Below are positions 1 through 64,000 of a DNA stretch of 64,000 bases, piece after piece; the first letter of the stretch is position 1; every line of letters starts with the position of its first letter. Source of the DNA: an uncultured virus (IMG/VR IMGVR_UViG_3300028833_000062) (taxonomy: Duplodnaviria > Heunggongvirae > Uroviricota > Caudoviricetes). Location: IMG/VR virus record IMGVR_UViG_3300028833_000062. One strand, 5' to 3'. Below the pieces are notes generated by a model. It had not been told where the DNA came from. It did not search any database and saw only the letters and a program-made list of their open reading frames with translations. Both the position numbers and the translations under genes were made by a program.

Positions 1-26
1 AAGTGAAATAGAAACAAATTTTAGAT

Positions 27-374
27 ATGAACCAGAAGAACAATAATAATGAAGAAAATATTTTAGATGTTGATAAATTATATAATATAGCATCTAGATT
101 AAAAGAAGCACAAAGTAATAGAATAAGTGCAAAAAATATACTTGCAAAGAATCCAAGTTCTACAATTAATAAAAGATATATTGATGCTAAAGAAGAATAT
201 GGAAAAGCTTTAAATGATTTTAATAACTTTGTTAATAATTATATTGAAATTAATCCTGATGGTATTAATCAAATAATATTTAATAAAGATGTAAATGATG
301 AAACTGTTATTAGAATAATTAAAAAGGTTAAAGAAGAATTAGAAAAAATAGTTAAAAAAGAATTAGAAAAATAA
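27..374 (+). CDS. hypothetical protein
   Basis: 115-aa ORF ending at a palindromic terminator. Confidence 0.7.
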   Translation: MNQKNNNNEENILDVDKLYNIASRLKEAQSNRISAKNILAKNPSSTINKRYIDAKEEYGKALNDFNNFVNNYIEINPDGINQIIFNKDVNDETVIRIIKKVKEELEKIVKKELEK

Positions 375-400
375 AAGGAGAGAATTAATTCTCTCCTTTT
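373..400. terminator. bidirectional intrinsic terminator
   Basis: Perfect palindrome AAAAGGAGAGAATTAATTCTCTCCTTTT between convergent genes. Confidence 0.8.
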
Positions 401-801
401 TTGTCATTTTCTTGTCCCATTGGTGGAGTATCTACTTCTGTATTAGGAATGCCATTTAATGCATGTTGATAATCATAAGATACTTTATTAAATAAGTTAA
501 AGTTTGTAATAAAATGTTCAATTATCTTAGTAAATAAATAAATATAATCTACACTAATTGCTTCATCTCTTTTTACATCTTCATCAAAGAAATCTACAAA
601 CTTTTTAATTTTAAACTTAGGATTTTCTGCTAAAAATTTTTCAACATCATCTTTTTGAACAAGTTTTCTTTGTCCACATATAGTTATAAAATTTAACATT
701 GGTTTTAAATATTCTTTATCATTTTTAAACCATACATCAAATTTATAAGCGAAATTATCTACATCAAGACATTCTTTTATATATTCTTTAATATTCTTCA
801 T
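385..801 (-). CDS. putative internal virion protein (capsid-targeting-like N-terminus)
   Basis: N-terminus MKNIKEYIKE; last gene of an operon with the late-type motif. Confidence 0.55.
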   Translation of the reverse strand: MKNIKEYIKECLDVDNFAYKFDVWFKNDKEYLKPMLNFITICGQRKLVQKDDVEKFLAENPKFKIKKFVDFFDEDVKRDEAISVDYIYLFTKIIEHFITNFNLFNKVSYDYQHALNGIPNTEVDTPPMGQENDKKGEN

Positions 802-803
802 AA

Positions 804-1415
804 TTAAATACTATAATATCCTTTTAAATTTTCTACAGATTTTATTGTAATTTCATTACTCTTTAATTGAGATATTAAACGTTTATCTTTTATTAAGATA
901 TCACTGTTTATTTCTTTTAATGCAGATACAATATCACCATAATTAATAACATATTTATAAACAGTTAAATCTTCAAATAAAAATACTACAGGAACATCTT
1001 TTGCATTTTCATCAGTATATGTAATACCAATCAATGTACAAGATTCTGTTAATTCATCAGTTTTAAATACTGATGTCAACCATGTATATTTATCATTTAT
1101 TTCTCCATGTTCAGGATGAGTTTTTAGATCTTCTTTTACTTTATAAAAACCAACCTTTTGATTATCATCATTTTGAGAATTAGATATAATCTTTTTTAAG
1201 ATTTTTGTATTTTCAACAGGTTTAATAATTACATTATCAGAAGTAAACTTATTTATATACTTAACTTTTTCTTTTTCATTATAATCAGAAGAAGTTGCAT
1301 CATATTCCTTCTTATTTGATTTACCTGTTAACCATTCCCAAAAACCTTTAAACCAATCACTTATAACTCCTTCTTCAACTAATTGTTCTTGAATGTATTC
1401 ATTTAAATGTTTCAT
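804..1415 (-). CDS. putative internal virion protein
   Basis: N-terminus MKHLNEYIQE..LVEE-GVISDWFKGF. Confidence 0.55.
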   Translation of the reverse strand: MKHLNEYIQEQLVEEGVISDWFKGFWEWLTGKSNKKEYDATSSDYNEKEKVKYINKFTSDNVIIKPVENTKILKKIISNSQNDDNQKVGFYKVKEDLKTHPEHGEINDKYTWLTSVFKTDELTESCTLIGITYTDENAKDVPVVFLFEDLTVYKYVINYGDIVSALKEINSDILIKDKRLISQLKSNEITIKSVENLKGYYSI

Positions 1416-2047
1416 ATATTATATATTAATATTTCTTTATTTTCTTGTGATGTTTTAAATTTAAGTTTATTTAAATTTCCTTTTAATTTTGGATGTAAAT
1501 TTTTTGCAGTAAAACCTTTTATATTACTATTTTCTTTTTTACATATATCAATATATTGTTTTAATATTGTTTCATTTACTTCTGTTGGATTATCTACAAT
1601 AAGATTAGATTCAATATCTACAATATGTCTATAATTTTCTATATATGTAGAAGTATTATCAACCATTAATAAAGCAATAGAATAAGTTCTTTTTCCATCC
1701 TCATCTTGAGAAAAAAATGTATAAACTAATGGATCTATTGGATTATTATTTATATCAACTAATAACTTTTTTTGGTTATTTATAATATTTGTAGCAACAA
1801 CATATCCTAATTTATTATGTTTCCATTCATTTAAAGTATCATTATCAATTTCACTGAATTTTACTGGTTCTTTTGCAAATTTTATAGTTTTAGTATTAAC
1901 TTCATACATTTCAACATTATTACCATTTAATCTTGATTGTTGACTTTTAAATACCTTTTTAAAAAATGCTTTAAACCAATCTAATAAACCCTCATTTAAA
2001 TATTTATTTTCAGCAAAATTATAATAATATTCTTTAATTTGTTTCAT
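1412..2047 (-). CDS. putative internal virion protein
   Basis: N-terminus MKQIKEYYY..LNE-GLLDWFKAF, similar to 804..1415. Confidence 0.55.
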   Translation of the reverse strand: MKQIKEYYYNFAENKYLNEGLLDWFKAFFKKVFKSQQSRLNGNNVEMYEVNTKTIKFAKEPVKFSEIDNDTLNEWKHNKLGYVVATNIINNQKKLLVDINNNPIDPLVYTFFSQDEDGKRTYSIALLMVDNTSTYIENYRHIVDIESNLIVDNPTEVNETILKQYIDICKKENSNIKGFTAKNLHPKLKGNLNKLKFKTSQENKEILIYNI

Positions 2048-2068
2048 ATAATATTTTATATAATAATC

Positions 2069-2080
2069 TATATAAAAATA
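2069..2080 (-). promoter_or_regulatory. late-type promoter motif TATTTTTATATA
   Basis: Exact motif 21 nt upstream of ATG at 2047; recurs before every - strand operon. Confidence 0.7.
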
Positions 2081-2135
2081 AAATTAAATATTATTACATT
2101 TCTATATTAAAATAGAAATATATCTATTTATATGC

Positions 2136-3134
2136 ATGAATCTTATTCATACTGATTTTGAAATTCTAGAACAAGAACCTGGTTTAAAAGGCATATATAA
2201 AGCAGCAGAATATCCTGGAAGAATATGTTATGGTAGTACTGATAAAATAACTGAAGATAGTGCACAACCATTTGTAGAAAATACTTTAATGAAATCAGAT
2301 CATGGTGCACCTCTTGAGCATGCTGCAGTTTATCTTAAATGTCCAGAAAATGTATATCAAAAATATGTAAATAATAAATATTCAAGAACTAATTATCATA
2401 AAACAGAAAATAATAATGGTCCTATTACTTGGTTAGATACTGAATCAAGATTTGGTTATTTAAGTGATACTGTTGAATATTATGTATCAACAAATCTTAG
2501 AGTTCTTTATGATAATAAATGGTTAGATGATTTAAAATATATTTGTGAATTAACACAGTATCATACAAGAAGAGTTACAGTTAAATTTACTTGTGATATT
2601 GGAGTAAGTAGAGAATATAATCGTCATCGTAATGATTCACCTAATGAAGAAAGTACAAGATATTGTAATTATTCTAAAGATAAGTTCGGTGGTTCAATAA
2701 ATATTATAGAGCCTTGTTGGTTATATGATAGACATGATGAACTTCAGAAGAAAGTAGATACTCTTGATTTTATTACTTATATTAAATGGATTGCTGCCGG
2801 TCAAGATGAATTATTTAATGATATTGATTATTGGCTTTTTGGATCACTTTCCTCAGAATGGTGTTACATGAATCTTGTAAATAAATGTGGATGGAAACAA
2901 CAACAAGCAAGAACTAAACTTGAACTTGATACAAAGACTACATTAGTACATACAGCATTTGTAGATGATTGGGTGCACTTCTTTAATTTACGAGCCCTTG
3001 GTACTACTGGTGCACCTCATCCACAAGCTAAAGAATTAGCAGAACCACTTTTGGAAGAATTTATAAATAGAGGATATTTAAATAATGAACTTAAAAACAG
3101 ACTTGGTAAAAAACAACGAGAATACAATAGTTAA
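2136..3134 (+). CDS. thyX: flavin-dependent thymidylate synthase
   Basis: H-x-x-P-LEH motif and RHR-x7-S signature (EYNRHRNDSPNEESTRYC); HFFNLR..APHPQ. Confidence 0.9.
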   Translation: MNLIHTDFEILEQEPGLKGIYKAAEYPGRICYGSTDKITEDSAQPFVENTLMKSDHGAPLEHAAVYLKCPENVYQKYVNNKYSRTNYHKTENNNGPITWLDTESRFGYLSDTVEYYVSTNLRVLYDNKWLDDLKYICELTQYHTRRVTVKFTCDIGVSREYNRHRNDSPNEESTRYCNYSKDKFGGSINIIEPCWLYDRHDELQKKVDTLDFITYIKWIAAGQDELFNDIDYWLFGSLSSEWCYMNLVNKCGWKQQQARTKLELDTKTTLVHTAFVDDWVHFFNLRALGTTGAPHPQAKELAEPLLEEFINRGYLNNELKNRLGKKQREYNS

Positions 3135-3318
3135 ATTTAATTTTATTACAATAATATTAATTTTTATTGTATTATGTCTTGAAACTACTTTATTCTTATC
3201 TGTACCTCTTGGTATTATATTTACAGTAATTTCATTAGGTTATATAATATTTATAATTATAGTAAAAGATAAATTATTGAAAATAAATAAAGAAAAAGGA
3301 GATGAAAAACTTTCTTGA
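3085..3318 (+). CDS. small membrane protein
   Basis: Two hydrophobic segments. Confidence 0.55.
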   Translation: MNLKTDLVKNNENTIVKFNFITIILIFIVLCLETTLFLSVPLGIIFTVISLGYIIFIIIVKDKLLKINKEKGDEKLS

Positions 3319-3523
3319 TGGATTAATGAAAATGTTTGTAATGATAGGAATGTTTATATTTCTAATTTTAGGCACAATAATTATGTTTTGGCCATTCATT
3401 GCAACTATATTAATATTCTGCGTATTATTTTGGATATTTCTTCCAGTTATTGGATGGATATTATTTAGTATATTAACACTTGCAATATTACTATATATAA
3501 TATTAAATATCTTTTTTAATTAA
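3302..3523 (+). CDS. small membrane protein
   Basis: Almost entirely hydrophobic 73-aa ORF. Confidence 0.6.
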   Translation: MKNFLDGLMKMFVMIGMFIFLILGTIIMFWPFIATILIFCVLFWIFLPVIGWILFSILTLAILLYIILNIFFN

Positions 3524-3597
3524 TGAATTTTTTAAATAAGAATTTCTATTTTATAGTAAGTGATAAAAAATATATTAATTTTTAAACAATTTTAGTT

Positions 3598-4212
3598 ATG
3601 AGTAATTCTATTTTTGACCTTTTAGGTATTGATTTAAATGCTACACTTGAAAAGCTTGTTGATTTAAAAGATGAATTAACAAATATTTATAATAATAAGG
3701 TAGATGAAATAAAGGAAAGTATTAAGAAATATGATCTTGATACAGAAGAAGGTTATGAAGCTTTTATTAAGGAAGCTGCAAATATTAGAACTGAACTTGT
3801 TAAGAGTGATTCAATATTTTCAGATAAACTTATTGATTTACTTGATTCTGCTGTAGAAAGAGCTATGAAGAATCATTCAGAAAAAATGGCAAATAAAAAT
3901 CTTTCTAAGGTTAAAGAAAATAAAGTAAATGATCTTGTAGATGCTGAGGTTAATCGTAGTAAGAATGAAAATCATAAAAAGATTAATACAGGTAAGGGTG
4001 TTACTGAAAATGTAAATGAAGATGAAATTGATTGGCCATCTAATAAACTTACTATTAAGCAGAAAAAGAATATTATTAAACTTGTTGATGAATATATGAA
4101 TACCATGGTTTTACCTTATATCAATGATGATATTGATGAAGATACTGTACATGATATGGCAAGTGGATTATTTGAATTCGCCGCTTGGATTCTTACAAAA
4201 GAAGAAGACTAA
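3598..4212 (+). CDS. hypothetical helical protein
   Basis: 204-aa ORF with typical codon usage. Confidence 0.75.
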   Translation: MSNSIFDLLGIDLNATLEKLVDLKDELTNIYNNKVDEIKESIKKYDLDTEEGYEAFIKEAANIRTELVKSDSIFSDKLIDLLDSAVERAMKNHSEKMANKNLSKVKENKVNDLVDAEVNRSKNENHKKINTGKGVTENVNEDEIDWPSNKLTIKQKKNIIKLVDEYMNTMVLPYINDDIDEDTVHDMASGLFEFAAWILTKEED

Positions 4213-4261
4213 AGCGTTAATATATATTAAATTTTATAAATAAATTAAAAAACAAAAAAGT

Positions 4262-4900
4262 ATGAAGAAATTATTTGTAATTTTGGCAAGCATTCTTCTT
4301 ATGATTGGAGTAAGTTCTTGCAATTCATGTACAAATCGTTCAACAGAACCTGTTTTTGCTGATGTTGAAACCGTAGATTCTCTTTATGTAGAGCATACTG
4401 TTGCAGTAGATAGACAGGCAATGTTTGCTAAGGGCATTGATAATGATTACAGATGGTATGAAACAAATATTCGTCTTGTAAATTTCCTTGATGAGGAATA
4501 TGCAGGTATTGACGAAGTTGTTAATGTATTCCAAACTGTAGAAAGTAGAGATGAACATAGTTTTGATACTGTTGTTTATAAGTTCCAGCACACAGCTGAA
4601 GGAACAGTAGAAGGTTCTACACCTGGTTTCTGGGTTGAAGATTATCCTCTTAACAATGAACAGATTATTGTAACATTTGCACAAGCTCTTGAGAAGGTAA
4701 ATGAAGTTAATCTTCCTAAGCCACATTCAAGATATGCTGTTCTTAGAAAGCAGGTTGGTCCTGTAGATGCAAATCCTCAGTGGATTTTTGGAAATGTAAG
4801 AGCACAGCTTTATGTTGATGCAGTTACTGGTGAAGTTTCAACAGAAAATCCTGCATTTAAGGGACTTAATCTTGGTACACCTCTTGGAGAATGGCCTTAA
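4262..4900 (+). CDS. lipoprotein with PepSY-like C-terminus
   Basis: Signal peptide with lipobox GVSS-C; C-terminal LYVDAVTGEV. Confidence 0.7.
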   Translation: MKKLFVILASILLMIGVSSCNSCTNRSTEPVFADVETVDSLYVEHTVAVDRQAMFAKGIDNDYRWYETNIRLVNFLDEEYAGIDEVVNVFQTVESRDEHSFDTVVYKFQHTAEGTVEGSTPGFWVEDYPLNNEQIIVTFAQALEKVNEVNLPKPHSRYAVLRKQVGPVDANPQWIFGNVRAQLYVDAVTGEVSTENPAFKGLNLGTPLGEWP

Positions 4901-5040
4901 TAGTTAAATATTAAATTCGTATGGTTAATTTACAGAACACTCGCCTAGATTTTTATATGAGTATAAAAGTTGATAATGGAGAAATAATAGGAGTGAAAAA
5001 CCTTCAGTAGAAATCTGACGTTAAAATTTTACGATAAAAT

Positions 5041-5072
5041 AAAGAGAACCAATTATTTGGTTCTCTTTTTTT
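5041..5072. terminator. bidirectional terminator
   Basis: AAAGAGAACCAA-ttat-TTGGTTCTCTTT followed by a T-run. Confidence 0.8.
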
Positions 5073-5073
5073 A

Positions 5074-5418
5074 TTACATTACGCCAAGAACATTTGGTAA
5101 TTTACCAGCAAGAGGATTTGCAACATTTAAAGTTCCTCCTGGATTAACAACAGCTGTTTGTGTTACTGGTGAACCTGTTGTAAGAATATTTCCATATATA
5201 CACATTGATTTTACATATTGATCTATAATATCAGCAATTCTTTCTGCAAGCGCATCTGATACCATATCATCAAATTTTTCAGCAAAATCAGAACACATTT
5301 CTTTTGTTTTATCTGTCATTTCTACAAATGTACCTCTCATACATATTTCAATTGCTGGAGGTATTATTTGAGAAAATGTATTTTTTAAATCATCTTTTAA
5401 TTGTGAAGGATTTAACAT
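5074..5418 (-). CDS. late hypothetical protein, possibly structural
   Basis: 114-aa ORF; late-type motif at 5439-5450. Confidence 0.65.
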   Translation of the reverse strand: MLNPSQLKDDLKNTFSQIIPPAIEICMRGTFVEMTDKTKEMCSDFAEKFDDMVSDALAERIADIIDQYVKSMCIYGNILTTGSPVTQTAVVNPGGTLNVANPLAGKLPNVLGVM

Positions 5419-5438
5419 ATTACTTCTATATTATATTA

Positions 5439-5450
5439 TATATAAAAATA
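5439..5450 (-). promoter_or_regulatory. late-type promoter motif TATTTTTATATA
   Basis: Exact motif 20 nt upstream of ATG at 5418. Confidence 0.7.
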
Positions 5451-5468
5451 ATTTTTAATATTGAATTT

Positions 5469-5756
5469 ATGATTCTTTATATAGTATTTTCATGTAATAA
5501 AAAAAGTAATGATTATTATGACAATGATAGAACAGTTGAATATATTTCTCAAGATAAACAAAAAGCAATTGATTTTTTAAATTCAGAAAGAGAAAGATAT
5601 TTTAATACTTGTATTGGAGAAATTACAAGAGATGAAAAATATCATTTTTGTTTATGTGATTGTTATAATTGGGATTATGAATATTGGATAGAAAAATTTA
5701 CAACAGATATTAATATTAGAAAATGGTTATTAGAAAAAAATAATAGTGAACTTTGA
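5469..5756 (+). CDS. hypothetical protein
   Basis: Likely start is the ATG at 5469 (MILYIVF), within track ORF 5304..5756. Confidence 0.6.
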   Translation: MILYIVFSCNKKSNDYYDNDRTVEYISQDKQKAIDFLNSERERYFNTCIGEITRDEKYHFCLCDCYNWDYEYWIEKFTTDINIRKWLLEKNNSEL

Positions 5757-5785
5757 ATTTTAAAATAATAATACTATATTATAAT
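5753..5785 (+). promoter_or_regulatory. early-type promoter TTGAAT-N15-CTATATTATAAT
   Basis: Motif and exact spacing shared by at least 12 sites in the window. Confidence 0.75.
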
Positions 5786-5875
5786 TGGTTGCCGATTGAC
5801 CATAATAATCGGTGGTGGTGGACCTTCAAGAAAATATCTTGATTGTAAAGTTAAATAAATTTATTAGTTTACAAA

Positions 5876-6814
5876 ATGAAGACACAGACTTACACAAAAA
5901 TTAACACACTTTACAAGAGGTATCAGAACCTTGGTAAGGTAGAACTTCCTAACAAGGCTTGGATGGCTTTCCAGAACAAGATTATCATTGGTGATTTCTC
6001 TGATGATTATATGGAATATATCAAGGGTCTAAAGTTCGACTGTTTCTCTAAGATTGACGGTACTAATTCTAAGATTGTTTATCTTCCTTCTACTGGTGAA
6101 TGTTTCGCTGGTGGTAAGACTGATAATGCTGATATTGTCGGTACTGGTCAGAAAGCTATGCTTGATGATATTATTGCTCGTATCAAGCCTATTCTTGCAG
6201 AGCTTTTCCCTCCTGAGTGTGCAAAGTTCGCTCCTAAGATGAATGACAAGAATCAGCCTATTATGTATGAATTTGATAGTGCAGAGGGTTACTATCCTGA
6301 TTCTCCTATTGAAAAGCCTACATCAGCAGATGTATATGTTGTAGAATATGAGGAAGTTCCTATCTACATCTATGGAGAGTTCTTCGGTAAGAAGATTCAG
6401 GCTGGTGGAAACTATGATAAGGATAAGAACCGTTTCTCTATCTTTGACATTTGTATGCAAGGTTGGTGGGTTCCTATTGACATGCTCAATGACTATGCTA
6501 CAAAGCTTGGTCTTGATGTAGCTCCTTACATTGGTCAGATGACTATTGAGGAAGCTGAAAAGATGGTTATGAATGGATTCAAGACTCGTGTACCAAATGT
6601 ATCTAATCCTGATTATCTTGAGGAAGGTATTGTAGCTCGTCCTATTGTTCCTATCAAGGATCCTCGTGGACGCCGTATCATTGTCAAGATTAAGACTTGT
6701 GACTACAATGATCTTAAGGTTGCTGTTGATAAGGTTGGTGAGGATGAGTATAAGAAGTTCAAGAAGTGGTATGAGGATAATAGGGAGATGATTGAGAATT
6801 CAGTCAAAAAGTAA
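5876..6814 (+). CDS. RNA ligase 2 (Rnl2)-family nucleotidyltransferase
   Basis: Motifs I KIDGTN, III IYGEFFG, IIIa FSIFDI, IV EEGIVARP, V IVKIK. Confidence 0.8.
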   Translation: MKTQTYTKINTLYKRYQNLGKVELPNKAWMAFQNKIIIGDFSDDYMEYIKGLKFDCFSKIDGTNSKIVYLPSTGECFAGGKTDNADIVGTGQKAMLDDIIARIKPILAELFPPECAKFAPKMNDKNQPIMYEFDSAEGYYPDSPIEKPTSADVYVVEYEEVPIYIYGEFFGKKIQAGGNYDKDKNRFSIFDICMQGWWVPIDMLNDYATKLGLDVAPYIGQMTIEEAEKMVMNGFKTRVPNVSNPDYLEEGIVARPIVPIKDPRGRRIIVKIKTCDYNDLKVAVDKVGEDEYKKFKKWYEDNREMIENSVKK

Positions 6815-6840
6815 AGATATAAAATTAAAATGGGTTAAAC

Positions 6841-6873
6841 AAAAATAGGGATGTTGTGAAATATCCCTATTTT
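6841..6873 (+). terminator. intrinsic terminator
   Basis: AAAATAGGGAT..ATCCCTATTTT hairpin after the ligase gene. Confidence 0.7.
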
Positions 6874-6908
6874 ATTTTCTATATTAAATTATAAATAGGT
6901 AATTAAAT

Positions 6909-7289
6909 ATGATTTATATTTTTATATTAATGTTATTTTGTCATATTATTGATGACTTTGTATTACAACCAGTTTGTTTAAGTAATTTAAAACAAAAACA
7001 CTGGTGGGATGAACATTGTTATGGAAAACAATATAAGAATGATTATAAAATGGCATTACTCATTCATTCTTTAAGTTGGAGTATAATGATACATCTACCA
7101 TTAATGTATAATATGTTCTATATGTTTCCTGAAATATTGATATTATTAAGCATTATTATAAACGCAATAATTCATTATATTGTTGATGATTTAAAGGCAA
7201 ACAAATATAAAATTAATTTAATTATTGATCAAAGTATACATTTTGTACAAATTATTTTAACATTTATTTTATTCTTTATAATTTTATGA
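6909..7289 (+). CDS. DUF3307-like membrane protein
   Basis: H-x-x-x-DFVLQ, HS, HYIVD, DQSIH motifs in hydrophobic helices. Confidence 0.75.
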   Translation: MIYIFILMLFCHIIDDFVLQPVCLSNLKQKHWWDEHCYGKQYKNDYKMALLIHSLSWSIMIHLPLMYNMFYMFPEILILLSIIINAIIHYIVDDLKANKYKINLIIDQSIHFVQIILTFILFFIIL

Positions 7290-7549
7290 ATGAAGATACT
7301 ATAAATATATTAGAAGAATATAAAAAGTCTTTATTAGATGAACTTCAAGTATATGTAGATTTAGTAGCTAAATCAGCTAAATGGCGTCTTGATTTTTGGA
7401 AGAAACATAAGAAAGATCTTGAAGGTGTTCAACAATATGATCTTGTATCAACATTTGATTTGCCAGCATACTATGCATATGGTAATGCAAAAGATATTGT
7501 AAAAGAAAAGTTTAATGAAATATTAAGTAAATATGAAAGTACAGATTAG
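7286..7549 (+). CDS. hypothetical protein
   Basis: ORF overlapping both neighbours (translational coupling). Confidence 0.65.
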   Translation: MNEDTINILEEYKKSLLDELQVYVDLVAKSAKWRLDFWKKHKKDLEGVQQYDLVSTFDLPAYYAYGNAKDIVKEKFNEILSKYESTD

Positions 7550-8228
7550 ACAAAGTTGTTTTGAAACAAATAGTAGCAGTATGCATGCTATTGTTATTAC
7601 AAAGAATAAACCAGAAAATATTTATACTGGATATGCATGCGAATTTAAAGTAGGAGAATTCGGATGGGAACATAGAAGATATATGGATTTCATGGATAAA
7701 GCTTCATATCTTTGGACTATTATTGTAAATAGTTGTTTAAAGACTGTTTATGAAGGTACTTTTTATACATCTAATTATGATGGTAAAGAATATGAAAAGT
7801 ATCATTATGAATTAGATACTGAGAATGAAGATTATAAGAAAATAAAGAAAGCGATTACAGATACTCTTATTAGTGTTGGATTTGAAGATGATGGTTGGAG
7901 TATTAGGTTTCAAGAAGAATTTACTAAAACAGATTGGGGATTAGAAACTGGTTATGTTGATCATACTCCTGGTCTTGGTTTTGTAAAAGAAATTGTTTTT
8001 AATAGAGATAGACTAATTAGATTTCTTTTTAATCCTACTTCATTTATTGAAACATGGAATGACAATGAATGGGAACTTGATCCAAGAATTGAAGAAGAGC
8101 TTGAAAAGAAATATTGGGATGAAGAAAAACAAGATTATAAAGATGGATATTGGGAAGCAGAAGATTGGGCATATTTTAGAATGCCTCGTGAAGAAGATAT
8201 TGAATGGAAATATTTAAAAGGAAATTAA
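7533..8228 (+). CDS. FETNSSS-motif protein, type A
   Basis: MKVQIRQSCFETNSSSMH, GEFGWE, GYVDH, ETWND. Confidence 0.75.
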   Translation: MKVQIRQSCFETNSSSMHAIVITKNKPENIYTGYACEFKVGEFGWEHRRYMDFMDKASYLWTIIVNSCLKTVYEGTFYTSNYDGKEYEKYHYELDTENEDYKKIKKAITDTLISVGFEDDGWSIRFQEEFTKTDWGLETGYVDHTPGLGFVKEIVFNRDRLIRFLFNPTSFIETWNDNEWELDPRIEEELEKKYWDEEKQDYKDGYWEAEDWAYFRMPREEDIEWKYLKGN

Positions 8229-8229
8229 T

Positions 8230-8844
8230 ATGAAAATACAAATTAGACGAAACGTTTTTGAGACAAATTCAAGTCATGAACATTCTATTTCAATTGTCAA
8301 AGAGGATGATTGGGTAAAGTGGCTTAATGGTGAAATTCTTGGTAGAGTTGTAAAGAAGAAAAGAGAAGCTGGATGGGGTAATTTTGATAGTGAAATTTTT
8401 GAGTGGGAATTTTCTTCAGACTTTGATAGATGTAAAAGAGATAATGAAATTCTTATAAATGAAATTAAAAATAAAGGTCTTGCTAAGCAAGAAGAATATA
8501 AGAATGAGTGTCTTAATCATAAGAAGCTTGTTGAAAGGGAATTAACTCCTAAAGAATTTGAGGCTTTATCAGATAAAGAACAAGACAAGTATGAAGATGA
8601 CCTTTATATGGATAGACTTTATACATTTGATGAAGATGATTATAATTATTGGAAAGATATTTATAATAATATGTCTTTAGATAATCCTAGTAGTCTTCAA
8701 TATGTTTCAAGAGTTCTTGATGGTTTTTGGATTACTTATGATCAATATAAAGAAGATTGGCTTGATATAGATTGTGTATCTCCTTGGGACCATAAGAATG
8801 AAAATCTTGGTGTACATGTATTTGGTAAATATTTTCACAGTTAA
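8230..8844 (+). CDS. FETNSS-motif protein, type B
   Basis: MKIQIRRNVFETNSSHEH, C-terminal VFGKY. Confidence 0.75.
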   Translation: MKIQIRRNVFETNSSHEHSISIVKEDDWVKWLNGEILGRVVKKKREAGWGNFDSEIFEWEFSSDFDRCKRDNEILINEIKNKGLAKQEEYKNECLNHKKLVERELTPKEFEALSDKEQDKYEDDLYMDRLYTFDEDDYNYWKDIYNNMSLDNPSSLQYVSRVLDGFWITYDQYKEDWLDIDCVSPWDHKNENLGVHVFGKYFHS

Positions 8845-8849
8845 AGATT

Positions 8850-9155
8850 ATGATTGGTAAAATTTTAATAATATTACTTTTTATACTTCTATATATAGTC
8901 ATTTCATGTGGGCTATGTTATACAGTAATTGGAGTGCATAATCCTATACATAAATTTAATACTGAAAAAGATCCTTGGGATGATAGTAAATCTATATTGA
9001 TTTGTAATACAGATGATAAATTTTCATTTTTCTTACTATTTCTTATTTGGCCATTATTAGTATTATTTTATTGGATTCCGCTTGGTATATATCATATATT
9101 TAAATTCCTGATTGAATTTTTAGCTTGGTCTATTGCAAAATTATTTAAGCTTTAA
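8850..9155 (+). CDS. membrane protein
   Basis: Two hydrophobic helices, IWPL motif. Confidence 0.65.
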   Translation: MIGKILIILLFILLYIVISCGLCYTVIGVHNPIHKFNTEKDPWDDSKSILICNTDDKFSFFLLFLIWPLLVLFYWIPLGIYHIFKFLIEFLAWSIAKLFKL

Positions 9156-9156
9156 T

Positions 9157-9567
9157 ATGAAAATTAATTTAAGAAAGGGTTTATTTGAAACATCATCATC
9201 AAGTGAAGATTCATTAAGTGTATATCAAGATATGAAACTTTATATACTTCCTAAGGATGTATATAATAGATTTATTAATGGTGAAGTATATATAAGATTT
9301 GGTGAAAATATCAGACCAGATTGGAGTGATGATGAAAATGTCATTGAAGAAGCAAATAAAGAACCTATTAAGAAGTATAATCTTGTTGGTAGGAATTCAG
9401 GATATAAGTTTTCTGTCGGACATTTATATTATTACTTTGATAAATTTTATATAGATTATGAATCATATATAGGAGAATTATATTATCATTTTTCAGACTA
9501 TCAATTATTTAATTATGAAGATGGAGATAATATGATTTTTGGATTTTATGCATATACAGAAGATTAA
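9157..9567 (+). CDS. FET(S)SSS-motif protein, type B
   Basis: Start ATG at 9157: MKINLRKGLFETSSSSED, C-terminal IFGFY. Confidence 0.7.
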   Translation: MKINLRKGLFETSSSSEDSLSVYQDMKLYILPKDVYNRFINGEVYIRFGENIRPDWSDDENVIEEANKEPIKKYNLVGRNSGYKFSVGHLYYYFDKFYIDYESYIGELYYHFSDYQLFNYEDGDNMIFGFYAYTED

Positions 9568-9569
9568 TT

Positions 9570-9767
9570 ATGATACCACCATATAAAATATATAGCGACG
9601 GAAGCATAGAATCTGATGGATATATGTTTCGAGATAAGTATGAATTTTGTAATTATTGCGATTATAAAGAAGCTTGTGATGATTATTGGAGACACCAAGA
9701 AGAAATGGAACAAGAAGAAAGAGAATATAGATTACAAGAATTAGATAGACTTTTAGTAGAATTATAA
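9570..9767 (+). CDS. small Cys-containing protein
   Basis: CxxC..C motif, acidic tail. Confidence 0.55.
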   Translation: MIPPYKIYSDGSIESDGYMFRDKYEFCNYCDYKEACDDYWRHQEEMEQEEREYRLQELDRLLVEL

Positions 9768-9779
9768 AAAAATATTTAT

Positions 9780-10253
9780 ATGAAAACACAAATTAGAAAA
9801 GGAGCATTTGAAACTAATAGTAGTTCTACACATGCTATTAATATTTTTAGAGGATATGATGAAAAAAATATTCCAGAAAGTATAGTTGTAAAACCAGGAG
9901 AATTTGGATGGGAATGTGATACTTATTATGATTATGATAGTAAGCTTTCTTATCTTTATACTTGGTGTCTTAGTGTAATGAGTATAGATGAAGCTGAATA
10001 TAAAATTAAAGAAGCACTTACAAATCTTGGTGTTAAAGAAGTAGAATTTGAAGAATGTAGTGGTTGGTATGAAGAAGGATATATTGACCATTCTGAAGAT
10101 TTATATAGAGGAGATCTTGATAAAATATTTGAAAATTACTTTGCTGATTTTATATTTGGAAATTCTTCATATATAGAGACAGGTAATGATAATGATGATA
10201 TTGATGTATGTGAAGATTATAGAGCAGACTTCAGCATATATAAGAGTAATTAA
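9780..10253 (+). CDS. FETNSSS-motif protein, type A
   Basis: MKTQIRKGAFETNSSSTH, GEFGWE, GYIDH, ETGND. Confidence 0.75.
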   Translation: MKTQIRKGAFETNSSSTHAINIFRGYDEKNIPESIVVKPGEFGWECDTYYDYDSKLSYLYTWCLSVMSIDEAEYKIKEALTNLGVKEVEFEECSGWYEEGYIDHSEDLYRGDLDKIFENYFADFIFGNSSYIETGNDNDDIDVCEDYRADFSIYKSN

Positions 10254-10798
10254 TTATGAAACAAAATATATATTATAATATTGAAAATATTTCTCCTTCA
10301 TCTATATGTAATAAAGAAATTTATTTCTATATTAATAAAGAGGTTTGGTGTGATAAATATAAAAATTATATTATAAAAGTTTTATATGAAACACCAGTTT
10401 ATTTAATAATTGATAGAAATAAAGGAGAAAAATTATTAATATTAGTAATTACTAATGTATCAGAATTTAAAGAAAATTTTAAATTAATTGAAACTTCAAT
10501 CAATTATGAAAAAAGAACTAATAGTTAGAAGAAATATATATAATGGTAAAGAACATAAATTAATATGGTCTGGTACAGGTAAATTATATGAATTCAAACC
10601 AGCAGAAGAATGGATGCCTGTTTATCTTAATTATTGGAATGATGAAGAACATGGTACAAGAACTATTGAATCTTTAGATAGTGATGGATTTGGATTTCCT
10701 CTTTGTGTTGGTGATATTGTAGATGATATGGAAGTTGCTGCAATATTAGAAGTAGATGATAAAATATGTGTAATGTTTAAATAAAAATTAATTAAGTT

Positions 10799-11173
10799 AT
10801 GAGTACATTTGAAATTTTGTTTTTAATTTTAGTAACAATTTTTGTAGGTTCAAGTCTTTATTTTGCTATTACTGGTAGAATTAGGATGATTGCTGCTGAA
10901 GCAAAAGATGATGAAAGGTATATAAATCAAACTCAGTGGGAAGATCAGATTAAAGTTCTTACAGTTAGAATGGGTGAAATAACTTCAGAAAATCAACGTC
11001 TTAATGGTGTTGTAAGAGAGTGGATGAATGCAGCTAATACATATAAAGTTGAAATTGATAAACTTAATAAGTCATTAGAAGAGTGGCAAAAACAATCTGA
11101 AGAATATAAAGCAAAATATTTTGAAGTTGATAAAGAACTAAAGAAATTTACAACAGCAAAAGGTAATGAATAA
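10799..11173 (+). CDS. membrane-anchored coiled-coil protein
   Basis: N-terminal TM helix followed by a heptad-like region. Confidence 0.65.
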   Translation: MSTFEILFLILVTIFVGSSLYFAITGRIRMIAAEAKDDERYINQTQWEDQIKVLTVRMGEITSENQRLNGVVREWMNAANTYKVEIDKLNKSLEEWQKQSEEYKAKYFEVDKELKKFTTAKGNE

Positions 11174-11177
11174 TTTA

Positions 11178-11220
11178 AATTCCAGAAATATTGAATTTCT
11201 GGAATTTTTTTCTATATTTA
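11178..11220 (+). promoter_or_regulatory. overlapping terminator hairpin and early-type promoter
   Basis: AATTCCAGAAAT-attga-ATTTCTGGAATT contains TTGAAT (11191), 15 nt before CTATATT. Confidence 0.65.
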
Positions 11221-11245
11221 TATTGTAATTTAAAAAACAAACATT

Positions 11246-11575
11246 ATGAGTCATTACAATTTCAAATTCGGTCAGTACATTGTTAAGAAAATGCGTCCGG
11301 TTAATGACATTACTCCTATTCCTATGATGGGAATGTTTATGTATTCTCGTAGTGATACTCCTATTTATGGTGTGTTCCGTGTTGATCCTTATATCAGAGG
11401 AGACTATGAAGCTCCATTTGAATACAAAGTTATTCTTACTCCTGTTGGTAAGTCTGCTGAAATTTTTCTTGATGATGATTTTTATACTTCTGATTTGAGA
11501 GATATCAAGGATGAAATGATTTTTGATGATATGAATCTGGCTGAGAAGTTTGTTGAAGAATTTTTGATTGATTAA
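11246..11575 (+). CDS. hypothetical early protein
   Basis: ORF behind a promoter; codon usage typical of strongly expressed genes. Confidence 0.7.
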   Translation: MSHYNFKFGQYIVKKMRPVNDITPIPMMGMFMYSRSDTPIYGVFRVDPYIRGDYEAPFEYKVILTPVGKSAEIFLDDDFYTSDLRDIKDEMIFDDMNLAEKFVEEFLID

Positions 11576-11822
11576 ATTATGTATATTCTTTTTACACCAG
11601 AAATGAATATTGATAATATTCTTGGTGCTCTTCATAATAAGGGTCTTAAAGATAGTCATTATGGTCCAGATAAAGAGCATGCAATTGGTGTATGTACTAC
11701 ATTTGTTACAAAACACTATACTTTCTTGTGTGAACCAATGCTTTCTAAGAATCCACATGTTAGTTGGATTCATTGTAGAAAGAAATATGAAACTGAAGAA
11801 GAATTTATTAATGCTGTGAATA

Positions 11823-12011
11823 ATGAAACCTTCTAAAAGAAGAATATATCATCATGAAGGTCATTGCTGTGACTGTTTATGGGGACCAATATATGATTGT
11901 TATAATAAAACAAGAAATTGGTGTTCGGAACATAAAAGGGAAATAGAAGATCCCCAAACTGAAAGATGTAATCAATTTTATAGAGCTGATTGTAAAAGAA
12001 ATAAGAAGTAA
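11823..12011 (+). CDS. small Cys/His-rich putative zinc-binding protein
   Basis: CCDC..WCSEH..CNQF. Confidence 0.55.
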   Translation: MKPSKRRIYHHEGHCCDCLWGPIYDCYNKTRNWCSEHKREIEDPQTERCNQFYRADCKRNKK

Positions 12012-12012
12012 T

Positions 12013-13125
12013 ATGTCTACTAAGATAGAAGAAATAATGGATAAGAAGCTTCTCGATGAAATGATTGAGAAGAAGTATGTTAATGTTCAGAAGCTTGACA
12101 CTGGAGATCCTACTACTGATCTTTGGCTGCTTAATTATTCTAAGTCTTGTCAGATTGAACATGTTTGGAATGAAGTAACTACTCAGTGCCGTGGCCTTAT
12201 CATTAATATGTTTGGAACTATCAAGGCTCGTCCTTTTGTTAAGTTCTATAACTATGAAGAGCTTGAAGGTCTTGGTATTACTGTTCCTAATCTTCCATTT
12301 GATGCTTATGAGAAGATGGATGGTTCACTTGGTATTATGTACTGGGTGAATGATGTACCTTATCTTGCAACTCGTGGTTCATTCAACTCAGAACAGTGTA
12401 AGCATGGTACTGAACTCCTTCATACTAAGTATAAGGATATGTGGGACCGTTTTGACAGAAATAAAACCTATCTTTTTGAAATCATTTATCCTGAGGATAA
12501 GCATTGTATTGTCTATGGTCCTGAGGTTGATGACATATTCCTTCTTGCAGTAATTGATACTGATACTGGAGAAGAGACTGATTCTATTGATAACTATCGT
12601 GATGTATTGTCTGTAACAAAGCATTATGATGGTATTAAGGATTGGAAGAATATTCGTGAACAGTTTGATGGTGATAACCGTGAAGGATTTGTTATCCGTT
12701 TCTCCAATGGATTTAGAATGAAGCTTAAGTATGAACAGTACTTTAAGATTCATTTCCTTAGGTCTATGCTTTCTAAGAAGTATATTCTTGAGTGTCTTGC
12801 TGATGATAAGATTTCTAATATAGAAGATTATATTGGTCAGCTTGATGAAGAGAACCAGATTTATTACCGTGCTAAGATGCAGGAAATAAAGGATAGATAT
12901 ACAGAAATTGAGAATAAGATGCTTGATATGTATATCTCTCCTGAGTGTTTTAAGACTCAGAAGGAATATGCTGAATGGGTATTTGGAAATCCTGCTCATA
13001 AGGGATTTACTGGTATGATGTTCTCTAAGGCAAAGGGTGCAGATTATTCTAAGATAATTTGGAAAATGATTAGAGAAGAAATTCGTGAAGAAAATAGAAA
13101 TGAATTAAATTCTGATGATGAATAA
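12013..13125 (+). CDS. RNA ligase 1 (T4 Rnl1-like)
   Basis: CRGLI, ARPFVKFYN, EKMDGSLG, ATRGSF, FEIIYP, EGFVIRF, RMKLK. Confidence 0.88.
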   Translation: MSTKIEEIMDKKLLDEMIEKKYVNVQKLDTGDPTTDLWLLNYSKSCQIEHVWNEVTTQCRGLIINMFGTIKARPFVKFYNYEELEGLGITVPNLPFDAYEKMDGSLGIMYWVNDVPYLATRGSFNSEQCKHGTELLHTKYKDMWDRFDRNKTYLFEIIYPEDKHCIVYGPEVDDIFLLAVIDTDTGEETDSIDNYRDVLSVTKHYDGIKDWKNIREQFDGDNREGFVIRFSNGFRMKLKYEQYFKIHFLRSMLSKKYILECLADDKISNIEDYIGQLDEENQIYYRAKMQEIKDRYTEIENKMLDMYISPECFKTQKEYAEWVFGNPAHKGFTGMMFSKAKGADYSKIIWKMIREEIREENRNELNSDDE

Positions 13126-13248
13126 ACAGTTATATGGTAGAACTTTTAGTTCTAAAAAGGAATTCCTTAAATGGTTTGAAGAACATGAAGATGACATCGA
13201 TTGGGATTATGATGTTGAATTATCTTGGTATTATAAAGATGAATAGAT

Positions 13249-13401
13249 ATGACACAAGAAGAAAAAGATAAACTTATCAATAAAGCAGCTAATTGGTTAT
13301 ATGAACATTTAGCTAATTCAGATAGATTACCTATGGCTAATTGGAATAAAGAATTCTGGAAAACAGCATTTATAGGTTATATGAATGATAATAAAGAATA
13401 A
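13249..13401 (+). CDS. small hypothetical protein (50 aa, not in ORF track)
   Basis: MTQEEKDKLINKAANWLYEH...; same N-terminal MTQEEK as 13613. Confidence 0.55.
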   Translation: MTQEEKDKLINKAANWLYEHLANSDRLPMANWNKEFWKTAFIGYMNDNKE

Positions 13402-13412
13402 TTTCATTATAT

Positions 13413-13616
13413 ATGGCACCAGATAAGATTTACATTGCTGAAACTCCGAATAAACTCATTGAGATTTGGAGCGACGAACCGATAGAACAAAAATCGTATA
13501 TAACAGAACATGAATATATCCGCAAGGACGCTTTATTGAAGTGGATAGATGAATATAAAAATTATTCATCTGGTCCTTCATGGGAATTGTTAAAAATACA
13601 CATTGAGACGCTATGA
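13413..13616 (+). CDS. hypothetical phage protein
   Basis: MAPDKIY...EYIRKDALL. Confidence 0.6.
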   Translation: MAPDKIYIAETPNKLIEIWSDEPIEQKSYITEHEYIRKDALLKWIDEYKNYSSGPSWELLKIHIETL

Positions 13617-13948
13617 CACAAGAAGAAAAACAATTACTACTCAAGGATCTTTGTGCTAGATTAGCGCATGGTATTACATATTACTATGATACAGATAATG
13701 TTGTCATACCTAAACAGATTTTAGGTCTCACAGAAATAAACAATATTCTCCTTGGAATAGGTGATAATATTAAACCTTATCTTAGACCTATGTCAAGTAT
13801 GACTGATGAAGAAAAGGATGAATTATCTTGTTACGAAAACTGTATACAAAGAGTAGATTTCTATTACTCACATCATATTGATTGTAGATTTATGATAGAG
13901 AAAGGTCTTGCTATTGAAGCAGAAGAAGGAATGTATAAAATTAAATAG
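13613..13948 (+). CDS. hypothetical phage protein
   Basis: MTQEEKQLLLKDLCARL...KPYLRPMSSMT...GLAIEA. Confidence 0.7.
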   Translation: MTQEEKQLLLKDLCARLAHGITYYYDTDNVVIPKQILGLTEINNILLGIGDNIKPYLRPMSSMTDEEKDELSCYENCIQRVDFYYSHHIDCRFMIEKGLAIEAEEGMYKIK

Positions 13949-13964
13949 ATTATAAAGATTAATT

Positions 13965-14333
13965 ATGATAACATATCATTTAATAGACCTTGAAAATATT
14001 CCAGTAAAATGGACTTCATTAATTAAACCAAATTATGAAGATCATATTTTAATATTTAGACTTGAAAATCCAAATGATAAAAATTATATATCACTTGATG
14101 ATTTTGTTAAATTTGCAAATTTGAATTTACATATAACTATTATTCAATGTAAAAATGGTAAACCAAAAATGAATGCTCTTGATTTTCAATTGTCTTCATA
14201 TTTTGGTTATCTTATTGGAACAAATGTAGATAATTCATTTATCATTTATTCTAATGATACTGGTTTTGATCCAGTAATAGAATTTTGGTCTGCTAAAGGA
14301 ATAAATATTAAAAGAGTAGAAGAAAATGAATAA
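13965..14333 (+). CDS. PIN-domain (PIN7/NYN-like) ribonuclease
   Basis: IDLENI, NALDFQL, IYSNDTGFD acidic catalytic motifs. Confidence 0.75.
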   Translation: MITYHLIDLENIPVKWTSLIKPNYEDHILIFRLENPNDKNYISLDDFVKFANLNLHITIIQCKNGKPKMNALDFQLSSYFGYLIGTNVDNSFIIYSNDTGFDPVIEFWSAKGINIKRVEENE

Positions 14334-14844
14334 TTTTATATCTACAATAAATTGGCAAAATGCTGATATTTATATACCTGAAGAAAGTAATGAAGGTATT
14401 ATATATTGTACAGTAAATAATAAAATTGGTACATTTAATGATATTAAAAATATAAATCATTGGAATTTTTTGAAAGATAAGTATCATATTAAATGGTGGT
14501 GCTATCAATGGAAAATATTACCTAATTAAATTTAATAATTATGGCTAAAGAAAGAAAAACTAAAGAAGTTATTAAAGTAGAATATAAAGAAAAAGAAATT
14601 GATAATAGTGATATTTATGATACCGCTATTGATAGAGCTTCTACTGGTTTTGCAGAATATATTGCAAGAGAAAAAAATGTAACGCGTTTACATTGTCCTG
14701 GTATTGATTTTGGTGTACGTATGCTTGCAAGAAGTTTGGTAAAAAATAATATTGTTGATGCTGTAAAACTTTTTAATTATTTAAAACAAAATAGTTATCG
14801 TTCATATGACGATATTATTAAAGAATGGTGGAAATAATAAATAT

Positions 14845-15048
14845 ATGTTAAAATTAAATTCAAATATATTTAAAATTAAAATTGGAGATACTGTAAAATG
14901 CGGACGTACGGTTTATACAATTGTAGCTACATTTGAAGATGAAGGTAGTATATACTATGTAGGTAAGTATATTAATAAAGATAATATACCATATTATTCT
15001 AATATTTTAACATATATTGGAGAACATATATTATTTAAACATGTATAA
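14845..15048 (+). CDS. small hypothetical protein, tandem paralog 1
   Basis: Start ATG at 14845, MLKLNSNIFKIKIGDTVKCG; similar to 15125. Confidence 0.7.
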   Translation: MLKLNSNIFKIKIGDTVKCGRTVYTIVATFEDEGSIYYVGKYINKDNIPYYSNILTYIGEHILFKHV

Positions 15049-15074
15049 AAATATTAAATTAATATCAATAATTT

Positions 15075-15107
15075 TTGAATTTTTTTAATATTATTCTATA
15101 TTATAAT
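15075..15107 (+). promoter_or_regulatory. early-type promoter
   Basis: TTGAAT-N15-CTATATTATAAT. Confidence 0.75.
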
Positions 15108-15124
15108 GTGATTATATAAATAAT

Positions 15125-15331
15125 ATGTTAAAATTACGTTCAGATGTACTTAAAGTTAAAGTAGGAGATACAGTTCAATGCGGTCTCATACGTTATATTG
15201 TAGTAAGTATATTTGAAGATAATGGAAGAACATTTTATGTATGTAAGTATACTAAAAAGAATGATAATGTTACTTCTTATTCTAATATTTTAACATATAA
15301 TAAAGAACATAAATTATTCAAACATGTATAA
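15125..15331 (+). CDS. small hypothetical protein, tandem paralog 2
   Basis: MLKLRSDVLKVKVGDTVQCG...YSNILTY..LFKHV. Confidence 0.7.
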   Translation: MLKLRSDVLKVKVGDTVQCGLIRYIVVSIFEDNGRTFYVCKYTKKNDNVTSYSNILTYNKEHKLFKHV

Positions 15332-15935
15332 GTTCGTAAAAATTCGTCCTAAGGATCAGTCAGAAAAGAAAGGTTATTGGTATTTTGTACCTAATTCTAT
15401 TGAACAGGTTCAGGAACATTTTACTAAAATTTTTGGACAGGAAATCAGTGCTGGTGTAAAGGATAAGTTTAGTTCTATAACAAAGTATAAACATCCTGAA
15501 ACTGCTTGGAGATTTGGTGTTGATACTCTTAATAGATTTAGTGGAAATCCCTGGGTAGTAGATGCTGTTAATCTTGAGAATCAAGTTCTACATAGTCGTA
15601 TTGATGATTTTCTCAAGTATGGAAAAATTTATCTTGCTGATGGCGTTCAGCAGTTTATGTATCGTGATGATCTTTTTGAGATTGTTGAAGAGGTAGATTC
15701 TGAAATTCTTTCTTATCCTAGAGAAGCACAAGTTCATATTGAAGAAGTAAGGTATATGCAATGGGAAGTTCCTGGTTATCCTAAAGGTGAACATTGGTAT
15801 GCTAAGATTGGTAATATGGATGTTCGAGATAAAGAAGGAAATATGAAGTGGAATACCAAGGAAGAGGCTATAAAGGCTGCTGAATGGTTTTGTCAAGAAT
15901 TGAATTGGAAAACGTATTTTGGTTCTAAAAAATAA
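15324..15935 (+). CDS. hypothetical protein
   Basis: 203-aa ORF coupled to the upstream gene. Confidence 0.75.
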   Translation: MYKFVKIRPKDQSEKKGYWYFVPNSIEQVQEHFTKIFGQEISAGVKDKFSSITKYKHPETAWRFGVDTLNRFSGNPWVVDAVNLENQVLHSRIDDFLKYGKIYLADGVQQFMYRDDLFEIVEEVDSEILSYPREAQVHIEEVRYMQWEVPGYPKGEHWYAKIGNMDVRDKEGNMKWNTKEEAIKAAEWFCQELNWKTYFGSKK

Positions 15936-15995
15936 TATAAAAGATTAGTAAGCATATTGGTATTATAAACTAATATTCTTACAAATGAACGTAAG

Positions 15996-16022
15996 AAAAG
16001 AGGACTAATATTAGTCCTCTTT
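15996..16022. terminator. bidirectional terminator
   Basis: AAAGAGGACTAAT-ATTAGTCCTCTTT palindrome at a convergent junction. Confidence 0.75.
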
Positions 16023-17582
16023 ATTTATTATGTTTTCTAAACTTTTTTCTAATTCTTTACTCCAACCATCAACACTATTACAAACAAATTTTATATTAGG
16101 ATTTTCTATAGCATTTTTAAATTCATTTTTATAAATATTATTACTCCAAATTCCAAGTCTTATCGTTGAATCTAAAACAGGTTCTTCATGTTTAAAGTAA
16201 TTAAAGTATATATCTTCTAATACATAACTTTCATTTCTCATATTAAACCTGTCCAAAATTTCTTTTAACTTGTTAAATTCAAAATAGCAAGGATAATGAG
16301 TTGTATAATTAACATGTGGTAAATTATATTTATCTAATAATTGTCGTGTTTTCCACTTATCATGATTCCAAAAATTTATAGGGGCTTTTTTATCTCCGGT
16401 AAAACTTAATGAATGATAATGAATTGTAGTAATATCTTCTAAACTAAAAGGCTTTATGGCATAATTATCATCAACCATCCATATAAAACCATCGTACATC
16501 TTATCATACTTTTTCATTACAATATTAAACTTATTCTGCATATCAAGATGCGGATTATACTGATTTTCTATTTTTACTATTGTTGGACAATATATAAATT
16601 CAACCCAATGAAAATCATTTTTTAATGATTTATCAAATTCACCAATAACAACAAAATGATATTTAAACTGGCAAAACATTTTCCACCCACTTAAAGCCAA
16701 TCTAATTTCATTACCTTGTGAACTACTTTGTTTATATGGTAATATAACTAATATCTCTTTTTTTAAGTCGTTCAATAGTTGTTGTTTAAGATGAAGCATA
16801 TCTGGATTTATTTTAAAAAATACATCAATAGTTCTGGCATAACCCATAAAATAACCTCTTTTCCTTTTATTAATATATTCTTCCCAAGATTTTGTCATAT
16901 AATGTTTAATGTATATTCTATCATATACAATCTTTGTTCTTATATTACTAAAATCTGTTCTACACCATTTACATTTGTCTGTTGGTTGGTGTGCATCTTT
17001 AAATTTTGTTTCATTAAAACTACTTAATTTATAACACGTTTTTGTTGTCCACTCTAACCTATCATGTCCAGGATATTTAGATTCTTTTGTATAAGTTTTA
17101 AGTAATCCTTTGTTAATATAATCAGGCTTATTTATATATCCATTTGCACCATATATCTTCCATTGTAATATAACAGCATCATAATCCTTATACTTTGATA
17201 ATATATTTTTAATATCATCATCTTCATTTTGAAAAGTTATAAATTCATCATTATCAATAACAAAACACCAATCATATTTATCAGCATATAAATTTTTAAT
17301 ATAATTAAGACATTTTGGAAAATATATTTCCTGTGGATTTTTCTTTCTTGATAGTTTTAACTCAAATACCAATTTTTTATCTTCTTCATTAAGAATAGTT
17401 GATACACTATTCAATGTTACATTATCAGTGTATTTATCTGTTATTTCTTTATGAGAATCACTATCCAAATCTTCAAATATGAATATGTGGTTAATACCTA
17501 AATCTAAATGATATTTTATCCACTCATCAAGATATTCTTGTTCGTTTTTTATTACGGTTAATATGCAGGAAGTATTTATCAT
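16011..17582 (-). CDS. two-domain glycosyltransferase (GT2/GT92-like plus a second GT-A/Stealth-like domain)
   Basis: IKNEQEYLDEWIKYHL.LG, IDNDEF, HYMTKSWEE; second domain EIRLAL..VIGE, WMVDDNY. Confidence 0.75.
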   Translation of the reverse strand: MINTSCILTVIKNEQEYLDEWIKYHLDLGINHIFIFEDLDSDSHKEITDKYTDNVTLNSVSTILNEEDKKLVFELKLSRKKNPQEIYFPKCLNYIKNLYADKYDWCFVIDNDEFITFQNEDDDIKNILSKYKDYDAVILQWKIYGANGYINKPDYINKGLLKTYTKESKYPGHDRLEWTTKTCYKLSSFNETKFKDAHQPTDKCKWCRTDFSNIRTKIVYDRIYIKHYMTKSWEEYINKRKRGYFMGYARTIDVFFKINPDMLHLKQQLLNDLKKEILVILPYKQSSSQGNEIRLALSGWKMFCQFKYHFVVIGEFDKSLKNDFHWVEFIYCPTIVKIENQYNPHLDMQNKFNIVMKKYDKMYDGFIWMVDDNYAIKPFSLEDITTIHYHSLSFTGDKKAPINFWNHDKWKTRQLLDKYNLPHVNYTTHYPCYFEFNKLKEILDRFNMRNESYVLEDIYFNYFKHEEPVLDSTIRLGIWSNNIYKNEFKNAIENPNIKFVCNSVDGWSKELEKSLENIINKED

Positions 17583-17600
17583 TTAAATAAATTATGTATT

Positions 17601-17645
17601 TATATAAAAATAAAGATTGAATTTTGTTATTCTTTTTCTATATTA
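17601..17645. promoter_or_regulatory. back-to-back late (-) and early (+) promoters
   Basis: TATATAAAAATA at 17601-17612, then TTGAAT(17617)-N15-CTATATTA. Confidence 0.7.
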
Positions 17646-17667
17646 TATTGTAATTAAATAAAACAAT

Positions 17668-17803
17668 ATGTATAGTTTCATTAAAATTTATCCAAAGAAT
17701 ATACCTGATAAGAAAGGAGTTTATTAATGAATAGGCTATAAATGATGCTAAGTGAGTTTGTCAAGAATTGAATTATAAAATGTATTTTTGTTATAAAGAT
17801 TAA
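17668..17803 (+). pseudogene. internally deleted remnant of gene 15324..15935
   Basis: 5' part resembles the start and 3' part resembles the end of 15324..15935 (shared TTTGTCAAGAATTGAATT); contains stop codons. Confidence 0.7.
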
Positions 17804-17805
17804 TT

Positions 17806-18396
17806 ATGAATAATTTTCCTGTAAAAGTTGATGGTAAAGAATACTGGATTAGCCGTTCTGTTGCGGTAGCAGTTTCTATTTATACATTTATTGATGGTAA
17901 GTTATGTATACTTGCTAATAAACGAGGTACTGGTCTTCCTGGACAGAATTTTTCTAACCCTGGTAAATGGAATGTCGTAAGTGGATTCATTGATTATGAT
18001 GAAACACTTAAAGAGGCATGTATCAGAGAAGTTCATGAAGAAACAGGACTTGATATCAGTAATGTCGAATTAAGACAGATGATGATTGATGATTCTCCTA
18101 AACGTTCTGGTCAGGTAATTCTTTTTAGATATATTGGATTTTATTATAATTTTGATAAAAAGATTACTCTTACTAATAAATATGCAGAACCAAAAGAAGT
18201 TGATGATGTAAAGTTTATTCCTATTAATGAGCTTGATAATTATGATTGGACTAGTGAAAATCATAAAGAGAAGATCAAAGAATATGGAGAATATATAAAA
18301 TATAACAATAGTACTGCTTATACATTCTTTAGTATGATTAATCAAGGAGATGAAAAAGCAAAAAATTCTGTTTATTATGATATAGATATAAAATAG
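17806..18396 (+). CDS. NUDIX hydrolase (ADP-ribose pyrophosphatase-like)
   Basis: Nudix box GFIDYDETLKEACIREVHEETGL. Confidence 0.9.
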   Translation: MNNFPVKVDGKEYWISRSVAVAVSIYTFIDGKLCILANKRGTGLPGQNFSNPGKWNVVSGFIDYDETLKEACIREVHEETGLDISNVELRQMMIDDSPKRSGQVILFRYIGFYYNFDKKITLTNKYAEPKEVDDVKFIPINELDNYDWTSENHKEKIKEYGEYIKYNNSTAYTFFSMINQGDEKAKNSVYYDIDIK

Positions 18397-18397
18397 T

Positions 18398-18428
18398 TTG
18401 AATTTTTAAAATATTTTACTATATTATT
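18398..18428 (+). promoter_or_regulatory. early-type promoter
   Basis: TTGAAT-N15-CTATATTA. Confidence 0.7.
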
Positions 18429-18453
18429 TATGTGAAAAAGAGATTAATTTGTT

Positions 18454-18774
18454 ATGATTACTCAGAAAGATTTGTTGACTGTTCAAATTAATAAAATTTG
18501 TTATTCTCCAGAGTTTAATAAGTATTATTGTAATAAATATAAATTTGCTCCAAGTGGAATGACTCTTGATATTTGGGAAAAAGATAATGGAAAATTTAAT
18601 TCTGCTCTTGTAGCAAAACAATATGGATATAATAGTTTTACTACTGGTTATTCTGAATATGAAGATTTGAGTGATTATACTATTAATCCTTATGATTTTA
18701 CTGATGAGCAATATGAATATGTTCTAAAATATTTCAAAGATAATCATCCAGAAATTTATAAATATCTAAATTAA
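18454..18774 (+). CDS. hypothetical protein
   Basis: ORF between a promoter and a terminator. Confidence 0.7.
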   Translation: MITQKDLLTVQINKICYSPEFNKYYCNKYKFAPSGMTLDIWEKDNGKFNSALVAKQYGYNSFTTGYSEYEDLSDYTINPYDFTDEQYEYVLKYFKDNHPEIYKYLN

Positions 18775-18807
18775 AAACAGGAACTAATCATTAGTTCCTG
18801 TTTTTTT
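18773..18807. terminator. bidirectional terminator
   Basis: AAAAACAGGAACTAAT-c-ATTAGTTCCTGTTTTT. Confidence 0.8.
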
Positions 18808-19689
18808 ATATTCTATTTGTTTAGCATCATCATCTATTTTTATAAACATTTCTGCTTGTTTTTTCATTTTCTCTCCATTTTTACCAGATAAATCTTTTTT
18901 AACTTTAGGTAAATCTATTGGTTGTTTTTCTTTTAAAAATGAATCAACCATTTTTTCTTGATCAAATATAAATTTACCTTCTGAGTCTTTTTTAATTTTT
19001 ATTACTGGAGAAGTTTTATATTTACCACCTTGTATTCTACCATATCCAGCTGAATAACCAATCCATACTGTATCAATAAAATTATTAAAGTGAGGATATT
19101 TATTATTTAATAAATCTGTCAATGTTTTATATGCAGCTTTATGATTAGGTATTAAAACTGTTTCTTCATCAACATATCTATCTCTTACTCTATTATTTAT
19201 TTTAGCAACTTCTAAATTACAAAGAACCCAAACAAGAGTTACATTATATCCAAGAGTTTTGGCACGTGTTGCAATTTCAGTAATATCTTCTATTTTACCA
19301 GATACTCTATCAAAAAGAAGATTAGGAAGAATTTTTGAATTATTAGCTTCTTTATTTGGATTTTGTTTATTTCTAAATATCAAATTAATCTGTTTATCTT
19401 TCCAACCATGATCTTTAACTCTCATATGAAGTTCTGTAACATCTTCTGGATTTTTAAAATCAAAGTTTTTTAATTCATCTTTAAGTTTACCTTGATTTAA
19501 AAGTTTTATATATTTGCCTTTTAAATCATCAACATCATATGTTTTAAAATCAGCATCTATAATATTTTTTATAAATCCTTTTCCACTTCCAGGTCCACCA
19601 GCAAGAATAATACATTCACCATAAGTTGGTGTTTTCTTCTTAAAACCAACTACAGTATTTTCAAATATAAAATCTAATAATTTTTTCAT
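18784..19689 (-). CDS. P-loop kinase (zeta-toxin/AAA_33-like) with capsid-targeting-like N-terminus
   Basis: Walker A AGGPGSGKG, DVDD, LLFD, RVRDR lid; N-terminus MKKLLDFIFE. Confidence 0.75.
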   Translation of the reverse strand: MKKLLDFIFENTVVGFKKKTPTYGECIILAGGPGSGKGFIKNIIDADFKTYDVDDLKGKYIKLLNQGKLKDELKNFDFKNPEDVTELHMRVKDHGWKDKQINLIFRNKQNPNKEANNSKILPNLLFDRVSGKIEDITEIATRAKTLGYNVTLVWVLCNLEVAKINNRVRDRYVDEETVLIPNHKAAYKTLTDLLNNKYPHFNNFIDTVWIGYSAGYGRIQGGKYKTSPVIKIKKDSEGKFIFDQEKMVDSFLKEKQPIDLPKVKKDLSGKNGEKMKKQAEMFIKIDDDAKQIEYKKTGTND

Positions 19690-19696
19690 ATATTAA

Positions 19697-20167
19697 TTAT
19701 CTTTTTTTTCTAAATACAATTACAATTACACTTGTAAAATTTGAATAATAAATAAATTCATTATTATCTGTTTCAAATGTTGAACCTAAACTAGTTGTTT
19801 CTTCAGATAATCTTGCTTTTATATATTTATACCAATTTGGAGATGTTATATAATTTCTATAATAATTTTTTATTACATCTTCATCAGTAATTGTAACAAA
19901 TTTATCTAATTTTTTCTTTTTTATTGCTGCCCATATATGTTTATCCATATATAGTTTATCATTAATTAGACATTCAACTTCTTCTATTGATTCAATTTCA
20001 TTTTTTCTTACCCAATCTTCAAAAGATTTTAAAATATCTTTAATCATTGATTGATCAAGATTTAAACAACAAATATCTGTCATTATTGAAACAACAGTAT
20101 TTTTTAAATTTTTATTATCCTTTGTCAAATGTAACTTTTCAAATATATATGAATTAATCTTCTTCAT
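19697..20167 (-). CDS. KLHL-leader family protein
   Basis: MKKINSYIFEKLHLTKD. Confidence 0.75.
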   Translation of the reverse strand: MKKINSYIFEKLHLTKDNKNLKNTVVSIMTDICCLNLDQSMIKDILKSFEDWVRKNEIESIEEVECLINDKLYMDKHIWAAIKKKKLDKFVTITDEDVIKNYYRNYITSPNWYKYIKARLSEETTSLGSTFETDNNEFIYYSNFTSVIVIVFRKKR

Positions 20168-20558
20168 TTTTCTTAATTAAATAATCTATATATTTATTAC
20201 CATATCTTTTTCCTTTTTCTGGTAAAAAACTACCCTTTCTTATATATAAAGTATTTGATGAATTAATATTTTCTTTATCAATAAGATCTTTTATATCAAG
20301 AGTAATTTTTTTAAATCTATCTTCAGTAAGATTACTTGAAAATTCTAATCTTAAAAAATTAGCATCTCCCCAATCACTTCTTGTATATAAAGATTGTTTT
20401 TGAATATCTAATAATTCTATAGTATAATTTAATTTTGACTTTGAAAAATATTCTTTAATAACATCTTTTATAATATTAAATATATCATTATTAAAAGAAT
20501 TTTTTATATTCTTATTTAAATGTAATTTCTCTATTATATATTGACTTAAACTATTCAT
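20154..20558 (-). CDS. KLHL-leader family protein
   Basis: MNSLSQYIIEKLHLNKN. Confidence 0.75.
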   Translation of the reverse strand: MNSLSQYIIEKLHLNKNIKNSFNNDIFNIIKDVIKEYFSKSKLNYTIELLDIQKQSLYTRSDWGDANFLRLEFSSNLTEDRFKKITLDIKDLIDKENINSSNTLYIRKGSFLPEKGKRYGNKYIDYLIKKNEED

Positions 20559-21228
20559 GATACCAAGAAGGTGGATTTTTTTCTAAAGGACAATTATTAA
20601 ACATAAAACCCATATCAGTAACATTACTTACATCCCATTTAGATATATCTCCATTAAATTTTGATTTAGTAAACATATCAGACATACTTTTAACATTACT
20701 TACATCCCATTTAGATATATCTCCATTAAATTCAGATTTATAAAACATATCAGACATACTATTAACATTACTTACATCCCATTTAGATATATCATTATTA
20801 AATTGAGAATATTGAAACATTTTTTCCATATTAGTAACATTACTTACATCCCAATTAGATATATCTTGATTAAATTTAGACTCGGAAAACATACTTTTCA
20901 TATTAGTAACCTTGCTTACATCCCATTTTGATATATCTCCATTAAATGGAGAATATTCAAATATATGACTCATATCAGTAACATTACTTACATCCCATTT
21001 TGATATATCTCCATTAAAATTAATATTTTGTAATATACAGAACATATCAGTAATTTCACTAACATCAATATCATTTAAATCAGCATCATTTCCTCTTTCT
21101 TCAATTAACTTCTTAATTAAAGATCTAAGTTCATCTCTATCTTTAGGATGATAATGATATACTACTTTTTTAATATTATCTCTATTTAAATGTAACTTTT
21201 CTAATATATATGTATTAAGTTCTTTCAT
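20551..21228 (-). CDS. KLHL-leader protein with DUF285 (BspA-like) repeats
   Basis: Start 21228 MKELNTYILEKLHL; about 6 tandem 24-aa FNGDISKWDVSNVTxM repeats. Confidence 0.85.
   Translation of the reverse strand: MKELNTYILEKLHLNRDNIKKVVYHYHPKDRDELRSLIKKLIEERGNDADLNDIDVSEITDMFCILQNINFNGDISKWDVSNVTDMSHIFEYSPFNGDISKWDVSKVTNMKSMFSESKFNQDISNWDVSNVTNMEKMFQYSQFNNDISKWDVSNVNSMSDMFYKSEFNGDISKWDVSNVKSMSDMFTKSKFNGDISKWDVSNVTDMGFMFNNCPLEKNPPSWYHE
20600..21065 (-). repeat. 72-nt tandem coding repeats (DUF285)
   Basis: Recurrent ACATTACTTACATCCCATTT unit at about 72-nt period. Confidence 0.8.
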
Positions 21229-21248
21229 AAATGGCATATTCTTTATTA

Positions 21249-21291
21249 TATATAAAAATAATTGAATTTTTCTATATTAATACTATATTAA
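21249..21291. promoter_or_regulatory. back-to-back late (-) and early (+) promoters
   Basis: TATATAAAAATA at 21249-21260; TTGAAT(21262)-N15-CTATATTA. Confidence 0.7.
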
Positions 21292-21299
21292 ATGTGGAT

Positions 21300-21656
21300 A
21301 TGAAAGTATTAAAACATAGAAATAATTGGTGTTGGGGACATAGTACAATAATTGTACTAAATGGTGGTAAAGGAATTGTTACTGTTTCATTTGAAAATGA
21401 TAATCCAAATGAAGCAACAATAACTGGTTTAAGTGTACATGAAAAATATAGAAATAAAGGACTTGGTACAGAATTGGTAAAACTTGCTGAAGAAGAAGCA
21501 AAAGAATTTAAAGTAAAAAGAATTATACTTTTTAGTGATGAAAATACATTTACATATAATTGGTATCAACGTCTTGGTTATAAAAGAGCATTTGACAGAG
21601 TATATATAGAATCACCACAAGTAAAAGAATTATCAAAAGATATTATATATGAGTAG
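21300..21656 (+). CDS. GNAT-family acetyltransferase
   Basis: LSVHEKYRNKGLGTELV (motif A), WYQRLGY (motif B); start ATG at 21300. Confidence 0.85.
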   Translation: MKVLKHRNNWCWGHSTIIVLNGGKGIVTVSFENDNPNEATITGLSVHEKYRNKGLGTELVKLAEEEAKEFKVKRIILFSDENTFTYNWYQRLGYKRAFDRVYIESPQVKELSKDIIYE

Positions 21657-22320
21657 AGAAGTTAAGAAATATAAATTCAATAAAAATCATATTGAGATTT
21701 TTACTATTGAAAATCCAGAGATGCCTATTCCAAAGTGGCCAGCTTTTGAACAGGTATCTGCTAATTCATATTCTTATTCTCATAATTATGGTTTATATCA
21801 GAAAGACGAATATAAAACTATAAAGAAAGAATCTAAACTTGGTTTTTATTACTATTCTAAAGTTAGGGTTCATCAGCCAGGTAAAACATTTAGTGGAGTA
21901 ATTAGTAGAACTATTGTGACATTTCCTATAGCAGGAGAAAAGAATATGTATTATCAGCTTAAATATGTTACTCAGTATGATGATAATAAAATTGGTGGAG
22001 AAGATGGTCTAAGACCTTGGGATATTTATCCTGGTGATAAGAATTTTCCTGATAATATGCTTGAAGGTCTTATTAAAGATGTAAATGAATTCTTTGCAAT
22101 AGCTGAAACATCATGTTCTGATTTTTATAATACTAGTAGTAGATATTATTATACTAAGGAAGATAAAAGTACAATATCTGTAAAGGCTGTAAAAAATAAA
22201 GTATTCACTGAATTGTTTGGAAATCCTAATGGTCCAAGATTTCAGACAGATCTAGAAAAGATTCTATCACATGGATTTGATCCTAAATATAGTTTTAGAA
22301 AAGATAAGGAGAAAAAATAA
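21649..22320 (+). CDS. hypothetical protein
   Basis: 223-aa ORF. Confidence 0.7.
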   Translation: MSREVKKYKFNKNHIEIFTIENPEMPIPKWPAFEQVSANSYSYSHNYGLYQKDEYKTIKKESKLGFYYYSKVRVHQPGKTFSGVISRTIVTFPIAGEKNMYYQLKYVTQYDDNKIGGEDGLRPWDIYPGDKNFPDNMLEGLIKDVNEFFAIAETSCSDFYNTSSRYYYTKEDKSTISVKAVKNKVFTELFGNPNGPRFQTDLEKILSHGFDPKYSFRKDKEKK

Positions 22321-22477
22321 TGTTTAATGATGGACAAGTGTTGACACCAGATAAATGTTTTGAACAAGCATTACGTGATGCATTTAATACATTTTATACA
22401 AATTATAATAAGTATAAAAGTTGGATGGAAAATGAACAAAAATATCGTTATTGTGACGATGATGATGAATATTAATT

Positions 22478-23149
22478 ATGGGACGATATGTATTAATAAC
22501 AAATATTTGGGGTCGTAAACCTAGACAGATTACTTCATACTATTCTGAATGGTGTGATTTTGATATTAATAAAAATCCTATCTTTGTAGATGATGAAAGA
22601 TATGAATTTGATACTCTTGAAGAACTTAATGAACATATTAAGCTCTTTAAAGAGATATGTAAGGATTATGAAAGACCATCTACAGAAACAGTTGGTTATA
22701 GTAGATGGGAGAAATCTAAGAAGGATATTTTTGATAGTCCTAATAAAAGAAAGTATGGATATCTATATGGTGATAGAGAAACCATGAGACTTGTATGGGG
22801 TGGTGATAAATTATATAACTATAATAAAAGTACTAATACTTTAAAACTTTATGATATTCTTTTTAGAGGAGCAGATGAAATTCCTAAAGATTATAAATGG
22901 GATGATGGAGAATATGAAGGATGGCTTCAATATCGTTGGGGTGATGGAAAAAATGCTGTAGGTTATGTTGAACCAGAAAAGCCTAAAAAGAATGATGAAG
23001 TTATTGATGAAGTTATTAATGAAGATGAAGTAGAAGATACTTCATACTATGATGATTCATTTGATAATTCATTTGCAGAAGAAATTGAAAATGCTTATGC
23101 AAAACTTGAAGATAAAGAATTAGTTAAAAAACTTGAAGATAGATGGTAA
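22478..23149 (+). CDS. hypothetical protein with acidic tail
   Basis: 223-aa ORF. Confidence 0.7.
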   Translation: MGRYVLITNIWGRKPRQITSYYSEWCDFDINKNPIFVDDERYEFDTLEELNEHIKLFKEICKDYERPSTETVGYSRWEKSKKDIFDSPNKRKYGYLYGDRETMRLVWGGDKLYNYNKSTNTLKLYDILFRGADEIPKDYKWDDGEYEGWLQYRWGDGKNAVGYVEPEKPKKNDEVIDEVINEDEVEDTSYYDDSFDNSFAEEIENAYAKLEDKELVKKLEDRW

Positions 23150-23384
23150 AAAATTAAAGATATGAAAAAATTTGGAACTAAAGGATATATTGGTAAACAT
23201 GTTTATGCTGGTGGTGAATTAAATGGTATTTGGGGAACCATTGTTGGAATAGAGCCAGATGAGGATTTTGAAGATCATATTTGGTATATCGTAAAAGATG
23301 ATGAATATGGTGGATTACATAAATATGATTTATGTGAAATTAAAGAACAAGTAATAACCACAAAATTAGTACCGTTACATTAAT

Positions 23385-23732
23385 ATGAGAGACAAAGATT
23401 ATCGTAGAAGGCAAGAAGCTTCTCATTTTAATAAGAGGCTTAAATTTTATTCTATTTATAAACCAGATGAACATGCTCCACGTTCTAATGGTATGATGAA
23501 AAGAAAAGACCCAGTTGAAATTGATGATATTAAAGATGAAAGATGGGTTAATAAACTTAAGAATGGAGATGTAAAGTTTAAGTGGATGGATAAATGGAAC
23601 AAGAAGTTTTGTGATAAAGTTAGAAGGAATCTTCAGAAAACCGTTGATTATCAACTTAAACCACATAGATGGTATGATAGAAAACATGTAAATGCACAAG
23701 CAAAAGGTTATCCAATTAATGATGAAGAATAA
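23385..23732 (+). CDS. basic hypothetical protein
   Basis: Arg/Lys-rich ORF within an operon. Confidence 0.6.
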   Translation: MRDKDYRRRQEASHFNKRLKFYSIYKPDEHAPRSNGMMKRKDPVEIDDIKDERWVNKLKNGDVKFKWMDKWNKKFCDKVRRNLQKTVDYQLKPHRWYDRKHVNAQAKGYPINDEE

Positions 23733-23881
23733 TATGAAAGATAATAAAGATTTAAATAAAGATAATAAAGATTTAAAGAAAGACTGGTTTGATGAAAATC
23801 AGTCTCATGGAGCATTTGCTCTCACTCAAGAAGAAATAGATTTTTATTACAATAAAGAATATCTTAAAGAAAGGTTTGGTT

Positions 23882-24742
23882 ATGAATACTGAAGATATTA
23901 AAGGAACATTAAAATATCGGGTTAATTATCCTATGGCATTTGTTATTTCACATCCATATCTTTATATTGATGATAAAGAAAAATTAAAAGCATTGGGTGT
24001 TGATGAAGAAAGATATGAAAAATTAAATACATATAAGGATGAATTAACAGAAGAAGAAGCTTCTTTAATCAGAGATTTATTAGATAAAGAATTAAAAGAT
24101 AAAAGTGAAAATCCTGATGATTGTCTTGATGATTTATTTAATCCTGGAAAATTTGAATTGAAAGCTAAAAAGTTTTTCTGTGAAATTAATGATCCAACAA
24201 AAGCAGAATATTGGTCTTCTCAAAAGATTGAATATGATAGAAAGATAAATAAAGAGATTAATGATTTTTTGGAAAAAGATTCTACTACATTTGAAGATGT
24301 AATTGAATTTGCAATAAAAAGAGCACTTAAATATCTTTCATGTAATCCAAAAAATAGTTACTGGGTTACAGAAAAATATTCATTACATGGCACTTCTGGT
24401 AATTCAAAATATACACAGTTTGAATGTAATTTAATTCCATTCGGTATGATTGCTATTCAGAAATTATATAAAAAATATGGAATTGCACCAGATGCGTGCT
24501 ATGAAAGAGATTTAGGTTTTGGACATACTGCAAAAAGATATGTTGATAATGGTCATATTTATATTGGTACTAAAGGAGATAAATTTTTTATAGAATATAA
24601 ACCAAGAATAAAAGGAGATAAAGGATTTCATGATGAATTAATTGACAATATTGGTAGTATTAAAAAAGATATTAGAAATTTTGCTATATCATCAAAATAT
24701 TTTAAACAAACTATTCCAGAATTATTAAAAGAAATTGAATAA
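23882..24742 (+). CDS. hypothetical protein
   Basis: Long ORF; likely start ATG at 23882. Confidence 0.7.
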   Translation: MNTEDIKGTLKYRVNYPMAFVISHPYLYIDDKEKLKALGVDEERYEKLNTYKDELTEEEASLIRDLLDKELKDKSENPDDCLDDLFNPGKFELKAKKFFCEINDPTKAEYWSSQKIEYDRKINKEINDFLEKDSTTFEDVIEFAIKRALKYLSCNPKNSYWVTEKYSLHGTSGNSKYTQFECNLIPFGMIAIQKLYKKYGIAPDACYERDLGFGHTAKRYVDNGHIYIGTKGDKFFIEYKPRIKGDKGFHDELIDNIGSIKKDIRNFAISSKYFKQTIPELLKEIE

Positions 24743-25101
24743 TGAAAGATCATTTTGAATACAATACACTTCTTACAAGACAGAAGTTTAAAGAACTTGG
24801 TTTCTTGAGAACCAAAGGAATGTGTTGTATTCCAGGATGTAGAGAACATGCTGATGATGCTCATCATATAATGGATAGAAAACTTTGGTCTGATTCTGGT
24901 TATTATCTTTCTAATTGTGCTCCTGTTTGTTATCAACATCATATGGATTGTGAAAAAATGAAATGGACACCATATCAAGTAATGAAATTTGCTGATATTG
25001 ATATAAAATATCTTCAAAAACCTGATAAACTTGACTGGTTAACTTTTGATGAATATAAAGAACTTTTTATTAATGGAGAAATAAATAAATGGGGTAAATG
25101 A
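24742..25101 (+). CDS. HNH-type nuclease domain protein
   Basis: CCIPGC..DAHHI..SNCAPVCYQHH. Confidence 0.75.
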   Translation: MKDHFEYNTLLTRQKFKELGFLRTKGMCCIPGCREHADDAHHIMDRKLWSDSGYYLSNCAPVCYQHHMDCEKMKWTPYQVMKFADIDIKYLQKPDKLDWLTFDEYKELFINGEINKWGK

Positions 25102-25264
25102 GCAGAAAGAAAAAAGATTATAAAATAATGGTTAAACAACCAAAAGTACATACTATTTATGGTTGTTCTAATCCTTATGTAAAAGATGGAAGTATGTGTT
25201 GTGATGGTAATTGTGAAATGTGTAAATATCAAACTATAGCAGGAACATATAAAGAATATAAGTA

Positions 25265-25591
25265 ATGAAAGTTTTTGTAATTAGAAATAAAAGAAAAGAA
25301 TTTAGATATTTTCCATATATTCCATATTATGAACCTAAATTTGCTGGACCAAATGAATCAAGAGGACATTATGAAAGAACAGATACTTGGCCATCTGATA
25401 TAGAGTATGATATGCAAACTCATGAATGGATTCCTGATGAACCACCTATACCACCTGGAACATGGTATGTTAGAAAACCTAATGGAGAGATTGATTATGG
25501 AACAAGACTTCCAATTAAAGAAGTTCCTCCTATAAGAAGAAAAATAATGAATCATAAAAGTGAACCAATTATATTAAATATAAATATATAA
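25265..25591 (+). CDS. Pro-rich hypothetical protein
   Basis: ORF within an operon. Confidence 0.6.
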   Translation: MKVFVIRNKRKEFRYFPYIPYYEPKFAGPNESRGHYERTDTWPSDIEYDMQTHEWIPDEPPIPPGTWYVRKPNGEIDYGTRLPIKEVPPIRRKIMNHKSEPIILNINI

Positions 25592-25600
25592 ATAAATATT

Positions 25601-25957
25601 ATGTTAGATTATAGATGTATAAGTATTTACGGGTGGAAAATATCCGGTACAAACAATGTTACTAATTTTATTCATGAATTAGAAGATATTGATGAAAATT
25701 ATTATGATTCAACATTTGGACAAGGATTAATGGTTGAAGATATAATGCGTGGTACTTATATATATTTTGGTGCAAGACTTGCTTATTTTGATCCAACAGA
25801 AGATGATAATGAAGTAATCATAAATGATGAATTAATTAATAAAGCTACTTTAGAATGGAATAAATTTCTTGAAGACAATCCTAATTATAAGAAATTAATT
25901 AATAAATGGATTGGTGATACTAAACCTCAACTTTATATGTTTAATCATATTTGGTAA
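25601..25957 (+). CDS. hypothetical phage protein
   Basis: ORF within an operon. Confidence 0.65.
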   Translation: MLDYRCISIYGWKISGTNNVTNFIHELEDIDENYYDSTFGQGLMVEDIMRGTYIYFGARLAYFDPTEDDNEVIINDELINKATLEWNKFLEDNPNYKKLINKWIGDTKPQLYMFNHIW

Positions 25958-26593
25958 TTATGGAGACATTTTTTAAAGAAGATTTTATTAGAATGCGCCA
26001 ATATTGGTTTTCTAAATATTCTAATGAACGATTTGAAGATAAAAAGAAATTATATTATAATATTTGGAAAGCGTTTAATGATTTAATTGACTATATGGAT
26101 CATGAGTATGAATCTTGAAGGACAATATAATAAATTAACAAAATCACAAATATATAATTTAAAACATGTTGCATGTTTAGCTACTATAACTAAGAATTAT
26201 AAGTTATGGAGAAAATATTGGGCAATAAAAAAAGATTATTTGTTAGAATATGAAAGAAACAAAGATGAGTAAACAATATGAACCTTTAATGACAACAGAA
26301 TTTATGGTTAAATTTAATTTGCCAGATACTTTAGAAGAACAAATGGATATAAATAATAGAAAACACATAATTGAGATAATGATGGAAGATGGTAAGTTTA
26401 AAAATATTGATGAACTTATGAATGCAGAATTAAATTTTGAAGATAAACAATTAATTGATAGACTTAATTCTCCTGAATTCAAAGAAAAACTTAATAAAGC
26501 TACTGAAAAAATTTTAAATACTAAGTTTGAAACTGGTGAATAATTTTCATCGGTTTTTCTATTTTATTATGTAAAGTTATAAATAAATTTAAT

Positions 26594-27763
26594 ATGCTTA
26601 TGAGAAATACAGGTGTTATTTCAATGGGTATCAAAACACCCATTATAAGAGAAGGAGATGATCTTGCTAAGATTGTTGTTAATTCTGTTCTTAATGCTAC
26701 TCTTGAAGATAGCAAATTTATAGATGTTCCTGATGAAACAACAAAATCTGGTTGGAGAATTGAAGAAGTAAAATCATATAATCTTAATGATAAAGATGTT
26801 ATTGGTATTACTGAAAGTGTAGTTGCAAGAAGTCTTGGTAATTATGTAACAGTTGATGATATTGGACTTGATCTTCAATTGAAATTTGGTTCAAATGTAA
26901 ATTATGTTATAGTAAATCCTATTTATAGTAGAAATAGGTTTAGTATGATTCTTAAGGCTATTGCAAGAGCTTCTAATAATCTTGTAGTAATATATATGCC
27001 AGATGCTGATGAGGTTGGTAATCCTTCTGGAGTAAATCAGTTTACTGGTGTAAATATGAAAGAATATTATACAGAACTTGTAAATAAAGAAAATAGAAAA
27101 TGTGTAATAATTGATCATTCTCTTGGAGATAATAGTGAAGAAGAAAAACAATATACAATTCCTAATGCTGTATATATTTATTGTGGTCTTCATGATTATG
27201 AGCAATGGAAAGAAGATTATGGTGATGATACACATATAACTCTTGCTGATATTTGTAAGAATAGATGTGATTACGGTCTTCTTGGTTCTAATAAAGCAAC
27301 TGAAGAGAAACTTAAACTTTTCCCTACTAGACAAACTTCTCAGGTTCTTGTTGAAAATGTTCAACAGATGATTTTTGATAAGACTGGTAAGAAAGTTGAA
27401 GTAATGGTTTATGGTGATGGTTGTTTCAAAGATCCTGTTGGCGGTATTTGGGAATTCGCAGATCCAGTAGTTTCTCCTGCATTTACTTCTGGCCTTGTAG
27501 GTACACCAAATGAAATTAAGATTAAGGCTTTCGCCGATGATAAATTTGCTAATCTTACTGGTGATGAACTTACATCAGCTCTTAAGAATGAAATTAAATT
27601 AAAGGATGCAAATCTTGTAGGTAACATGGCAGCTGAAGGAACTACTCCTCGTAGATTCACTGATTTACTTGGTTCATTAATGGACTTGACAAGCGGTAGT
27701 GGTGATAAGGGAACACCTGTTGTTCTTGTACAACATTACTTTGAAAATTATTCTATGGATTAA
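26594..27763 (+). CDS. CofE-like (F420-0:gamma-glutamyl ligase family) protein
   Basis: TPIIREGDDLA, GITESVVAR, YGDG..KDP..IWE.ADP, DLLGSLMDLTSGSGDKGTPVV. Confidence 0.8.
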   Translation: MLMRNTGVISMGIKTPIIREGDDLAKIVVNSVLNATLEDSKFIDVPDETTKSGWRIEEVKSYNLNDKDVIGITESVVARSLGNYVTVDDIGLDLQLKFGSNVNYVIVNPIYSRNRFSMILKAIARASNNLVVIYMPDADEVGNPSGVNQFTGVNMKEYYTELVNKENRKCVIIDHSLGDNSEEEKQYTIPNAVYIYCGLHDYEQWKEDYGDDTHITLADICKNRCDYGLLGSNKATEEKLKLFPTRQTSQVLVENVQQMIFDKTGKKVEVMVYGDGCFKDPVGGIWEFADPVVSPAFTSGLVGTPNEIKIKAFADDKFANLTGDELTSALKNEIKLKDANLVGNMAAEGTTPRRFTDLLGSLMDLTSGSGDKGTPVVLVQHYFENYSMD

Positions 27764-28073
27764 TAATGGATAGAAAATTAACAAAGATAACAATAAATGA
27801 GACTGAGGGAGAATACTTAGCAAAACTCCCTCAGTTTGCAAAATTTTTAACTAATGATAAAAATACATTATATTTTGAATATAATGATAAAGGACCTGAA
27901 ACTGTATTAGCAGATTATAGATTTTATGTTCTACCATTTAATCAAGTTAATATAATACCAGGTGCTTATGAATATATTTGTTCATTTGAAGATAACTCTC
28001 ATATAAGATATTTTGTATATTATTATGATGGTTTAAGTGGAATATTTAATAATTTTTTTAAATCTTTTTAATT

Positions 28074-28541
28074 ATGCCAGTACCAATTCAATGTAAAAAA
28101 GAAGGAAAAGAAATAATTGATAAAATAGATAAATTAACTCCTTGGGATAAAGGTGAATTGTTGATGTATATAGTATCTGATGTTATGACTGAAGATGAAA
28201 TAGAAAAATATTTCATCGAAGGTAGTGGATATACAAAATGGGATGATATTGATTATGTCCAAGGAGTAATTGATAATAATCAAGAATCTGAAGTTCTAGA
28301 TGAAATGGATGATTGGGATATTATTGATTATCTTGTAAATTCATTTGACCATTATCGTAATGCAGCTAATTTAAGTGATTGGATTGAAAAAAGTCAAAGT
28401 GAAGATGTAAGTGAAGCAATAGATAGAGTTGATAAGAAAAATCTAGATTTGATAATGGATGATTTATATGAAAATCATAAAGATAAATTTATGTATATTC
28501 TAGAATATTTTAATAGAATATTAGCTAAACATTCATCATGA
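28074..28541 (+). CDS. acidic hypothetical protein
   Basis: 155-aa ORF with a weak internal repeat (WDDIDY/WDIIDY). Confidence 0.65.
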   Translation: MPVPIQCKKEGKEIIDKIDKLTPWDKGELLMYIVSDVMTEDEIEKYFIEGSGYTKWDDIDYVQGVIDNNQESEVLDEMDDWDIIDYLVNSFDHYRNAANLSDWIEKSQSEDVSEAIDRVDKKNLDLIMDDLYENHKDKFMYILEYFNRILAKHSS

Positions 28542-28850
28542 GTAAATTTACTAAATATCGTAAAAAAGCTAGAATAGCTGATCAAGAAAGATATGAAAGA
28601 CTTGTTAAGGGTAGTGAACAATTAGAAGAGTTTAATTCTAAAGTTCAAAGACTTTTCAAAGAGAATCCTAATTTTGAATTGAATCCTAATGATCCAGAAA
28701 ATTGGAATAAATATGTTGAAATTTGGAATAAATATGTTAACGAATACCATGAAACTTTAACTGATGAATTCGCATAAAATAGCTCAGATTTAATCTAAAA
28801 AACTTAAACGATATATTTACTATTTACTAAACAAAAATAGTTTAGAGATA

Positions 28851-28890
28851 AAAAGAAGCGCTAAAGAATTAAAATTTTAGCGCTTCTTTA
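28851..28890 (+). terminator. intrinsic terminator
   Basis: AAAGAAGCGCTAAA..TTTAGCGCTTCTTT. Confidence 0.75.
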
Positions 28891-28904
28891 TTTTTTAAAA
28901 AATC

Positions 28905-28916
28905 TATTTTTATATA
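28905..28916 (+). promoter_or_regulatory. late-type promoter motif TATTTTTATATA
   Basis: Exact motif upstream of ATG at 28943. Confidence 0.6.
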
Positions 28917-28942
28917 AATTGATAATATTTAATATAACAGAA

Positions 28943-31396
28943 ATGGACGTTGTAATAACTTATGTAAATATAACTAATAGATTTAAGGAACAATATAATA
29001 AATATGTAAAGAAAGAACTTGAAGAAAATAGATTTAGAAGTTATGATACACTTGAACTTCAAGTAAAAGGAATTAGAAAATATCTTCCATATATAAAAAA
29101 TATATTTATTGTAGTTTCAGAATTAGAACAAGTAGAAGGATTGAATTTATCAGATTGTAAGATTATTACACATGATATGATAATTCCTTCTAAATATCTT
29201 CCATGTTTCAATTCATGTACAATTGAAATGTTCTTACATAAAATTCCAGAACTTGATGAAGAATTTTTATATTTTAATGATGATATGTTTATAATTGATA
29301 ATGTACCATCTACTTATTGGTTTAAAAATGGTAAACCTTGTTTATCTCCAGAAATATATGATTTTGATATAAAAAATAATTTAAGTACATTTAATACTAG
29401 ATGTTTTAATTCTACACAATTAGTTGCACAAATATTAAAAATTAACAATAAATATAAAAATAAATTAATTAAACAATCACATTGTCCTAAACCATATTTA
29501 AAATCAACTTGTAATAAAGTATTTAATAAGAATATATTTTATATTTTACACTCATTAACAAGGACAAGACATAGTAAAAATTATAATTGTTATTTATTTA
29601 ACGATTATGATTATCTTTCTGATAATTGTAATATAATAAAAAGAAATTATATATATTTAGAAAATGAATCAATTAATGATATAATAAATACAATTAATAA
29701 AAAAGAATATCAAATTATATGTATTAATGATAATAATGAATATATAAATTTTATTAAATTTAAAACAGAATTAAAAAATTCATTAGAATCAAATATATTA
29801 AATAAAAAATATGAAATACCAATTGAGGTAACACAACCTATAATTGATGAATTTAATTTATCTAATAAGTATGAAAAACTTATAATTTCATTAACATCAT
29901 ATCCCGCTAGAATTAAATATGTTAAAGATGTTCTTGAATCATTAGTTAATCAAGATGTGCCATATAATTTATACCACATTGTATTAGTATTAGCTATACC
30001 AGAATTTCCAAATAAAGAAAATGATTTACCTGATGAATTAATTGAATTTATTAATTTATATCCAGAATTAATTGAAATTTTATGGTATGAAAGAAATATT
30101 AAAAGTCATAAAAAACTAATACCAACATTAAAAAAATATCCAAATAATCCAATACTTGTATGTGATGATGATGTATATAGACCACAATGTTGGTTAAAAA
30201 TGTTTATTTGTGATCATTATAAATATCCGAATGATATTATATTTGGAACAAGTTCATGGTATTTTGGTGATAAATATAAATTAATGAGATTTAAAGAATT
30301 TAAATGTGAATCATCAGGAAGTATAAATAATTTACCATCTCAAATATTTAAAACTGCAAAACCAGCAAATGGATTAGGTGGATGTTTATATCCAGCTAAT
30401 ACATTTACAGATAAAAGATTCTTTGATGAAAATTTATTTATGAAGTTATCTCCTACATCAGATGAATCTTGGCAATATTGTTTTAATATAATGGATAATA
30501 AAACTTTTAGACAAACTTCAAAAATTATTGATTATAGTAAATATTTTTTAAATGGAACACAAGAAATAAATACATCATTACATAAAGTAAATAATTATAC
30601 TGAAATAAATGAAAGATTATTTAATGAATTTCCAAAATTTAAAAAATCATTAAATAAAAGAATGAAAGAATTTATTATATCATTTACCACCCATGGTATT
30701 AGGGTAAAATATATAAATAAAACATTAAATAGTTTATTAAATCAAACATTAAAACCATATAAAATTGTTTTAACATTATTTAAAGAAGATGAAAAATATT
30801 TAACTAATGAAACATTAGAAATAATATCAAAAAATAAAAGTAAAATAGATTTAATTATTTGTGATGAAAATCTTGGTCCACATACTAAATATTTTTATGC
30901 AATGAAAAAATATAAAAATTATGCGGTAATTACCGTTGATGATGACCATGAATATGATAATGATTTATGTGAATCTTTATGGAAATCATATATTAATCAT
31001 CCAAATTTAATTTCAGCAAGAAGGGTACATTTTATTAAAAGAGATATTAATGGTAATACTTTACCATATAGAGAATGGAAATATAATTGTAAAAATATAT
31101 TAAAACCAAATATAGAACTTTTTGCTACTGGTGTTGGGGGAGTAATTTATCCACCAGATATATTAAAAATTTCTGATGATAATTTACCTGAAATAAGACA
31201 ATGTTTATGGGCTGATGATATTTATTTAAAATGGTTAGAAAACAAATTAAATATTTCTATTATATGGTGTAAAAATAATAATCCAGAAGGAAATAGAATT
31301 AATGAAGAAGATATTATAAATAGTGCATTATATAAAGTAAATACATCTAAAGAAAATGGCAGAAATGACAAATACCTAAAAATATTTAAGTTATAA
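28943..31396 (+). CDS. Stealth-family hexose-1-phosphate transferase fused to two GT-A-like domains
   Basis: CR1 MDVVITYVN, CR2 RFR..FNSCTIE..EEFLYFNDDMF, CR4 IICIND; two copies of IIS(L/F)T(S/T)..RI...DDD..G.GG..YP. Confidence 0.82.
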   Translation: MDVVITYVNITNRFKEQYNKYVKKELEENRFRSYDTLELQVKGIRKYLPYIKNIFIVVSELEQVEGLNLSDCKIITHDMIIPSKYLPCFNSCTIEMFLHKIPELDEEFLYFNDDMFIIDNVPSTYWFKNGKPCLSPEIYDFDIKNNLSTFNTRCFNSTQLVAQILKINNKYKNKLIKQSHCPKPYLKSTCNKVFNKNIFYILHSLTRTRHSKNYNCYLFNDYDYLSDNCNIIKRNYIYLENESINDIINTINKKEYQIICINDNNEYINFIKFKTELKNSLESNILNKKYEIPIEVTQPIIDEFNLSNKYEKLIISLTSYPARIKYVKDVLESLVNQDVPYNLYHIVLVLAIPEFPNKENDLPDELIEFINLYPELIEILWYERNIKSHKKLIPTLKKYPNNPILVCDDDVYRPQCWLKMFICDHYKYPNDIIFGTSSWYFGDKYKLMRFKEFKCESSGSINNLPSQIFKTAKPANGLGGCLYPANTFTDKRFFDENLFMKLSPTSDESWQYCFNIMDNKTFRQTSKIIDYSKYFLNGTQEINTSLHKVNNYTEINERLFNEFPKFKKSLNKRMKEFIISFTTHGIRVKYINKTLNSLLNQTLKPYKIVLTLFKEDEKYLTNETLEIISKNKSKIDLIICDENLGPHTKYFYAMKKYKNYAVITVDDDHEYDNDLCESLWKSYINHPNLISARRVHFIKRDINGNTLPYREWKYNCKNILKPNIELFATGVGGVIYPPDILKISDDNLPEIRQCLWADDIYLKWLENKLNISIIWCKNNNPEGNRINEEDIINSALYKVNTSKENGRNDKYLKIFKL

Positions 31397-31398
31397 GT

Positions 31399-32187
31399 AT
31401 GAAAACTGCAATATGTACTATAGCAAAATTAGAAAATAATTATATTGCTGAATGGGTAAATTATCATTTATCATTAGGGTTTACCAATATTTATATTTAT
31501 GATAATAATGATATAGATACAGAAAATATATCTGATATTATACATAATAAACATGTAACAATTATTAATGTTCAAGGTATACATAAAAAAGAAAATCAAA
31601 CAATACAATATTGGTCATATACAAATTGTTATTTGACATACGGGTATTTATATGATTATATGTTATTTATTGATTGTGATGAATTTCTTATCTTAGAAAA
31701 TGATAAAAATGTAAATACATTTTTATCAAAAGATATATATAAAGGATTTGACCAAATAAGATTATTTTTTAGAAATGCTACTGATAACAATTTAGTTCGT
31801 ATAAATAATAATTATAGTGTATTATCAAGATTTACACAATTTAAGGAAACTATATATGGATCGTCATTCTTAAAAACAAAATTATGTATTAAAAAAATAG
31901 GTCCACATGGGTGTTCCGATAAAGCATTAAAGAATTGTAATGTTTTAGGTGAACAAATAATAAATAATGAAAGATTCAGTGTGTTAAATTGTAATAAAAT
32001 ATACAAAATTGCATATTTTAATCATTATCCAACAAAAACAATAGAAGAATATATAAGTATTAAATTACATAGAGGGTATCCTGACGGACAGACAAATTTA
32101 CCATCATTAGACAATTTTTTTAAAATAAATGAAAAAACACCAGAAAAATTAGAATATTTAAAGTCAATCGGAATAGATTATAACTAA
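31399..32187 (+). CDS. GT2/GT92-like glycosyltransferase
   Basis: AKLENNYIAEWVNYHL.LGF, IYDNND, FIDCDEF, NHYPTKTIEE; paralog of the N-domain of 16011..17582. Confidence 0.8.
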   Translation: MKTAICTIAKLENNYIAEWVNYHLSLGFTNIYIYDNNDIDTENISDIIHNKHVTIINVQGIHKKENQTIQYWSYTNCYLTYGYLYDYMLFIDCDEFLILENDKNVNTFLSKDIYKGFDQIRLFFRNATDNNLVRINNNYSVLSRFTQFKETIYGSSFLKTKLCIKKIGPHGCSDKALKNCNVLGEQIINNERFSVLNCNKIYKIAYFNHYPTKTIEEYISIKLHRGYPDGQTNLPSLDNFFKINEKTPEKLEYLKSIGIDYN

Positions 32188-32222
32188 TCTTTATTTTTAA
32201 TATATAAATAACAACAAATTTT

Positions 32223-32567
32223 ATGAGTGATAAAGAATTAATACAACAGAGAATTGATGAACTTGAAGAAAATATAAGAAGTGGTCATCAAACTGGTAAG
32301 ACTTATAGAGTAATTAATAAGATTATTGATGATTTATTTAATATGCCTATTGGTACACAGATAGACGTTAATGATGAAAAAGATGATGTTAAAGAGTTAG
32401 TTAATAAACTTTCTCTTAGATTAATTAGAGATTTTCCAGAAACTGATTTCAAGATTGTTTATCCTGCACCAGGTGTTGTTAAAATTATAAGATTATCAGA
32501 AACATATCAAGAAATAGCCAAGAAGAGATTAAAACAATGGCAAAATAAACTTAAAGAGATGGAGTAA
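32223..32567 (+). CDS. hypothetical protein with degenerate P-loop-like motif
   Basis: RSGHQTGKT. Confidence 0.6.
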   Translation: MSDKELIQQRIDELEENIRSGHQTGKTYRVINKIIDDLFNMPIGTQIDVNDEKDDVKELVNKLSLRLIRDFPETDFKIVYPAPGVVKIIRLSETYQEIAKKRLKQWQNKLKEME

Positions 32568-32612
32568 TTCATCTCTTTTTATTTTGAATTTTTTAAGTTA
32601 TATTCTATATTA
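32555..32612 (+). promoter_or_regulatory. terminator followed by early-type promoter
   Basis: AAGAGATG..CATCTCTT plus T-run; TTGAAT(32584)-N15-CTATATTA. Confidence 0.7.
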
Positions 32613-33191
32613 ATGATGTAATTAAAAAAAGATTTATGAAACAGATTATTATTTCAGCAGATTGTTCTATGTATAAAGACAAGGATATTATCCTTAAAAT
32701 TATTAAAAATGATATTATTCCTTTGATTAAATATCATTTTAAGGTTATATCTGTTAATATTGAAGATTCATTTATTAGAACTATTATCGATGTTAATGGT
32801 GTTGAACCTGAAAAGATGTCTTATATTGATATTGTAAATTATTGTAGAGATCTCTATCAGACTATATTGTATAATCATAAATATGATATTTCAGTTTCTT
32901 GTTATACTTAAATTTTATAAATATGTATATCTTAGTTAATAAATCAAGAATTCTTCTTGGTATTTTTACAGATAAAAACTGGCTTAATGCTGCTATTACT
33001 GCTCAGCGCAATGCATGTGGTGATGATGTTCTTTATTACCAAGAAATTATTCCAAATGAATTTAGTTCAGTTTTGATTAATTTCTGGACTATGCATCCTG
33101 AGAAATTGATTGAAATTTCTCCAGAAACTAAAAGTGTTTAATCTGAATTTTTAATATTTTTAACTATATTATATATGTAATTAGTTTAAAT

Positions 33192-34238
33192 ATGAAAAGT
33201 TTAAGTGAATACATGAATGAATCAGTCCTTACGAAAGAACAGGTTCGTAAGGACTATGATGTTATAGATTCTCTTGATACTAAGAAGGAAAAGCAAGCAA
33301 TGGCAGCCGAATATGGTGTTGAATCAGTAAAGAAAGATGAAATTAAGCATGCTATTCTTCTTAAGCTTCGTGAGCTGAGAAAATCTACTTCTTCTTTTGA
33401 TGAAGAAGATTATAGAGATTTTTATCGTCTCCTTCCTGATTCTTTAGCAAAACTTCCTGAATATCTTGCTGAAGAAAATCCTAAGTTTGTTCTTTTTCTA
33501 AAAGATTATTTCCTTGAACATAGAATGAAAGGCAAACTTAAGAATTGGATTGGTATTAATCCTGGTAGAGATGCTAACTATTCTCTTTCCTATGCAGATA
33601 TTCATACTGTAAAATTCTATAATAAAATTCTTGAGTTTATTGCTAATAATACTCCTAAGACACGTACTGTCAAGGATGAGATTTTTGATTCTCTTGTAAA
33701 TAAGTTCACTGACCTTCTTGCTGATTATAAAGAAGAATATCTTAAAAAGGTTGAAGCTTTTGCCAAAAAGCGTTATACTGAAATTCTTCCTAAAGAGCTT
33801 GAAGAACTTAAGAAAAAAAGAAATGAATCTAAAGAAAGACTTGATAATCTTAATTGGAGAAAAAACAGAAATGAATGGAATTCTGAATATAAGATTAAGA
33901 CTTCTCTTGATTCAAAGGTAGAAAGAATTTCAAAGATTTTCGAAAAATATACACAAAAAGAATATATTGATGAATGTGTAAAACATGCTACTGAGGAATT
34001 TGAATCTTCAATTAGAGAGCTTTCTGATAGAATTGTAAAAGATGAGCTTGAGGTTGATAAGCTTGAAGTTAAATCTGTACATGATGATCCTAAGATTTTT
34101 AAGATGAAAATTACAGATGGAATTAAGAATCTCTATTGTAGAAGTATTATCGCTGCTGAGTTTTCAAGTGTTATGATTCCTCATTATCGTTTCATTATTA
34201 CCAATAGAACTAAAGACGATTCACATTATAATGATTAA
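33192..34238 (+). CDS. helical hypothetical protein with capsid-targeting-like N-terminus
   Basis: MKSLSEYMNE; 348 aa; promoter CTGAAT-N15-CTATATTA at 33143. Confidence 0.75.
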   Translation: MKSLSEYMNESVLTKEQVRKDYDVIDSLDTKKEKQAMAAEYGVESVKKDEIKHAILLKLRELRKSTSSFDEEDYRDFYRLLPDSLAKLPEYLAEENPKFVLFLKDYFLEHRMKGKLKNWIGINPGRDANYSLSYADIHTVKFYNKILEFIANNTPKTRTVKDEIFDSLVNKFTDLLADYKEEYLKKVEAFAKKRYTEILPKELEELKKKRNESKERLDNLNWRKNRNEWNSEYKIKTSLDSKVERISKIFEKYTQKEYIDECVKHATEEFESSIRELSDRIVKDELEVDKLEVKSVHDDPKIFKMKITDGIKNLYCRSIIAAEFSSVMIPHYRFIITNRTKDDSHYND

Positions 34239-34240
34239 TT

Positions 34241-34579
34241 ATGAGAGTTATTGATATAATTCCTAAGATTCCTCAGTATGAGGATTTTGAATATGCTCCT
34301 GATTTTAATTGTCCTGAGTGTGATAAGAGTGGATTTTTTGAACATAAAGGATTTTATAGTTCAGAAAAGACTCTTGAAAAACCTAAACTTATAGGTTGGA
34401 CGGAAACTAATATTGGTAAGATGGGAGTATTTGAATGTCCAGTTTGTGGAAAGAAATTTAGGTTCCATTCTACTATTGGTACATGGATTGCAGATGAAGA
34501 TGAGTTTGATTTCCATCTTTATAGATTTGCACAAAAATGTTCTAATTGGGAAGAAATAAAAGAAAAACTTAAAAAATGA
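34241..34579 (+). CDS. zinc-ribbon protein
   Basis: CPEC and FECPVCG. Confidence 0.7.
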   Translation: MRVIDIIPKIPQYEDFEYAPDFNCPECDKSGFFEHKGFYSSEKTLEKPKLIGWTETNIGKMGVFECPVCGKKFRFHSTIGTWIADEDEFDFHLYRFAQKCSNWEEIKEKLKK

Positions 34580-34758
34580 AAAAGATTAAAAATGGAATTT
34601 TATTTGGTGTTTGTGGAGGTATTGGTAAATCTCTTGGAATTGGTGTAGATACAGGTGAGATTATTGGTATTATTCTTATGTTATTTACCGATTGGTTTTG
34701 GTGGGTATATATTTTACTTGCTATATTTATGTCAGAAGAAGATGAGTACTTGGACTAA
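34576..34758 (+). CDS. PspC-domain small membrane protein
   Basis: ILFGVCGGIG..LGI...YILLAIFM. Confidence 0.7.
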   Translation: MKKIKNGILFGVCGGIGKSLGIGVDTGEIIGIILMLFTDWFWWVYILLAIFMSEEDEYLD

Positions 34759-34940
34759 TATAAAGATTGCATATATTAAACCTAAATTAAAAAAAGAAGA
34801 AGATATTGATTGGTTAGGTATAGTTGAAAATGCTAAAAGAGAATGTAAAAGTAAAACAACTACTATACCTCAATATCTTTTTCAACCAGTTAGAAAATAT
34901 CATATAAGTAATAAAACAGAGATTAATAAAGTAATTTAAT

Positions 34941-35372
34941 ATGGAACACACAATTAAAGTAACAACAGAGAATAATGTTTTAGAAACTTCTTTTCATGAT
35001 CTTGTAATACGAGCTTCTAAGAAAGAAATAACAGAAAAGCTTGGTATTAAACCTATATATCATAGAAAGGGAAAGACAAAATATGATTGGTTTCTTATTC
35101 TTGATGATAAGTTTCCATTTACTATTTATGATTATAAAGAATATGGTCGTTTAAAGGCAGATGAAGTTATTGAATATCATATTGGATGGAAGCAGGAATT
35201 TTTTATTGATGGAGAATTTTCTAATCAAGAACTTGATAATAAGACTGGATTTCCTAAAAGACTTGAACCACGTGAAATGATTGTTGCTCTTGAAGAACGT
35301 GGTCTTACAGTTGATCAGTCTGATTCTTGGAAAAGTTTCTGGGGACCAAATGGATATTTTAATAAAAAGTAA
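34941..35372 (+). CDS. hypothetical phage protein
   Basis: FTIYDYK..YHIG motif. Confidence 0.65.
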   Translation: MEHTIKVTTENNVLETSFHDLVIRASKKEITEKLGIKPIYHRKGKTKYDWFLILDDKFPFTIYDYKEYGRLKADEVIEYHIGWKQEFFIDGEFSNQELDNKTGFPKRLEPREMIVALEERGLTVDQSDSWKSFWGPNGYFNKK

Positions 35373-35374
35373 TT

Positions 35375-35707
35375 ATGGAAAGAATTATTGCAGCTGCATA
35401 TAAAGTAAAACCAGAGTTTATTTGTAAAAGAGGTTCAGTTCGTAAAATAGGTATAGATGAAAAAGATGATATCTATCAGTGTAGAATTGGGCGACATCAT
35501 GCTGAAATTCTTCATATGTTTTATAAGGAAATAGATGAAACCACGTCAGGATTTTATACTTCTTATGGAAGATATGTTGATAGAAAAGAAGCAGCTAGAA
35601 TTGCTATAGAATCAGGACAGATTCAAAAGTGTCATTACTTTGGTGGTGAAGAACTTGATTCTAGTGATATATTTGATTTAGATTATGATGGTAAATTAAT
35701 TATATAA
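35375..35707 (+). CDS. conserved phage hypothetical protein
   Basis: GRHHAEI..GFYTS.GRYVDRKEA..IA. Confidence 0.7.
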   Translation: MERIIAAAYKVKPEFICKRGSVRKIGIDEKDDIYQCRIGRHHAEILHMFYKEIDETTSGFYTSYGRYVDRKEAARIAIESGQIQKCHYFGGEELDSSDIFDLDYDGKLII

Positions 35708-35709
35708 AA

Positions 35710-35765
35710 AGAGGAAATTTTTGAATTTCTTCTTTTATATTCTATATTATTAGTGTAATTAATTA
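35710..35765 (+). repeat. terminator-plus-promoter module, copy 1
   Basis: Near-identical to 37360..37415; hairpin contains TTGAAT. Confidence 0.8.
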
Positions 35766-36092
35766 TATCATTATGAGTAAGAAAGAATTAGTAGAAATGA
35801 TTTTTCACCATTTTTATAATGGTCCTACATATGCTTATGAATGTTTTCCTCCTATTGATTTTACAATTATAAAGAATGGAGTTAAGTATAATGGTAGTGT
35901 TTGTAGGATTCAACAGTATGGTGATGAATGGGATAATCCAAGAATATTATGCAATGTAACTAATTCCGTAGTAACTGATGAAAACGGAAATGGTATATTG
36001 TTAAAGACTCTTAATAAATCAAATGTTCCAACAGAAGTATTAGAAAAATTTTATAACGATTATATTAAAACACATAATAATTATTGGACTAT

Positions 36093-36758
36093 ATGAGTGA
36101 ACTTTGTGATAAGATGTTCAAAAGATCTAAAAAGGAAGAAGAAATCTGGAAAAAGATTAATGAAGAGAATGAGAGATGGGAAGCAACTCTTGAATGTCTA
36201 GAACATAGAGAAAAAATTAATAAACTTTATAAAGAAGTATTAGATGCTCAGAAAGAGAGAATTAATGATGCTAAGGAATATCGTAGAAAAAGATTTCCAA
36301 GAAAGGTAAAGAATTATACTGAAACAGAGGAAGAAAAACAAAAGAGGATTGCTGAGAGTAAGAGAAAGCATGAAGAGAAAGTAAATTCTTATCCTGCAAA
36401 TCTTAGAGATGCTATTAAACTATATGAATCTCTTTCAGAAGAAGAGAAGAAAATTTTTGGATATAGCACTTGGGCTTATCATGATGGAGAATTAGATCAA
36501 ATGGAGCACAAGCAGATTACTCATGAACAGACAAGAGAACTTCATGATATTCTTGTTCAGACATGTATTGATTTTATTAATGATAATAATCTTAAAGATG
36601 TTGATATAGTATCATTCAGCGCAGACAGTCTTCAGGAATCTGCAAAATATAATGAATGGACTCCAGCAACTGATTCATTCCTTTCTCTTGAAGGAATTGA
36701 GAAATCTGAGAAAGATGGTGGATATGAAGTAAGAAAACTTATTGATAAAAGTTATTAA
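36093..36758 (+). CDS. coiled-coil hypothetical protein
   Basis: Glu/Lys/Arg-rich N-terminal half; likely start ATG at 36093. Confidence 0.7.
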   Translation: MSELCDKMFKRSKKEEEIWKKINEENERWEATLECLEHREKINKLYKEVLDAQKERINDAKEYRRKRFPRKVKNYTETEEEKQKRIAESKRKHEEKVNSYPANLRDAIKLYESLSEEEKKIFGYSTWAYHDGELDQMEHKQITHEQTRELHDILVQTCIDFINDNNLKDVDIVSFSADSLQESAKYNEWTPATDSFLSLEGIEKSEKDGGYEVRKLIDKSY

Positions 36759-36798
36759 TGATTCTATATTATAATATATAATTTAAAATTTATTTGTT

Positions 36799-37353
36799 AT
36801 GGAAATTTTAGTTGTTATTGATGCACAGAATGACTTTATTGATGGAAGTCTTAGGAATGAAGAAGCTATTAAAGCAGTTCCTAATATTGTAGAAAAAATT
36901 GATAATTTCGCTGGAGATGTAATTTATGTTACTCAAGATACTCATGATCCTGATTATCTTGATACTCCAGAAGGCAATAAGCTTCCTGTTGTTCATTGTG
37001 TAAACCGTTCTAATGGTTGGATGATTAATAGTGATGTTCAGGATGCTCTTAATGAAGCATATTCAAGAGGTATTGATGTAGTTTATGTTGAAAAGCCTAC
37101 TTTTGGTTCATTTGATCTTGTAGAATATCTTAAAGAAGATATCAATGAATGTGATGAAGATGAAAGTGTTAAGATTGAATTCGTTGGCTTTTGCACAGAT
37201 ATTTGTGTTGTAAGCAATGTTCTTATGGCAAAGGCTGCTTTCTTTGATAGGGCAAAAATTCAGGTAGATGGCTCTTGTTGTGCTGGTGTTACTCCAGAAT
37301 CTCATGAAGCAGCACTAACTACAATGCGAATGTGTCAAATTGATATTATTTAA
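36799..37353 (+). CDS. pncA: nicotinamidase (isochorismatase family)
   Basis: VIDAQNDFIDGSL, TQDTH, PVVHC, EKPTFGS, GFCTDICV (D-K-C triad and metal ligands). Confidence 0.88.
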   Translation: MEILVVIDAQNDFIDGSLRNEEAIKAVPNIVEKIDNFAGDVIYVTQDTHDPDYLDTPEGNKLPVVHCVNRSNGWMINSDVQDALNEAYSRGIDVVYVEKPTFGSFDLVEYLKEDINECDEDESVKIEFVGFCTDICVVSNVLMAKAAFFDRAKIQVDGSCCAGVTPESHEAALTTMRMCQIDII

Positions 37354-37359
37354 TTAAAT

Positions 37360-37415
37360 AGAGGAAATTTTTGAATTTCCTCTTTTTTATACTATATTAT
37401 TAGTGTAATTAATTA
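37360..37415 (+). repeat. terminator-plus-promoter module, copy 2
   Basis: AGAGGAAATTTTTGAATTTCCTCTTTT..CTATATTATTAGTGTAATTAATTA. Confidence 0.8.
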
Positions 37416-37440
37416 AAGTTAAACATCAAAGAAAAAGAAA

Positions 37441-37605
37441 ATGGCAAAGTTTAAGTTGAACAGTGAAGTTGAAAATCAGCCTCGTAAGAAGCATTCTACT
37501 AAGAAGGTTTATCGTGAAGATGATGATATGCGTGATTTCGCATATATGAGCCGCGGTAATGCAAAGAATGAACTTCGTCACCTTAAAGAAATGTACGGAA
37601 TCTAA
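37441..37605 (+). CDS. small basic early protein (54 aa, not in ORF track)
   Basis: MAKFKLNSEVENQPRKKHSTKKVYRED...; first ORF after the promoter, strongly expressed codon style. Confidence 0.65.
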   Translation: MAKFKLNSEVENQPRKKHSTKKVYREDDDMRDFAYMSRGNAKNELRHLKEMYGI

Positions 37606-37606
37606 T

Positions 37607-37897
37607 ATGGGACTCACGAAAGAACAGTGGAAAGAAAAACGTCTTAATGAACTTTATGACTATGTACAAAAATATGGTCATAAAGTTAAAGATGTTATAT
37701 ACTGGGACACATATCCTATTTGTGTAAAGGATATATGTGTCCTTGGTGTTGCTATATTTAATAATGAACTTGTTTTTTGTGATTATGATAAACATGAAAA
37801 TAAGTTCAGAATCCGCAGAGAATGTAAGAATGAAGAAAGAAAATATCTTGAAGAAGTTCTCCATGATATGAAACAACTTGATAAAAATAAGGCATGA
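37607..37897 (+). CDS. hypothetical protein
   Basis: Start ATG at 37607 directly after the stop at 37605. Confidence 0.65.
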   Translation: MGLTKEQWKEKRLNELYDYVQKYGHKVKDVIYWDTYPICVKDICVLGVAIFNNELVFCDYDKHENKFRIRRECKNEERKYLEEVLHDMKQLDKNKA

Positions 37898-38607
37898 AAC
37901 ACATTGAATTAGAATCAAAAGATGCTCGCAAGTTATTCGAATTAATGGATCGAGGTCTTGCTTATACAGATGCTTATTATAGAGATTATAAAGGTCAGCA
38001 AAGGATTTTTAATCTTATAGTAAAGCAGCTTAAAGAACAAGGCATGTTTAAAAATTATACGATTTACGAATAATATGAATGCATATGATAAAATGCTTCA
38101 AAAAGAAGCTGAAGAATGGTTTGAAGAATATGACCATGATACAACAACTGGTTTACTTCGAGATATGACAGGTGAACCTCTTGAAGATGAAGATGAAGAT
38201 AGTGAAATTTTTAAAATGACTGGAATATATTAATTATGCTTTATATTGATGGATTTGAAGGAACATGTCATACAATTCCTTCTATTGGAAAATTCAGTGT
38301 TGGAAAAACATATCATTTTAAAGAACATCAACTAAATGATATTGTTTTTATTATTTGTCGAGATGATAATAATGAAACATGTTCATTTTATGAATGGGCT
38401 GGATTTAATAAATATTTTAAAATTAATAATAATTAAAGTTGTTGATTAATATATTAATTATGACACTTAAAGAATTTAGAGAACTTACTAAAGATTGGCC
38501 TGAAGATGCACAAATAGATAAGTGGAATACTAATTATGGTTTTACTGTACTTAGTGAAGTTAAAATAGAAAAAATTAACGATAAAGATTATATAACTTTG
38601 TATTAAT

Positions 38608-39513
38608 ATGATTAAAGTTGGTAATTATAAAATTGAAGTAAAGCATTTTCCTGATGGTACACAATGCTTAATGAATATTGATTTTAATAAAATTGCAATT
38701 AATCCAAGTTATGCATCTATTACTTGGAATTATGAATCTGATGAAGAGCTTGTTACTCTTATTTATCTTGTAAATTATATTAGGAGTAAGGCACCTAAAT
38801 ATCCAATTTATCTTTTTATGCCTTATATTCCTAATGCAAGAATGGATAGGACAAAGAATCCTGGTGAAGTATTTACTCTTAAGTATTTTGCAAACATTAT
38901 CAATAGTCTTAATTTTGATTGTGTCAGTGTTCTTGATCCTCATTCTGATGTATCTGTTGCTCTTCTTAATAATGTTATGGTAATTAATCCTGATGATTAT
39001 ATTGCTAAAACCATTCAGACAATAAAAGATGCTAACAATATTGAGAATGATAAGGAAATTGTACTTTATTTTCCTGATGCTGGTGCATATAAAAGGTATA
39101 AGGATATTGAATGCCTAAAGCCTTATGAGAAGATTTACGGTCAGAAAGTTCGTGACTGGAATACTGGTAAGATTACTGGTCTTACTATTGTAGATAAGGA
39201 TAATAATACTATAATTGGATCATTTGAGAATAATTATATCCTCATGATTGATGATATTATTTCTTATGGTGGGACAATGTATTATTCTGCTGTTAAGATT
39301 AATGAATTTAATCCTAAGAAAATTTATGCTTATGCAACACATGTAGAGCCTAAGTCTTTCTGGGATATTGATAATGGTACTTTTAGAAAGGCATTTGGTT
39401 ATAGTAATAATGATGGTAGTGAAAATAAACAAATAGTAACAAAACTTTTTACTACAAATTCTATTTATAATATTGATGCAAATAATTCAGTAGTTCCAAT
39501 TACAATTAATTAA
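38608..39513 (+). CDS. ribose-phosphate pyrophosphokinase-like protein (possible ADPR-PP synthetase, Adps)
   Basis: HFPDGT, MPYIPNARMDR, LDPHS, FPDAGAYKRY, PRPP-binding loop MIDDIISYGGT. Confidence 0.85.
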   Translation: MIKVGNYKIEVKHFPDGTQCLMNIDFNKIAINPSYASITWNYESDEELVTLIYLVNYIRSKAPKYPIYLFMPYIPNARMDRTKNPGEVFTLKYFANIINSLNFDCVSVLDPHSDVSVALLNNVMVINPDDYIAKTIQTIKDANNIENDKEIVLYFPDAGAYKRYKDIECLKPYEKIYGQKVRDWNTGKITGLTIVDKDNNTIIGSFENNYILMIDDIISYGGTMYYSAVKINEFNPKKIYAYATHVEPKSFWDIDNGTFRKAFGYSNNDGSENKQIVTKLFTTNSIYNIDANNSVVPITIN

Positions 39514-39659
39514 ATATAAATATTATGAAGATACTTTTAGGAATTTTTATTGGAGTAGTAATTACTTTAATTATAGGTTTTTTGATTATTAAATATATGT
39601 TTAATGATATATGTGGAGGTATTTTAGAATTTATTTTAGATTTACCTAATCACTTTTAA

Positions 39660-39690
39660 TTGAAATAAAAAATAATGTATCTATATTATA
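39660..39690 (+). promoter_or_regulatory. early-type promoter
   Basis: TTGAAA-N15-CTATATTATA. Confidence 0.65.
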
Positions 39691-39715
39691 TTGTGAATTT
39701 TAAATAATAGAAAAT

Positions 39716-41266
39716 ATGGAAATTAATGCAATGCTTTTGAAGGATTTTTATAAGATGGTACATTTGTCTATGATTCCTTCTAACATGACAAAATCTGTTT
39801 CTTATTTTACTCCTCGTAAGAGTCGAGTAGATTTGTGGCCTAAGGTTGTTAATTTTGGTCTTCAAGCTTTCATTAAAGAGTGGTTGATTGATAATTTTAA
39901 TAAGACATTCTTCAATCGTTCAGAGGAAGATGTTGTAAATGAATATCGTCGTATTTGTGAAAATACTATGGTTAAGGAAAATTACGGCCTTGACCGTATT
40001 GTTGAACTTCATCGTCTTGGTTATCTTCCTATTGAAATTTGGGCTCTTCCTGAAGGTGTAGAAGTTCCTATGCATGTTCCTATTTTTGGTATTACTAATA
40101 CTCATCCTGATTTTGCTTGGCTTGGTCAGGCTCTTGAGAGTCTTATTTCTGCTGAGCTTTGGTACCCTATGATTACTGCTACTGTTGGTCATACTTATCG
40201 TAAGATTGTTGATGAGTGGTATGATAAAACAGTTGATGATAATGTTCCTCATCGCCGTGCTCTTGGAAACTTTGATTTCCGTGGAGATATGGGTGTAGAT
40301 GCAAGTCTTAAGGCTGCTGGTGGATGGCTTCTTTCATTTGTCAATACTGCAACTGTTCCTGCAATTCCTTGGATGGAAAAGATGTATAATTGTAACTGTG
40401 AAAAGGAAGAAGTTGGTTTTGGTGCTGTTTCTACTGAACATTTTGTAATGTGTTCTAATTCTGCACTTGATACCGTTCTTTATCCTGATGATGTATATGA
40501 ATATAAGGATATTGATCCTCACCGTGAAAGAGTTTTCATCAAGAAGCTTCTTACTGAGCTTTATCCTAATACTTCTTTCTCCTGTGTTTCTGATAGCTAT
40601 GATTATTGGAATGTAGTTGAGAATATCCTTCCTACTCTTAAAGATGAGATTCTTGCTCATAATGGTTGTATACTTGTCCGTGGTGACTCTGGAGATTGTG
40701 TAGATGTAGTTACTAAGACTGTATTTAAACTTTGGGATATCTTTGGTGGCACTGTAAACTCAAAGGGTTATAAGGTTCTGAATCCTCATATTAAGGCTCT
40801 TTATGGAGATTCTATTACTGTAGAACGTGCCTGGAGAATTTTCTCTATTCTTGAGGAAAATGGTTTTGCTGCAAATAATGTTTCTCTTGGTGTAGGTAGT
40901 TTCAGTATGCACTGTATTGAGGAAGATGGAATGTTAAAGCCTTTTACTCGTGATACTTTCTCTTCTGCAATTAAGGCTGTTTATGCAGAGTTTACTGATG
41001 AAGATGGAAATATCATTCCTATGAATGTATATAAGGATCCTAAGACTGACCGTGATACTGGAGCAGGATTTAAGAAGAGTCAGAAGGGTTGTTGTGTTGT
41101 ATTTAAGGATGAAAATGGTGAATATCAATATACAGATGAACATGATTGGCTTCACGCTTCTAATTCTTATATTCAGGAACTTCGTCCTATCTTTAGAAAT
41201 GGTGAACTTCTTGTAGATGAATCTCTTAATGATATTCGTCAGAGACTTAATGAAAATAAATTTTAA
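39716..41266 (+). CDS. NAMPT/NadV-family phosphoribosyl- or ADP-ribosyl-transferase
   Basis: DFYKMVH, NFDFRG, STEH, VSDSYD, VRGDSGD, LYGDSIT, GVGS, TRDTF, KDPKTD..KKSQKG. Confidence 0.9.
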   Translation: MEINAMLLKDFYKMVHLSMIPSNMTKSVSYFTPRKSRVDLWPKVVNFGLQAFIKEWLIDNFNKTFFNRSEEDVVNEYRRICENTMVKENYGLDRIVELHRLGYLPIEIWALPEGVEVPMHVPIFGITNTHPDFAWLGQALESLISAELWYPMITATVGHTYRKIVDEWYDKTVDDNVPHRRALGNFDFRGDMGVDASLKAAGGWLLSFVNTATVPAIPWMEKMYNCNCEKEEVGFGAVSTEHFVMCSNSALDTVLYPDDVYEYKDIDPHRERVFIKKLLTELYPNTSFSCVSDSYDYWNVVENILPTLKDEILAHNGCILVRGDSGDCVDVVTKTVFKLWDIFGGTVNSKGYKVLNPHIKALYGDSITVERAWRIFSILEENGFAANNVSLGVGSFSMHCIEEDGMLKPFTRDTFSSAIKAVYAEFTDEDGNIIPMNVYKDPKTDRDTGAGFKKSQKGCCVVFKDENGEYQYTDEHDWLHASNSYIQELRPIFRNGELLVDESLNDIRQRLNENKF

Positions 41267-41522
41267 TTATGAGTATTGTTTGGAAAAATATTGACAATCT
41301 TCATTGTTACAGTGGAGAAACCAGACCTCAAGATGGGGCTGCACTTATTGCAAAGGTTAAATATATTGGAATGAATGATGTTCCATATTATGAATTTAGA
41401 CTTTGTAAGTATGATGAAAGAAATGATGATGTTTGGGACACTGAAAGAGATTATTGTGGAAGTATTCCATTTGATAGAGTGATTAGTTGGATTTATCAAT
41501 CTGAATTAAGTGATTTAATGTA

Positions 41523-41972
41523 ATGAATCATCCATATAATACAGAAGGACTTTTCAATAGACTAATGAGAGAGTATCTGGAATATGATACTCTCTATATT
41601 GGTTTTGATTTTGACAATACTATTTGGGATTATGATACTTATAAAAACAATTATGATCCTAAAAATACTGATGCACAATTTACTGAAGTAATTGAACTTC
41701 TTAAACTTTGTAAACAAGCAGGAATGAAACTTTGTCTTTGGACAAGTTGTCCATCTCAAGAGGAAGAAGATAAGAAAGTAGAAATTTGTAAAGAATGGGG
41801 AATTGAACCAGATTATATCAATTGTTCTCCTCTTTCTCCAGGTGCTAAGAAACCTCATTTTAATGTTCTTCTTGATGATAAAGCTGGTCTTGAAGCTGTT
41901 TATCATGTTCTTAGTAAACTTCTTTTAATAAATGCTACATATAATTATATGAATAAAGATAATGTATCATGA
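41523..41972 (+). CDS. HAD-superfamily phosphatase
   Basis: GFDFDNT (motif I), LWTS, KP..LLDDKAG. Confidence 0.75.
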   Translation: MNHPYNTEGLFNRLMREYLEYDTLYIGFDFDNTIWDYDTYKNNYDPKNTDAQFTEVIELLKLCKQAGMKLCLWTSCPSQEEEDKKVEICKEWGIEPDYINCSPLSPGAKKPHFNVLLDDKAGLEAVYHVLSKLLLINATYNYMNKDNVS

Positions 41973-42397
41973 ATATAAATGAAAATATAATTATAACAGG
42001 ATTTGGACCAAATGATTATAAAACTTTTTATGTACCAGATACATTTAAGTTTATTATAATTAGAGAAATTACTTTACTTAAAGATTGTTATGATGAACAA
42101 GAAGTACATTATTTTGATATCAAAAAATCAAAAATTCCAGAAGGAACAACACTTAAAATAAAATATAGATGGACTAATCTTTATGGTGTATTCTATAGAT
42201 GTGAATACAATGGAGAAACATATGATATTAATAGAGCAGATTGTAAAGAAGGACCATTATGTATAGGTAATTTTATTGGCTTACTTCCAGAAAATTATGG
42301 TGAAGGTCTTTGGGATAAAAGAGATTGGGATCCAAGAGAAGCTGGATATCAAGAAATTGATTTGGAAGAATATATTGAAAAAGTAAAGAAAAGTTAA
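41969..42397 (+). CDS. hypothetical protein
   Basis: ORF within an operon. Confidence 0.6.
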   Translation: MNINENIIITGFGPNDYKTFYVPDTFKFIIIREITLLKDCYDEQEVHYFDIKKSKIPEGTTLKIKYRWTNLYGVFYRCEYNGETYDINRADCKEGPLCIGNFIGLLPENYGEGLWDKRDWDPREAGYQEIDLEEYIEKVKKS

Positions 42398-42421
42398 AGA
42401 AATAAATATCTATATTAATAT

Positions 42422-43270
42422 ATGAAAGGTATAAAAGATTTTTTAAAAGATAAACATAATTCACATGATATTGAATATTGGTCTAAAGAAAATCATTTAT
42501 TAAATGATATAAATGAATTTTTTGGAGAAGATATTCCTATTTATATAAAAGAAAAATTAATGAATGATGAATATGTTGATTACATCTATGAAAATCTTAA
42601 ATCTCATGATGCTGAAAAATTAAAGAAAAAATTAAAGAAAGAGTATGGTGATAGTATAAGTTTTCAGGATTATTCAGGTAAAGAAAAGAAATCTTTTATA
42701 ATTATACTTAATGATGATAATCTTCTTGATTTTTATAATCCAGATAATGATGAAAATGCTAATTTTGAGAAGATTGAAAAATTCAATAATATATTAAGTT
42801 TCTTTAATTATTATGTTTCATATAATGATGAAGATAAAGGAAAGAAATATCTTTTTATTGAACCAAGATATTCAGATAATGTAAGTGATGAAGTATTTAA
42901 TTCTCATAAATATATTTATCATTTTACAGATAAATCTTCAGGAAGGAAAATATTAGAAACTGGATTAAGAATTAGAAAATCAGATTATAGAGAATATCCA
43001 CAAAGAATATTTCTTTATGTTACAGATAAGAAGATAGAAGATGATATAGAAAATATATCTAAATTTATACTTAAAGTATGTAATGGACATTTGATAAAAA
43101 GATATGGTTTATCTATATTAAGAATTGAAAATAATGGTAAATTAGATTTATATAATGATACAGCAATGGAAGAAGATGAAGCTGTATTTACATACAATAA
43201 TATTCCATATCAATATATAAAGAAAGTTAATGTTAATTTAACTTATGAAGATTTAATTAAATATAAGTAA
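42422..43270 (+). CDS. putative ADP-ribosyltransferase-fold (Tpt1/KptA-like) protein
   Basis: C-terminal domain YHFT..KILETGL..RIFLY..ILRI..AVFT.NNIP. Confidence 0.55.
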   Translation: MKGIKDFLKDKHNSHDIEYWSKENHLLNDINEFFGEDIPIYIKEKLMNDEYVDYIYENLKSHDAEKLKKKLKKEYGDSISFQDYSGKEKKSFIIILNDDNLLDFYNPDNDENANFEKIEKFNNILSFFNYYVSYNDEDKGKKYLFIEPRYSDNVSDEVFNSHKYIYHFTDKSSGRKILETGLRIRKSDYREYPQRIFLYVTDKKIEDDIENISKFILKVCNGHLIKRYGLSILRIENNGKLDLYNDTAMEEDEAVFTYNNIPYQYIKKVNVNLTYEDLIKYK

Positions 43271-43818
43271 ATTATGAGTTTTCCAAAAAGAAATATAAAA
43301 AAATCAGATCCAAGTGATACTGATTTTAAAATAAAAAGACTTATTGAAGGAGATACTTTCTATAATTATAATGGAGAATTAAATCATATAGTTCATTTAT
43401 TTGCTGATAAAAATATTGATATTGTAGTTTATAAACATTGGAATCCATCTAGAGGGTGGTTATATGAAGCAGATACTCTTGAATTAGTTTTATATAGAAT
43501 TTGTTTACTTTATAAAAATTTAGCTGATAAATCTAAATCAAATAATTTAAGAAAGAAATTTTTTGAATTGAATAATATTTCATATGAAGGTTATTGATTG
43601 TTTTGGAAAGGAGTTAAAAGATGGTGATGATATTCTTATAGCTAGATATGATGAGAATATGTTACCAATTATAAATTGTGGAATTATTCTTGAGATGACA
43701 GATAAATATATGGTTTATTCTGTACAAGAATGGAAAGGAGATGATGAGATAATAACTAATATAAAAGTATCATTTAAAGATAATTGTCAATTTAAAGATA
43801 TATATAAAATAAGATAAT

Positions 43819-44307
43819 ATGTTTACTAAAGCAGAAAGATCAAGTTTCCCATATTGGTTTGCACACTGGGCAGCCTATCAAATGACTGCATTAAATTGTA
43901 AAGCATGGAAATTCAAATATTTATTCCATGATGCAGAAAAGCCTTGGTTGAAGTTGTTTTTACCATATAAGAAGGTTCAGACAATTCATAGGAAGACTAA
44001 TAAACATCATCCAGAATGGTTGGAGAACAAACTTGAAGAAATGATAAATAAACATGAAGGTATTGGTTCATATGATGTATTCAAATTTTTAAATAAGTTT
44101 GATTATGAAGGAGCAATTCTTGATTGGGAATGTTGTCATTTTACAAAAGTAGAAGAACCACTTGATGCACATGATGAATATAAAAGATTACTTAATCATG
44201 ATACTTTTAGTAAGAAATATCCATGTATAACTAAATATTGTTATAATGAATTTAGTAAAAGATTAATAGATGCTATAAAAAAATTAGGACTTGAAAATGA
44301 ATATTAA
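43819..44307 (+). CDS. HD-like (DUF5662-type) phosphohydrolase
   Basis: H..HDAEK..HRKTNKHHPEW..ILDWE. Confidence 0.6.
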   Translation: MFTKAERSSFPYWFAHWAAYQMTALNCKAWKFKYLFHDAEKPWLKLFLPYKKVQTIHRKTNKHHPEWLENKLEEMINKHEGIGSYDVFKFLNKFDYEGAILDWECCHFTKVEEPLDAHDEYKRLLNHDTFSKKYPCITKYCYNEFSKRLIDAIKKLGLENEY

Positions 44308-44656
44308 TTTAGAACCATCAATAATACCTTATGATAATGGAGTAATTGAAATATGTTTTAGTCCAGAATTTCAAAGGATATATGATGCAGAGGTTGATTA
44401 CATAGATTATATAATGGATTGTCATTATGAAGATCCTATTCATTGTAAAATATTTACTTTTAAAGATATTTATCAATTTAATAAAGAGATAGAAGATTTA
44501 AAAGACATGTTTAGATTTGAAATGATGAATTCATATACAATTGAAGCAATTAAAGTTAAAGTAATGGATTTATGTAATAAATTTATAAATGGTAGTATGA
44601 TGGCAAAATCCAGTGATTACTATTTTATGTGGGACAATCAAAAAAATTATTAAGAT

Positions 44657-45418
44657 ATGAAATTTAATGTAGAAAAAGCAACTGAAGGAATTATTAAATG
44701 GATTCAGAATTGGTTTGATAAAAATGGTAAAGGATGTAATGCAGTAATCGGTATCAGTGGAGGTAAAGATAGTACTGTATGTGCAGGACTTCTTGTTAAG
44801 GCTCTTGGAAAAGATAGAGTAATTGGTGTACTTATGCCTAATGGAGGACAAGCAGATATTAATGATTCATATAAAGTATGTGATTTTCTTGGTATTAATA
44901 AATATGTTATTAATATTGAACAAGCATATCAACATATTCTTCGTAGTATGGTATTTAATTTAATAAATGTTTCAAAACAGACAGAAGAAAATCTTCCTCC
45001 AAGACTTAGAATGAGTGTTCTTTATGCTGTTTCTCAGTCTGTAAATGGTAGAGTATGTAATACATGTAATCTTTCTGAAGATTGGGTAGGTTATTCTACT
45101 CGTTATGGTGATAGTGTTGGAGATTTCAGTCCTCTTAGCAATTATACAGTTACTGAAGTAAAAGAGATTGGACATTATCTTGGTCTACCTGCTGAACTTG
45201 TTGATAAAACTCCTATTGATGGACTTTGTGGAAAATCTGATGAAGAAAATCTTGGATTTACTTATGCTGAGCTTGATCAGTATATTAGAAATGGTATTCT
45301 TCCTTCACCTGAAAAGAAAAAAATAATTGATGATAAACATGTTAAGAATGCATTCAAACTTTGTTTAATGCAAGTAGCTCCTCAATATGGATATCCAGAA
45401 ACTTTAAATTATGATTAA
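44657..45418 (+). CDS. nadE: NH3-dependent NAD+ synthetase
   Basis: GISGGKDS, GVLMP, NL.PRLRM, TCNLSE..VGY.T.YGD, KTP.DGL, DE.NLG.TY..LD; no glutaminase domain. Confidence 0.92.
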   Translation: MKFNVEKATEGIIKWIQNWFDKNGKGCNAVIGISGGKDSTVCAGLLVKALGKDRVIGVLMPNGGQADINDSYKVCDFLGINKYVINIEQAYQHILRSMVFNLINVSKQTEENLPPRLRMSVLYAVSQSVNGRVCNTCNLSEDWVGYSTRYGDSVGDFSPLSNYTVTEVKEIGHYLGLPAELVDKTPIDGLCGKSDEENLGFTYAELDQYIRNGILPSPEKKKIIDDKHVKNAFKLCLMQVAPQYGYPETLNYD

Positions 45419-45654
45419 TAAAGAAGACCTTTTAAAATATATAGATGAATCTCTTGATGATTTAGAAGATGAACAAGAATATAATGAACATTTATATAAA
45501 GCAGGAGATAATCCATATTGGGTACCAAAAGATAAAGGTCATCTACCATTAGATAGTTGGTATGGATATGAATCTTTAATTTTACAATTAGAAAATTTAA
45601 AGAAAAGAATACTTAAAGAAGATTTTAGTTATTCTTGGAAGAAAAGAGAATATA

Positions 45655-45687
45655 AAAAAGAGGAAGATTAAACTTCCTCTTTTTTTA
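45655..45687. terminator. bidirectional terminator
   Basis: AAAAAAGAGGAAG-attaaa-CTTCCTCTTTTTT. Confidence 0.8.
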
Positions 45688-46234
45688 TTATTGAAACCAT
45701 TTTATTTAATGTGTCTTCATCTAATTTTTCATAATTATCAGGTTTTGGATCAAATTTAGATGCACCATCTTTTAATTTTACTACAGGAGTATTTGTATTT
45801 TTTTGAGAACTTTTCCAAAAATGAGCATATAAATCAAATTCCATTTTTTCTTCTCTAATTTCTTCTAAAATATTTAAACATTCTTCTTCTGGAATAATTA
45901 CTTTAGTATATCCATTACCAGAATGAAAAGCATAATTATATTTATCAATTTTAGAAACATCTGTTCTATTAATTTTTATATAATCTGTTTTATAATAAGT
46001 AGCTAAATTTAAATGAGTTAAATATTCAAATTTAATAAGTGTTTTTGATATATTTGTTATTTTTATAACTTCAATTTTTATTTTTTCAGTATATCTTGTA
46101 CCTGAGTCACATAAATATAAACAGATATCACCGACTTCATATAAATCAGTTAAATTCTTAATTATTTTATCTTTTACTTTAATATCTTTATTAAGATGTA
46201 GTTTCTCTATTATATATAAATTAAGTAGTTTCAT
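45668..46234 (-). CDS. KLHL-leader family protein
   Basis: MKLLNLYIIEKLHLNKD. Confidence 0.75.
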   Translation of the reverse strand: MKLLNLYIIEKLHLNKDIKVKDKIIKNLTDLYEVGDICLYLCDSGTRYTEKIKIEVIKITNISKTLIKFEYLTHLNLATYYKTDYIKINRTDVSKIDKYNYAFHSGNGYTKVIIPEEECLNILEEIREEKMEFDLYAHFWKSSQKNTNTPVVKLKDGASKFDPKPDNYEKLDEDTLNKMVSIIKKEEV

Positions 46235-46662
46235 TATCTAATATCATGTAATATTATATATTTCATTAATTCATATTCATCTGGTTTATTTCCAAGTTTA
46301 CTTGGTCCATCTGTTATTTTATATGTTCCTGCTGGAGCTTCCCAAGTAGCATTATTACTAAAGCTTGTATTCTTATTATTTATAAATGTTACTTCATATT
46401 TTACAACTGCAGAAACTCCACCATCAGATTCATACCAATATTTTATAATAACTTTCTTAATATTTTTTAATTTACTAGCATATTTTTCATCTTCACTAAG
46501 ATCATTAATAAATTCTTTATAATCATTAAGATTCATTTTATCTCTAAAATCAGTACTTTTTACACCATTTGAATAATGTATATATTCAATATCTATATCA
46601 TTAATTTTAATGTCTCTATTAAGATGAAGTTTTTCTAATATGTAATTATTAATTTGTTTCAT
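46234..46662 (-). CDS. KLHL-leader family protein
   Basis: MKQINNYILEKLHLNRD. Confidence 0.75.
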   Translation of the reverse strand: MKQINNYILEKLHLNRDIKINDIDIEYIHYSNGVKSTDFRDKMNLNDYKEFINDLSEDEKYASKLKNIKKVIIKYWYESDGGVSAVVKYEVTFINNKNTSFSNNATWEAPAGTYKITDGPSKLGNKPDEYELMKYIILHDIR

Positions 46663-47087
46663 TATTCACATTCTTCAATATCTTTATCATAATTAAGAAA
46701 AATTATTACATCATTTATACCACCTTTTGAATCTTTAATTAAAAGACCATCTTTTTCCAATGCCATTATTTCTAATCCTTTTTCAAAAAAGATAGTATTT
46801 ATAAATAGCTTTTTTGCTTTATCAATATAAGGATAATTACAATAACAATCAAATAATTCATCTAAATCTTTAACTTGTTTTTTAGTTTCTTTATAATCTT
46901 CTTCATTAAGATATACATCAAAATTTTTTAAATATGGTCTTTTATCTATATATCTTTCTATTGTTTCACGAAATTTTGGATTTTCATAAATCAATACTTT
47001 ACATACTTTATTATATAATTCTGAAGAAATTTTTAGATTTTTATTAAGATGAAGTTTTTCTAATATGTAATTATCTATTTTTTTCAT
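46662..47087 (-). CDS. KLHL-leader family protein
   Basis: MKKIDNYILEKLHLNKN. Confidence 0.75.
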   Translation of the reverse strand: MKKIDNYILEKLHLNKNLKISSELYNKVCKVLIYENPKFRETIERYIDKRPYLKNFDVYLNEEDYKETKKQVKDLDELFDCYCNYPYIDKAKKLFINTIFFEKGLEIMALEKDGLLIKDSKGGINDVIIFLNYDKDIEECE

Positions 47088-47427
47088 TTGCTCTAAAATT
47101 ATTTATATCATCTGCATGTAATTCTTTAATTCCATTTTTATTTGCCCATTCTCTTGGTGATTCATTATTTAAATCAGTAGGAGTAAAATTATCCCATCGT
47201 TCAATAAATTCATCAACTAAATCTTCAGGAGATACAAATATATAATGATTTCCCAACTTTCCTCTGTTGGTATCCATATAATTAACAATTGCTCTTAAAG
47301 AATTTAATACAACATGACCTTCATCTGTTCTACCAGTTCTAAAAAATAATATATATTTATTATCTTCTATAACAATATTTTTATTAAGATGAAGTTTTTC
47401 TATTATATATTGTTTTAAATTATTCAT
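47071..47427 (-). CDS. KLHL-leader family protein
   Basis: MNNLKQYIIEKLHLNKN. Confidence 0.75.
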   Translation of the reverse strand: MNNLKQYIIEKLHLNKNIVIEDNKYILFFRTGRTDEGHVVLNSLRAIVNYMDTNRGKLGNHYIFVSPEDLVDEFIERWDNFTPTDLNNESPREWANKNGIKELHADDINNFRANEKNR

Positions 47428-47890
47428 GATACCAAGATGGCTTTTTTATTAAATTTGGACAATTATTAAACATATCATTTGTTTTTACATCTTTATTAAT
47501 TTTCCATTCTTCTAATCCTTTACCAGTAAATGAATCACAATTAGCAAACATTCCTGTCATATCTTTTACATTAGATACATCCCATAGTGATAAATCACAA
47601 TTAAACCAATCTGCCCAAGAAAACATACAATTCATTGATACACAGTTTGATACATCCCATTTAGAAATATCAATATTTTTACAATCACTTCCATTAAATA
47701 CTGAATCTAAATTTTTAATATTACTTACATCAATGCAATTCAAATCAGCATTTTTATTATTTTTAGTTAGTTTTTCAATTAAATCTACTAATTCATCTTT
47801 ATTTTGTGGATAATATTTATAATGAGAATTAACATTAATATCTTTATTTAAATGTAATTTTTCTAATATATAATTATTTAATTGTTTCAT
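47420..47890 (-). CDS. KLHL-leader protein with DUF285 repeats
   Basis: MKQLNNYILEKLHLNKD; WDVSN repeats; C-terminus PSWYHE as in 20551..21228. Confidence 0.82.
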   Translation of the reverse strand: MKQLNNYILEKLHLNKDINVNSHYKYYPQNKDELVDLIEKLTKNNKNADLNCIDVSNIKNLDSVFNGSDCKNIDISKWDVSNCVSMNCMFSWADWFNCDLSLWDVSNVKDMTGMFANCDSFTGKGLEEWKINKDVKTNDMFNNCPNLIKKPSWYHE

Positions 47891-47910
47891 ATATTTTATC
47901 TATTACTTTA

Positions 47911-47922
47911 TATATAAAAATA
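47911..47922 (-). promoter_or_regulatory. late-type promoter motif TATTTTTATATA
   Basis: Exact motif 20 nt upstream of ATG at 47890. Confidence 0.7.
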
Positions 47923-47967
47923 ATATTTTGCTTTTTCTATATTAATATATAAATATTTAGTTAATAT

Positions 47968-48897
47968 ATGATATTAATGATAGATGGCCGTACTGATATT
48001 ATTCAATATTATAGTAAATGGCTTGAAAATAGATTTAATGAAGGTTTCTTATATACACGTAATCCAGCTTACCCATTAAAGGTTCAAAAAATAATTCTTG
48101 ACCATGAACATATTGATGCTATTATGTTTACTAGCAAAAATTTTGCTCCAGGTATGGAATTAATTAAAAAACTTGACAAAGAATATCCTTGTCTTTATCA
48201 TTATACAATAACAAGTTATGATAAAGATATTGAACCTGGTGTTCCAGATATAAATTCATCCATGAATACTTTAATTGAATTAAGCAATATTGTTGGTAAA
48301 GAAAAAGTATTTTGGAGATATGATCCTGTAATGTTGACAGATAAGTATACATTAACATATCATCATAATATGTTTATTGTAATGTCTAATAAATTAAGTC
48401 CATATATAAATAGATGTATTTATTCATATGTAAATCTTTATGAAAAAGTAAAGAGACATATGCCTGAACTTGAATCTTGGACAGATGAAAAGAAAATAGA
48501 AGTTGCTAAAATATTAGGTAGTATTGCTAATAAATATGATGTTAAAGTACAAACATGTAATTGTAATCTTGATTTAACAGAATATGGTGTTGGTAAATCT
48601 GGATGTATTACTAAAGAAATAATCAATAATGTTCTTGATTTAAATGTAAAAGATTTAAAATCAAATGGTTCTTTAGGATGTGGACATTGTTATCCTGTTG
48701 TAAATATTGGTGAATATAATACTTGTCTTAATAAATGTAAGTATTGTTATGCAAGTAGTGATTTTGAAGCATGTGAAAAGAATTTTGCTAAGCATAATCC
48801 AAATTCACCATATTTAATTGGAGAAGGAACAATTAATGATGAAATAGTCGAAAGAGCATGTCAATCAGTAAAAACTAATGAATTAAATTTATTTTAA
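47968..48897 (+). CDS. DUF1848 family (radical-SAM/spore photoproduct lyase-like) protein
   Basis: GRTDI..YY..W, WRYDP, C-terminal NIG.YNTC.NKCKYCYA; ends ELNLF (clamp-binding-like). Confidence 0.82.
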   Translation: MILMIDGRTDIIQYYSKWLENRFNEGFLYTRNPAYPLKVQKIILDHEHIDAIMFTSKNFAPGMELIKKLDKEYPCLYHYTITSYDKDIEPGVPDINSSMNTLIELSNIVGKEKVFWRYDPVMLTDKYTLTYHHNMFIVMSNKLSPYINRCIYSYVNLYEKVKRHMPELESWTDEKKIEVAKILGSIANKYDVKVQTCNCNLDLTEYGVGKSGCITKEIINNVLDLNVKDLKSNGSLGCGHCYPVVNIGEYNTCLNKCKYCYASSDFEACEKNFAKHNPNSPYLIGEGTINDEIVERACQSVKTNELNLF

Positions 48898-48987
48898 TTT
48901 CTATATTATATTATCTAAGAATGTTATCCGACTTTTAAATAAGTCGTCAATATATAACATTATTATAAAAATATTTTTACACATTTT

Positions 48988-50079
48988 ATGTCAGAAGAAT
49001 TAGATATTTTGGGCTTTGATCCCAGTCAATTGAGCGTATTCTCAACAAACAACAGTAATTCAACACAAAACAAGTATCTTTATACAACTCGTCCAGAGGA
49101 TTCAAAGAGTGAAGATCATGTTTATCGTGCAAAGATTAAGGTAATTTATTCTCCTCACAATCTTAAGAATTCTATTCTTGAAGTTCAGTCATATGCAATG
49201 CAAGATGAGAATGGTTACTTTACAGCAAATTCATCTCTTATGATAGGTGATAAGAGTTGTCCTATCTTTACTGCTTGGAAGAAATGCCGTTATGCTGAAG
49301 AAGGTTCAGTTCTTTGGAAGCAAGCAGCTAAAAAGGATGATGGTGGTAAACAACTTTTTGATAAAAGATTTGCTCGTTATGTAACTATTCAGGTTCTTGA
49401 AGATAAGAATAAGCCTGAACTTGAAGGACAATATCTTATTTGGAAACTTCCTTCATCAATTTATGATATGATCATGAAGAAGACTAATCCTGCTAAGGAA
49501 AGTGGTAAGTGTCCTGTTCCTGTAATGGACTTCTTATTTGGTTATCCTATTGAGATTGAAGTAACTCCTGGTCCAGATGATCCTCAACATCCTGAAAGAA
49601 AGAAAAGAGAAACAAGTTATAGTGCTGAATTCTGTGAAGATCCAGAACCATGTACAAATCCTGATAAGAGTTCTCTTCTTGATTTTGATGAAGAAGAAGT
49701 ACTTGATAAGTATGTTTCTCAGATGAAGAAAGTTTGGAAGGAAAAGGATGTAACTAAGAGAGAACAAATGCTTGCAGAGATTTCTCAGAGTGAAAACACA
49801 AAGGCTCTTAGAAAGATTTATTCAAGAGTACTTGATCAGCTTAAGGAATTCTGTCCTGATCTTAATGAAGAGTTTGGTTTCAAGCCTTGGGATGAGGCTC
49901 TCACAAAGAGAGTTCAGAAGTGGATTGATACTGTTCTTAGTGGTAATGAACCTAAGGTTTCTACTTCTGCTCCTGCAGCTGCTGAAACTGCTGGAACAAC
50001 CTCAACAGCAACTGTTGAAGAAGATACTAATGATTCACCTGTTCCTGGAAAGGATGATGACGAAGATCTTCCATTCTAA
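48988..50079 (+). CDS. single-stranded DNA-binding protein, T4 gp32-like
   Basis: SCPI, YVTIQVLED..PELEGQ..IWK, acidic tail ending DDDEDLPF. Confidence 0.75.
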   Translation: MSEELDILGFDPSQLSVFSTNNSNSTQNKYLYTTRPEDSKSEDHVYRAKIKVIYSPHNLKNSILEVQSYAMQDENGYFTANSSLMIGDKSCPIFTAWKKCRYAEEGSVLWKQAAKKDDGGKQLFDKRFARYVTIQVLEDKNKPELEGQYLIWKLPSSIYDMIMKKTNPAKESGKCPVPVMDFLFGYPIEIEVTPGPDDPQHPERKKRETSYSAEFCEDPEPCTNPDKSSLLDFDEEEVLDKYVSQMKKVWKEKDVTKREQMLAEISQSENTKALRKIYSRVLDQLKEFCPDLNEEFGFKPWDEALTKRVQKWIDTVLSGNEPKVSTSAPAAAETAGTTSTATVEEDTNDSPVPGKDDDEDLPF

Positions 50080-50086
50080 AACTAAG

Positions 50087-50112
50087 TCTAGAGAGAGTGA
50101 AATCTCTCTAGA
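50087..50112 (+). terminator. terminator hairpin
   Basis: TCTAGAGAGA-gtgaaa-TCTCTCTAGA. Confidence 0.7.
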
Positions 50113-50140
50113 TTTCCAAATAAATATATTTATATAAAAT

Positions 50141-50311
50141 ATGACTATCGACGGTTTAAATGAAGTAAAACTTCGTGCATTTGAATTAGCTCTTGATATT
50201 CTTAGAGATGAAACTTCTGGAATTACTCATCTTAGCCATGAAGATAAACTAAAATTAGATGTATTTGCATTAGCAGATAAAATTTATAATTATATTTCAA
50301 GTGTAGCATAA
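50141..50311 (+). CDS. small hypothetical protein (56 aa, not in ORF track)
   Basis: MTIDGLNEVKLRAFELALDIL...ALADKIYNYI. Confidence 0.6.
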   Translation: MTIDGLNEVKLRAFELALDILRDETSGITHLSHEDKLKLDVFALADKIYNYISSVA

Positions 50312-50313
50312 TT

Positions 50314-50670
50314 ATGGAAGAGAATAAAGTAATGGATAATTTAAAAGATAAAGTAAATGCTCTTGGTGCAGATACTATTATGGGTACAATGGCTCAAGGT
50401 TCTACTGGTGATGCTCTTGAACGTCTTGATAAACTTAATGAAGCTGTAGCAGAACATAATAATACAGATGTAGATAATGTTGCTGTAACTGGTTCAAATC
50501 CTATTCTTAGAGGTTATCTTCCTAAGACAAGACCAGTTGTAAGAGATAATAAGAAGATTGGAAGAAATGATCCATGTCCATGTGGAGCAGTTGATGAAAA
50601 TGGTAAACCTAAAAAGTATAAAAATTGTTGTATGAATAGTGGTAAATATGAAACTACTCATTTTGAATAA
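50314..50670 (+). CDS. SEC-C motif protein
   Basis: KIGRNDPCPCG..KKYKNCC. Confidence 0.85.
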   Translation: MEENKVMDNLKDKVNALGADTIMGTMAQGSTGDALERLDKLNEAVAEHNNTDVDNVAVTGSNPILRGYLPKTRPVVRDNKKIGRNDPCPCGAVDENGKPKKYKNCCMNSGKYETTHFE

Positions 50671-50742
50671 AATATAATATTATATTTTTAAATGAAAGAC
50701 ATAGTTATCTATGTCTTTTTTAGAATTATATATAGAATAAAA

Positions 50743-51909
50743 ATGCCTAAATATGATTTTTTGATAGTTGGTGCTGGATTTTTTGGCGCTACATGTGCTA
50801 GAAAATTAACAGATTCTGGTTATAAATGTCTTATAGTTGAAAAAGAAAAGACAGTAGGTGGGTTATGTGCTGATTATAGATTAAATGATATTGATATACA
50901 TTCATTTGGTTCACATGTAATACATACAAGCAATGAAGAAGTATATGAATTTTTAAATAAATATTCTAAAATAAATCATCTAGATTATTATGTAAAAGCA
51001 TTGAATAATAATATATATTATTCATATCCATGTAATATGAATGCTTTTTCTCAATTATATAATACTAAATATCCACAAGAAGCAAAAGAAATAATTACTG
51101 ATGATATAAAGAATTATGGTGTAGAATATAGACGTAATCTTGAAGAAGAAACAATATATTGGGGTGGATTTAAATTTTATATAAATCATATAAAAGGATA
51201 TTTTGAAAAGATATATGGTAAGACTTGTAAAGAATTACCTGTAGGATTATTTAGAGATATAAGAGTTGATTATACATATATCAATGATTTTTTTGGTGAA
51301 AAATATGTAGGTATACCAGAAGATGGTTATACTAAATTAGTTGAAAATATAATTGGAGATGATATTGATATTTTATTAAATACAGATTTTTTTAAGAATA
51401 GAGAAAGTTTTATGAATATAGCAAATTTTATTATTTGTACATGTCCAATTGATAAATTCTGTAATTATATATATGGCGCTTTACCATGGTCTACAGTTAA
51501 ATTTGAATTAAAAGATTTTTCAAAAGAAACTAATAATTTCCTTGGTTTTCCTACTCTTAGAATAACAGATCCAAATAATGGTCTTATTCAAATAGATGAA
51601 TATAAATGGTTGACACCAAAAAGATATTCTAATGAATATAATTTACATACATATTTAATGTATACTTATCCTGATAAATGGGATCCAGATAAGAAATGTA
51701 TATATGCTCTAAATGATAATAAAAGTGAGGAATTATTGACAAAATATATATCTTTTGTAAAAGAAAATTTTCCAAATGTTTTATTTGGAGGTCGTCAGGG
51801 ATTATTTAGAAACTTAAATATATGTGAATCTATAAATATAGCTTTTGATTTATCTAACAATATAATTAATAACTTAAAAGAAGCTGACGAAGAAGTAGAG
51901 GCTGAATAA
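50743..51909 (+). CDS. glf: UDP-galactopyranose mutase-like flavoprotein (divergent)
   Basis: IVGAGFFGA (FAD binding), GGLC, GSHVIHT, GIPEDGYT, FGGRQG; start ATG at 50743. Confidence 0.75.
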   Translation: MPKYDFLIVGAGFFGATCARKLTDSGYKCLIVEKEKTVGGLCADYRLNDIDIHSFGSHVIHTSNEEVYEFLNKYSKINHLDYYVKALNNNIYYSYPCNMNAFSQLYNTKYPQEAKEIITDDIKNYGVEYRRNLEEETIYWGGFKFYINHIKGYFEKIYGKTCKELPVGLFRDIRVDYTYINDFFGEKYVGIPEDGYTKLVENIIGDDIDILLNTDFFKNRESFMNIANFIICTCPIDKFCNYIYGALPWSTVKFELKDFSKETNNFLGFPTLRITDPNNGLIQIDEYKWLTPKRYSNEYNLHTYLMYTYPDKWDPDKKCIYALNDNKSEELLTKYISFVKENFPNVLFGGRQGLFRNLNICESINIAFDLSNNIINNLKEADEEVEAE

Positions 51910-51946
51910 TGTTATTATTATATATAAAATAATATAAAGTTATAAA

Positions 51947-53122
51947 ATGTCAAAAGTAACTAATGTTTTAGAAAGAAATTTATCTGATTCAACATCAATA
52001 GTATATTATAATAGTTCATCTGTAGATTCTACTTTTGGTGGTGGATTAATAAAATATATTTGTGAAAATATTACTGATGTATCTGAACAATGTGAATGTT
52101 ATGATATAAAAGATTTTAATATTAATGATTTATATTCTTTATCATATTCATATGTTGATGTACCTCCTAAAAATACATCATACAGTTATAGTTTTAATAA
52201 TGAAACTGCTTCATATTCATATTGTTATAGTATAAAAGTTCCAACATATATAAATGTTTCATTTGTTGGATGTATTCCCCAGAACAATGTAGCTGATTTA
52301 GCTTCAATATATGGTGATACATGTTTATATGTTTTATCAGATAAAGAAAATCTTAATTCATTAAAGAGTGTATCAAATAAAGTAAGTATTGAATATACAC
52401 AAAATGATTCATGTACATTAAATCTTTATAAAATAGCATTTGGAGAATTTGAAGATTCTATTCCTACAGTAATTAAATGTATATCAAATTATGAATTAAA
52501 AGAATTTGATAAAGATTATGAAGAAGGTTTAAGATTCAATTATGGATTTAAACATAATTATACAACATTTAATGAATTCTATTCTAATATTTTAGAAAAT
52601 ATTATTTTAGAGGAAGAAGATGAAAATGTTTCTGAAGAAAGTGTTAATAATACAATTGTAAAATATATTGATGATGGTGAAAACATTATTAATGAAGATA
52701 TTGATTCAATAGTAAGAAATGCAGATATACCTCTTAATGATTTATGGAAAGTTGGAGGAAAAGATGCCGTTTGTATTTTTACAAACGGTCCAATAAGTAA
52801 AGATATTTTAAACAAAATTGACACAGAAAGACTTGTAGTATTTTACAGAAATAAAAACAATAATTGGAATTTAGAACTTTTTGCAAAAGAATTTAGTGTA
52901 GAAGAATTAACAGAACTTGAAGAAAGACTTGATGTTTTAACACAAAAACAAAAATTAACTTCAGAAGAAAAGAAAGAATTAACACTTATTAACAATACAC
53001 TTAACTTTAATTGTGGAGAATATTTGAATAATAATTTTAAAGGTTTTGGTAATAAATATCATGGTTACAGTTTAATTTCTAATGATAAATTTGTAAAACT
53101 TATTAGTACAAAAAAATTCTAA
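51947..53122 (+). CDS. degenerate DHH-family paralog
   Basis: Colinear similarity to 54791..55804 but lacks DxDG, DHH and GGGH. Confidence 0.55.
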   Translation: MSKVTNVLERNLSDSTSIVYYNSSSVDSTFGGGLIKYICENITDVSEQCECYDIKDFNINDLYSLSYSYVDVPPKNTSYSYSFNNETASYSYCYSIKVPTYINVSFVGCIPQNNVADLASIYGDTCLYVLSDKENLNSLKSVSNKVSIEYTQNDSCTLNLYKIAFGEFEDSIPTVIKCISNYELKEFDKDYEEGLRFNYGFKHNYTTFNEFYSNILENIILEEEDENVSEESVNNTIVKYIDDGENIINEDIDSIVRNADIPLNDLWKVGGKDAVCIFTNGPISKDILNKIDTERLVVFYRNKNNNWNLELFAKEFSVEELTELEERLDVLTQKQKLTSEEKKELTLINNTLNFNCGEYLNNNFKGFGNKYHGYSLISNDKFVKLISTKKF

Positions 53123-53158
53123 ATAAACATATACTTTATAAAATATTTACTTTTTGGG

Positions 53159-53224
53159 ATGAGAGTCATATTTATTATGGCTCTCATTTTTTTGAATTAT
53201 ATTTAAATTATTCTATATTATAAT
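53159..53224 (+). promoter_or_regulatory. terminator followed by early-type promoter
   Basis: ATGAGAGTCATA..TATGGCTCTCAT plus T-run; TTGAAT(53192)-N15-CTATATTATAAT. Confidence 0.7.
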
Positions 53225-53244
53225 GTATTTAAAACAAAAGTATA

Positions 53245-53595
53245 ATGGAATTAGTAAAGGTAAACTGTTTGTTATTTACTTCAATACAAGATGATACATA
53301 TCGTGGAGCTAAAACTAGACTTACTGAATTTGCAACAAATTATATAAAGGATAATAATGGATATGATATGCTATTAAATGTAGATAGTATTGTATCTGTT
53401 TCTGAAATTAGTTATAAAACTGTTGCTGGTAAAAGAATATATGGTTTTTATGTATTGACTAATAACAACTATAAATATTGGATAATAAATAATGAAAATA
53501 ATTATGGTCCATTAGAGTCTTTTATATTTAAAAAGGATGATAAAAAACTTATAATTAAACCTGATGAAAAGTTACATCTTAATAAAAAGAGATAA
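53245..53595 (+). CDS. hypothetical protein
   Basis: LLNVDSIVSV strand; C-terminus EKLHLNKKR. Confidence 0.65.
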   Translation: MELVKVNCLLFTSIQDDTYRGAKTRLTEFATNYIKDNNGYDMLLNVDSIVSVSEISYKTVAGKRIYGFYVLTNNNYKYWIINNENNYGPLESFIFKKDDKKLIIKPDEKLHLNKKR

Positions 53596-53936
53596 TGAGT
53601 AAAAGAATAGTCATATTTCTAGATGATTATCGTAAACCTAATAAGTATGTAAACATGAATTTAAATCGTGTTTACCAGGCTTATTCATATAAGGATTTTA
53701 TTGATTTAGTAAATAATCTATATAGAAAATATAATACTATTGATGAGGTATGGTTTGACCATGATCTTGGTCCAGTAGATCAAGGTAATGGTCTTGATTG
53801 TGCAAAATATCTTGTAAATTTTTGTATTGAAAATAATATGACTCTTCCACAGTATCATATTCAATCTGCTAATTCTGTTGGTAAGGCTAATATAGATTCT
53901 TATTTAAAATCATATCTAAAAAGTTTAACATTATAA
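53595..53936 (+). CDS. cyclic-phosphate-processing receiver-like domain protein
   Basis: IFLDDYR, FDHDLG, GLDCAKYL, IQSANSVG. Confidence 0.75.
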   Translation: MSKRIVIFLDDYRKPNKYVNMNLNRVYQAYSYKDFIDLVNNLYRKYNTIDEVWFDHDLGPVDQGNGLDCAKYLVNFCIENNMTLPQYHIQSANSVGKANIDSYLKSYLKSLTL

Positions 53937-53971
53937 TTTCTATATTAATATAACAATATTGCGATTTATTA

Positions 53972-54490
53972 ATGTTAGAATTAAAATATTCATATAAAAA
54001 TTTCTTTGAATGGTATAAAGAAGAACATGCAAAATGGGATAAAGAAAATCCTCATGATATGTATGATTGTGGAATAAGTAAAGAGATGTTTAAGTATTTC
54101 ATTTTGCAATATCTTTATGATGGACCTATTACAGCTACTGATTATGATAAATTAAAAGATATTCTTATAAAACATTCTAAAAGATATTTTAAAGAATGTT
54201 TATATTTAAAATTTTTACATAAAGAATATAAACCTAAAGCAAGAGATGATTTTGATGAATATTTGAATAAAAAATATGAAAATTTCAATACTCGTTTTGA
54301 TAATAGTAAATATAATCAAATATCAGATGAAGTATTTGTTGAATACTGTCAATTATATTTAGATGGTTTTTATTTATCAGAAGATCCAATAAGTACATCA
54401 CAATATGATTTGAATTCTTTACATGATATACTTATTAAACATTCAAAAAGATTTAAAATAGAAAAATATTTATATCAATTATTTAAATGA
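53972..54490 (+). CDS. hypothetical protein with internal duplication
   Basis: IS.E.F....QYL(Y)DG..L.DILIKHSKR occurs twice. Confidence 0.65.
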   Translation: MLELKYSYKNFFEWYKEEHAKWDKENPHDMYDCGISKEMFKYFILQYLYDGPITATDYDKLKDILIKHSKRYFKECLYLKFLHKEYKPKARDDFDEYLNKKYENFNTRFDNSKYNQISDEVFVEYCQLYLDGFYLSEDPISTSQYDLNSLHDILIKHSKRFKIEKYLYQLFK

Positions 54491-54790
54491 ATAAACTAAA
54501 AAATTATGATAATAATTTTATAGAAATACAATATATATATTATAATGATCATGATAAATTTTGTCCTCTTACAGAACAACAAGATTTTATTTTTATTGAA
54601 ACAAATATAAATCCTAATTATATAATTGAAATAACTAAGCCAAAATTATCAAATTTATCTGTAAAAGGATATTATTCAACTTATTCTAGAACTATTGAAA
54701 AAGTATATTTTACAATATTTTTATCAAACAATAGAAAATTATATTTATTAGAAGATCAATACGATAAATTTAAACATTTAATATACAATA

Positions 54791-55804
54791 ATGAATAACG
54801 ATAAGAAATACTTGATTATTTATCATTTTGAAGATAATGATGGTTGTTGCTCTTGTGCAATTATGAAATATTATCTTGTAAATGAGCTTGGTGTTGATGA
54901 GAATAATATTACACTTTTTGGTGCGAATTATGCTATACTTTCTAAAGTATATGCTGATAATTTTAATTTTATCTTAAATAAGAAAGAATATAATATTCTT
55001 GATTTTGATTCTGTTATAATGACAGATATTTCTTTCAATGATTTTAATGCTATAAAAACTCTTTATGAAGAGTTTGGTAATAATTTTACTTGGATTGATC
55101 ATCACGCACCAATTATTACAGAAAGTATAAAAAGAAAATATGATACTCTTATTAATGGTGTAAGAGATACTCATCGTTCTGCACTTCTTAATGCTTATAA
55201 GTATTGTTATGATCCTCTTGATATCAAATATACTAATGGTGAAGCTCCTTATCTTTTAAGAGTACTTTCTGCTTGGGATAGTTTTACATTTGAAAGTGAA
55301 GGAATTGATTTTGAATATGCAAGAAAAGTAAATATGGGATTTACTTCTTGGTATAAACTTAATACAGATATTTGGTATAATAATATTGGTAATTTTATCA
55401 ATGGTACATATGAATTTAATAAATCATATGCTGATGAAGGATGTAAACTTGGAAAGAAAGAAGCTGATGAATATGATAAAAGAAATGAAAGTATAATCAA
55501 GAATTTTGGAATGTCAGGATTCACTGTAGATGGTCGCCCGGCGATGCTTCTTTTTATGTCTGAAGGCACTTCTAGCCTTATCTTTAAGTCTGTATCGGAT
55601 AAATATAAAAATGGCATCTGCGCTAAAACATCGCCTACTGGAAATATTATAATATCTCTTTATAATACTGATAGAATGGATCATACTTTCCATTGTGGAA
55701 CTTATCTTCATGATAAATATGGTGGAGGTGGTCATGAAGGTGCAGCAGGTACTACAATTACTATTGAACAGTTTAATAAGATTCTTAAAACAAAAACTTT
55801 ATAA
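54791..55804 (+). CDS. DHH/DHHA1 phosphoesterase
   Basis: YH..DNDG, MTDIS, WIDHH, GGGGHEGAAG. Confidence 0.88.
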   Translation: MNNDKKYLIIYHFEDNDGCCSCAIMKYYLVNELGVDENNITLFGANYAILSKVYADNFNFILNKKEYNILDFDSVIMTDISFNDFNAIKTLYEEFGNNFTWIDHHAPIITESIKRKYDTLINGVRDTHRSALLNAYKYCYDPLDIKYTNGEAPYLLRVLSAWDSFTFESEGIDFEYARKVNMGFTSWYKLNTDIWYNNIGNFINGTYEFNKSYADEGCKLGKKEADEYDKRNESIIKNFGMSGFTVDGRPAMLLFMSEGTSSLIFKSVSDKYKNGICAKTSPTGNIIISLYNTDRMDHTFHCGTYLHDKYGGGGHEGAAGTTITIEQFNKILKTKTL

Positions 55805-56190
55805 TGAAATACAATAAATATATAATAGTTTGTAATAATGTAAGTAAGTATGATACTGATACAATAGCAAATATTATTAAAAATGAAATATCAGAAAAAT
55901 GGTTTACTCCAACAACAAATACATGGATAATTGCAAAACCTATTGATAATGAAATTTCTTCAGCTGCTGATATTAGAAATAAAATTACTTCTAGAGTATC
56001 ATGTAGTGTTTTTGTAATGCAAATAAAAACAGTAAAAAATTCTGCAGCAAATGGAGAATTTGCAAAAGAAAAAACTTGGGATTGGGTTAAAAAATTCGAT
56101 ACTAATGATTTAGAAAGTAATTTTGATATACCAAATGCTGGTATTTCTATACCAAATAGTGAAATTTCTAATAATTGTTTAAGCTTATAA
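55804..56190 (+). CDS. hypothetical protein
   Basis: ORF coupled to the DHH gene. Confidence 0.6.
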   Translation: MKYNKYIIVCNNVSKYDTDTIANIIKNEISEKWFTPTTNTWIIAKPIDNEISSAADIRNKITSRVSCSVFVMQIKTVKNSAANGEFAKEKTWDWVKKFDTNDLESNFDIPNAGISIPNSEISNNCLSL

Positions 56191-56199
56191 TAAAAGAGA

Positions 56200-56229
56200 A
56201 GAATCCTTAATTAAGGATTCTTTTTTTTA
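56200..56229. terminator. bidirectional terminator
   Basis: AGAATCCTTAATTAAGGATTCT palindrome followed by a T-run. Confidence 0.75.
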
Positions 56230-56231
56230 TT

Positions 56232-57293
56232 TTAAGCTGCATTTTGAACAGTCCATCCATCTGGTATACCATTTATACCACTTGGGAAGTCTGACATAGA
56301 ACTTGATTTAATAAATGTACCACTTGCAGCTACATACTGTACCCAAGAATCAAGACAATATCTATAAGTAGTAATATCTGTTGCAAGACATTTAATATAA
56401 TTAAGACTTGAACAATATTTGAACATTGAACCATAAGAACCTTCATGTAATTGAGGTGCAGGTAATTCTGGCGCAGTAGTTAGAGATGTGCAACCTTCAA
56501 ACATAGATCCATAACAATAATTTGTTAATGATGTAGCAGGAAGTATAAGATTTTGTGCACTAGTTAATCCAGTACAGTTTTTAAATAAACCACTAAATGC
56601 ATTTGCTATATCTATAGAATAAATTGAACTAAAATTATTTAAACTATATATGCTCATTATATTACCACTTACACTAAATCCTGCAGTGGATGAATCAAAA
56701 TTAATATTCTTATATCTATAACAATTACCTCTAAATTTAACAATATCCCCAACAGAAACAGATATTGTACTTGTTACGCTAACCCAAGAACCTCCATTCT
56801 TTTGATATTCATAAGAACCATTATCTATGCTTGATATATTAGTAGCTATATTACCAGCAGATGTAATATTAAATGTAAGATATTCTTGAGAATAATCTGT
56901 TTCTGGATTTACAGGAGCTACATAAGTTGCAGTATATGAAACAACTTCACTTGAAAATCCATCTTTTGTTGCATAGGCATAATAAGTTCCACTTTGAGAT
57001 ATACTTATAGCAGAACTATAGACTAAATAATCTGCATCATTACTTTCTTTATAATATATAGTAGAACCATCTGTAGAACAAGTAATTGTAATAGTATTAT
57101 TTGAAAATGAAAATACTGGTTCTGATACAGTAGTAATTGGTTCACTTCCACCAGATGTTTCAATTGCCGCTATATAAAGAGCAAATTGGTCTAATTTAAC
57201 AGTACTTGGAACAGTTACTCCTTTAGCTTGTATAGCTGACCTTATAGCAGCCTTGGCATTTATTAATCTAGTTATTTCAGATGCTATACTCAT
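56232..57293 (-). CDS. tail-fibre/adhesin protein with FN3-like and BspA-like LRR segments
   Basis: MSIASEITRL..AKAAI..AI..KGV N-terminus; TITC.T.GSTIYY; TTAPELPA/CY..MF repeats; NGIPDGWTV. Confidence 0.7.
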   Translation of the reverse strand: MSIASEITRLINAKAAIRSAIQAKGVTVPSTVKLDQFALYIAAIETSGGSEPITTVSEPVFSFSNNTITITCSTDGSTIYYKESNDADYLVYSSAISISQSGTYYAYATKDGFSSEVVSYTATYVAPVNPETDYSQEYLTFNITSAGNIATNISSIDNGSYEYQKNGGSWVSVTSTISVSVGDIVKFRGNCYRYKNINFDSSTAGFSVSGNIMSIYSLNNFSSIYSIDIANAFSGLFKNCTGLTSAQNLILPATSLTNYCYGSMFEGCTSLTTAPELPAPQLHEGSYGSMFKYCSSLNYIKCLATDITTYRYCLDSWVQYVAASGTFIKSSSMSDFPSGINGIPDGWTVQNAA

Positions 57294-57343
57294 AATTATA
57301 TATTCTTTAATTTATTATCCATAATTACCAATTTATATTGATA

Positions 57344-59893
57344 TTATATTGTTGCTAAAATTGATTCAATATCACCTATCTTCGTTTCAATTTCTCCAAT
57401 AACTTGTTGAAGTGTATTCCCTGAAGATGGATTTGTTCCATCATATCCTCCAATATTATATGCGTATATATCTCCATTGGCCATTACTTCAAAAGCATTT
57501 TTTCTTTGTTCTGAAGAACCTATACCAATAGAATGCCTTGTTTTTTCAGAATCTGTTTCTCCAGTATGTGAAAAATTATATATTCCTTCGCCATGTTCAC
57601 CTGAATTTGTTACATATGTATAAATTCCTTCTGCATGTGCTCCAGAGGCAGAAGAATATGAATATGAATGATTTCCTTCAACATGTGCGGCAAAACCATT
57701 ATTTATACTATAAAACCCTTCAACATGTGAAGCGCCAGAATAAGTATATGTATACATACCTTCAGAATGAGAACCTGGTCCTCCTAAAACATATGTAGTC
57801 TCTCCTTCTGCATGAGAAGCTTTTGCACTTGCAGATATATATGTTAAACTTCCTTCTACATGTGAATCTTGACCATTTACAATTGTTCTAAATCCTTCTG
57901 CATGAGAAGCCATTCCAGATGCATATGTATTTTGTCCTTCAGCATGAGAATATATATTATTTGCATATGTAATATATCCTTCAGCATGGGAATACATACC
58001 ATTCGCATAAGTATTTTTACCTTCAGCATGTGAAAATCCATCTGTTGCATAAGTACCATATCCTTCAGCGAAAGATGCAATACCACTTGCTGTTGCACCA
58101 GTTCCTTTTTGCTGAATACTATATTTACCAGAACCTTTTTCAAAAACTGAGTCATTCTCTAAAGATTTTATAATATCCTGAACTGTTTTAGAAGGTTCAT
58201 CTTCGTCTGTTTTTAGATTATAGCCTTCATAATTACCAACACCATATAAATAAATATCACCATTCTGCATAATCTCAAAGGCGTTTTTATGATCATAAAT
58301 ATCATCAGTACCTATGCCAACTGAATGCTGAGTATTACCGTCGTCACCATAAAGAATGGATGCTTTATGCGACACGTTGTATTTTCCTTCAGCATGCTCA
58401 CTGTCATTATTAGTCTTAGTATGAAGGCCTTCAGCGTGAGAACCTGGTCCTGATGCTAGTGTATAATGACCTTCAGCGTGAGAACTTTCTCCACCTGCTA
58501 TTGTAGAATTACCTTCAGCATGAGTATTATATCCACCTGCTATTGTAGAATTACCTTCAGCATGTGAATTTAATCCTTTTGCAACAGCTCCTGTTCCCTT
58601 TTGTTGGACACTGTTTTCACCTATGCCTTTGTTCCACACAGAATCACTCTCTAATGATGTTATAATATCCTGAACTGTTTTAGAAGGTTTATCTTCGTCT
58701 GTTTTTAGATTATTGCCTTCATAATCACCAATACCATAAAGATAAATGTCGCCATTTTTCATAACTTCGAAGGCATTCTTACGGTCTGATTCAGATGTAC
58801 CTATACCAATTGAATGCCTAGTGTCTGTATTGGATTTATTATAAGTACCTTCGGCATGCTCACTGGCATTATTTGTCTCAGTATGAAACCCCTCTACATG
58901 GGACCTTTCTCCTTTAGCTTCACAAGAAGCTCCTTCAGCATGTGAATTAGCTCCAGATGCTTTAGTATTATAATTCTCAGAATGGGAATTAGTTCCGCTT
59001 GCTATAGTCTGATAACCTTCAGCATGAGAACGATTACCAAGGGCAAGATTATCTTTACCCTCAGCATGAGACGCAGCACCCTTTGCTAATATAAATTTAT
59101 TAGCATTCCAATCTTCAATAATGCCGTCATTTGATTTGGTAACAGTTTCATCAGAAACATTAGTTTGTGAATGACCCTCTGCATGAGAAATTTGACCTGA
59201 AGCCCTGGTATTTAGACCTTCCGCATGAGAATAAGGACCTTCAGCCAAAGTATGTTTTCCTTCAGCATGAGAACTATTACCTGATGATTGTGTACCATTA
59301 CCTTCAGCATGAGAATAATTTCCAGCATCAGTATTTGTTGAAATTGATGGTCTATCTCCAGCACCAGCAACAGTATTTATACCTTCAGCATGAGATGTAT
59401 TACCAGTAGTTAATGTTTTGCTTCCTTCAGCATGAGAGCCATAACCTTCGGCAATTGTTAAATTACCCTCAGCATGTGTCATACCGCCTTTTGCATATGT
59501 ATGACTTCCTTCAGCATGACTGTATTGCCCTTCAGCTGTACTTCTTGTTGGGTGTCCAGATACAATACTATTACCGCCACCTTCTGCATGACTATATCTA
59601 CCTATTGCATGTGCTGCCCCTTCAGAATGACTTGCATATCCTTCTGCTTTGGAAAAAAGTTTTTCTTCGCCAGAAGCAGGTTCGCCACCTTGAAGATTAT
59701 CACTACCTTCAGCAAAAGATGCAATACCGCTGGCTTCTACATCAGTTCCCTTTTGCTGAACAGAATTTGTACCAATACCTTTTTCAACAGGTACAGCAGT
59801 ATAATCTACATATTCACTTAAAATATTATCTGATAAGTATGAATTGTATTGATTTAAAGCGTTTACAACAAACTCTCTTACACTATTTGCCAT
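57344..59893 (-). CDS. long tail fibre with 14-aa SHAEG beta-roll repeats
   Basis: Many A.G..SHAEG..T repeats arranged in three modules, each ending HSIGIG..KNAFEVM.NGDIY. Confidence 0.8.
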   Translation of the reverse strand: MANSVREFVVNALNQYNSYLSDNILSEYVDYTAVPVEKGIGTNSVQQKGTDVEASGIASFAEGSDNLQGGEPASGEEKLFSKAEGYASHSEGAAHAIGRYSHAEGGGNSIVSGHPTRSTAEGQYSHAEGSHTYAKGGMTHAEGNLTIAEGYGSHAEGSKTLTTGNTSHAEGINTVAGAGDRPSISTNTDAGNYSHAEGNGTQSSGNSSHAEGKHTLAEGPYSHAEGLNTRASGQISHAEGHSQTNVSDETVTKSNDGIIEDWNANKFILAKGAASHAEGKDNLALGNRSHAEGYQTIASGTNSHSENYNTKASGANSHAEGASCEAKGERSHVEGFHTETNNASEHAEGTYNKSNTDTRHSIGIGTSESDRKNAFEVMKNGDIYLYGIGDYEGNNLKTDEDKPSKTVQDIITSLESDSVWNKGIGENSVQQKGTGAVAKGLNSHAEGNSTIAGGYNTHAEGNSTIAGGESSHAEGHYTLASGPGSHAEGLHTKTNNDSEHAEGKYNVSHKASILYGDDGNTQHSVGIGTDDIYDHKNAFEIMQNGDIYLYGVGNYEGYNLKTDEDEPSKTVQDIIKSLENDSVFEKGSGKYSIQQKGTGATASGIASFAEGYGTYATDGFSHAEGKNTYANGMYSHAEGYITYANNIYSHAEGQNTYASGMASHAEGFRTIVNGQDSHVEGSLTYISASAKASHAEGETTYVLGGPGSHSEGMYTYTYSGASHVEGFYSINNGFAAHVEGNHSYSYSSASGAHAEGIYTYVTNSGEHGEGIYNFSHTGETDSEKTRHSIGIGSSEQRKNAFEVMANGDIYAYNIGGYDGTNPSSGNTLQQVIGEIETKIGDIESILATI

Positions 59894-59915
59894 ATACTTT
59901 CTAATTAATCTATTA

Positions 59916-59955
59916 TATATAAAAATAAAAATCTCTCATTATAAATGAGAGATTT
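59916..59955 (-). promoter_or_regulatory. late-type promoter motif plus upstream terminator hairpin
   Basis: TATATAAAAATA at 59916-59927; AAATCTCTCATT..AATGAGAGATTT. Confidence 0.7.
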
Positions 59956-59978
59956 AATATTAAATAAAATTATTTCTA

Positions 59979-60806
59979 TTATAAGAATATGCTATTTAAT
60001 TCAGCAGTAGTTAATTCTGATAAATTACTTATATATGAATGAATATAACTAATAGATGTTGCTGTAACTTCTTCATCTTCAATTATTTTATCTACTAAAT
60101 ATGTATAAGTGCTTGCAATATAAGAAGCAACAGCTGAAGTTGATGGATAATATGTATTTGAAATATTGTTAGAATTACTTAAATCAGTTACTTTATTTGC
60201 AATATCTTCTTTAGCGGTCATATCAATATTTTCAAGAGCTGCAGAAGTGATATATCCATAAGAGTTGATAGCATTAATTCTATTATTAAGATCATTTAAT
60301 GATGCTGCAGTAACTTCTTCACTATCATCAATTATTTGATCAATATCAGATTTAGTATAATAATTGTTTGAATCAAAAATGTCTTTAATAGGTATTTTAA
60401 TATCACTCTTTCCAGAGACAGTATTAAAATCTATAAATAAATAAGAAGTTCCGTAAGTTTCTGCATCTGTTGAATTATAATTTTCAATAGATACAGAATC
60501 AACCATACCATCAATTATAAAACTAGAACAATCAATACTTGCTACTTGAGTACCACTTGCTCCACCATTTTTAAATATTATATTATGATTTACAGAATCA
60601 TAATTTGCATAATCAAAAAATGTTGAAAGCTTAGCTAAGTATGCATTAGTAAAGTCATTAGTTGAAAGACCTTTACCTTCTTCTTTTTCTACATAATTCT
60701 CTAATTGTGATTGTATAACACCAAGTTCAGCTTCAAGTTGAAGTTGATGATATTGTTTAAGTGCATTTACAACAAATTCTCTTACATTATTAAAAGTTTG
60801 TGGCAT
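59979..60806 (-). CDS. tail-fibre-associated protein
   Basis: KEEGKGLSTNDFT, IIDGMVDSV, EEVTAASLNDLN motifs typical of phage fibre proteins. Confidence 0.7.
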   Translation of the reverse strand: MPQTFNNVREFVVNALKQYHQLQLEAELGVIQSQLENYVEKEEGKGLSTNDFTNAYLAKLSTFFDYANYDSVNHNIIFKNGGASGTQVASIDCSSFIIDGMVDSVSIENYNSTDAETYGTSYLFIDFNTVSGKSDIKIPIKDIFDSNNYYTKSDIDQIIDDSEEVTAASLNDLNNRINAINSYGYITSAALENIDMTAKEDIANKVTDLSNSNNISNTYYPSTSAVASYIASTYTYLVDKIIEDEEVTATSISYIHSYISNLSELTTAELNSIFL

Positions 60807-60826
60807 ATATTATTTAATATTATTTT

Positions 60827-61015
60827 TTATTCATTATTTTTTATACTATTCAATTCATCATCGGTTAAAGAAGATAAATTATCTAATGTATCTTTTATAT
60901 TTTGTATATCTTTTTCAACACCATTAAGTTTATCTTGTATAATTTTTGTATACAAGTCATAATATTTTTTTAATGAACGTTTTGTAGTATCTTGTATAAG
61001 TTCTCTAGTATTCAT
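60827..61015 (-). CDS. small tail-fibre-associated coiled-coil protein
   Basis: C-terminal LTDDELNSI shared with neighbours. Confidence 0.6.
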   Translation of the reverse strand: MNTRELIQDTTKRSLKKYYDLYTKIIQDKLNGVEKDIQNIKDTLDNLSSLTDDELNSIKNNE

Positions 61016-61020
61016 AAAAA

Positions 61021-61275
61021 TTATTCTGTAGGCATTAATGCTAATATTTCTTCATCAGTAAGTTTTTCATATTCATCATTATTATAAAAAACACCATGAG
61101 TCCATATAAGATGTTCATCTTCTATAAAACATATATTTTCCCATAGAATATCTGGTTTACCAATCTGCTCGGATGAATCTCCTATAATATAACCAGCATT
61201 TAATTCACTAGTTGAAATTTTTAGTGTATCAAATTTATCTTTAGAATCTATATATTTTAATGGTTTATTAAACAT
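61021..61275 (-). CDS. small tail-fibre-associated protein
   Basis: ICFIED..LIWTHG motif; LTDEEI C-terminus. Confidence 0.6.
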   Translation of the reverse strand: MFNKPLKYIDSKDKFDTLKISTSELNAGYIIGDSSEQIGKPDILWENICFIEDEHLIWTHGVFYNNDEYEKLTDEEILALMPTE

Positions 61276-61296
61276 ATTTAAAACTTACACTTATTA

Positions 61297-61343
61297 TATA
61301 TAAAAATAAAACTATGAAAACTACTTTAGTTTATTTTTAAATA
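61297..61343. promoter_or_regulatory. divergent late-type promoters
   Basis: TATATAAAAATA at 61297-61308 (-); variant TATTTTTAAATA at 61332-61343 (+), 21 nt before ATG at 61365. Confidence 0.6.
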
Positions 61344-61364
61344 TATAAAAATATAATATATATT

Positions 61365-62402
61365 ATGCCAACAAATTCAAGTTTAAATAAAATATTTGTT
61401 TATGTTCCTTCTTCAGAAGTTGATGGATTTAAAATTGGCGCAGGTAAAACTAATGCTTATAAAGGTAAAATATCATTTCTTTCAGGTACTGGAGAAATCA
61501 TGACTAATGGAGAAATATTTGCAATGAATAGAGATGCAGATATTCAAGCTCTTCAAGATTTACTTGGTACAAATTCTAATACATTAGCAGCTGATTTAGG
61601 TTTTAATGCTGAAACAATAGTAGCAGCAATTAAATATGTATATGATCTTGTTAATACAAATACAGATGAAATTGAAGGAAGATTAGATATTATTCAAGGA
61701 ACTGGTGAAGGTTCTATTACAAAAGCTGTTAATGATGCTATATCTGCTCTTGTAAATAATGCTCCTGAAGCACTTGATACTCTTAAAGAAATTGCTGATT
61801 GGATCTCAAGAGATGGTGCTGATGCTACTAATCTTATTACAAGAATGGAAAAAATTGAAGCACAAGTTGAAGAAAATGAACAAGTTACAGCTGGAGCATT
61901 AATTGATTTACAGAATCAAATTGATGAAATAACCGGTGGTGATGGTTCAATTTCACAACAGATTAATGCTAAAGTTGAAACACTTGATTCATCAGTTACT
62001 CTTGGTGGAAGCACTATATCTCAACCACAAAATATAAATATTGATACAACAATTGATGTACTTGGTTCTGTAACAATTTCTGAAACTGATGGTAAAATAG
62101 ATGGAGAATCTGTTGGTAAATCTGCTAAAATAGTTCTTCAGGCTGATGCTGCTGGTGCTGCAAAGAAAGCGCATGATATTCTTTATGGTGATATTAATAC
62201 TGATACAACAGATTCAATGACAATTGTTGGTATTCGTTCTAGAGTTGATTTATTAAATCGTCGTGGTACACTTTCAGTAAGTACAGATCCTTTAAAGTCA
62301 GTTGAATTTGATAATTCTAATGATTCACATCTTGTAACTGGTGAAAATCTTAGAGATACTATAAATGCTATTCAAATGTGGGAAACATATACATCAGAAT
62401 AA
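61365..62402 (+). CDS. tail-fibre protein
   Basis: LVNNAPEALDTLKEIADWI fibre motif, GEGSI, ENEQVTAGAL. Confidence 0.75.
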   Translation: MPTNSSLNKIFVYVPSSEVDGFKIGAGKTNAYKGKISFLSGTGEIMTNGEIFAMNRDADIQALQDLLGTNSNTLAADLGFNAETIVAAIKYVYDLVNTNTDEIEGRLDIIQGTGEGSITKAVNDAISALVNNAPEALDTLKEIADWISRDGADATNLITRMEKIEAQVEENEQVTAGALIDLQNQIDEITGGDGSISQQINAKVETLDSSVTLGGSTISQPQNINIDTTIDVLGSVTISETDGKIDGESVGKSAKIVLQADAAGAAKKAHDILYGDINTDTTDSMTIVGIRSRVDLLNRRGTLSVSTDPLKSVEFDNSNDSHLVTGENLRDTINAIQMWETYTSE

Positions 62403-62418
62403 AAATATTAAATTTGAT

Positions 62419-62653
62419 TATGAGATATTTAAAGATATTTAATAGTAAAAAAGAAAGAGATCTTGCATTTATTAATGGAGATATAAATACTAATTCAATA
62501 ACAATTTGGGGTAAAGATGCTGTTGATAAAGGAGATGGTAAAATTGAATATGGTATAGGTAATGGTGCTCATCAATTAAATCTTGGTGTTGGTGATGTAA
62601 ATAATAATTATGATGATAATGATGAATCATATGATGATTCAAGTAATGATTAA
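62419..62653 (+). CDS. small hypothetical protein
   Basis: MRYLKIFNSKKER...; start approximate. Confidence 0.5.
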
Positions 62654-62666
62654 TAATTTAAAATTT

Positions 62667-62678
62667 TATTTTTATATA
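62667..62678 (+). promoter_or_regulatory. late-type promoter motif TATTTTTATATA
   Basis: Exact motif 19 nt before ATG at 62698. Confidence 0.7.
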
Positions 62679-62697
62679 TAATTTAATAAGTTAATTT

Positions 62698-63174
62698 ATG
62701 AAATCATTAAAAGATTATTACTTATTTGAAGATGAAGATCAATTTGTTTCTTTAAATTATAAAACAACAGAAGAAACAAATGATGCTGATGGTGTAGAAT
62801 TAGCTCCACCGATAAATCAATCATTGAATAAAGAAATTCAAACTGATCCTGAAGATATTCTTCCAGGAGGAATTGATGCTAAGATTGTTGGGGAATTAAG
62901 ACTTTACTCAGAAACATCACAAATATTTAATGAAAGAAAAAGAAAAATTGCACAATCATTTAAATCTCGTCTTAGTGAACCTGAAATAAATGCTAATAGA
63001 ATTAAATATACTAAAATATTTGAATATTATATTAATCATTTAATAACATATTATAAAAAGAATGTTGATGAGAATTTTAAAATCAATATTTCTTCTAAAG
63101 AAGAATTAAAGAGGCAAATTGCAGATGATTTTGTAATGTTAATAAAAAATATGGAGATTATTCCAAAAATATAA
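62698..63174 (+). CDS. late protein with capsid-targeting-like N-terminus
   Basis: MKSLKDYYLFE. Confidence 0.65.
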   Translation: MKSLKDYYLFEDEDQFVSLNYKTTEETNDADGVELAPPINQSLNKEIQTDPEDILPGGIDAKIVGELRLYSETSQIFNERKRKIAQSFKSRLSEPEINANRIKYTKIFEYYINHLITYYKKNVDENFKINISSKEELKRQIADDFVMLIKNMEIIPKI

Positions 63175-63236
63175 GGATTTAGATTTTTCTAAATCCTTTT
63201 TTATTGAATTATTTATATTTATTTCTATATTATAAT
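63173..63236 (+). promoter_or_regulatory. terminator followed by early-type promoter
   Basis: AAGGATTTAGA..TCTAAATCCTT plus T-run; TTGAAT(63204)-N15-CTATATTATAAT. Confidence 0.7.
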
Positions 63237-63252
63237 GTAAAATAATTGTAAT

Positions 63253-63612
63253 ATGAAAAAGTTAATTATAATCATTTGTTTACTTATCGGAACAATTACT
63301 TGTTATTCTCAGAATACAAGTCAAAATTATTCTAATGATCCTGAAGTACAGGAACTTTGTCAAGGTGTAGTTAAAGTTGTAGATAAAGTTATTACTAATG
63401 GAAAGAATGTAGTAAAAGAAGTTGTTTCAGAGGCAAAAGAATATAAGAAAGATATTGATGAATGTATGCCTCAAGAAACAAAGGATTGGTATAAAAATAA
63501 TTATAATAGCATTGTAAAGGCTAATAAAGAAGGGTACAAGCATTTTAAGAAATCTTGTCATGATGCTTTTCGTGCTGGTCTTAGAGGTGAAAAATATAAA
63601 ATAAACAAATAA
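63253..63612 (+). CDS. secreted/periplasmic protein
   Basis: Signal peptide MKKLIIIICLLIGTITCYS-Q (cleavage before Gln, Bacteroidota-like). Confidence 0.65.
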   Translation: MKKLIIIICLLIGTITCYSQNTSQNYSNDPEVQELCQGVVKVVDKVITNGKNVVKEVVSEAKEYKKDIDECMPQETKDWYKNNYNSIVKANKEGYKHFKKSCHDAFRAGLRGEKYKINK

Positions 63613-63626
63613 AATTATATAAAGTT

Positions 63627-63893
63627 ATGTTAGTATTTATTATATTTATTATTTTAATAATTGTTAGTGGTTTTATATCATTTCGTTCAGCAGAGATTCA
63701 TGAACTTCATAAGATGCGTGCAGCATTCAGTGATGTAAAAGAAAGAATTGAACATATAAAGAATGAATATGAAAAACACAAGAATGAAAATTATGATGAT
63801 TTTACTAATGGTGAAATTGAAGGAGAATTGAAAGAACTTAATGAAGTTATTGAAATCGTTGATGAAGAGATTGAAAAAGTAAAAATTATATAA
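63627..63893 (+). CDS. membrane-anchored coiled-coil protein
   Basis: N-terminal TM helix. Confidence 0.6.
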   Translation: MLVFIIFIILIIVSGFISFRSAEIHELHKMRAAFSDVKERIEHIKNEYEKHKNENYDDFTNGEIEGELKELNEVIEIVDEEIEKVKII

Positions 63894-64000
63894 AAATAAT
63901 TTTCAAGTAATATGTATTGTACATTAGTATAATAAATATGTTACATCTAAATAAAAAACATCTAAATAAAAATATAAGTGTTTCAGATCAGAATTTTGGA

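Follow-up and report, generated by a model that had tools for sequence, protein, structure and literature searches.

The shared N-terminus of eight minus-strand genes in an uncultured phage DNA is reasonably likely to be a two-part leader for capsid cargo, used in a clade of T4-type phages that are large, low in GC and come from ruminant guts. This leader stands at the front of dozens of small, unrelated proteins. Its first half matches the head-loading tag of T4, and thus the phage probably loads its head with many proteins, a set that changes fast. The wider leader system to which the eight genes belong has a short form of 10 residues besides their long form. The window below means the whole stretch of 64,000 nucleotides that was analysed.

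Leader motif and the two arrays

Two arrays in the window contain eight genes starting with M(K/N)x(L/I)xxYIxEKLHL(N/T)(K/R)(D/N). Their ORF starts (20167, 20558, 21228, 46234, 46662, 47087, 47427 and 47890, all on the minus strand) are those given in a preliminary description of this DNA, and all eight have the form M[KN]x[LI]xxYI[ILF]EKLHL[NT][KR][DN] at Met1. The features of the arrays are as follows.

Array 1
21249..21260, minus: promoter-like 12-mer TATTTTTATATA, ending 20 nt before the first ATG
20551..21228, minus: DUF285a, long (type B) leader and DUF285 repeats, ending PSWYHE (PF03382, E 2.7e-59, 198.6 bits against a gathering cut-off of 25)
20154..20558, minus: c134, type B leader MNSLSQYIIEKLHLNKNI and orphan body, 8-nt overlap with DUF285a
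19697..20167, minus: c156, type B leader MKKINSYIFEKLHLTKDN and orphan body, a singleton in body clustering
18784..19689, minus: Zeta-toxin-like P-loop kinase with the short (type A) leader MKKLLDFIFE (PF06414, E 3.2e-7; phrog_5268)
18773..18805, no strand: bidirectional terminator-like hairpin, 15 pairs, flanked by A/T runs, at the array end
Array 2
47911..47922, minus: promoter-like 12-mer TATTTTTATATA, ending 20 nt before the first ATG
47420..47890, minus: DUF285b, type B leader and DUF285 repeats, ending PSWYHE (PF03382, E 8.1e-25, 87.3 bits against the same cut-off of 25)
47071..47427, minus: c118, type B leader MNNLKQYIIEKLHLNKNI and orphan body, 8-nt overlap with DUF285b
46662..47087, minus: c141, type B leader and orphan body
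46234..46662, minus: c142, type B leader and orphan body
45668..46234, minus: c188, type B leader and folded body, function not assigned (AF2 model)
45654..45685, no strand: bidirectional terminator-like hairpin, 13 pairs, flanked by A/T runs, at the array end

The back-translated pattern TAYATHNNNGARAARYTNCAYYT occurs eight times in the window, whereas 100 dinucleotide shuffles gave 0.01 on average and none reached eight. By BLASTP, the bodies behind the leader are unrelated except for the two DUF285 proteins, in agreement with the earlier reading, and the likeness of c118 and c134 is confined to residues 1-18. The two arrays do have the same layout, as had been claimed. In both, the 12-mer stands 20 nt upstream, the DUF285 gene ending PSWYHE overlaps the next gene (MNxLxQYIIE) by 8 nt, an MKKI gene follows, and a hairpin closes the array. 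Neighbouring genes overlap by 8-17 nt or have one base in common, one pair is 7 nt apart, and hairpins are confined to the array ends. The arrays lie between metabolic genes (NUDIX, GNAT, NadE and DUF1848). Contigs from RNA libraries match parts of three array genes exactly, which is no proof of transcription. The plus-strand ORF 53245-53595 has EKLHLNKKR at its C-terminal end.

The last gene of array 1 (18784-19689) lacks KLHL and begins with the first leader half only. The same short form starts three further genes, giving eight long and four short leaders in the window.

804..1415, minus: 203-aa protein with the type A leader MKHLNEYIQE, second gene of a unit behind TATTTTTATATA (2069-2080), start 1415
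385..801, minus: 138-aa protein with the type A leader MKNIKEYIKE, start 801
33192..34238, plus: 348-aa protein with the type A-like leader MKSLSEYMNE, no Pfam family found, start 33192

The short leader is carried by NDK, P-loop kinases, a ResIII protein of 1331 aa and a HAD/PNK-like protein; the Pfam domain of the NDK homologs begins at residue 18, after the leader. A general 10-mer pattern was found at 13 of the 119 ORF starts of the window against 0.32 expected. It was also found at 27 of 218 starts in G001 (a near-identical contig of 168 kb) and at 33 of 218 and 26 of 91 in the more distant relatives G002 and G004; the expected number across these four lies between 0.2 and 0.5. A leader profile, which had been proposed as a check, gave 532 protein clusters in public data. 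The motif is N-terminal in 144 of the 150 best profile matches.

Residues 11-19 of the long leader (KLHLNKDIK) are a module added after the T4-like half. About 17 true internal sites were found in about 14 of the 150 best profile matches. These joints retain [IVL]-x-E-K-L-H-L-N/D-K-D/N-I, while the upstream M..L..Y half is absent. KLHLNKD can thereby be told apart as a module of its own, conserved inside proteins as well. In the model of one such protein (P0126), the first joint (156-168) comes just after a confidently predicted domain (21-153). The AF2 model of c188, which has only five close homologs, has a mean pLDDT of 74.9, with a low-confidence leader helix (2-13), a loose linker (14-27) and the body from about residue 28; it had no PDB fold match at E <= 0.001. 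As modelled, the leader is a module appended ahead of the body.

Genomic context and variation of the cassettes

In G001, G002 and G004, many units have the 12-mer TATTTTTATATA 18-26 nt before their first gene. At this distance it precedes the arrays and many very large ORFs, which are probably structural, most having no PHROG family. A copy with one mismatch precedes a tail-fibre-like gene at 61365, and none was found before the gp32, NAMPT or RNA ligase genes. It had been called a late motif: its position exactly 20 nt upstream of both arrays was confirmed, while "late" is the part that comes from the association of the motif, by which the array units are probably late.

In both G002 and G004, a block of short- and long-leader genes is followed on the same strand by genes for a 60-aa and a 220-aa protein, a protease-scaffold gene, a gp23-like capsid gene, and the tail sheath and tube genes. 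The protease matches Peptidase_S77 (T4-gp21-type) above the Pfam cut-off in both, and is fused to a scaffold with about nine repeats of QNWVCEEFAPEV, each bearing [VI]xE. The N-terminal region of the gp23-like capsid protein contains IHEIHE, followed by S. This linkage of leader genes and head genes is seen only in these more distant relatives. Neither the window nor G001, whose overlap with positions 1-25093 is 99.99% identical, gave a protease, scaffold or capsid gene, and no ORF tested in 25094-64000 matched Peptidase_S77. The protease of the window phage itself was not found because the genome is incomplete (about 59% by the CheckV estimate).

The cargo is highly variable. Clustering of the bodies of 260 distinct long-leader proteins gave 114 clusters, of which 58 have a single member and DUF285 is the largest. 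A single stretch of 22 kb has 26 leader genes. In a MAG relative, the syntenic arrays have seven genes where the window has five, and ten where it has three; their flanks are 75-82% identical to the window, and only two bodies are homologous. The array 1 kinase (18784-19689) has a syntenic homolog of 75% identity in the MAG contig. The proposal of an expandable cargo thus agrees with relatives, in which both the number and the kind of bodies differ at syntenic sites.

The leader DNA had also been proposed as a recombination point for swapping cargo, and a contig (L161) with a hybrid leader where DUF285a is missing is as predicted: the c134 body is joined to a 5′ leader of the DUF285a type, with the crossover inside leader codons 12-15. 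Another contig (L160) has the same promoter and leader and then a different body. Such hybrid-leader contigs are metagenome assemblies of which 630 nt were read per site, and an assembly error is possible.

Proposed mechanism and its alternatives

It is proposed that residues 1-10 (M-K/N-x-L/I-x-x-Y-I-x-E) correspond to the capsid targeting sequence (CTS) of T4 and would dock the protein on the scaffolding core of the prohead. A prohead protease of the gp21 family (Peptidase_S77) would remove them by cutting after Glu10 at I-x-E. Residues 11-19 (K-L-H-L-N-K-D/N-I-K), a conserved module specific to the clade, would remain on the cargo as its new N-terminus, and they also mark the joints of multi-unit cargo proteins; they may serve in prime-side recognition by the protease or as a signal on the mature protein. 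The genes probably form late units, each a cassette array in which a single promoter-like motif and a terminator go with ORFs that overlap or abut. The bodies are rapidly gained, lost and replaced, with some junctions at least within the leader.

The likeness to the T4 CTS that had been pointed out holds for the first ten residues at positions 4, 7, 8 and 10. Among 103 distinct long-leader proteins, the counts are L 52, I 46 and F 5 at position 4; Y 96, F 4 and I 3 at position 7; I 95, L 7 and M 1 at position 8; and E in all 103 at position 10, where the pattern permitted E, D or Q. In T4, residues 4 and 7 serve in targeting, as determined for IPIII, and residues 8 and 10 in processing, and gp21 cleaves after L/I-X-E (PMC9026906, in excerpt). 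T4 IPII and IPIII begin with MKTYQEFIAE, with Y4, F7 and Ala after Glu10, while IPI has a propeptide of 19 residues, the last of which are ITE.

Several observations may point elsewhere. ORFs with a leader make up 11-29% of the ORFs in the window, G001, G002 and G004, which is a very large protein load for one capsid and counts against packaging. In the long leader, Glu10 is invariably followed by Lys, unlike in T4 and in these phages' own short leaders, which mostly have S, A, E, G or N there, and thus the long form may be cut poorly or not at all. The bodies have a median pI of 5.4, against 5.6 for other small ORFs of these phages; since they are mildly acidic and not basic, their composition gives no hint of DNA-bound internal proteins. 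This Lys and the non-basic bodies, together with the modelled amphipathic character of residues 2-13 and the location of the window arrays away from head genes, would suit an uncut docking or oligomerisation helix for a phage or host partner or a chaperone, the array products being late accessory proteins in the cell. I regard this as rather unlikely, since the invariant residues are exactly the targeting and processing sites of T4, with E10 constant, the leader genes of G002 and G004 are closely followed by those for the protease-scaffold and capsid proteins, and the internal joints retain [IVL]xE, which such a helix would not need. The long-leader proteins might also enter the prohead as accessories of the core or scaffold, like T4 gp67 and gp68, and be degraded or expelled at maturation instead of delivered. 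Their location in relatives, on the same strand as the scaffold-protease gene, and the lack of a recognisable enzyme domain in the bodies apart from DUF285 are consistent with this, and T4 core proteins are cut and mostly exit the head (PMC9026906, in excerpt). However, core proteins are usually conserved, whereas here 58 of the 114 clusters are singletons and syntenic arrays differ; moreover, c188 and the first unit of P0126 are predicted to be compact folded domains. It is quite improbable that the proteins are of this kind.

Is it chiefly the nucleic acid, more than the peptide, that is conserved? Some 55 nt at the gene start might be a translation-initiation or regulatory element or a recombination substrate, with a functionless peptide. 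Codon choice in the leader is indeed unusual: CTT is favoured at L12 and L14 (59 and 69 of 103), while TTA makes up 67% of the Leu codons of the bodies; GAG accounts for 34% at E10 against 6% in bodies, and TAC for 20% at Y7 against 4%. One relative also has its junction within the leader DNA. However, every combination of synonymous codons (TTA/CTT/CTA, GAA/GAG, TAT/TAC) occurs while the residues are fixed, and this variation inside the leader shows selection at the level of the protein. Synonymous identity is 0.745 for neighbouring leaders and barely lower, 0.718, between genomes, indicating little homogenisation at the DNA level, and the second half is kept as protein at internal joints, far from start codons. 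Thus, conservation mainly of the nucleic acid is very unlikely. I give as little credence to a fast-evolving paralogous family whose N-terminus is the slowest-changing remnant and has no separate role. The DUF285 gene and the next leader were duplicated between arrays 1 and 2, and DUF285 is the largest body cluster. However, the leader stands on folds of independent histories (DUF285 and, in its short form, the NDK, P-loop kinase, HAD/PNK-like and ResIII proteins), and the similarity ends abruptly at codon 18-20 with no gradual decay; arrays 1 and 2 match over some 100 nt, as far as leader codon 18, and no longer beyond it.

The capsid-cargo leader remains the preferred reading. For the library of head-packaged, injected effectors that the preliminary description had put forward, the fit to the CTS, the adjacency of head genes in relatives, the variable set and the hybrid leader are in agreement, and the proposal is partly supported. 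On this reading the proteins would be packaged, cut after Glu10 and injected into the host, where the bodies might act as effectors or against host defence.

Comparison with known systems

Cargo-loading peptides of encapsulins are short terminal tags that bring unrelated cargo inside an HK97-fold shell. They differ in sequence, mostly sit at the C-terminus and are not cleaved off, and no evidence is known for their common descent with the leader.

Promoter-early stem-loop (PeSL) cassettes mediate the shuffling of modules in hyperplastic regions of T4-like phages (Comeau, Arbiol and Krisch 2014, PMC4122927, in excerpt). Both systems have a short conserved repeat by variable genes at junctions of indels or replacements. 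However, PeSL cassettes, as described there, are non-coding terminator/promoter units. A repeat of that type was ruled out here: the repeat is the leader, a coding 5′ gene end constrained as protein, the array genes overlap or abut with no intervening stem-loop, and hairpins are found at the array ends only.

In giant phages (phiKZ, 201phi2-1 and SPN3US), many head proteins are processed after Glu by diverged gp21 homologs, and some are ejected (PMC9026906, in excerpt). Their propeptides have S/A-X-E and few other determinants, and the excerpt describes no common leader, whereas here I-X-E lies within a shared leader of 20 residues. The phiKZ-type motif was ruled out, since none of the 103 leaders has S or A at position 8, where I, L or M stands.

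The closest comparison is with the CTS of T4 IPI, IPII and IPIII. The present leader differs in adding the near-invariant KLHLNKD/N-I-K, with Lys after the putative cut site, and in the reuse of its second half at the joints of multi-unit proteins. Its set of carriers is far larger (532 clusters, and 26 long leaders in the 22-kb stretch), is arranged in long operon-like arrays and is known from sequence alone. On the other hand, both are N-terminal tags of about 10 residues on unrelated small proteins, with hydrophobic or aromatic residues at 4 and 7, I8 and E10 (L/I-X-E) in common. The cargo genes are variable in T4 and here, the carriers here are T4-type phages, and a Peptidase_S77 protease, as in T4, is present in two relatives.

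The leader genes of the two window arrays

The window has a G+C content of 26.6% and carries T4-type genes for a gp32-like SSB, an RnlA-type RNA ligase, NAMPT, PRPP synthase, and NadE. Over window 1-25093, the identity to the final 25 kb of the 168-kb IMG/VR contig G001 is 99.99%. G001 was used as the extended sequence for the window phage; the remainder of the window extends past its end. It was found that the leader M[KN]x[LI]xxYI[ILF]EKLHL[NT][KR][DN] stands at the starts of eight minus-strand ORFs (20167, 20558, 21228, 46234, 46662, 47087, 47427, and 47890), exactly as the preliminary description had it. The back-translated pattern has eight matches in the window against 0.01 expected. The bodies behind the leaders had been called unrelated save for the two DUF285 proteins, and this was borne out: no other body has a Pfam or PHROG family, and these others do not match one another. 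The same layout was also recovered in both arrays (promoter-like motif, DUF285 gene, overlap, MKKI gene, and hairpin).

Features of the two arrays
18784-21228 (-): array 1 (DUF285a, c134, c156, Zeta-toxin-like kinase)
45668-47890 (-): array 2 (DUF285b, c118, c141, c142, c188)
3' end 20 nt before the first ATG, both arrays: promoter-like motif TATTTTTATATA
Both arrays: DUF285 gene ending PSWYHE, with an 8-nt overlap with the MNxLxQYIIE gene; MKKI gene next
18773-18805: hairpin with A and T runs on its flanks, closing array 1
45654-45685: hairpin with A and T runs on its flanks, closing array 2

The two arrays are similar over about 100 nt, from the 3' end of the DUF285 gene through the next leader, and diverge at codon 18. 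Contigs of a further DNA sequencing run tile window 45058-48435 and 48666-49000 and differ little from it. Stretches of c142, c118, and DUF285b also recur without a mismatch in contigs from two RNA-library runs, which are no proof of transcription, ends, or strand. The c188 body has only five close homologs in 5.8 billion proteins, and its model has no match to PDB folds at E <= 0.001. Its assignment as Phage_ProQ_C_like was rejected; the Atlas score of 0.88 lies below its own bar, and Pfam gave no confirmation.

Several other genes of the window were recorded. The NUDIX and NadE genes among them adjoin the leader arrays, and the set of glycan and cofactor genes may be unusual in a phage.

Other genes of the window
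4262-4900 (+) and 63253-63612 (+): ORFs with lipoprotein-like signal sequences (e.g., MKKLIIIICLLIGTITCYSQ)
7533-8228, 8230-8844, 9157-9567, and 9780-10253 (+): four adjacent paralogs with the N-terminus MK[VIT]Q[IL]R...FETNSSS, a second multi-copy family
17806-18396, 38608-39513, 39716-41266, and 44657-45418: NAD-related NUDIX hydrolase, PRPP-synthase-like protein, NAMPT, and NAD synthase
16011-17582, 26594-27763, 28919-31396, 47968-48897, and 50692-51909: GT2, F420-0:gamma-glutamyl-ligase-like protein, Stealth CR2 + GT2 (825 aa), DUF1848, and UDP-galactopyranose mutase

Leader forms, relatives, and head genes

The eight long-leader genes are part of a larger leader system with a short and a long form. 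The short form (type A) is MK[ST]hxxYIxE, and the next residue is usually S, A, E, G, or N. It is carried by enzymes and larger proteins: the Zeta-toxin-like kinase (window 18784-19689), an AAA_33 kinase, an NDK, a HAD/PNK-like protein, and a 1331-aa ResIII protein. The long form (type B) has the same ten residues plus KLHLNKD/N-I-K and is found on small proteins (median 148 aa). Eight long and four short leaders lie in the window. A more permissive pattern for the N-terminus (M, any five residues, Y/F/W, I/L/V/M, any residue, E), for which internal frequencies give an expectation of 0.2-0.5, matches far more ORF starts.

ORF starts with the looser leader pattern
Window: 13/119
G001: 27/218
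G002 (more distant relative): 33/218
G004 (more distant relative): 26/91

Two mixed body clusters seemed to place the same body under both a short and a long leader; this was rejected, as they represent leader variants or alternative starts. The 1331-aa ResIII-helicase-domain protein is encoded at G001 1263-5258 (+) (L036), with the short leader MMSIFSYINE behind a TATTTTTATATA motif. It is a candidate very large packaged enzyme.

The leader DNA pattern was found at 33 loci on 11 IMG/VR contigs and at 111 loci in metagenomes. Among bacterial genome records, many copies lie in one low-GC "Clostridia bacterium" MAG, and one further contig also has the pattern. A bacterial distribution drawn from single pattern matches was discarded. 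When seven such loci were checked, L073 had a true N-terminal leader, L068 had the motif in frame and not N-terminal, and five had no in-frame motif; the other single matches are due to chance. The preliminary description had proposed a profile scan for copy number, and a leader profile of 40 columns searched against 1.84 billion representative proteins gave 532 clusters at E <= 0.001. The motif is N-terminal in 144 of the best 150. With all loci pooled, I counted 260 different long-leader proteins, whose bodies fall into 114 clusters; 58 of these have a single member, and DUF285 is the biggest. One metagenome contig has 26 leader genes within a 22-kb stretch. A start similar to that of the FETNSSS paralogs (MKTSIRQKVFETNSSSVHS) occurs on this contig. 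Lipoprotein-like signal sequences are also found at Ga0247610_10001836 9534-12405, and two such ORFs sit mid-array within the 26-gene leader array of this relative.

The shorter leader pattern occurs 12 times in G002 (169.6 kb) and 17 times in G004 (74.6 kb), while a reversed control gave 0. In both contigs, one gene joins a Peptidase_S77 protease to a scaffold part that holds about nine tandem 12-residue QNWVCEEFAPEV repeats with [VI]xE in each (L046:6051-7802 (-) in G004; a homolog in G002). Downstream lie the gp23-like capsid protein, the tail sheath, and the tube. Genes with short and long leaders form a block directly upstream of the protease-scaffold gene, on the same strand. The fused protease-scaffold belongs to a large family, with 2498 of the 8000 scored candidates reaching E <= 1e-5. 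The S77 protease of the window phage was not found in the window or G001, because the genome is incomplete, and the arrays of the window have no head genes in their vicinity. The capsid protein had no match among PDB sequences, which left no way to align it to the T4 gp23 cleavage site. Complex prediction of the leader (40 aa, 52-row alignment) with the protease-scaffold (583 aa, 30 rows) gave an ipSAE of 0.00 in both runs, which were made without controls and speak neither for nor against binding.

Turnover of bodies and constraint on the leader

It was assessed how the cargo varies at syntenic sites. Blastn of both arrays against a phage collection gave only weak matches covering 4-11% of the query, and no relative of the DUF1848 flank was found in viral contigs. 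The MAG has two arrays syntenic with those of the window, and only two bodies are recognizably homologous between the MAG and the window.

Leader genes between conserved flanks (identity of the MAG flank to the window)
DUF1848 (77%) to NadE (82%): MAG 7, window 5
GNAT (47%) to kinase (75%): MAG 10, window 3

A closer relative is about 82-92% identical in DNA, with 630 nt compared at each of two metagenome sites (L160 and L161; 47.6-kb contig). At L161, the DUF285a gene is absent; the 5' leader is of the DUF285a type, the remainder is c134, and the switch lies within codons 12-15. At L160, the promoter and the leader are kept and a different body follows. The junctions in these short metagenome pieces may be assembly errors. 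That cargo would vary at syntenic sites and that junctions would fall at the leader had been set as a test beforehand, and across these comparisons cargo does vary and junctions do lie at the leader.

Is the DNA or the peptide conserved? Synonymous codons in the leader vary freely, in all combinations, and synonymous-site identity is 0.745 for neighboring leaders versus 0.718 between genomes. The peptide is therefore the target of selection, and homogenization of neighbors is weak. Concerted evolution of neighboring leaders was accordingly set aside (0.745 versus 0.709 and 0.718). Leader codon use is skewed to CTT, GAG, and TAC relative to the bodies; the skew concerns codons 7-15 throughout the long-leader genes (window 47846-47872 is one example). 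CTT is used at L12 in 59 and at L14 in 69 of 103 genes, although 67% of the Leu codons in the bodies are TTA; GAG at E10 reaches 34% (6% in bodies) and TAC at Y7 20% (4%). One idea is that the CTT preference may avoid the classical in-frame slippery heptamer T TTA AAT that CAT-TTA-AAT would create.

True internal copies of the motif exist in about 14 of the best 150 profile matches. They retain [IVL]-x-E-K-L-H-L-N/D-K-D/N-I, and the M..L..Y half is absent. In one multi-unit family, the internal site aligns in 7/7 members while the unit number varies. The retention of KLHLNKD without the targeting half shows that KLHLNKD is constrained independently of that half. In structure models, the leader is a loose helix (2-12 or 2-13) before a confident domain. 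The model of P0126, a protein from the profile search, has the first joint directly after the confident domain, and only its first unit is confident (mean pLDDT 53). The internal joints look as would be expected of processing joints. A 116-aa ORF at window 53245-53595 (+) has the leader's second half as its C-terminus (PDEKLHLNKKR) and may be a unit that lost its downstream partner. P0185, from the same search, likewise ends just past an internal ITEKLHLTK joint.

Proposed capsid targeting and comparison with T4

The preliminary description had likened the leader to the capsid targeting sequence (CTS) of T4 internal proteins. In the T4 record, IPII and IPIII start with MKTYQEFIAE, and the IPI propeptide has 19 residues and ends with ITE. 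As described in PMC9026906, gp21 cleaves after L/I-X-E, IPIII residues 1-10 are enough for loading, and targeting depends on residues 4 and 7 and processing on residues 8 and 10.

Residues in 103 distinct long leaders
Position 4: L or I in 98/103
Position 7: Y in 96/103
Position 8: I in 95/103
Position 10: E in 103/103 (D or Q also permitted by the search pattern)
Positions 11-14: K 103, L 103, H 93, L 100
Positions 15-17: N 84, K 94, D or N 88

Thus, at the positions that function in the CTS, the first half of the leader agrees with it. In the proposed mechanism, cargo proteins would be made by late transcription and dock on the scaffold core via residues 1-7. The S77 protease would then cleave after Glu10 and at internal [IVL]xE-KLHL joints, and the bodies, with the new start KLHLNK, would remain in the head and may reach the host along with the DNA. 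Loading and cleavage of the leader proteins are considered somewhat more likely than not, while a role of the bodies as injected anti-defence effectors is considerably less probable. The weak points of the capsid-cargo model are that the bodies are not basic, that the leader stands on a very large share of genes, that the window arrays are not close to head genes, and that a Lys follows the cut site in long leaders, unlike in short leaders and T4.

N-terminal Lys is a secondary destabilizing residue in some bacteria. It is conceivable, if rather unlikely, that KLHLNKD/N-I-K is more than a spacer, namely a second separable signal acting on the mature protein after cleavage behind [IVL]xE. It would be the uniform new N-terminus of >100 unrelated bodies and of each released multi-unit piece, and might order or permit exit via the portal and tail, or time protein life in the host. 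If true, the leader would be a programmable tag working in three steps, namely loading, release, and then delivery or expiry, which phages paste onto new genes by recombining within it.

Should the leader act as a loading tag, the packaged cargo of a whole clade of uncultured large gut phages would be readable from sequence. The body families in this cargo would number in the hundreds, most of them without a known function, and their turnover at conserved loci resembles that of anti-defence genes. The leader is also a candidate tag to load foreign proteins into phage heads.

Among the papers searched, none contains the leader motif (EKLHLNK, KLHLNKD, YIIEKLHL, or EKLKLNK), and no report of a KLHL-type leader was seen among the papers listed for the CTS and for T4-like hyperplastic regions. 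Variable CTS-bearing internal proteins are already known for T4, and the CTS, as well as its letting T4-like phages load varied proteins, is described in PMC9026906 and PMC3012670. The T4 CTS has no counterpart of KLHLNKD/N-I-K; the leader joins the ten-residue T4 tag to a second conserved module reused at polyprotein joints, a clue to cargo release or handling after loading. Short repeats serving as exchange points in T4-like phages are non-coding PeSLs as presented in PMC4122927, whereas the junction at L161 lies within the coding leader. New here are a leader built of two parts, the recurrence of its second module at polyprotein joints, the extent to which the set has expanded, and a junction inside the coding leader.

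Follow-up and report, generated by a model that had tools for sequence, protein, structure and literature searches.

The question raised by this locus is how a phage that encodes a nicotinamidase, a Prs-like protein, a Nampt-family transferase and an NAD synthetase would use these proteins, and through which pyridine intermediate NAD+ would be rebuilt. The window, i.e., the whole 64,000-nt stretch of DNA analyzed here, is one part of the larger, low-GC genome of the source phage. Judging from the comparisons described below, we consider it somewhat probable that the four genes constitute a nicotinate-type ("deamidated") NARP1 (NAD+ reconstitution pathway 1), in which NAD+ would be generated from ADPR via nicotinate and NaAD. 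The following features of the region are relevant:

36799..37353, + strand: PncA nicotinamidase, 184 aa (Pfam Isochorismatase family, 72 bits)
37360..37383, + strand: terminator-like palindromic hairpin directly 3′ of PncA, formed by a stem of 10 pairs and a subsequent T run
38608..39513, + strand: Adps-like Prs paralog, 301 aa (phrog_619, E 2.7e-59)
39716..41266, + strand: Namat-clade transferase, 516 aa (NAMPT_N and NAPRTase domains)
41523..41972, + strand: small HAD-type phosphatase-like ORF, 149 aa (TIGR01681 31 bits, below the cut-off; phrog_1238, E 2.4e-16)
42422..43270, + strand: interposed ORF, 282 aa, with a predicted Tpt1/KptA/DarT-like ADP-ribosyltransferase fold (AlphaFold2 and Foldseek)
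44657..45418, + strand: NadE, NH3-dependent NAD synthetase, 253 aa (PF02540, NAD_synthase, 160 bits)

Domain and profile matches located all four cassette genes named in a preliminary description of this DNA (PncA, the Adps-like gene, the Namat-clade transferase and NadE) at these coordinates on the + strand. The four-gene set is therefore real, but a compact operon was not borne out in the window, where the cassette is dispersed, with the hairpin following PncA and eight other ORFs separating the transferase from NadE. The hairpin is part of a repeated intergenic element: positions 37345-37415 are 90% identical to positions 35695-35765, and similar stretches occur at several sites in the nearest virus record (G001). 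Clustering of the four genes is not a matter of chance, since the set recurs in 97/108 related viral loci and in 65 of the 80 best bacterial loci.

Alignment of PncA to the pyrazinamidase/nicotinamidase of P. horikoshii (1ilw) revealed that the Asp/Lys/Cys triad and the D-x-H...H metal site are retained. The six key residues (D8, D47-x-H49, H66, K99, and C136) are all invariant in 89/89 clade sequences, and PncA homologs adjoin the transferase gene in related loci. NadE scored 161.7 bits against TIGR00552 (cut-off 63.65), contains the SGG-x-DS loop, and has no CN-hydrolase domain according to the domain search. Its closest solved structures are 2e18 (122 bits) and 3fiu (114 bits), the latter of which we take to be the Francisella enzyme amidating NaMN (NMN synthetase). 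NadE homologs are found directly downstream of the transferase in related loci. Across 50,697 deposited phage records, PncA of the window type was present in 7 and NadE in 43, with Nampt-family genes occurring in 1,954.

Among solved structures the transferase matched 9w5x/9w5w best, with 352 bits, 9ke8 with 275 bits and human NAMPT with about 135 bits. It also scored 410.5 bits (cut-off 405) against the NCBIfam model PRK09198 ("nicotinate phosphoribosyltransferase"), a name which in deposited records is given to canonical Asp-type phage proteins as well. In a tree rooted on three phage Nampts, the proteins with Ala or Ser at the position of Namat Asp215 (Ala/Ser type) form, together with phAss-1, a single clade (seven entries, support 98) nested inside the Adps-linked Namat group, which is separated from Nampt at support 100. 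By this topology, the transferase is a descendant of Namat and not of Nampt.

Seven nicotinamide-pocket residues of Namat are named in the available part of PMC12774641, according to which D215 of SPbetaL1 Namat hydrogen-bonds nicotinamide, the exchange D215A cuts NAD+ output 8.1-fold without abolishing activity, and the enzyme can take PRPP in vitro. Five of the pocket equivalents (F189, R192, R306, D13′, and Y15′) are invariant in both the Ala/Ser-type and the canonical group. The two motifs quoted in the preliminary description proved correct, SFVNTAT aligning to Namat SFTGTDT and GNFDFRG to HDFSMRG. In the window transferase, Asp215 (human Asp219) is replaced by Ala212, Ala242 by Ser239, and the Gly two residues before D215 by Asn210. 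Among 109 Ala/Ser-type sequences, the D215 site is occupied by Ala in 94 and by Ser in 15, the A242 site by Ser in 109/109 and the preceding Gly site by Asn, Lys or Arg in 108/109, whereas the 85 canonical sequences have Asp or Glu, Ala, and Gly (85/85), respectively. Replacement of D215 by Ala or Ser shows that amide recognition is lost, but not that use of nicotinate is gained.

The catalytic His is kept in the transferase, and the T-R-D of the clamp is retained in Ala/Ser-type proteins. The equivalent of R40, part of the adenine clamp, is Arg in 93/109 of these sequences (all 15 Ser-type proteins have Met), and the F392 equivalent is Phe in 108/109, whereas in the outgroup Nampts Gly takes the place of F392 and the SCL loop is shorter. 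The SCH motif of the window transferase contains a 9-residue insertion, which is longer in some relatives. The insertion interrupts the clamp consensus published for Namat (GS-x-Phi-x-Phi-x-Phi-TRD) and the Y396 equivalent is displaced, so that use of ADPR-PP by the transferase is not assured.

None of the NCBIfam Prs models was matched above its cut-off by the Adps-like protein, which reached 107 bits (31% identity) with SPbetaL1 Adps as compared to 54.7 bits with the best solved Prs. Its PP loop, DDIISYGGT, is similar to DDLSSFGGT of SPbetaL1, and residues K180, D215/D216, H112, and D157 are kept in 159-160 of 163 sequences. Phylogenetically, it is placed in a clade neighbouring SPbetaL1-type Adps. 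The same position beside SPbetaL1-type Adps is taken by a single clade (support 98) comprising 12/14 Ala/Ser-linked Adps representatives, and the Adps of the L117 group belongs with that of canonical NARP1 phages of the Glu type (support 100).

Linkage was scored in 193 unique viral loci (205 fetched minus 12 duplicate contigs). PncA, Adps and NadE were all present within 8-10 kb in 97 of the 108 Ala/Ser-type loci, whereas the 85 Asp/Glu-type loci contained no PncA, no NadE and 76 Adps. This is the co-occurrence of the NTAT-type variant with pncA and nadE for which the preliminary description had suggested a check. For three of the 11 exceptions to the full Ala/Ser-type cassette the missing gene was located just beyond the flank; locus L114 contained no Adps inside the flank searched. 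As the linkage of PncA and NadE traces to one clade, it reflects one origin and subsequent retention, not many independent events.

Given that nicotinamide-binding residues are lost from the transferase and that its gene is accompanied by those for a nicotinamidase and an NAD synthetase, NAD+ is probably rebuilt through nicotinic acid. From the observed gene identities, residue changes, linkage and phylogeny we infer every enzymatic step of the route as well as its role in counter-defence. PncA would convert nicotinamide released by NAD+ cleavage to nicotinate and NH3, while the Adps-like enzyme would use ATP to turn ADPR, the other cleavage product, into ADPR-PP with release of AMP. The Namat-derived transferase would then join nicotinate and ADPR-PP to NaAD and PPi, without NaMN and without an adenylyltransferase, and NadE would form NAD+ from NaAD, ATP and NH3. 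Resistance of the NaAD intermediate to host NADases, proposed in the preliminary description, is a speculative addition to this route. Our literature search found no paper describing rebuilding of NAD+ from ADPR by a nicotinate route or the proposed transferase reaction.

The lack of an NMN/NaMN adenylyltransferase in the window, pointed out in the preliminary description, was confirmed, as PF01467 (cytidylyl/adenylyltransferase) had no match in 110 window ORFs (E <= 0.01 for 16 of them, E <= 1e-4 for the other 94); Nmnat, NadR and PnuC domains were not found in the window either. Two complete records, G004 (161.8 kb) and phAss-1 (136 kb), likewise gave no PF01467 match, and neither did G001. 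A match in G002 was rejected as NAD-pathway adenylyltransferase, since it corresponds to CoaD. In record G003, the source of the closest relative of the window transferase (72% identity), a protein of 415 aa weakly resembles NadM-type NMNAT (28 bits) and contains motifs that are NMNAT signatures.

The cassette is no phage invention, as the four-gene set is found as a chromosomal operon in gut Clostridia. The best 80 bacterial contig loci were all of the Ala plus Ser type (80/80), with all four genes present in 65. The cultured isolate Pseudoruminococcus massiliensis encodes, in this order, PncA, Adps, the transferase, NadE (here a 648-aa glutamine-dependent form) and NrtR, flanked by asd and dapA; adjacency of NrtR was seen in this one locus annotated that far. 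The effector of NrtR is ADPR, according to the accessible part of PMC2330246. In the five host genomes examined, canonical Prs (168-390 bits) and NadD were present throughout, and canonical PncB (about 560 bits) was present in three, G005 and G006 being without it. Phages have acquired this gene set, which is native to gut Clostridia, presumably as a means of restoring NAD+ once an NADase-type defence has acted.

The main rival explanation is an ordinary Preiss-Handler salvage, in which PncA would supply nicotinate, the Prs-like protein PRPP, the transferase NaMN, host NadD or an NMNAT from elsewhere in the phage genome NaAD, and NadE NAD+. With NadD in 5/5 hosts a PRPP route via NaMN is always open, and in G005 and G006 the transferase could be the nicotinate phosphoribosyltransferase. 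The in vitro use of PRPP by SPbetaL1 Namat (PMC12774641, available part), the disruption of the clamp motif, the NMNAT-like protein of G003 and the PRK09198 match are in line with such a salvage, though Asp-type phage proteins share the PRK09198 name. We nevertheless regard it as unlikely, since the Prs-like protein groups with validated Adps and stays below all Prs cut-offs, canonical Prs and PncB already exist in 5/5 and 3/5 hosts, respectively, and the transferase derives from ADPR-PP-using Namats, with R40 and the Phe at the F392 site (Gly in Nampts) conserved. Moreover, the operon adjoins the ADPR sensor NrtR, and an adenylyltransferase is missing from complete cassette-bearing phage genomes.

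Even less probable is a canonical NARP1 with an add-on, whose transferase would still use nicotinamide while PncA and NadE feed a separate, host-type nicotinate route or clear excess nicotinamide. The intact catalytic core, the Adps partner and the residual activity of SPbetaL1 Namat D215A (8.1-fold lower; available part of PMC12774641) fit this explanation, but the transferase would be deprived of its substrate by PncA, two pocket residues instead of one are replaced in 109/109, canonical Namat loci contain PncA/NadE in 0/85, and NadE would be left without a cassette-supplied substrate. A Francisella-like order, in which nicotinate is converted to NaMN, amidated to NMN by NadE and adenylylated by a host or phage enzyme, seems very improbable. 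The 114 bits of NadE to 3fiu come near the best solved match (122 bits) and G003 encodes a NadM-like protein; however, an adenylyltransferase is absent from the window and two complete cassette-bearing genomes, the NadE of the P. massiliensis cassette is glutamine-dependent, and the Adps partner would have no role. Weighing against the nicotinate-type reading itself are the clamp insertion, NadD in 5/5 hosts, the absence of PncB from 2/5, the NMNAT-like protein, the 3fiu match, the single-clade linkage, the dispersed genes with the hairpin and locus L114 without Adps. The proposed route through PncA, Adps, Namat and NadE put forward in the preliminary description is the one best supported comparatively (Namat descent, kept clamp, changed pocket, 97/108 vs. 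0/85), with host NadD and the G003 protein standing against it.

NARP1, consisting of Adps and Namat, is described for phages such as SPbetaL1 and Bas63 in the available parts of bioRxiv 10.1101/2024.02.11.579819, PMC12774641, and PMC13586617. The window shares with it the adjacent Prs-like and Nampt-like gene pair, a transferase within the Namat radiation with the catalytic His, the ribose/phosphate residues, R40, F392 and the TRD clamp residues kept, and the PP loop and Lys185 equivalent of Adps. It differs in the exchanges at Asp215 and Ala242, the insertion in the SCH motif, the accompanying PncA and NadE, and a product that would be NaAD instead of NAD+. An extended NARP1, as far as presented in the accessible part of bioRxiv 10.64898/2026.01.28.702374, carries the macro-domain phosphatase Adpp and resembles the cassette in adding accessory enzymes that widen the usable substrates to a NARP1 core, with a phosphatase-like gene recurring nearby; however, PncA and NadE would act on the pyridine half and not on ADPR-1′′-phosphate, and the phosphatase-like ORF is of the HAD type. 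With the classical pncB-nadD operon the P. massiliensis locus has in common pncA in first and nadE in last position, NrtR alongside, nicotinate as pyridine intermediate and NaAD as substrate of the last step, but the Adps-like/Namat-like pair occupies the place of pncB-nadD and would bypass NaMN, taking the ADP-ribosyl moiety from ADPR instead of PRPP and ATP. NARP2 (Nampt and Nmnat) and NARP3 (PnuC and NadR, according to the available part of PMC13464706) are likewise NAD+-restoring routes encoded by phages, whereas no Nmnat, NadR or PnuC domain was found in the window and its transferase does not belong to the Nampts. As NARP3 already denotes PnuC and NadR, the label "a third NARP" from the preliminary description cannot be maintained.

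Of the eight ORFs that separate the transferase gene from that of NadE, two were characterized further. The protein encoded at 42422..43270 had no Pfam or PHROG match; its AlphaFold2 model (mean pLDDT 81) yielded Foldseek PDB matches of which the top 22 were Tpt1/KptA or DarT without exception (E from 1.1e-4, probabilities of 0.57-1.00 and low TM values of 0.22-0.41). None of 38 loci examined contained a homolog, and the ORF is neither an adenylyltransferase nor a member of the conserved cassette. The HAD-type ORF recurs as an accessory gene in cassettes of this kind, with homologs in 17/108 Ala/Ser-type and 12/85 Asp/Glu-type loci, and in two loci (L042 and L043) the HAD-type protein is fused to NadE.

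All four genes that the preliminary description had assigned to the cassette were found on the + strand of the window. They are listed here together with one further ORF of the same stretch.

36799-37353, + strand: isochorismatase-family protein (PncA), 72 bits
38608-39513, + strand: Prs-like protein (Adps-like), phrog_619 E 2.7e-59
39716-41266, + strand: Nampt-family transferase, best solved relatives 9w5x/9w5w
42422-43270, + strand: 282-aa ORF without family match, between transferase and NadE
44657-45418, + strand: NadE, single domain, 253 aa, TIGR00552 161.7 bits (cut-off 63.65)

The transferase scored 352 bits to 9w5x/9w5w, 275 bits to 9ke8 and about 135-139 bits to the human and Xanthomonas Nampts. 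The PDB titles of these solved relatives read only "nicotinamide phosphoribosyltransferase"; we infer that 9w5x is the Namat of SPbetaL1, a phage with the NAD+-rebuilding pathway NARP1, because its alignment fits the published residue numbering (PMC12774641) as well as the motifs encoded by SPbetaL1. According to the available text of that paper, the nicotinamide pocket of Namat is formed by Phe189, Arg192, Asp215, Ala242, Arg306, Asp13′, and Tyr15′, Asp215 hydrogen-bonds nicotinamide, and the D215A exchange lowers NAD+ production 8.1-fold (PMC12774641). A review citing Khan et al. names the corresponding residue of human NAMPT, Asp219, as defining the specificity for the substrate (PMC7096376, available part). 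In the window protein the segment SFTGTDT reads SFVNTAT, as had been noticed before from the sequence, so that Asp215 is replaced by Ala212. A comparison of 109 sequences with Ala or Ser at this site (Ala/Ser-type) with 85 canonical sequences revealed five pocket residues that are invariant in both groups. The Asp215 site is occupied by Ala (94/109) or Ser (15/109) in the former group and by Asp or Glu in the latter (85/85). The Ala242 site separates the groups as well, being Ser in all 109 Ala/Ser-type proteins (Ser239 in the window) vs. Ala in all 85 canonical ones. Two residues upstream of Asp215 in the chain, 108 of the 109 Ala/Ser-type sequences contain Asn, Lys, or Arg, and the canonical sequences contain Gly (85/85). 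The window protein has all of the Namat core residues His245, Arg306, Asp308, Phe189, Arg192, Asp13, and Tyr15, and none of the Ala/Ser-type sequences departs from them (109/109).

Use of ADPR-PP by Namat has been tied to the residues of an adenine clamp (PMC12774641, available text). The equivalent of Arg40 in the clamp element SCL is Arg37 in the window protein; Arg is found at this site in 93/109 Ala/Ser-type sequences and Met in the 15 Ser-type proteins. For the second element, SCH, the Phe392 equivalent is Phe in 108/109 Ala/Ser-type sequences and T-R-D is retained; three outgroup Nampts carry Gly at this site and have a shorter loop. The window protein departs from the clamp consensus GS-x-Phi-x-Phi-x-Phi-TRD, as it reads GSFSMHC, followed by a 9-residue insertion (IEEDGMLKP) and F-TRD. 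The second aromatic residue is thereby displaced, and the first aromatic residue and TRD are retained. In some relatives the insertion is longer than nine residues, and the TAG-recoded gut phage phAss-1 alone has an SCH motif of canonical length. Taken together, the window protein is like the NARP1 Namat in score, in its Adps neighbor, in the catalytic core and in Arg40, but unlike it at Asp215, at Ala242 and in the SCH consensus.

The Adps-like gene lies directly 5′ of the transferase gene. Its product stayed below the cut-offs of all NCBIfam Prs models (best 75.2 bits vs. 296), TIGR01251 yielding 73.6 bits against a cut-off of 113, and it matched SPbetaL1 Adps with 107 bits (31% identity) vs. 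54.7 bits for the best solved Prs. The PP loop of the protein, DDIISYGGT, resembles DDLSSFGGT of SPbetaL1 Adps, and K180, D215, and D216, the equivalents of the published Adps residues Lys185 and Asp212/213 (PMC13586617, available text), are kept in 159-160 of 163 sequences. The loop of the solved Adps, D-D-I-C-D-x-A-A-S as far as the same source presents it, is somewhat unlike that of the window and closer to a Klebsiella phage form. In PncA, alignment to the P. horikoshii pyrazinamidase/nicotinamidase 1ilw showed that the Asp-Lys-Cys triad (D8, K99, C136) is retained along with a D-x-H…H metal site (D47, H49, H66), and these six active-site residues are invariant in all 89 distinct homologs of related loci; the NCBIfam PncA model, whose cut-off is 174 bits, gave just 22.6 bits. 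NadE contains the SGG-x-DS loop and only PF02540, without a glutaminase domain, and thus corresponds to the NH3-dependent form; among solved structures it is closest to 2e18 (122 bits), followed by 3fiu (114 bits).

The co-occurrence of the transferase variant with PncA and NadE, which had been proposed as a check, was analyzed in 205 loci with Nampt-family genes, namely 38 close relatives, 80 loci closest to the window protein, 80 closest to SPbetaL1 Namat and 7 from deposited phages. After removal of 12 duplicate contigs, 193 loci were scored by profiles built from the PncA, Adps, and NadE proteins of the clade. PncA, Adps, and NadE were all found within 8-10 kb in 97 of 108 Ala/Ser-type loci. 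The 85 Asp/Glu-type loci contained neither PncA (0) nor NadE (0), and 76 of them contained Adps. Six of the 11 incomplete Ala/Ser-type loci are cut by the contig end, and in three the missing gene lies just beyond the flank (PncA in G002, NadE in G010 and G012); of the others, L035, on a record rated 54% complete, has no NadE, and in L114 the flank contains no Adps. All four genes occur in 35 of the 38 close-relative loci, usually back to back in the order PncA, Adps, transferase, NadE. In a collection of 50,697 deposited phage records, this type of PncA is present in 7, NadE in 43 and Nampt-family genes in 1,954. One of the 7 records with PncA is phAss-1, which shows the same gene order; its authors annotated the nicotinamidase in a table and did not discuss a pathway.

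Some loci deviate from this arrangement. In L042 and L043, a HAD-type phosphatase-like domain and NadE are seemingly fused in the ORF starting at 11461, and other loci carry a separate HAD-like ORF between transferase and NadE. In L117 (4629-15135; also in L118, L120, and L133), PncA, transferase, and NadE are followed by a 296-aa ORF without assignment, a PurA-like adenylosuccinate synthetase, a divergent Adps and an IMPDH/GMP-reductase-like gene, and a NADAR-domain protein is encoded upstream in this subgroup. The divergent Adps, three genes downstream, matched phrog_619 with an E-value of 6.2e-37.

For phylogenetic analysis, a FastTree tree with SH-like supports only was calculated from 34 representatives with less than 60% identity, three phage Nampts serving as the outgroup. 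In this tree the Ala/Ser-type proteins including phAss-1 form a single clade (support 98), which falls within the group of Adps-linked Namats near the SPbetaL1-type branch, the separation of this group from Nampt having a support of 100. Because the clade is single and nested among Adps-linked Namats, the Ala/Ser change looks like one old event, rather than many independent ones, in a lineage that uses ADPR-PP, and it persists in proteins as distant as 31% identity. A second origin in phAss-1, which has a long branch, was considered and rejected, as this phage joins the main clade with support 98 when the outgroup is included, and one origin is therefore the simpler reading. The Adps tree mirrors the transferase tree: of the 14 representatives linked to Ala/Ser-type transferases, 12 fall into a single clade (support 98) that neighbors SPbetaL1-type Adps, and the Adps of the L117 group goes with that of the canonical Glu-type cassettes, whose lineage it joins with support 100. 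Judged by score, PP loop and tree, 38608-39513 is most likely of the Adps type, and the corresponding activity is predicted for it.

The absence of an adenylyltransferase from the window, as claimed in the preliminary description, was borne out, since none of the 110 window ORFs contains a PF01467 domain. A second NAPRTase-family protein is likewise absent from these 110 ORFs, so that they do not hold the PncB and NadD pair of a Preiss-Handler route, and Pfam domains for Nmnat (NARP2) or for PnuC and NadR (NARP3) are not found in the window either. No PF01467 gene is present in the complete related virus G004 (161.8 kb) or in phAss-1. The PF01467 match in the related record G002 represents CoaD (134.7 bits). 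The loci L114 and those of the L117 group, seemingly without Adps, do not carry an adenylyltransferase in its stead. The closest relative of the window transferase comes from the virus record G003, which also encodes a 415-aa protein (L055 889-2136 = G003:C1:65159-66403) whose C-terminal nucleotidyltransferase domain shows weak similarity to NadM-type NMNAT (28 bits) and includes two motifs which we take to be NMNAT signatures. This gene lies about 56 kb from the cassette of that phage, and no homolog was found in the window, G001, G002, or G004.

The only unannotated ORF of sufficient length between transferase and NadE is the 282-aa ORF. Its structural model (mean pLDDT 81) matched either tRNA 2′-phosphotransferases (Tpt1/KptA) or DarT in all top 22 structure matches, with E-values from 1.1e-4 and TM scores of only 0.22-0.41. 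Because of these matches, the fold is, going by the model, that of an NAD+-using ADP-ribosyltransferase, and the candidacy of this ORF as a hidden adenylyltransferase was discarded on the same modeled likeness. The ORF has 45 homologs, some of them on contigs of up to 442 kb, and together with the RNA ligases at 5876-6814 and 12013-13125 it may constitute an RNA-repair set.

Counterparts of the cassette were also searched for in bacterial contigs representing one genome per species, and the best 80 matches were evaluated. Nearly all of them come from Clostridia of the gut or rumen (Lachnospiraceae, Ruminococcus, Oscillospiraceae, and others), apart from a few metagenome-assembled genomes (MAGs) labeled otherwise (a Nanosyncoccus bin and a Bacteroides bin). 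Among these best 80 loci, Ala and Ser occupy the two sites in 80/80 and all four genes are present in 65/80. The cultured Pseudoruminococcus massiliensis encodes PncA, the Adps-like protein, the transferase, a 648-aa glutamine-dependent NadE and NrtR (Nudix and winged helix), and its cassette is regarded as chromosomal because of its neighbors, AgrB on one side and asd/dapA on the other. ADP-ribose releases NrtR from DNA (PMC2330246). The available text of that study contains no pncA-prs-nadV-nadE operon, and compared with the operons described there, the order of genes in P. massiliensis places the Adps-transferase pair in the position of pncB-nadD.

Two of the bacterial loci differ in composition. 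L230 (5941-10319), from a Ruminococcus MAG, contains PncA, Adps, a 117-aa ORF, the transferase and, in place of NadE, a microbial PARG-type macro-domain protein. L216, a 66-kb contig binned as Candidatus Nanosyncoccus (a Saccharibacteria-type MAG), holds the bacterial match most like the window transferase (67%); Adps and NadE adjoin it, PncA is absent from the part of the contig at hand, and the contig may be a mis-binned phage.

We lean slightly toward reading the cassette as a nicotinate-type NARP1. PncA would convert nicotinamide to nicotinate, Adps would convert ADPR to ADPR-PP, the remodeled transferase would join nicotinate and ADPR-PP to NaAD, and NadE would convert NaAD to NAD+. The main rival is a PRPP-based Preiss-Handler route that is finished by the NadD of the host. 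All five host genomes examined contain NadD (5/5), two of them are without canonical PncB (present in 3/5), and the clamp motif of the transferase is disrupted, all of which speaks for this route. The same genomes encode a canonical Prs beside the Adps paralog (5/5). We consider the Preiss-Handler route unlikely on balance. Still less probable is that the transferase continues to use nicotinamide, and an amidation of NaMN as in Francisella appears very improbable.

From NARP1 we infer that the nicotinate-type cassette might serve counter-defense in the phage of the window. The wider proposition would be that a previously undescribed reaction, nicotinate + ADPR-PP to NaAD + PPi ("nicotinate ADP-ribose transferase"), underlies an ADP-ribose-sensing recycling of NAD+ that is native to gut Clostridia, bypasses NaMN and NadD and has repeatedly been captured by their phages, jumbo and TAG-recoded ones included, against NAD+-depleting immunity; the case for and against this proposition appears to us evenly balanced.

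Depletion of NAD+ is a common end-point of antiphage systems, to which NARP1 is the main known answer of phages. A review of November 2026, in its available part, names only NARP1, NARP2, and a phosphatase-extended NARP1, and NARP3 has been described as PnuC plus NadR (PMC13464706, available part). No description of the proposed pathway was found in the searchable literature, with the supplementary operon tables and the Namat phylogeny figure of the NARP1 papers as places which could hold uncommented Ala/Ser-type members. The NARP1 preprint nowhere mentions NadE, PncA, nicotinamidase, nicotinic acid, deamidated or NAD synthetase; no paper of the searchable literature contains Namat alongside nicotinamidase or NAD synthetase, and Namat alongside NadE yielded chance matches only among the matches listed. 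If true, the nicotinate-type reading would add a new reaction to NAD+ biochemistry, in which NaAD is made directly from ADPR-PP, and two pocket residues would suffice to switch the specificity of Namat. It would also explain why some phage "Nampt/Prs" pairs always travel with PncA and NadE, and would place the same route in abundant gut Clostridia, with NrtR, which senses ADP-ribose, as its neighbor in at least one cultured isolate. A simple rule for annotation also emerges: in metagenomes, the two kinds of cassette can be told apart by whether the transferase carries Ala or Ser in place of Asp215 and, in addition, Ser in place of Ala242. This matters for predicting the defense systems that gut phages can overcome.

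The window itself has a G+C content of about 26%, and its genes are tightly packed. Phage-type genes are those for ThyX, a gp32-like protein, glycosyltransferases and two RNA ligases; a search for tRNA genes was negative. Among virus records, the one nearest to the window is G001, a viral contig of 168 kb with a completeness rating of 59%, which has 38% of sampled 31-letter words in common with the window. In the cassette region the two have only short intergenic repeats in common, G001 contains no PncA, NadE, or PF01467 gene, and a megablast search with the 8.6-kb cassette region against the phage collection gave no match. A palindromic intergenic repeat of the window (37345-37415, 35695-35765, and 45654-45685; also 15070-15120 and 32582-32631) scores as an intrinsic terminator, and G001 has comparable stretches at several positions. 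Promoter-like sites in the window (70) are not in excess of shuffled sequences (mean 82.9).

Further ORFs of the window are the following.

53595-55804, + strand: three neighboring ORFs with cREC_REC, Tad8-like, and DHH phosphoesterase domains
53595-53936, + strand: cREC_REC cyclic-phosphate-processing receiver domain ORF
53972-54490, + strand: Tad8-like type II Thoeris inhibitor domain ORF, E 1.5e-7
54791-55804, + strand: DHH phosphoesterase domain ORF, just below its cut-off
17806-18396, + strand: standalone NUDIX protein, 196 aa, 58.9 bits, no link to the cassette
18784-19689, - strand: Zeta-toxin-like kinase domain, 30 bits
20551-21237, - strand: DUF285 repeat protein
47420-47890, - strand: DUF285 repeat protein
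26594-27763, + strand: F420-0:gamma-glutamyl ligase-like protein, 141.5 bits

With its Tad8-like domain, cyclic-phosphate-processing receiver domain and NUDIX protein, this neighborhood fits a role in counter-defense. The three neighboring ORFs may form an anti-Thoeris or signal-degrading cluster, and ADP-ribose or related nucleotides could be substrates of the NUDIX protein. Just 5′ of NadE (43819-44653, + strand) lie two small ORFs of 162 and 120 aa, for which family searches gave no match. Their homologs occupy the same position in L009 (17423-18248), a locus of a 393-kb phage, with identities in the best blastp segment of 49% and 84%, respectively.
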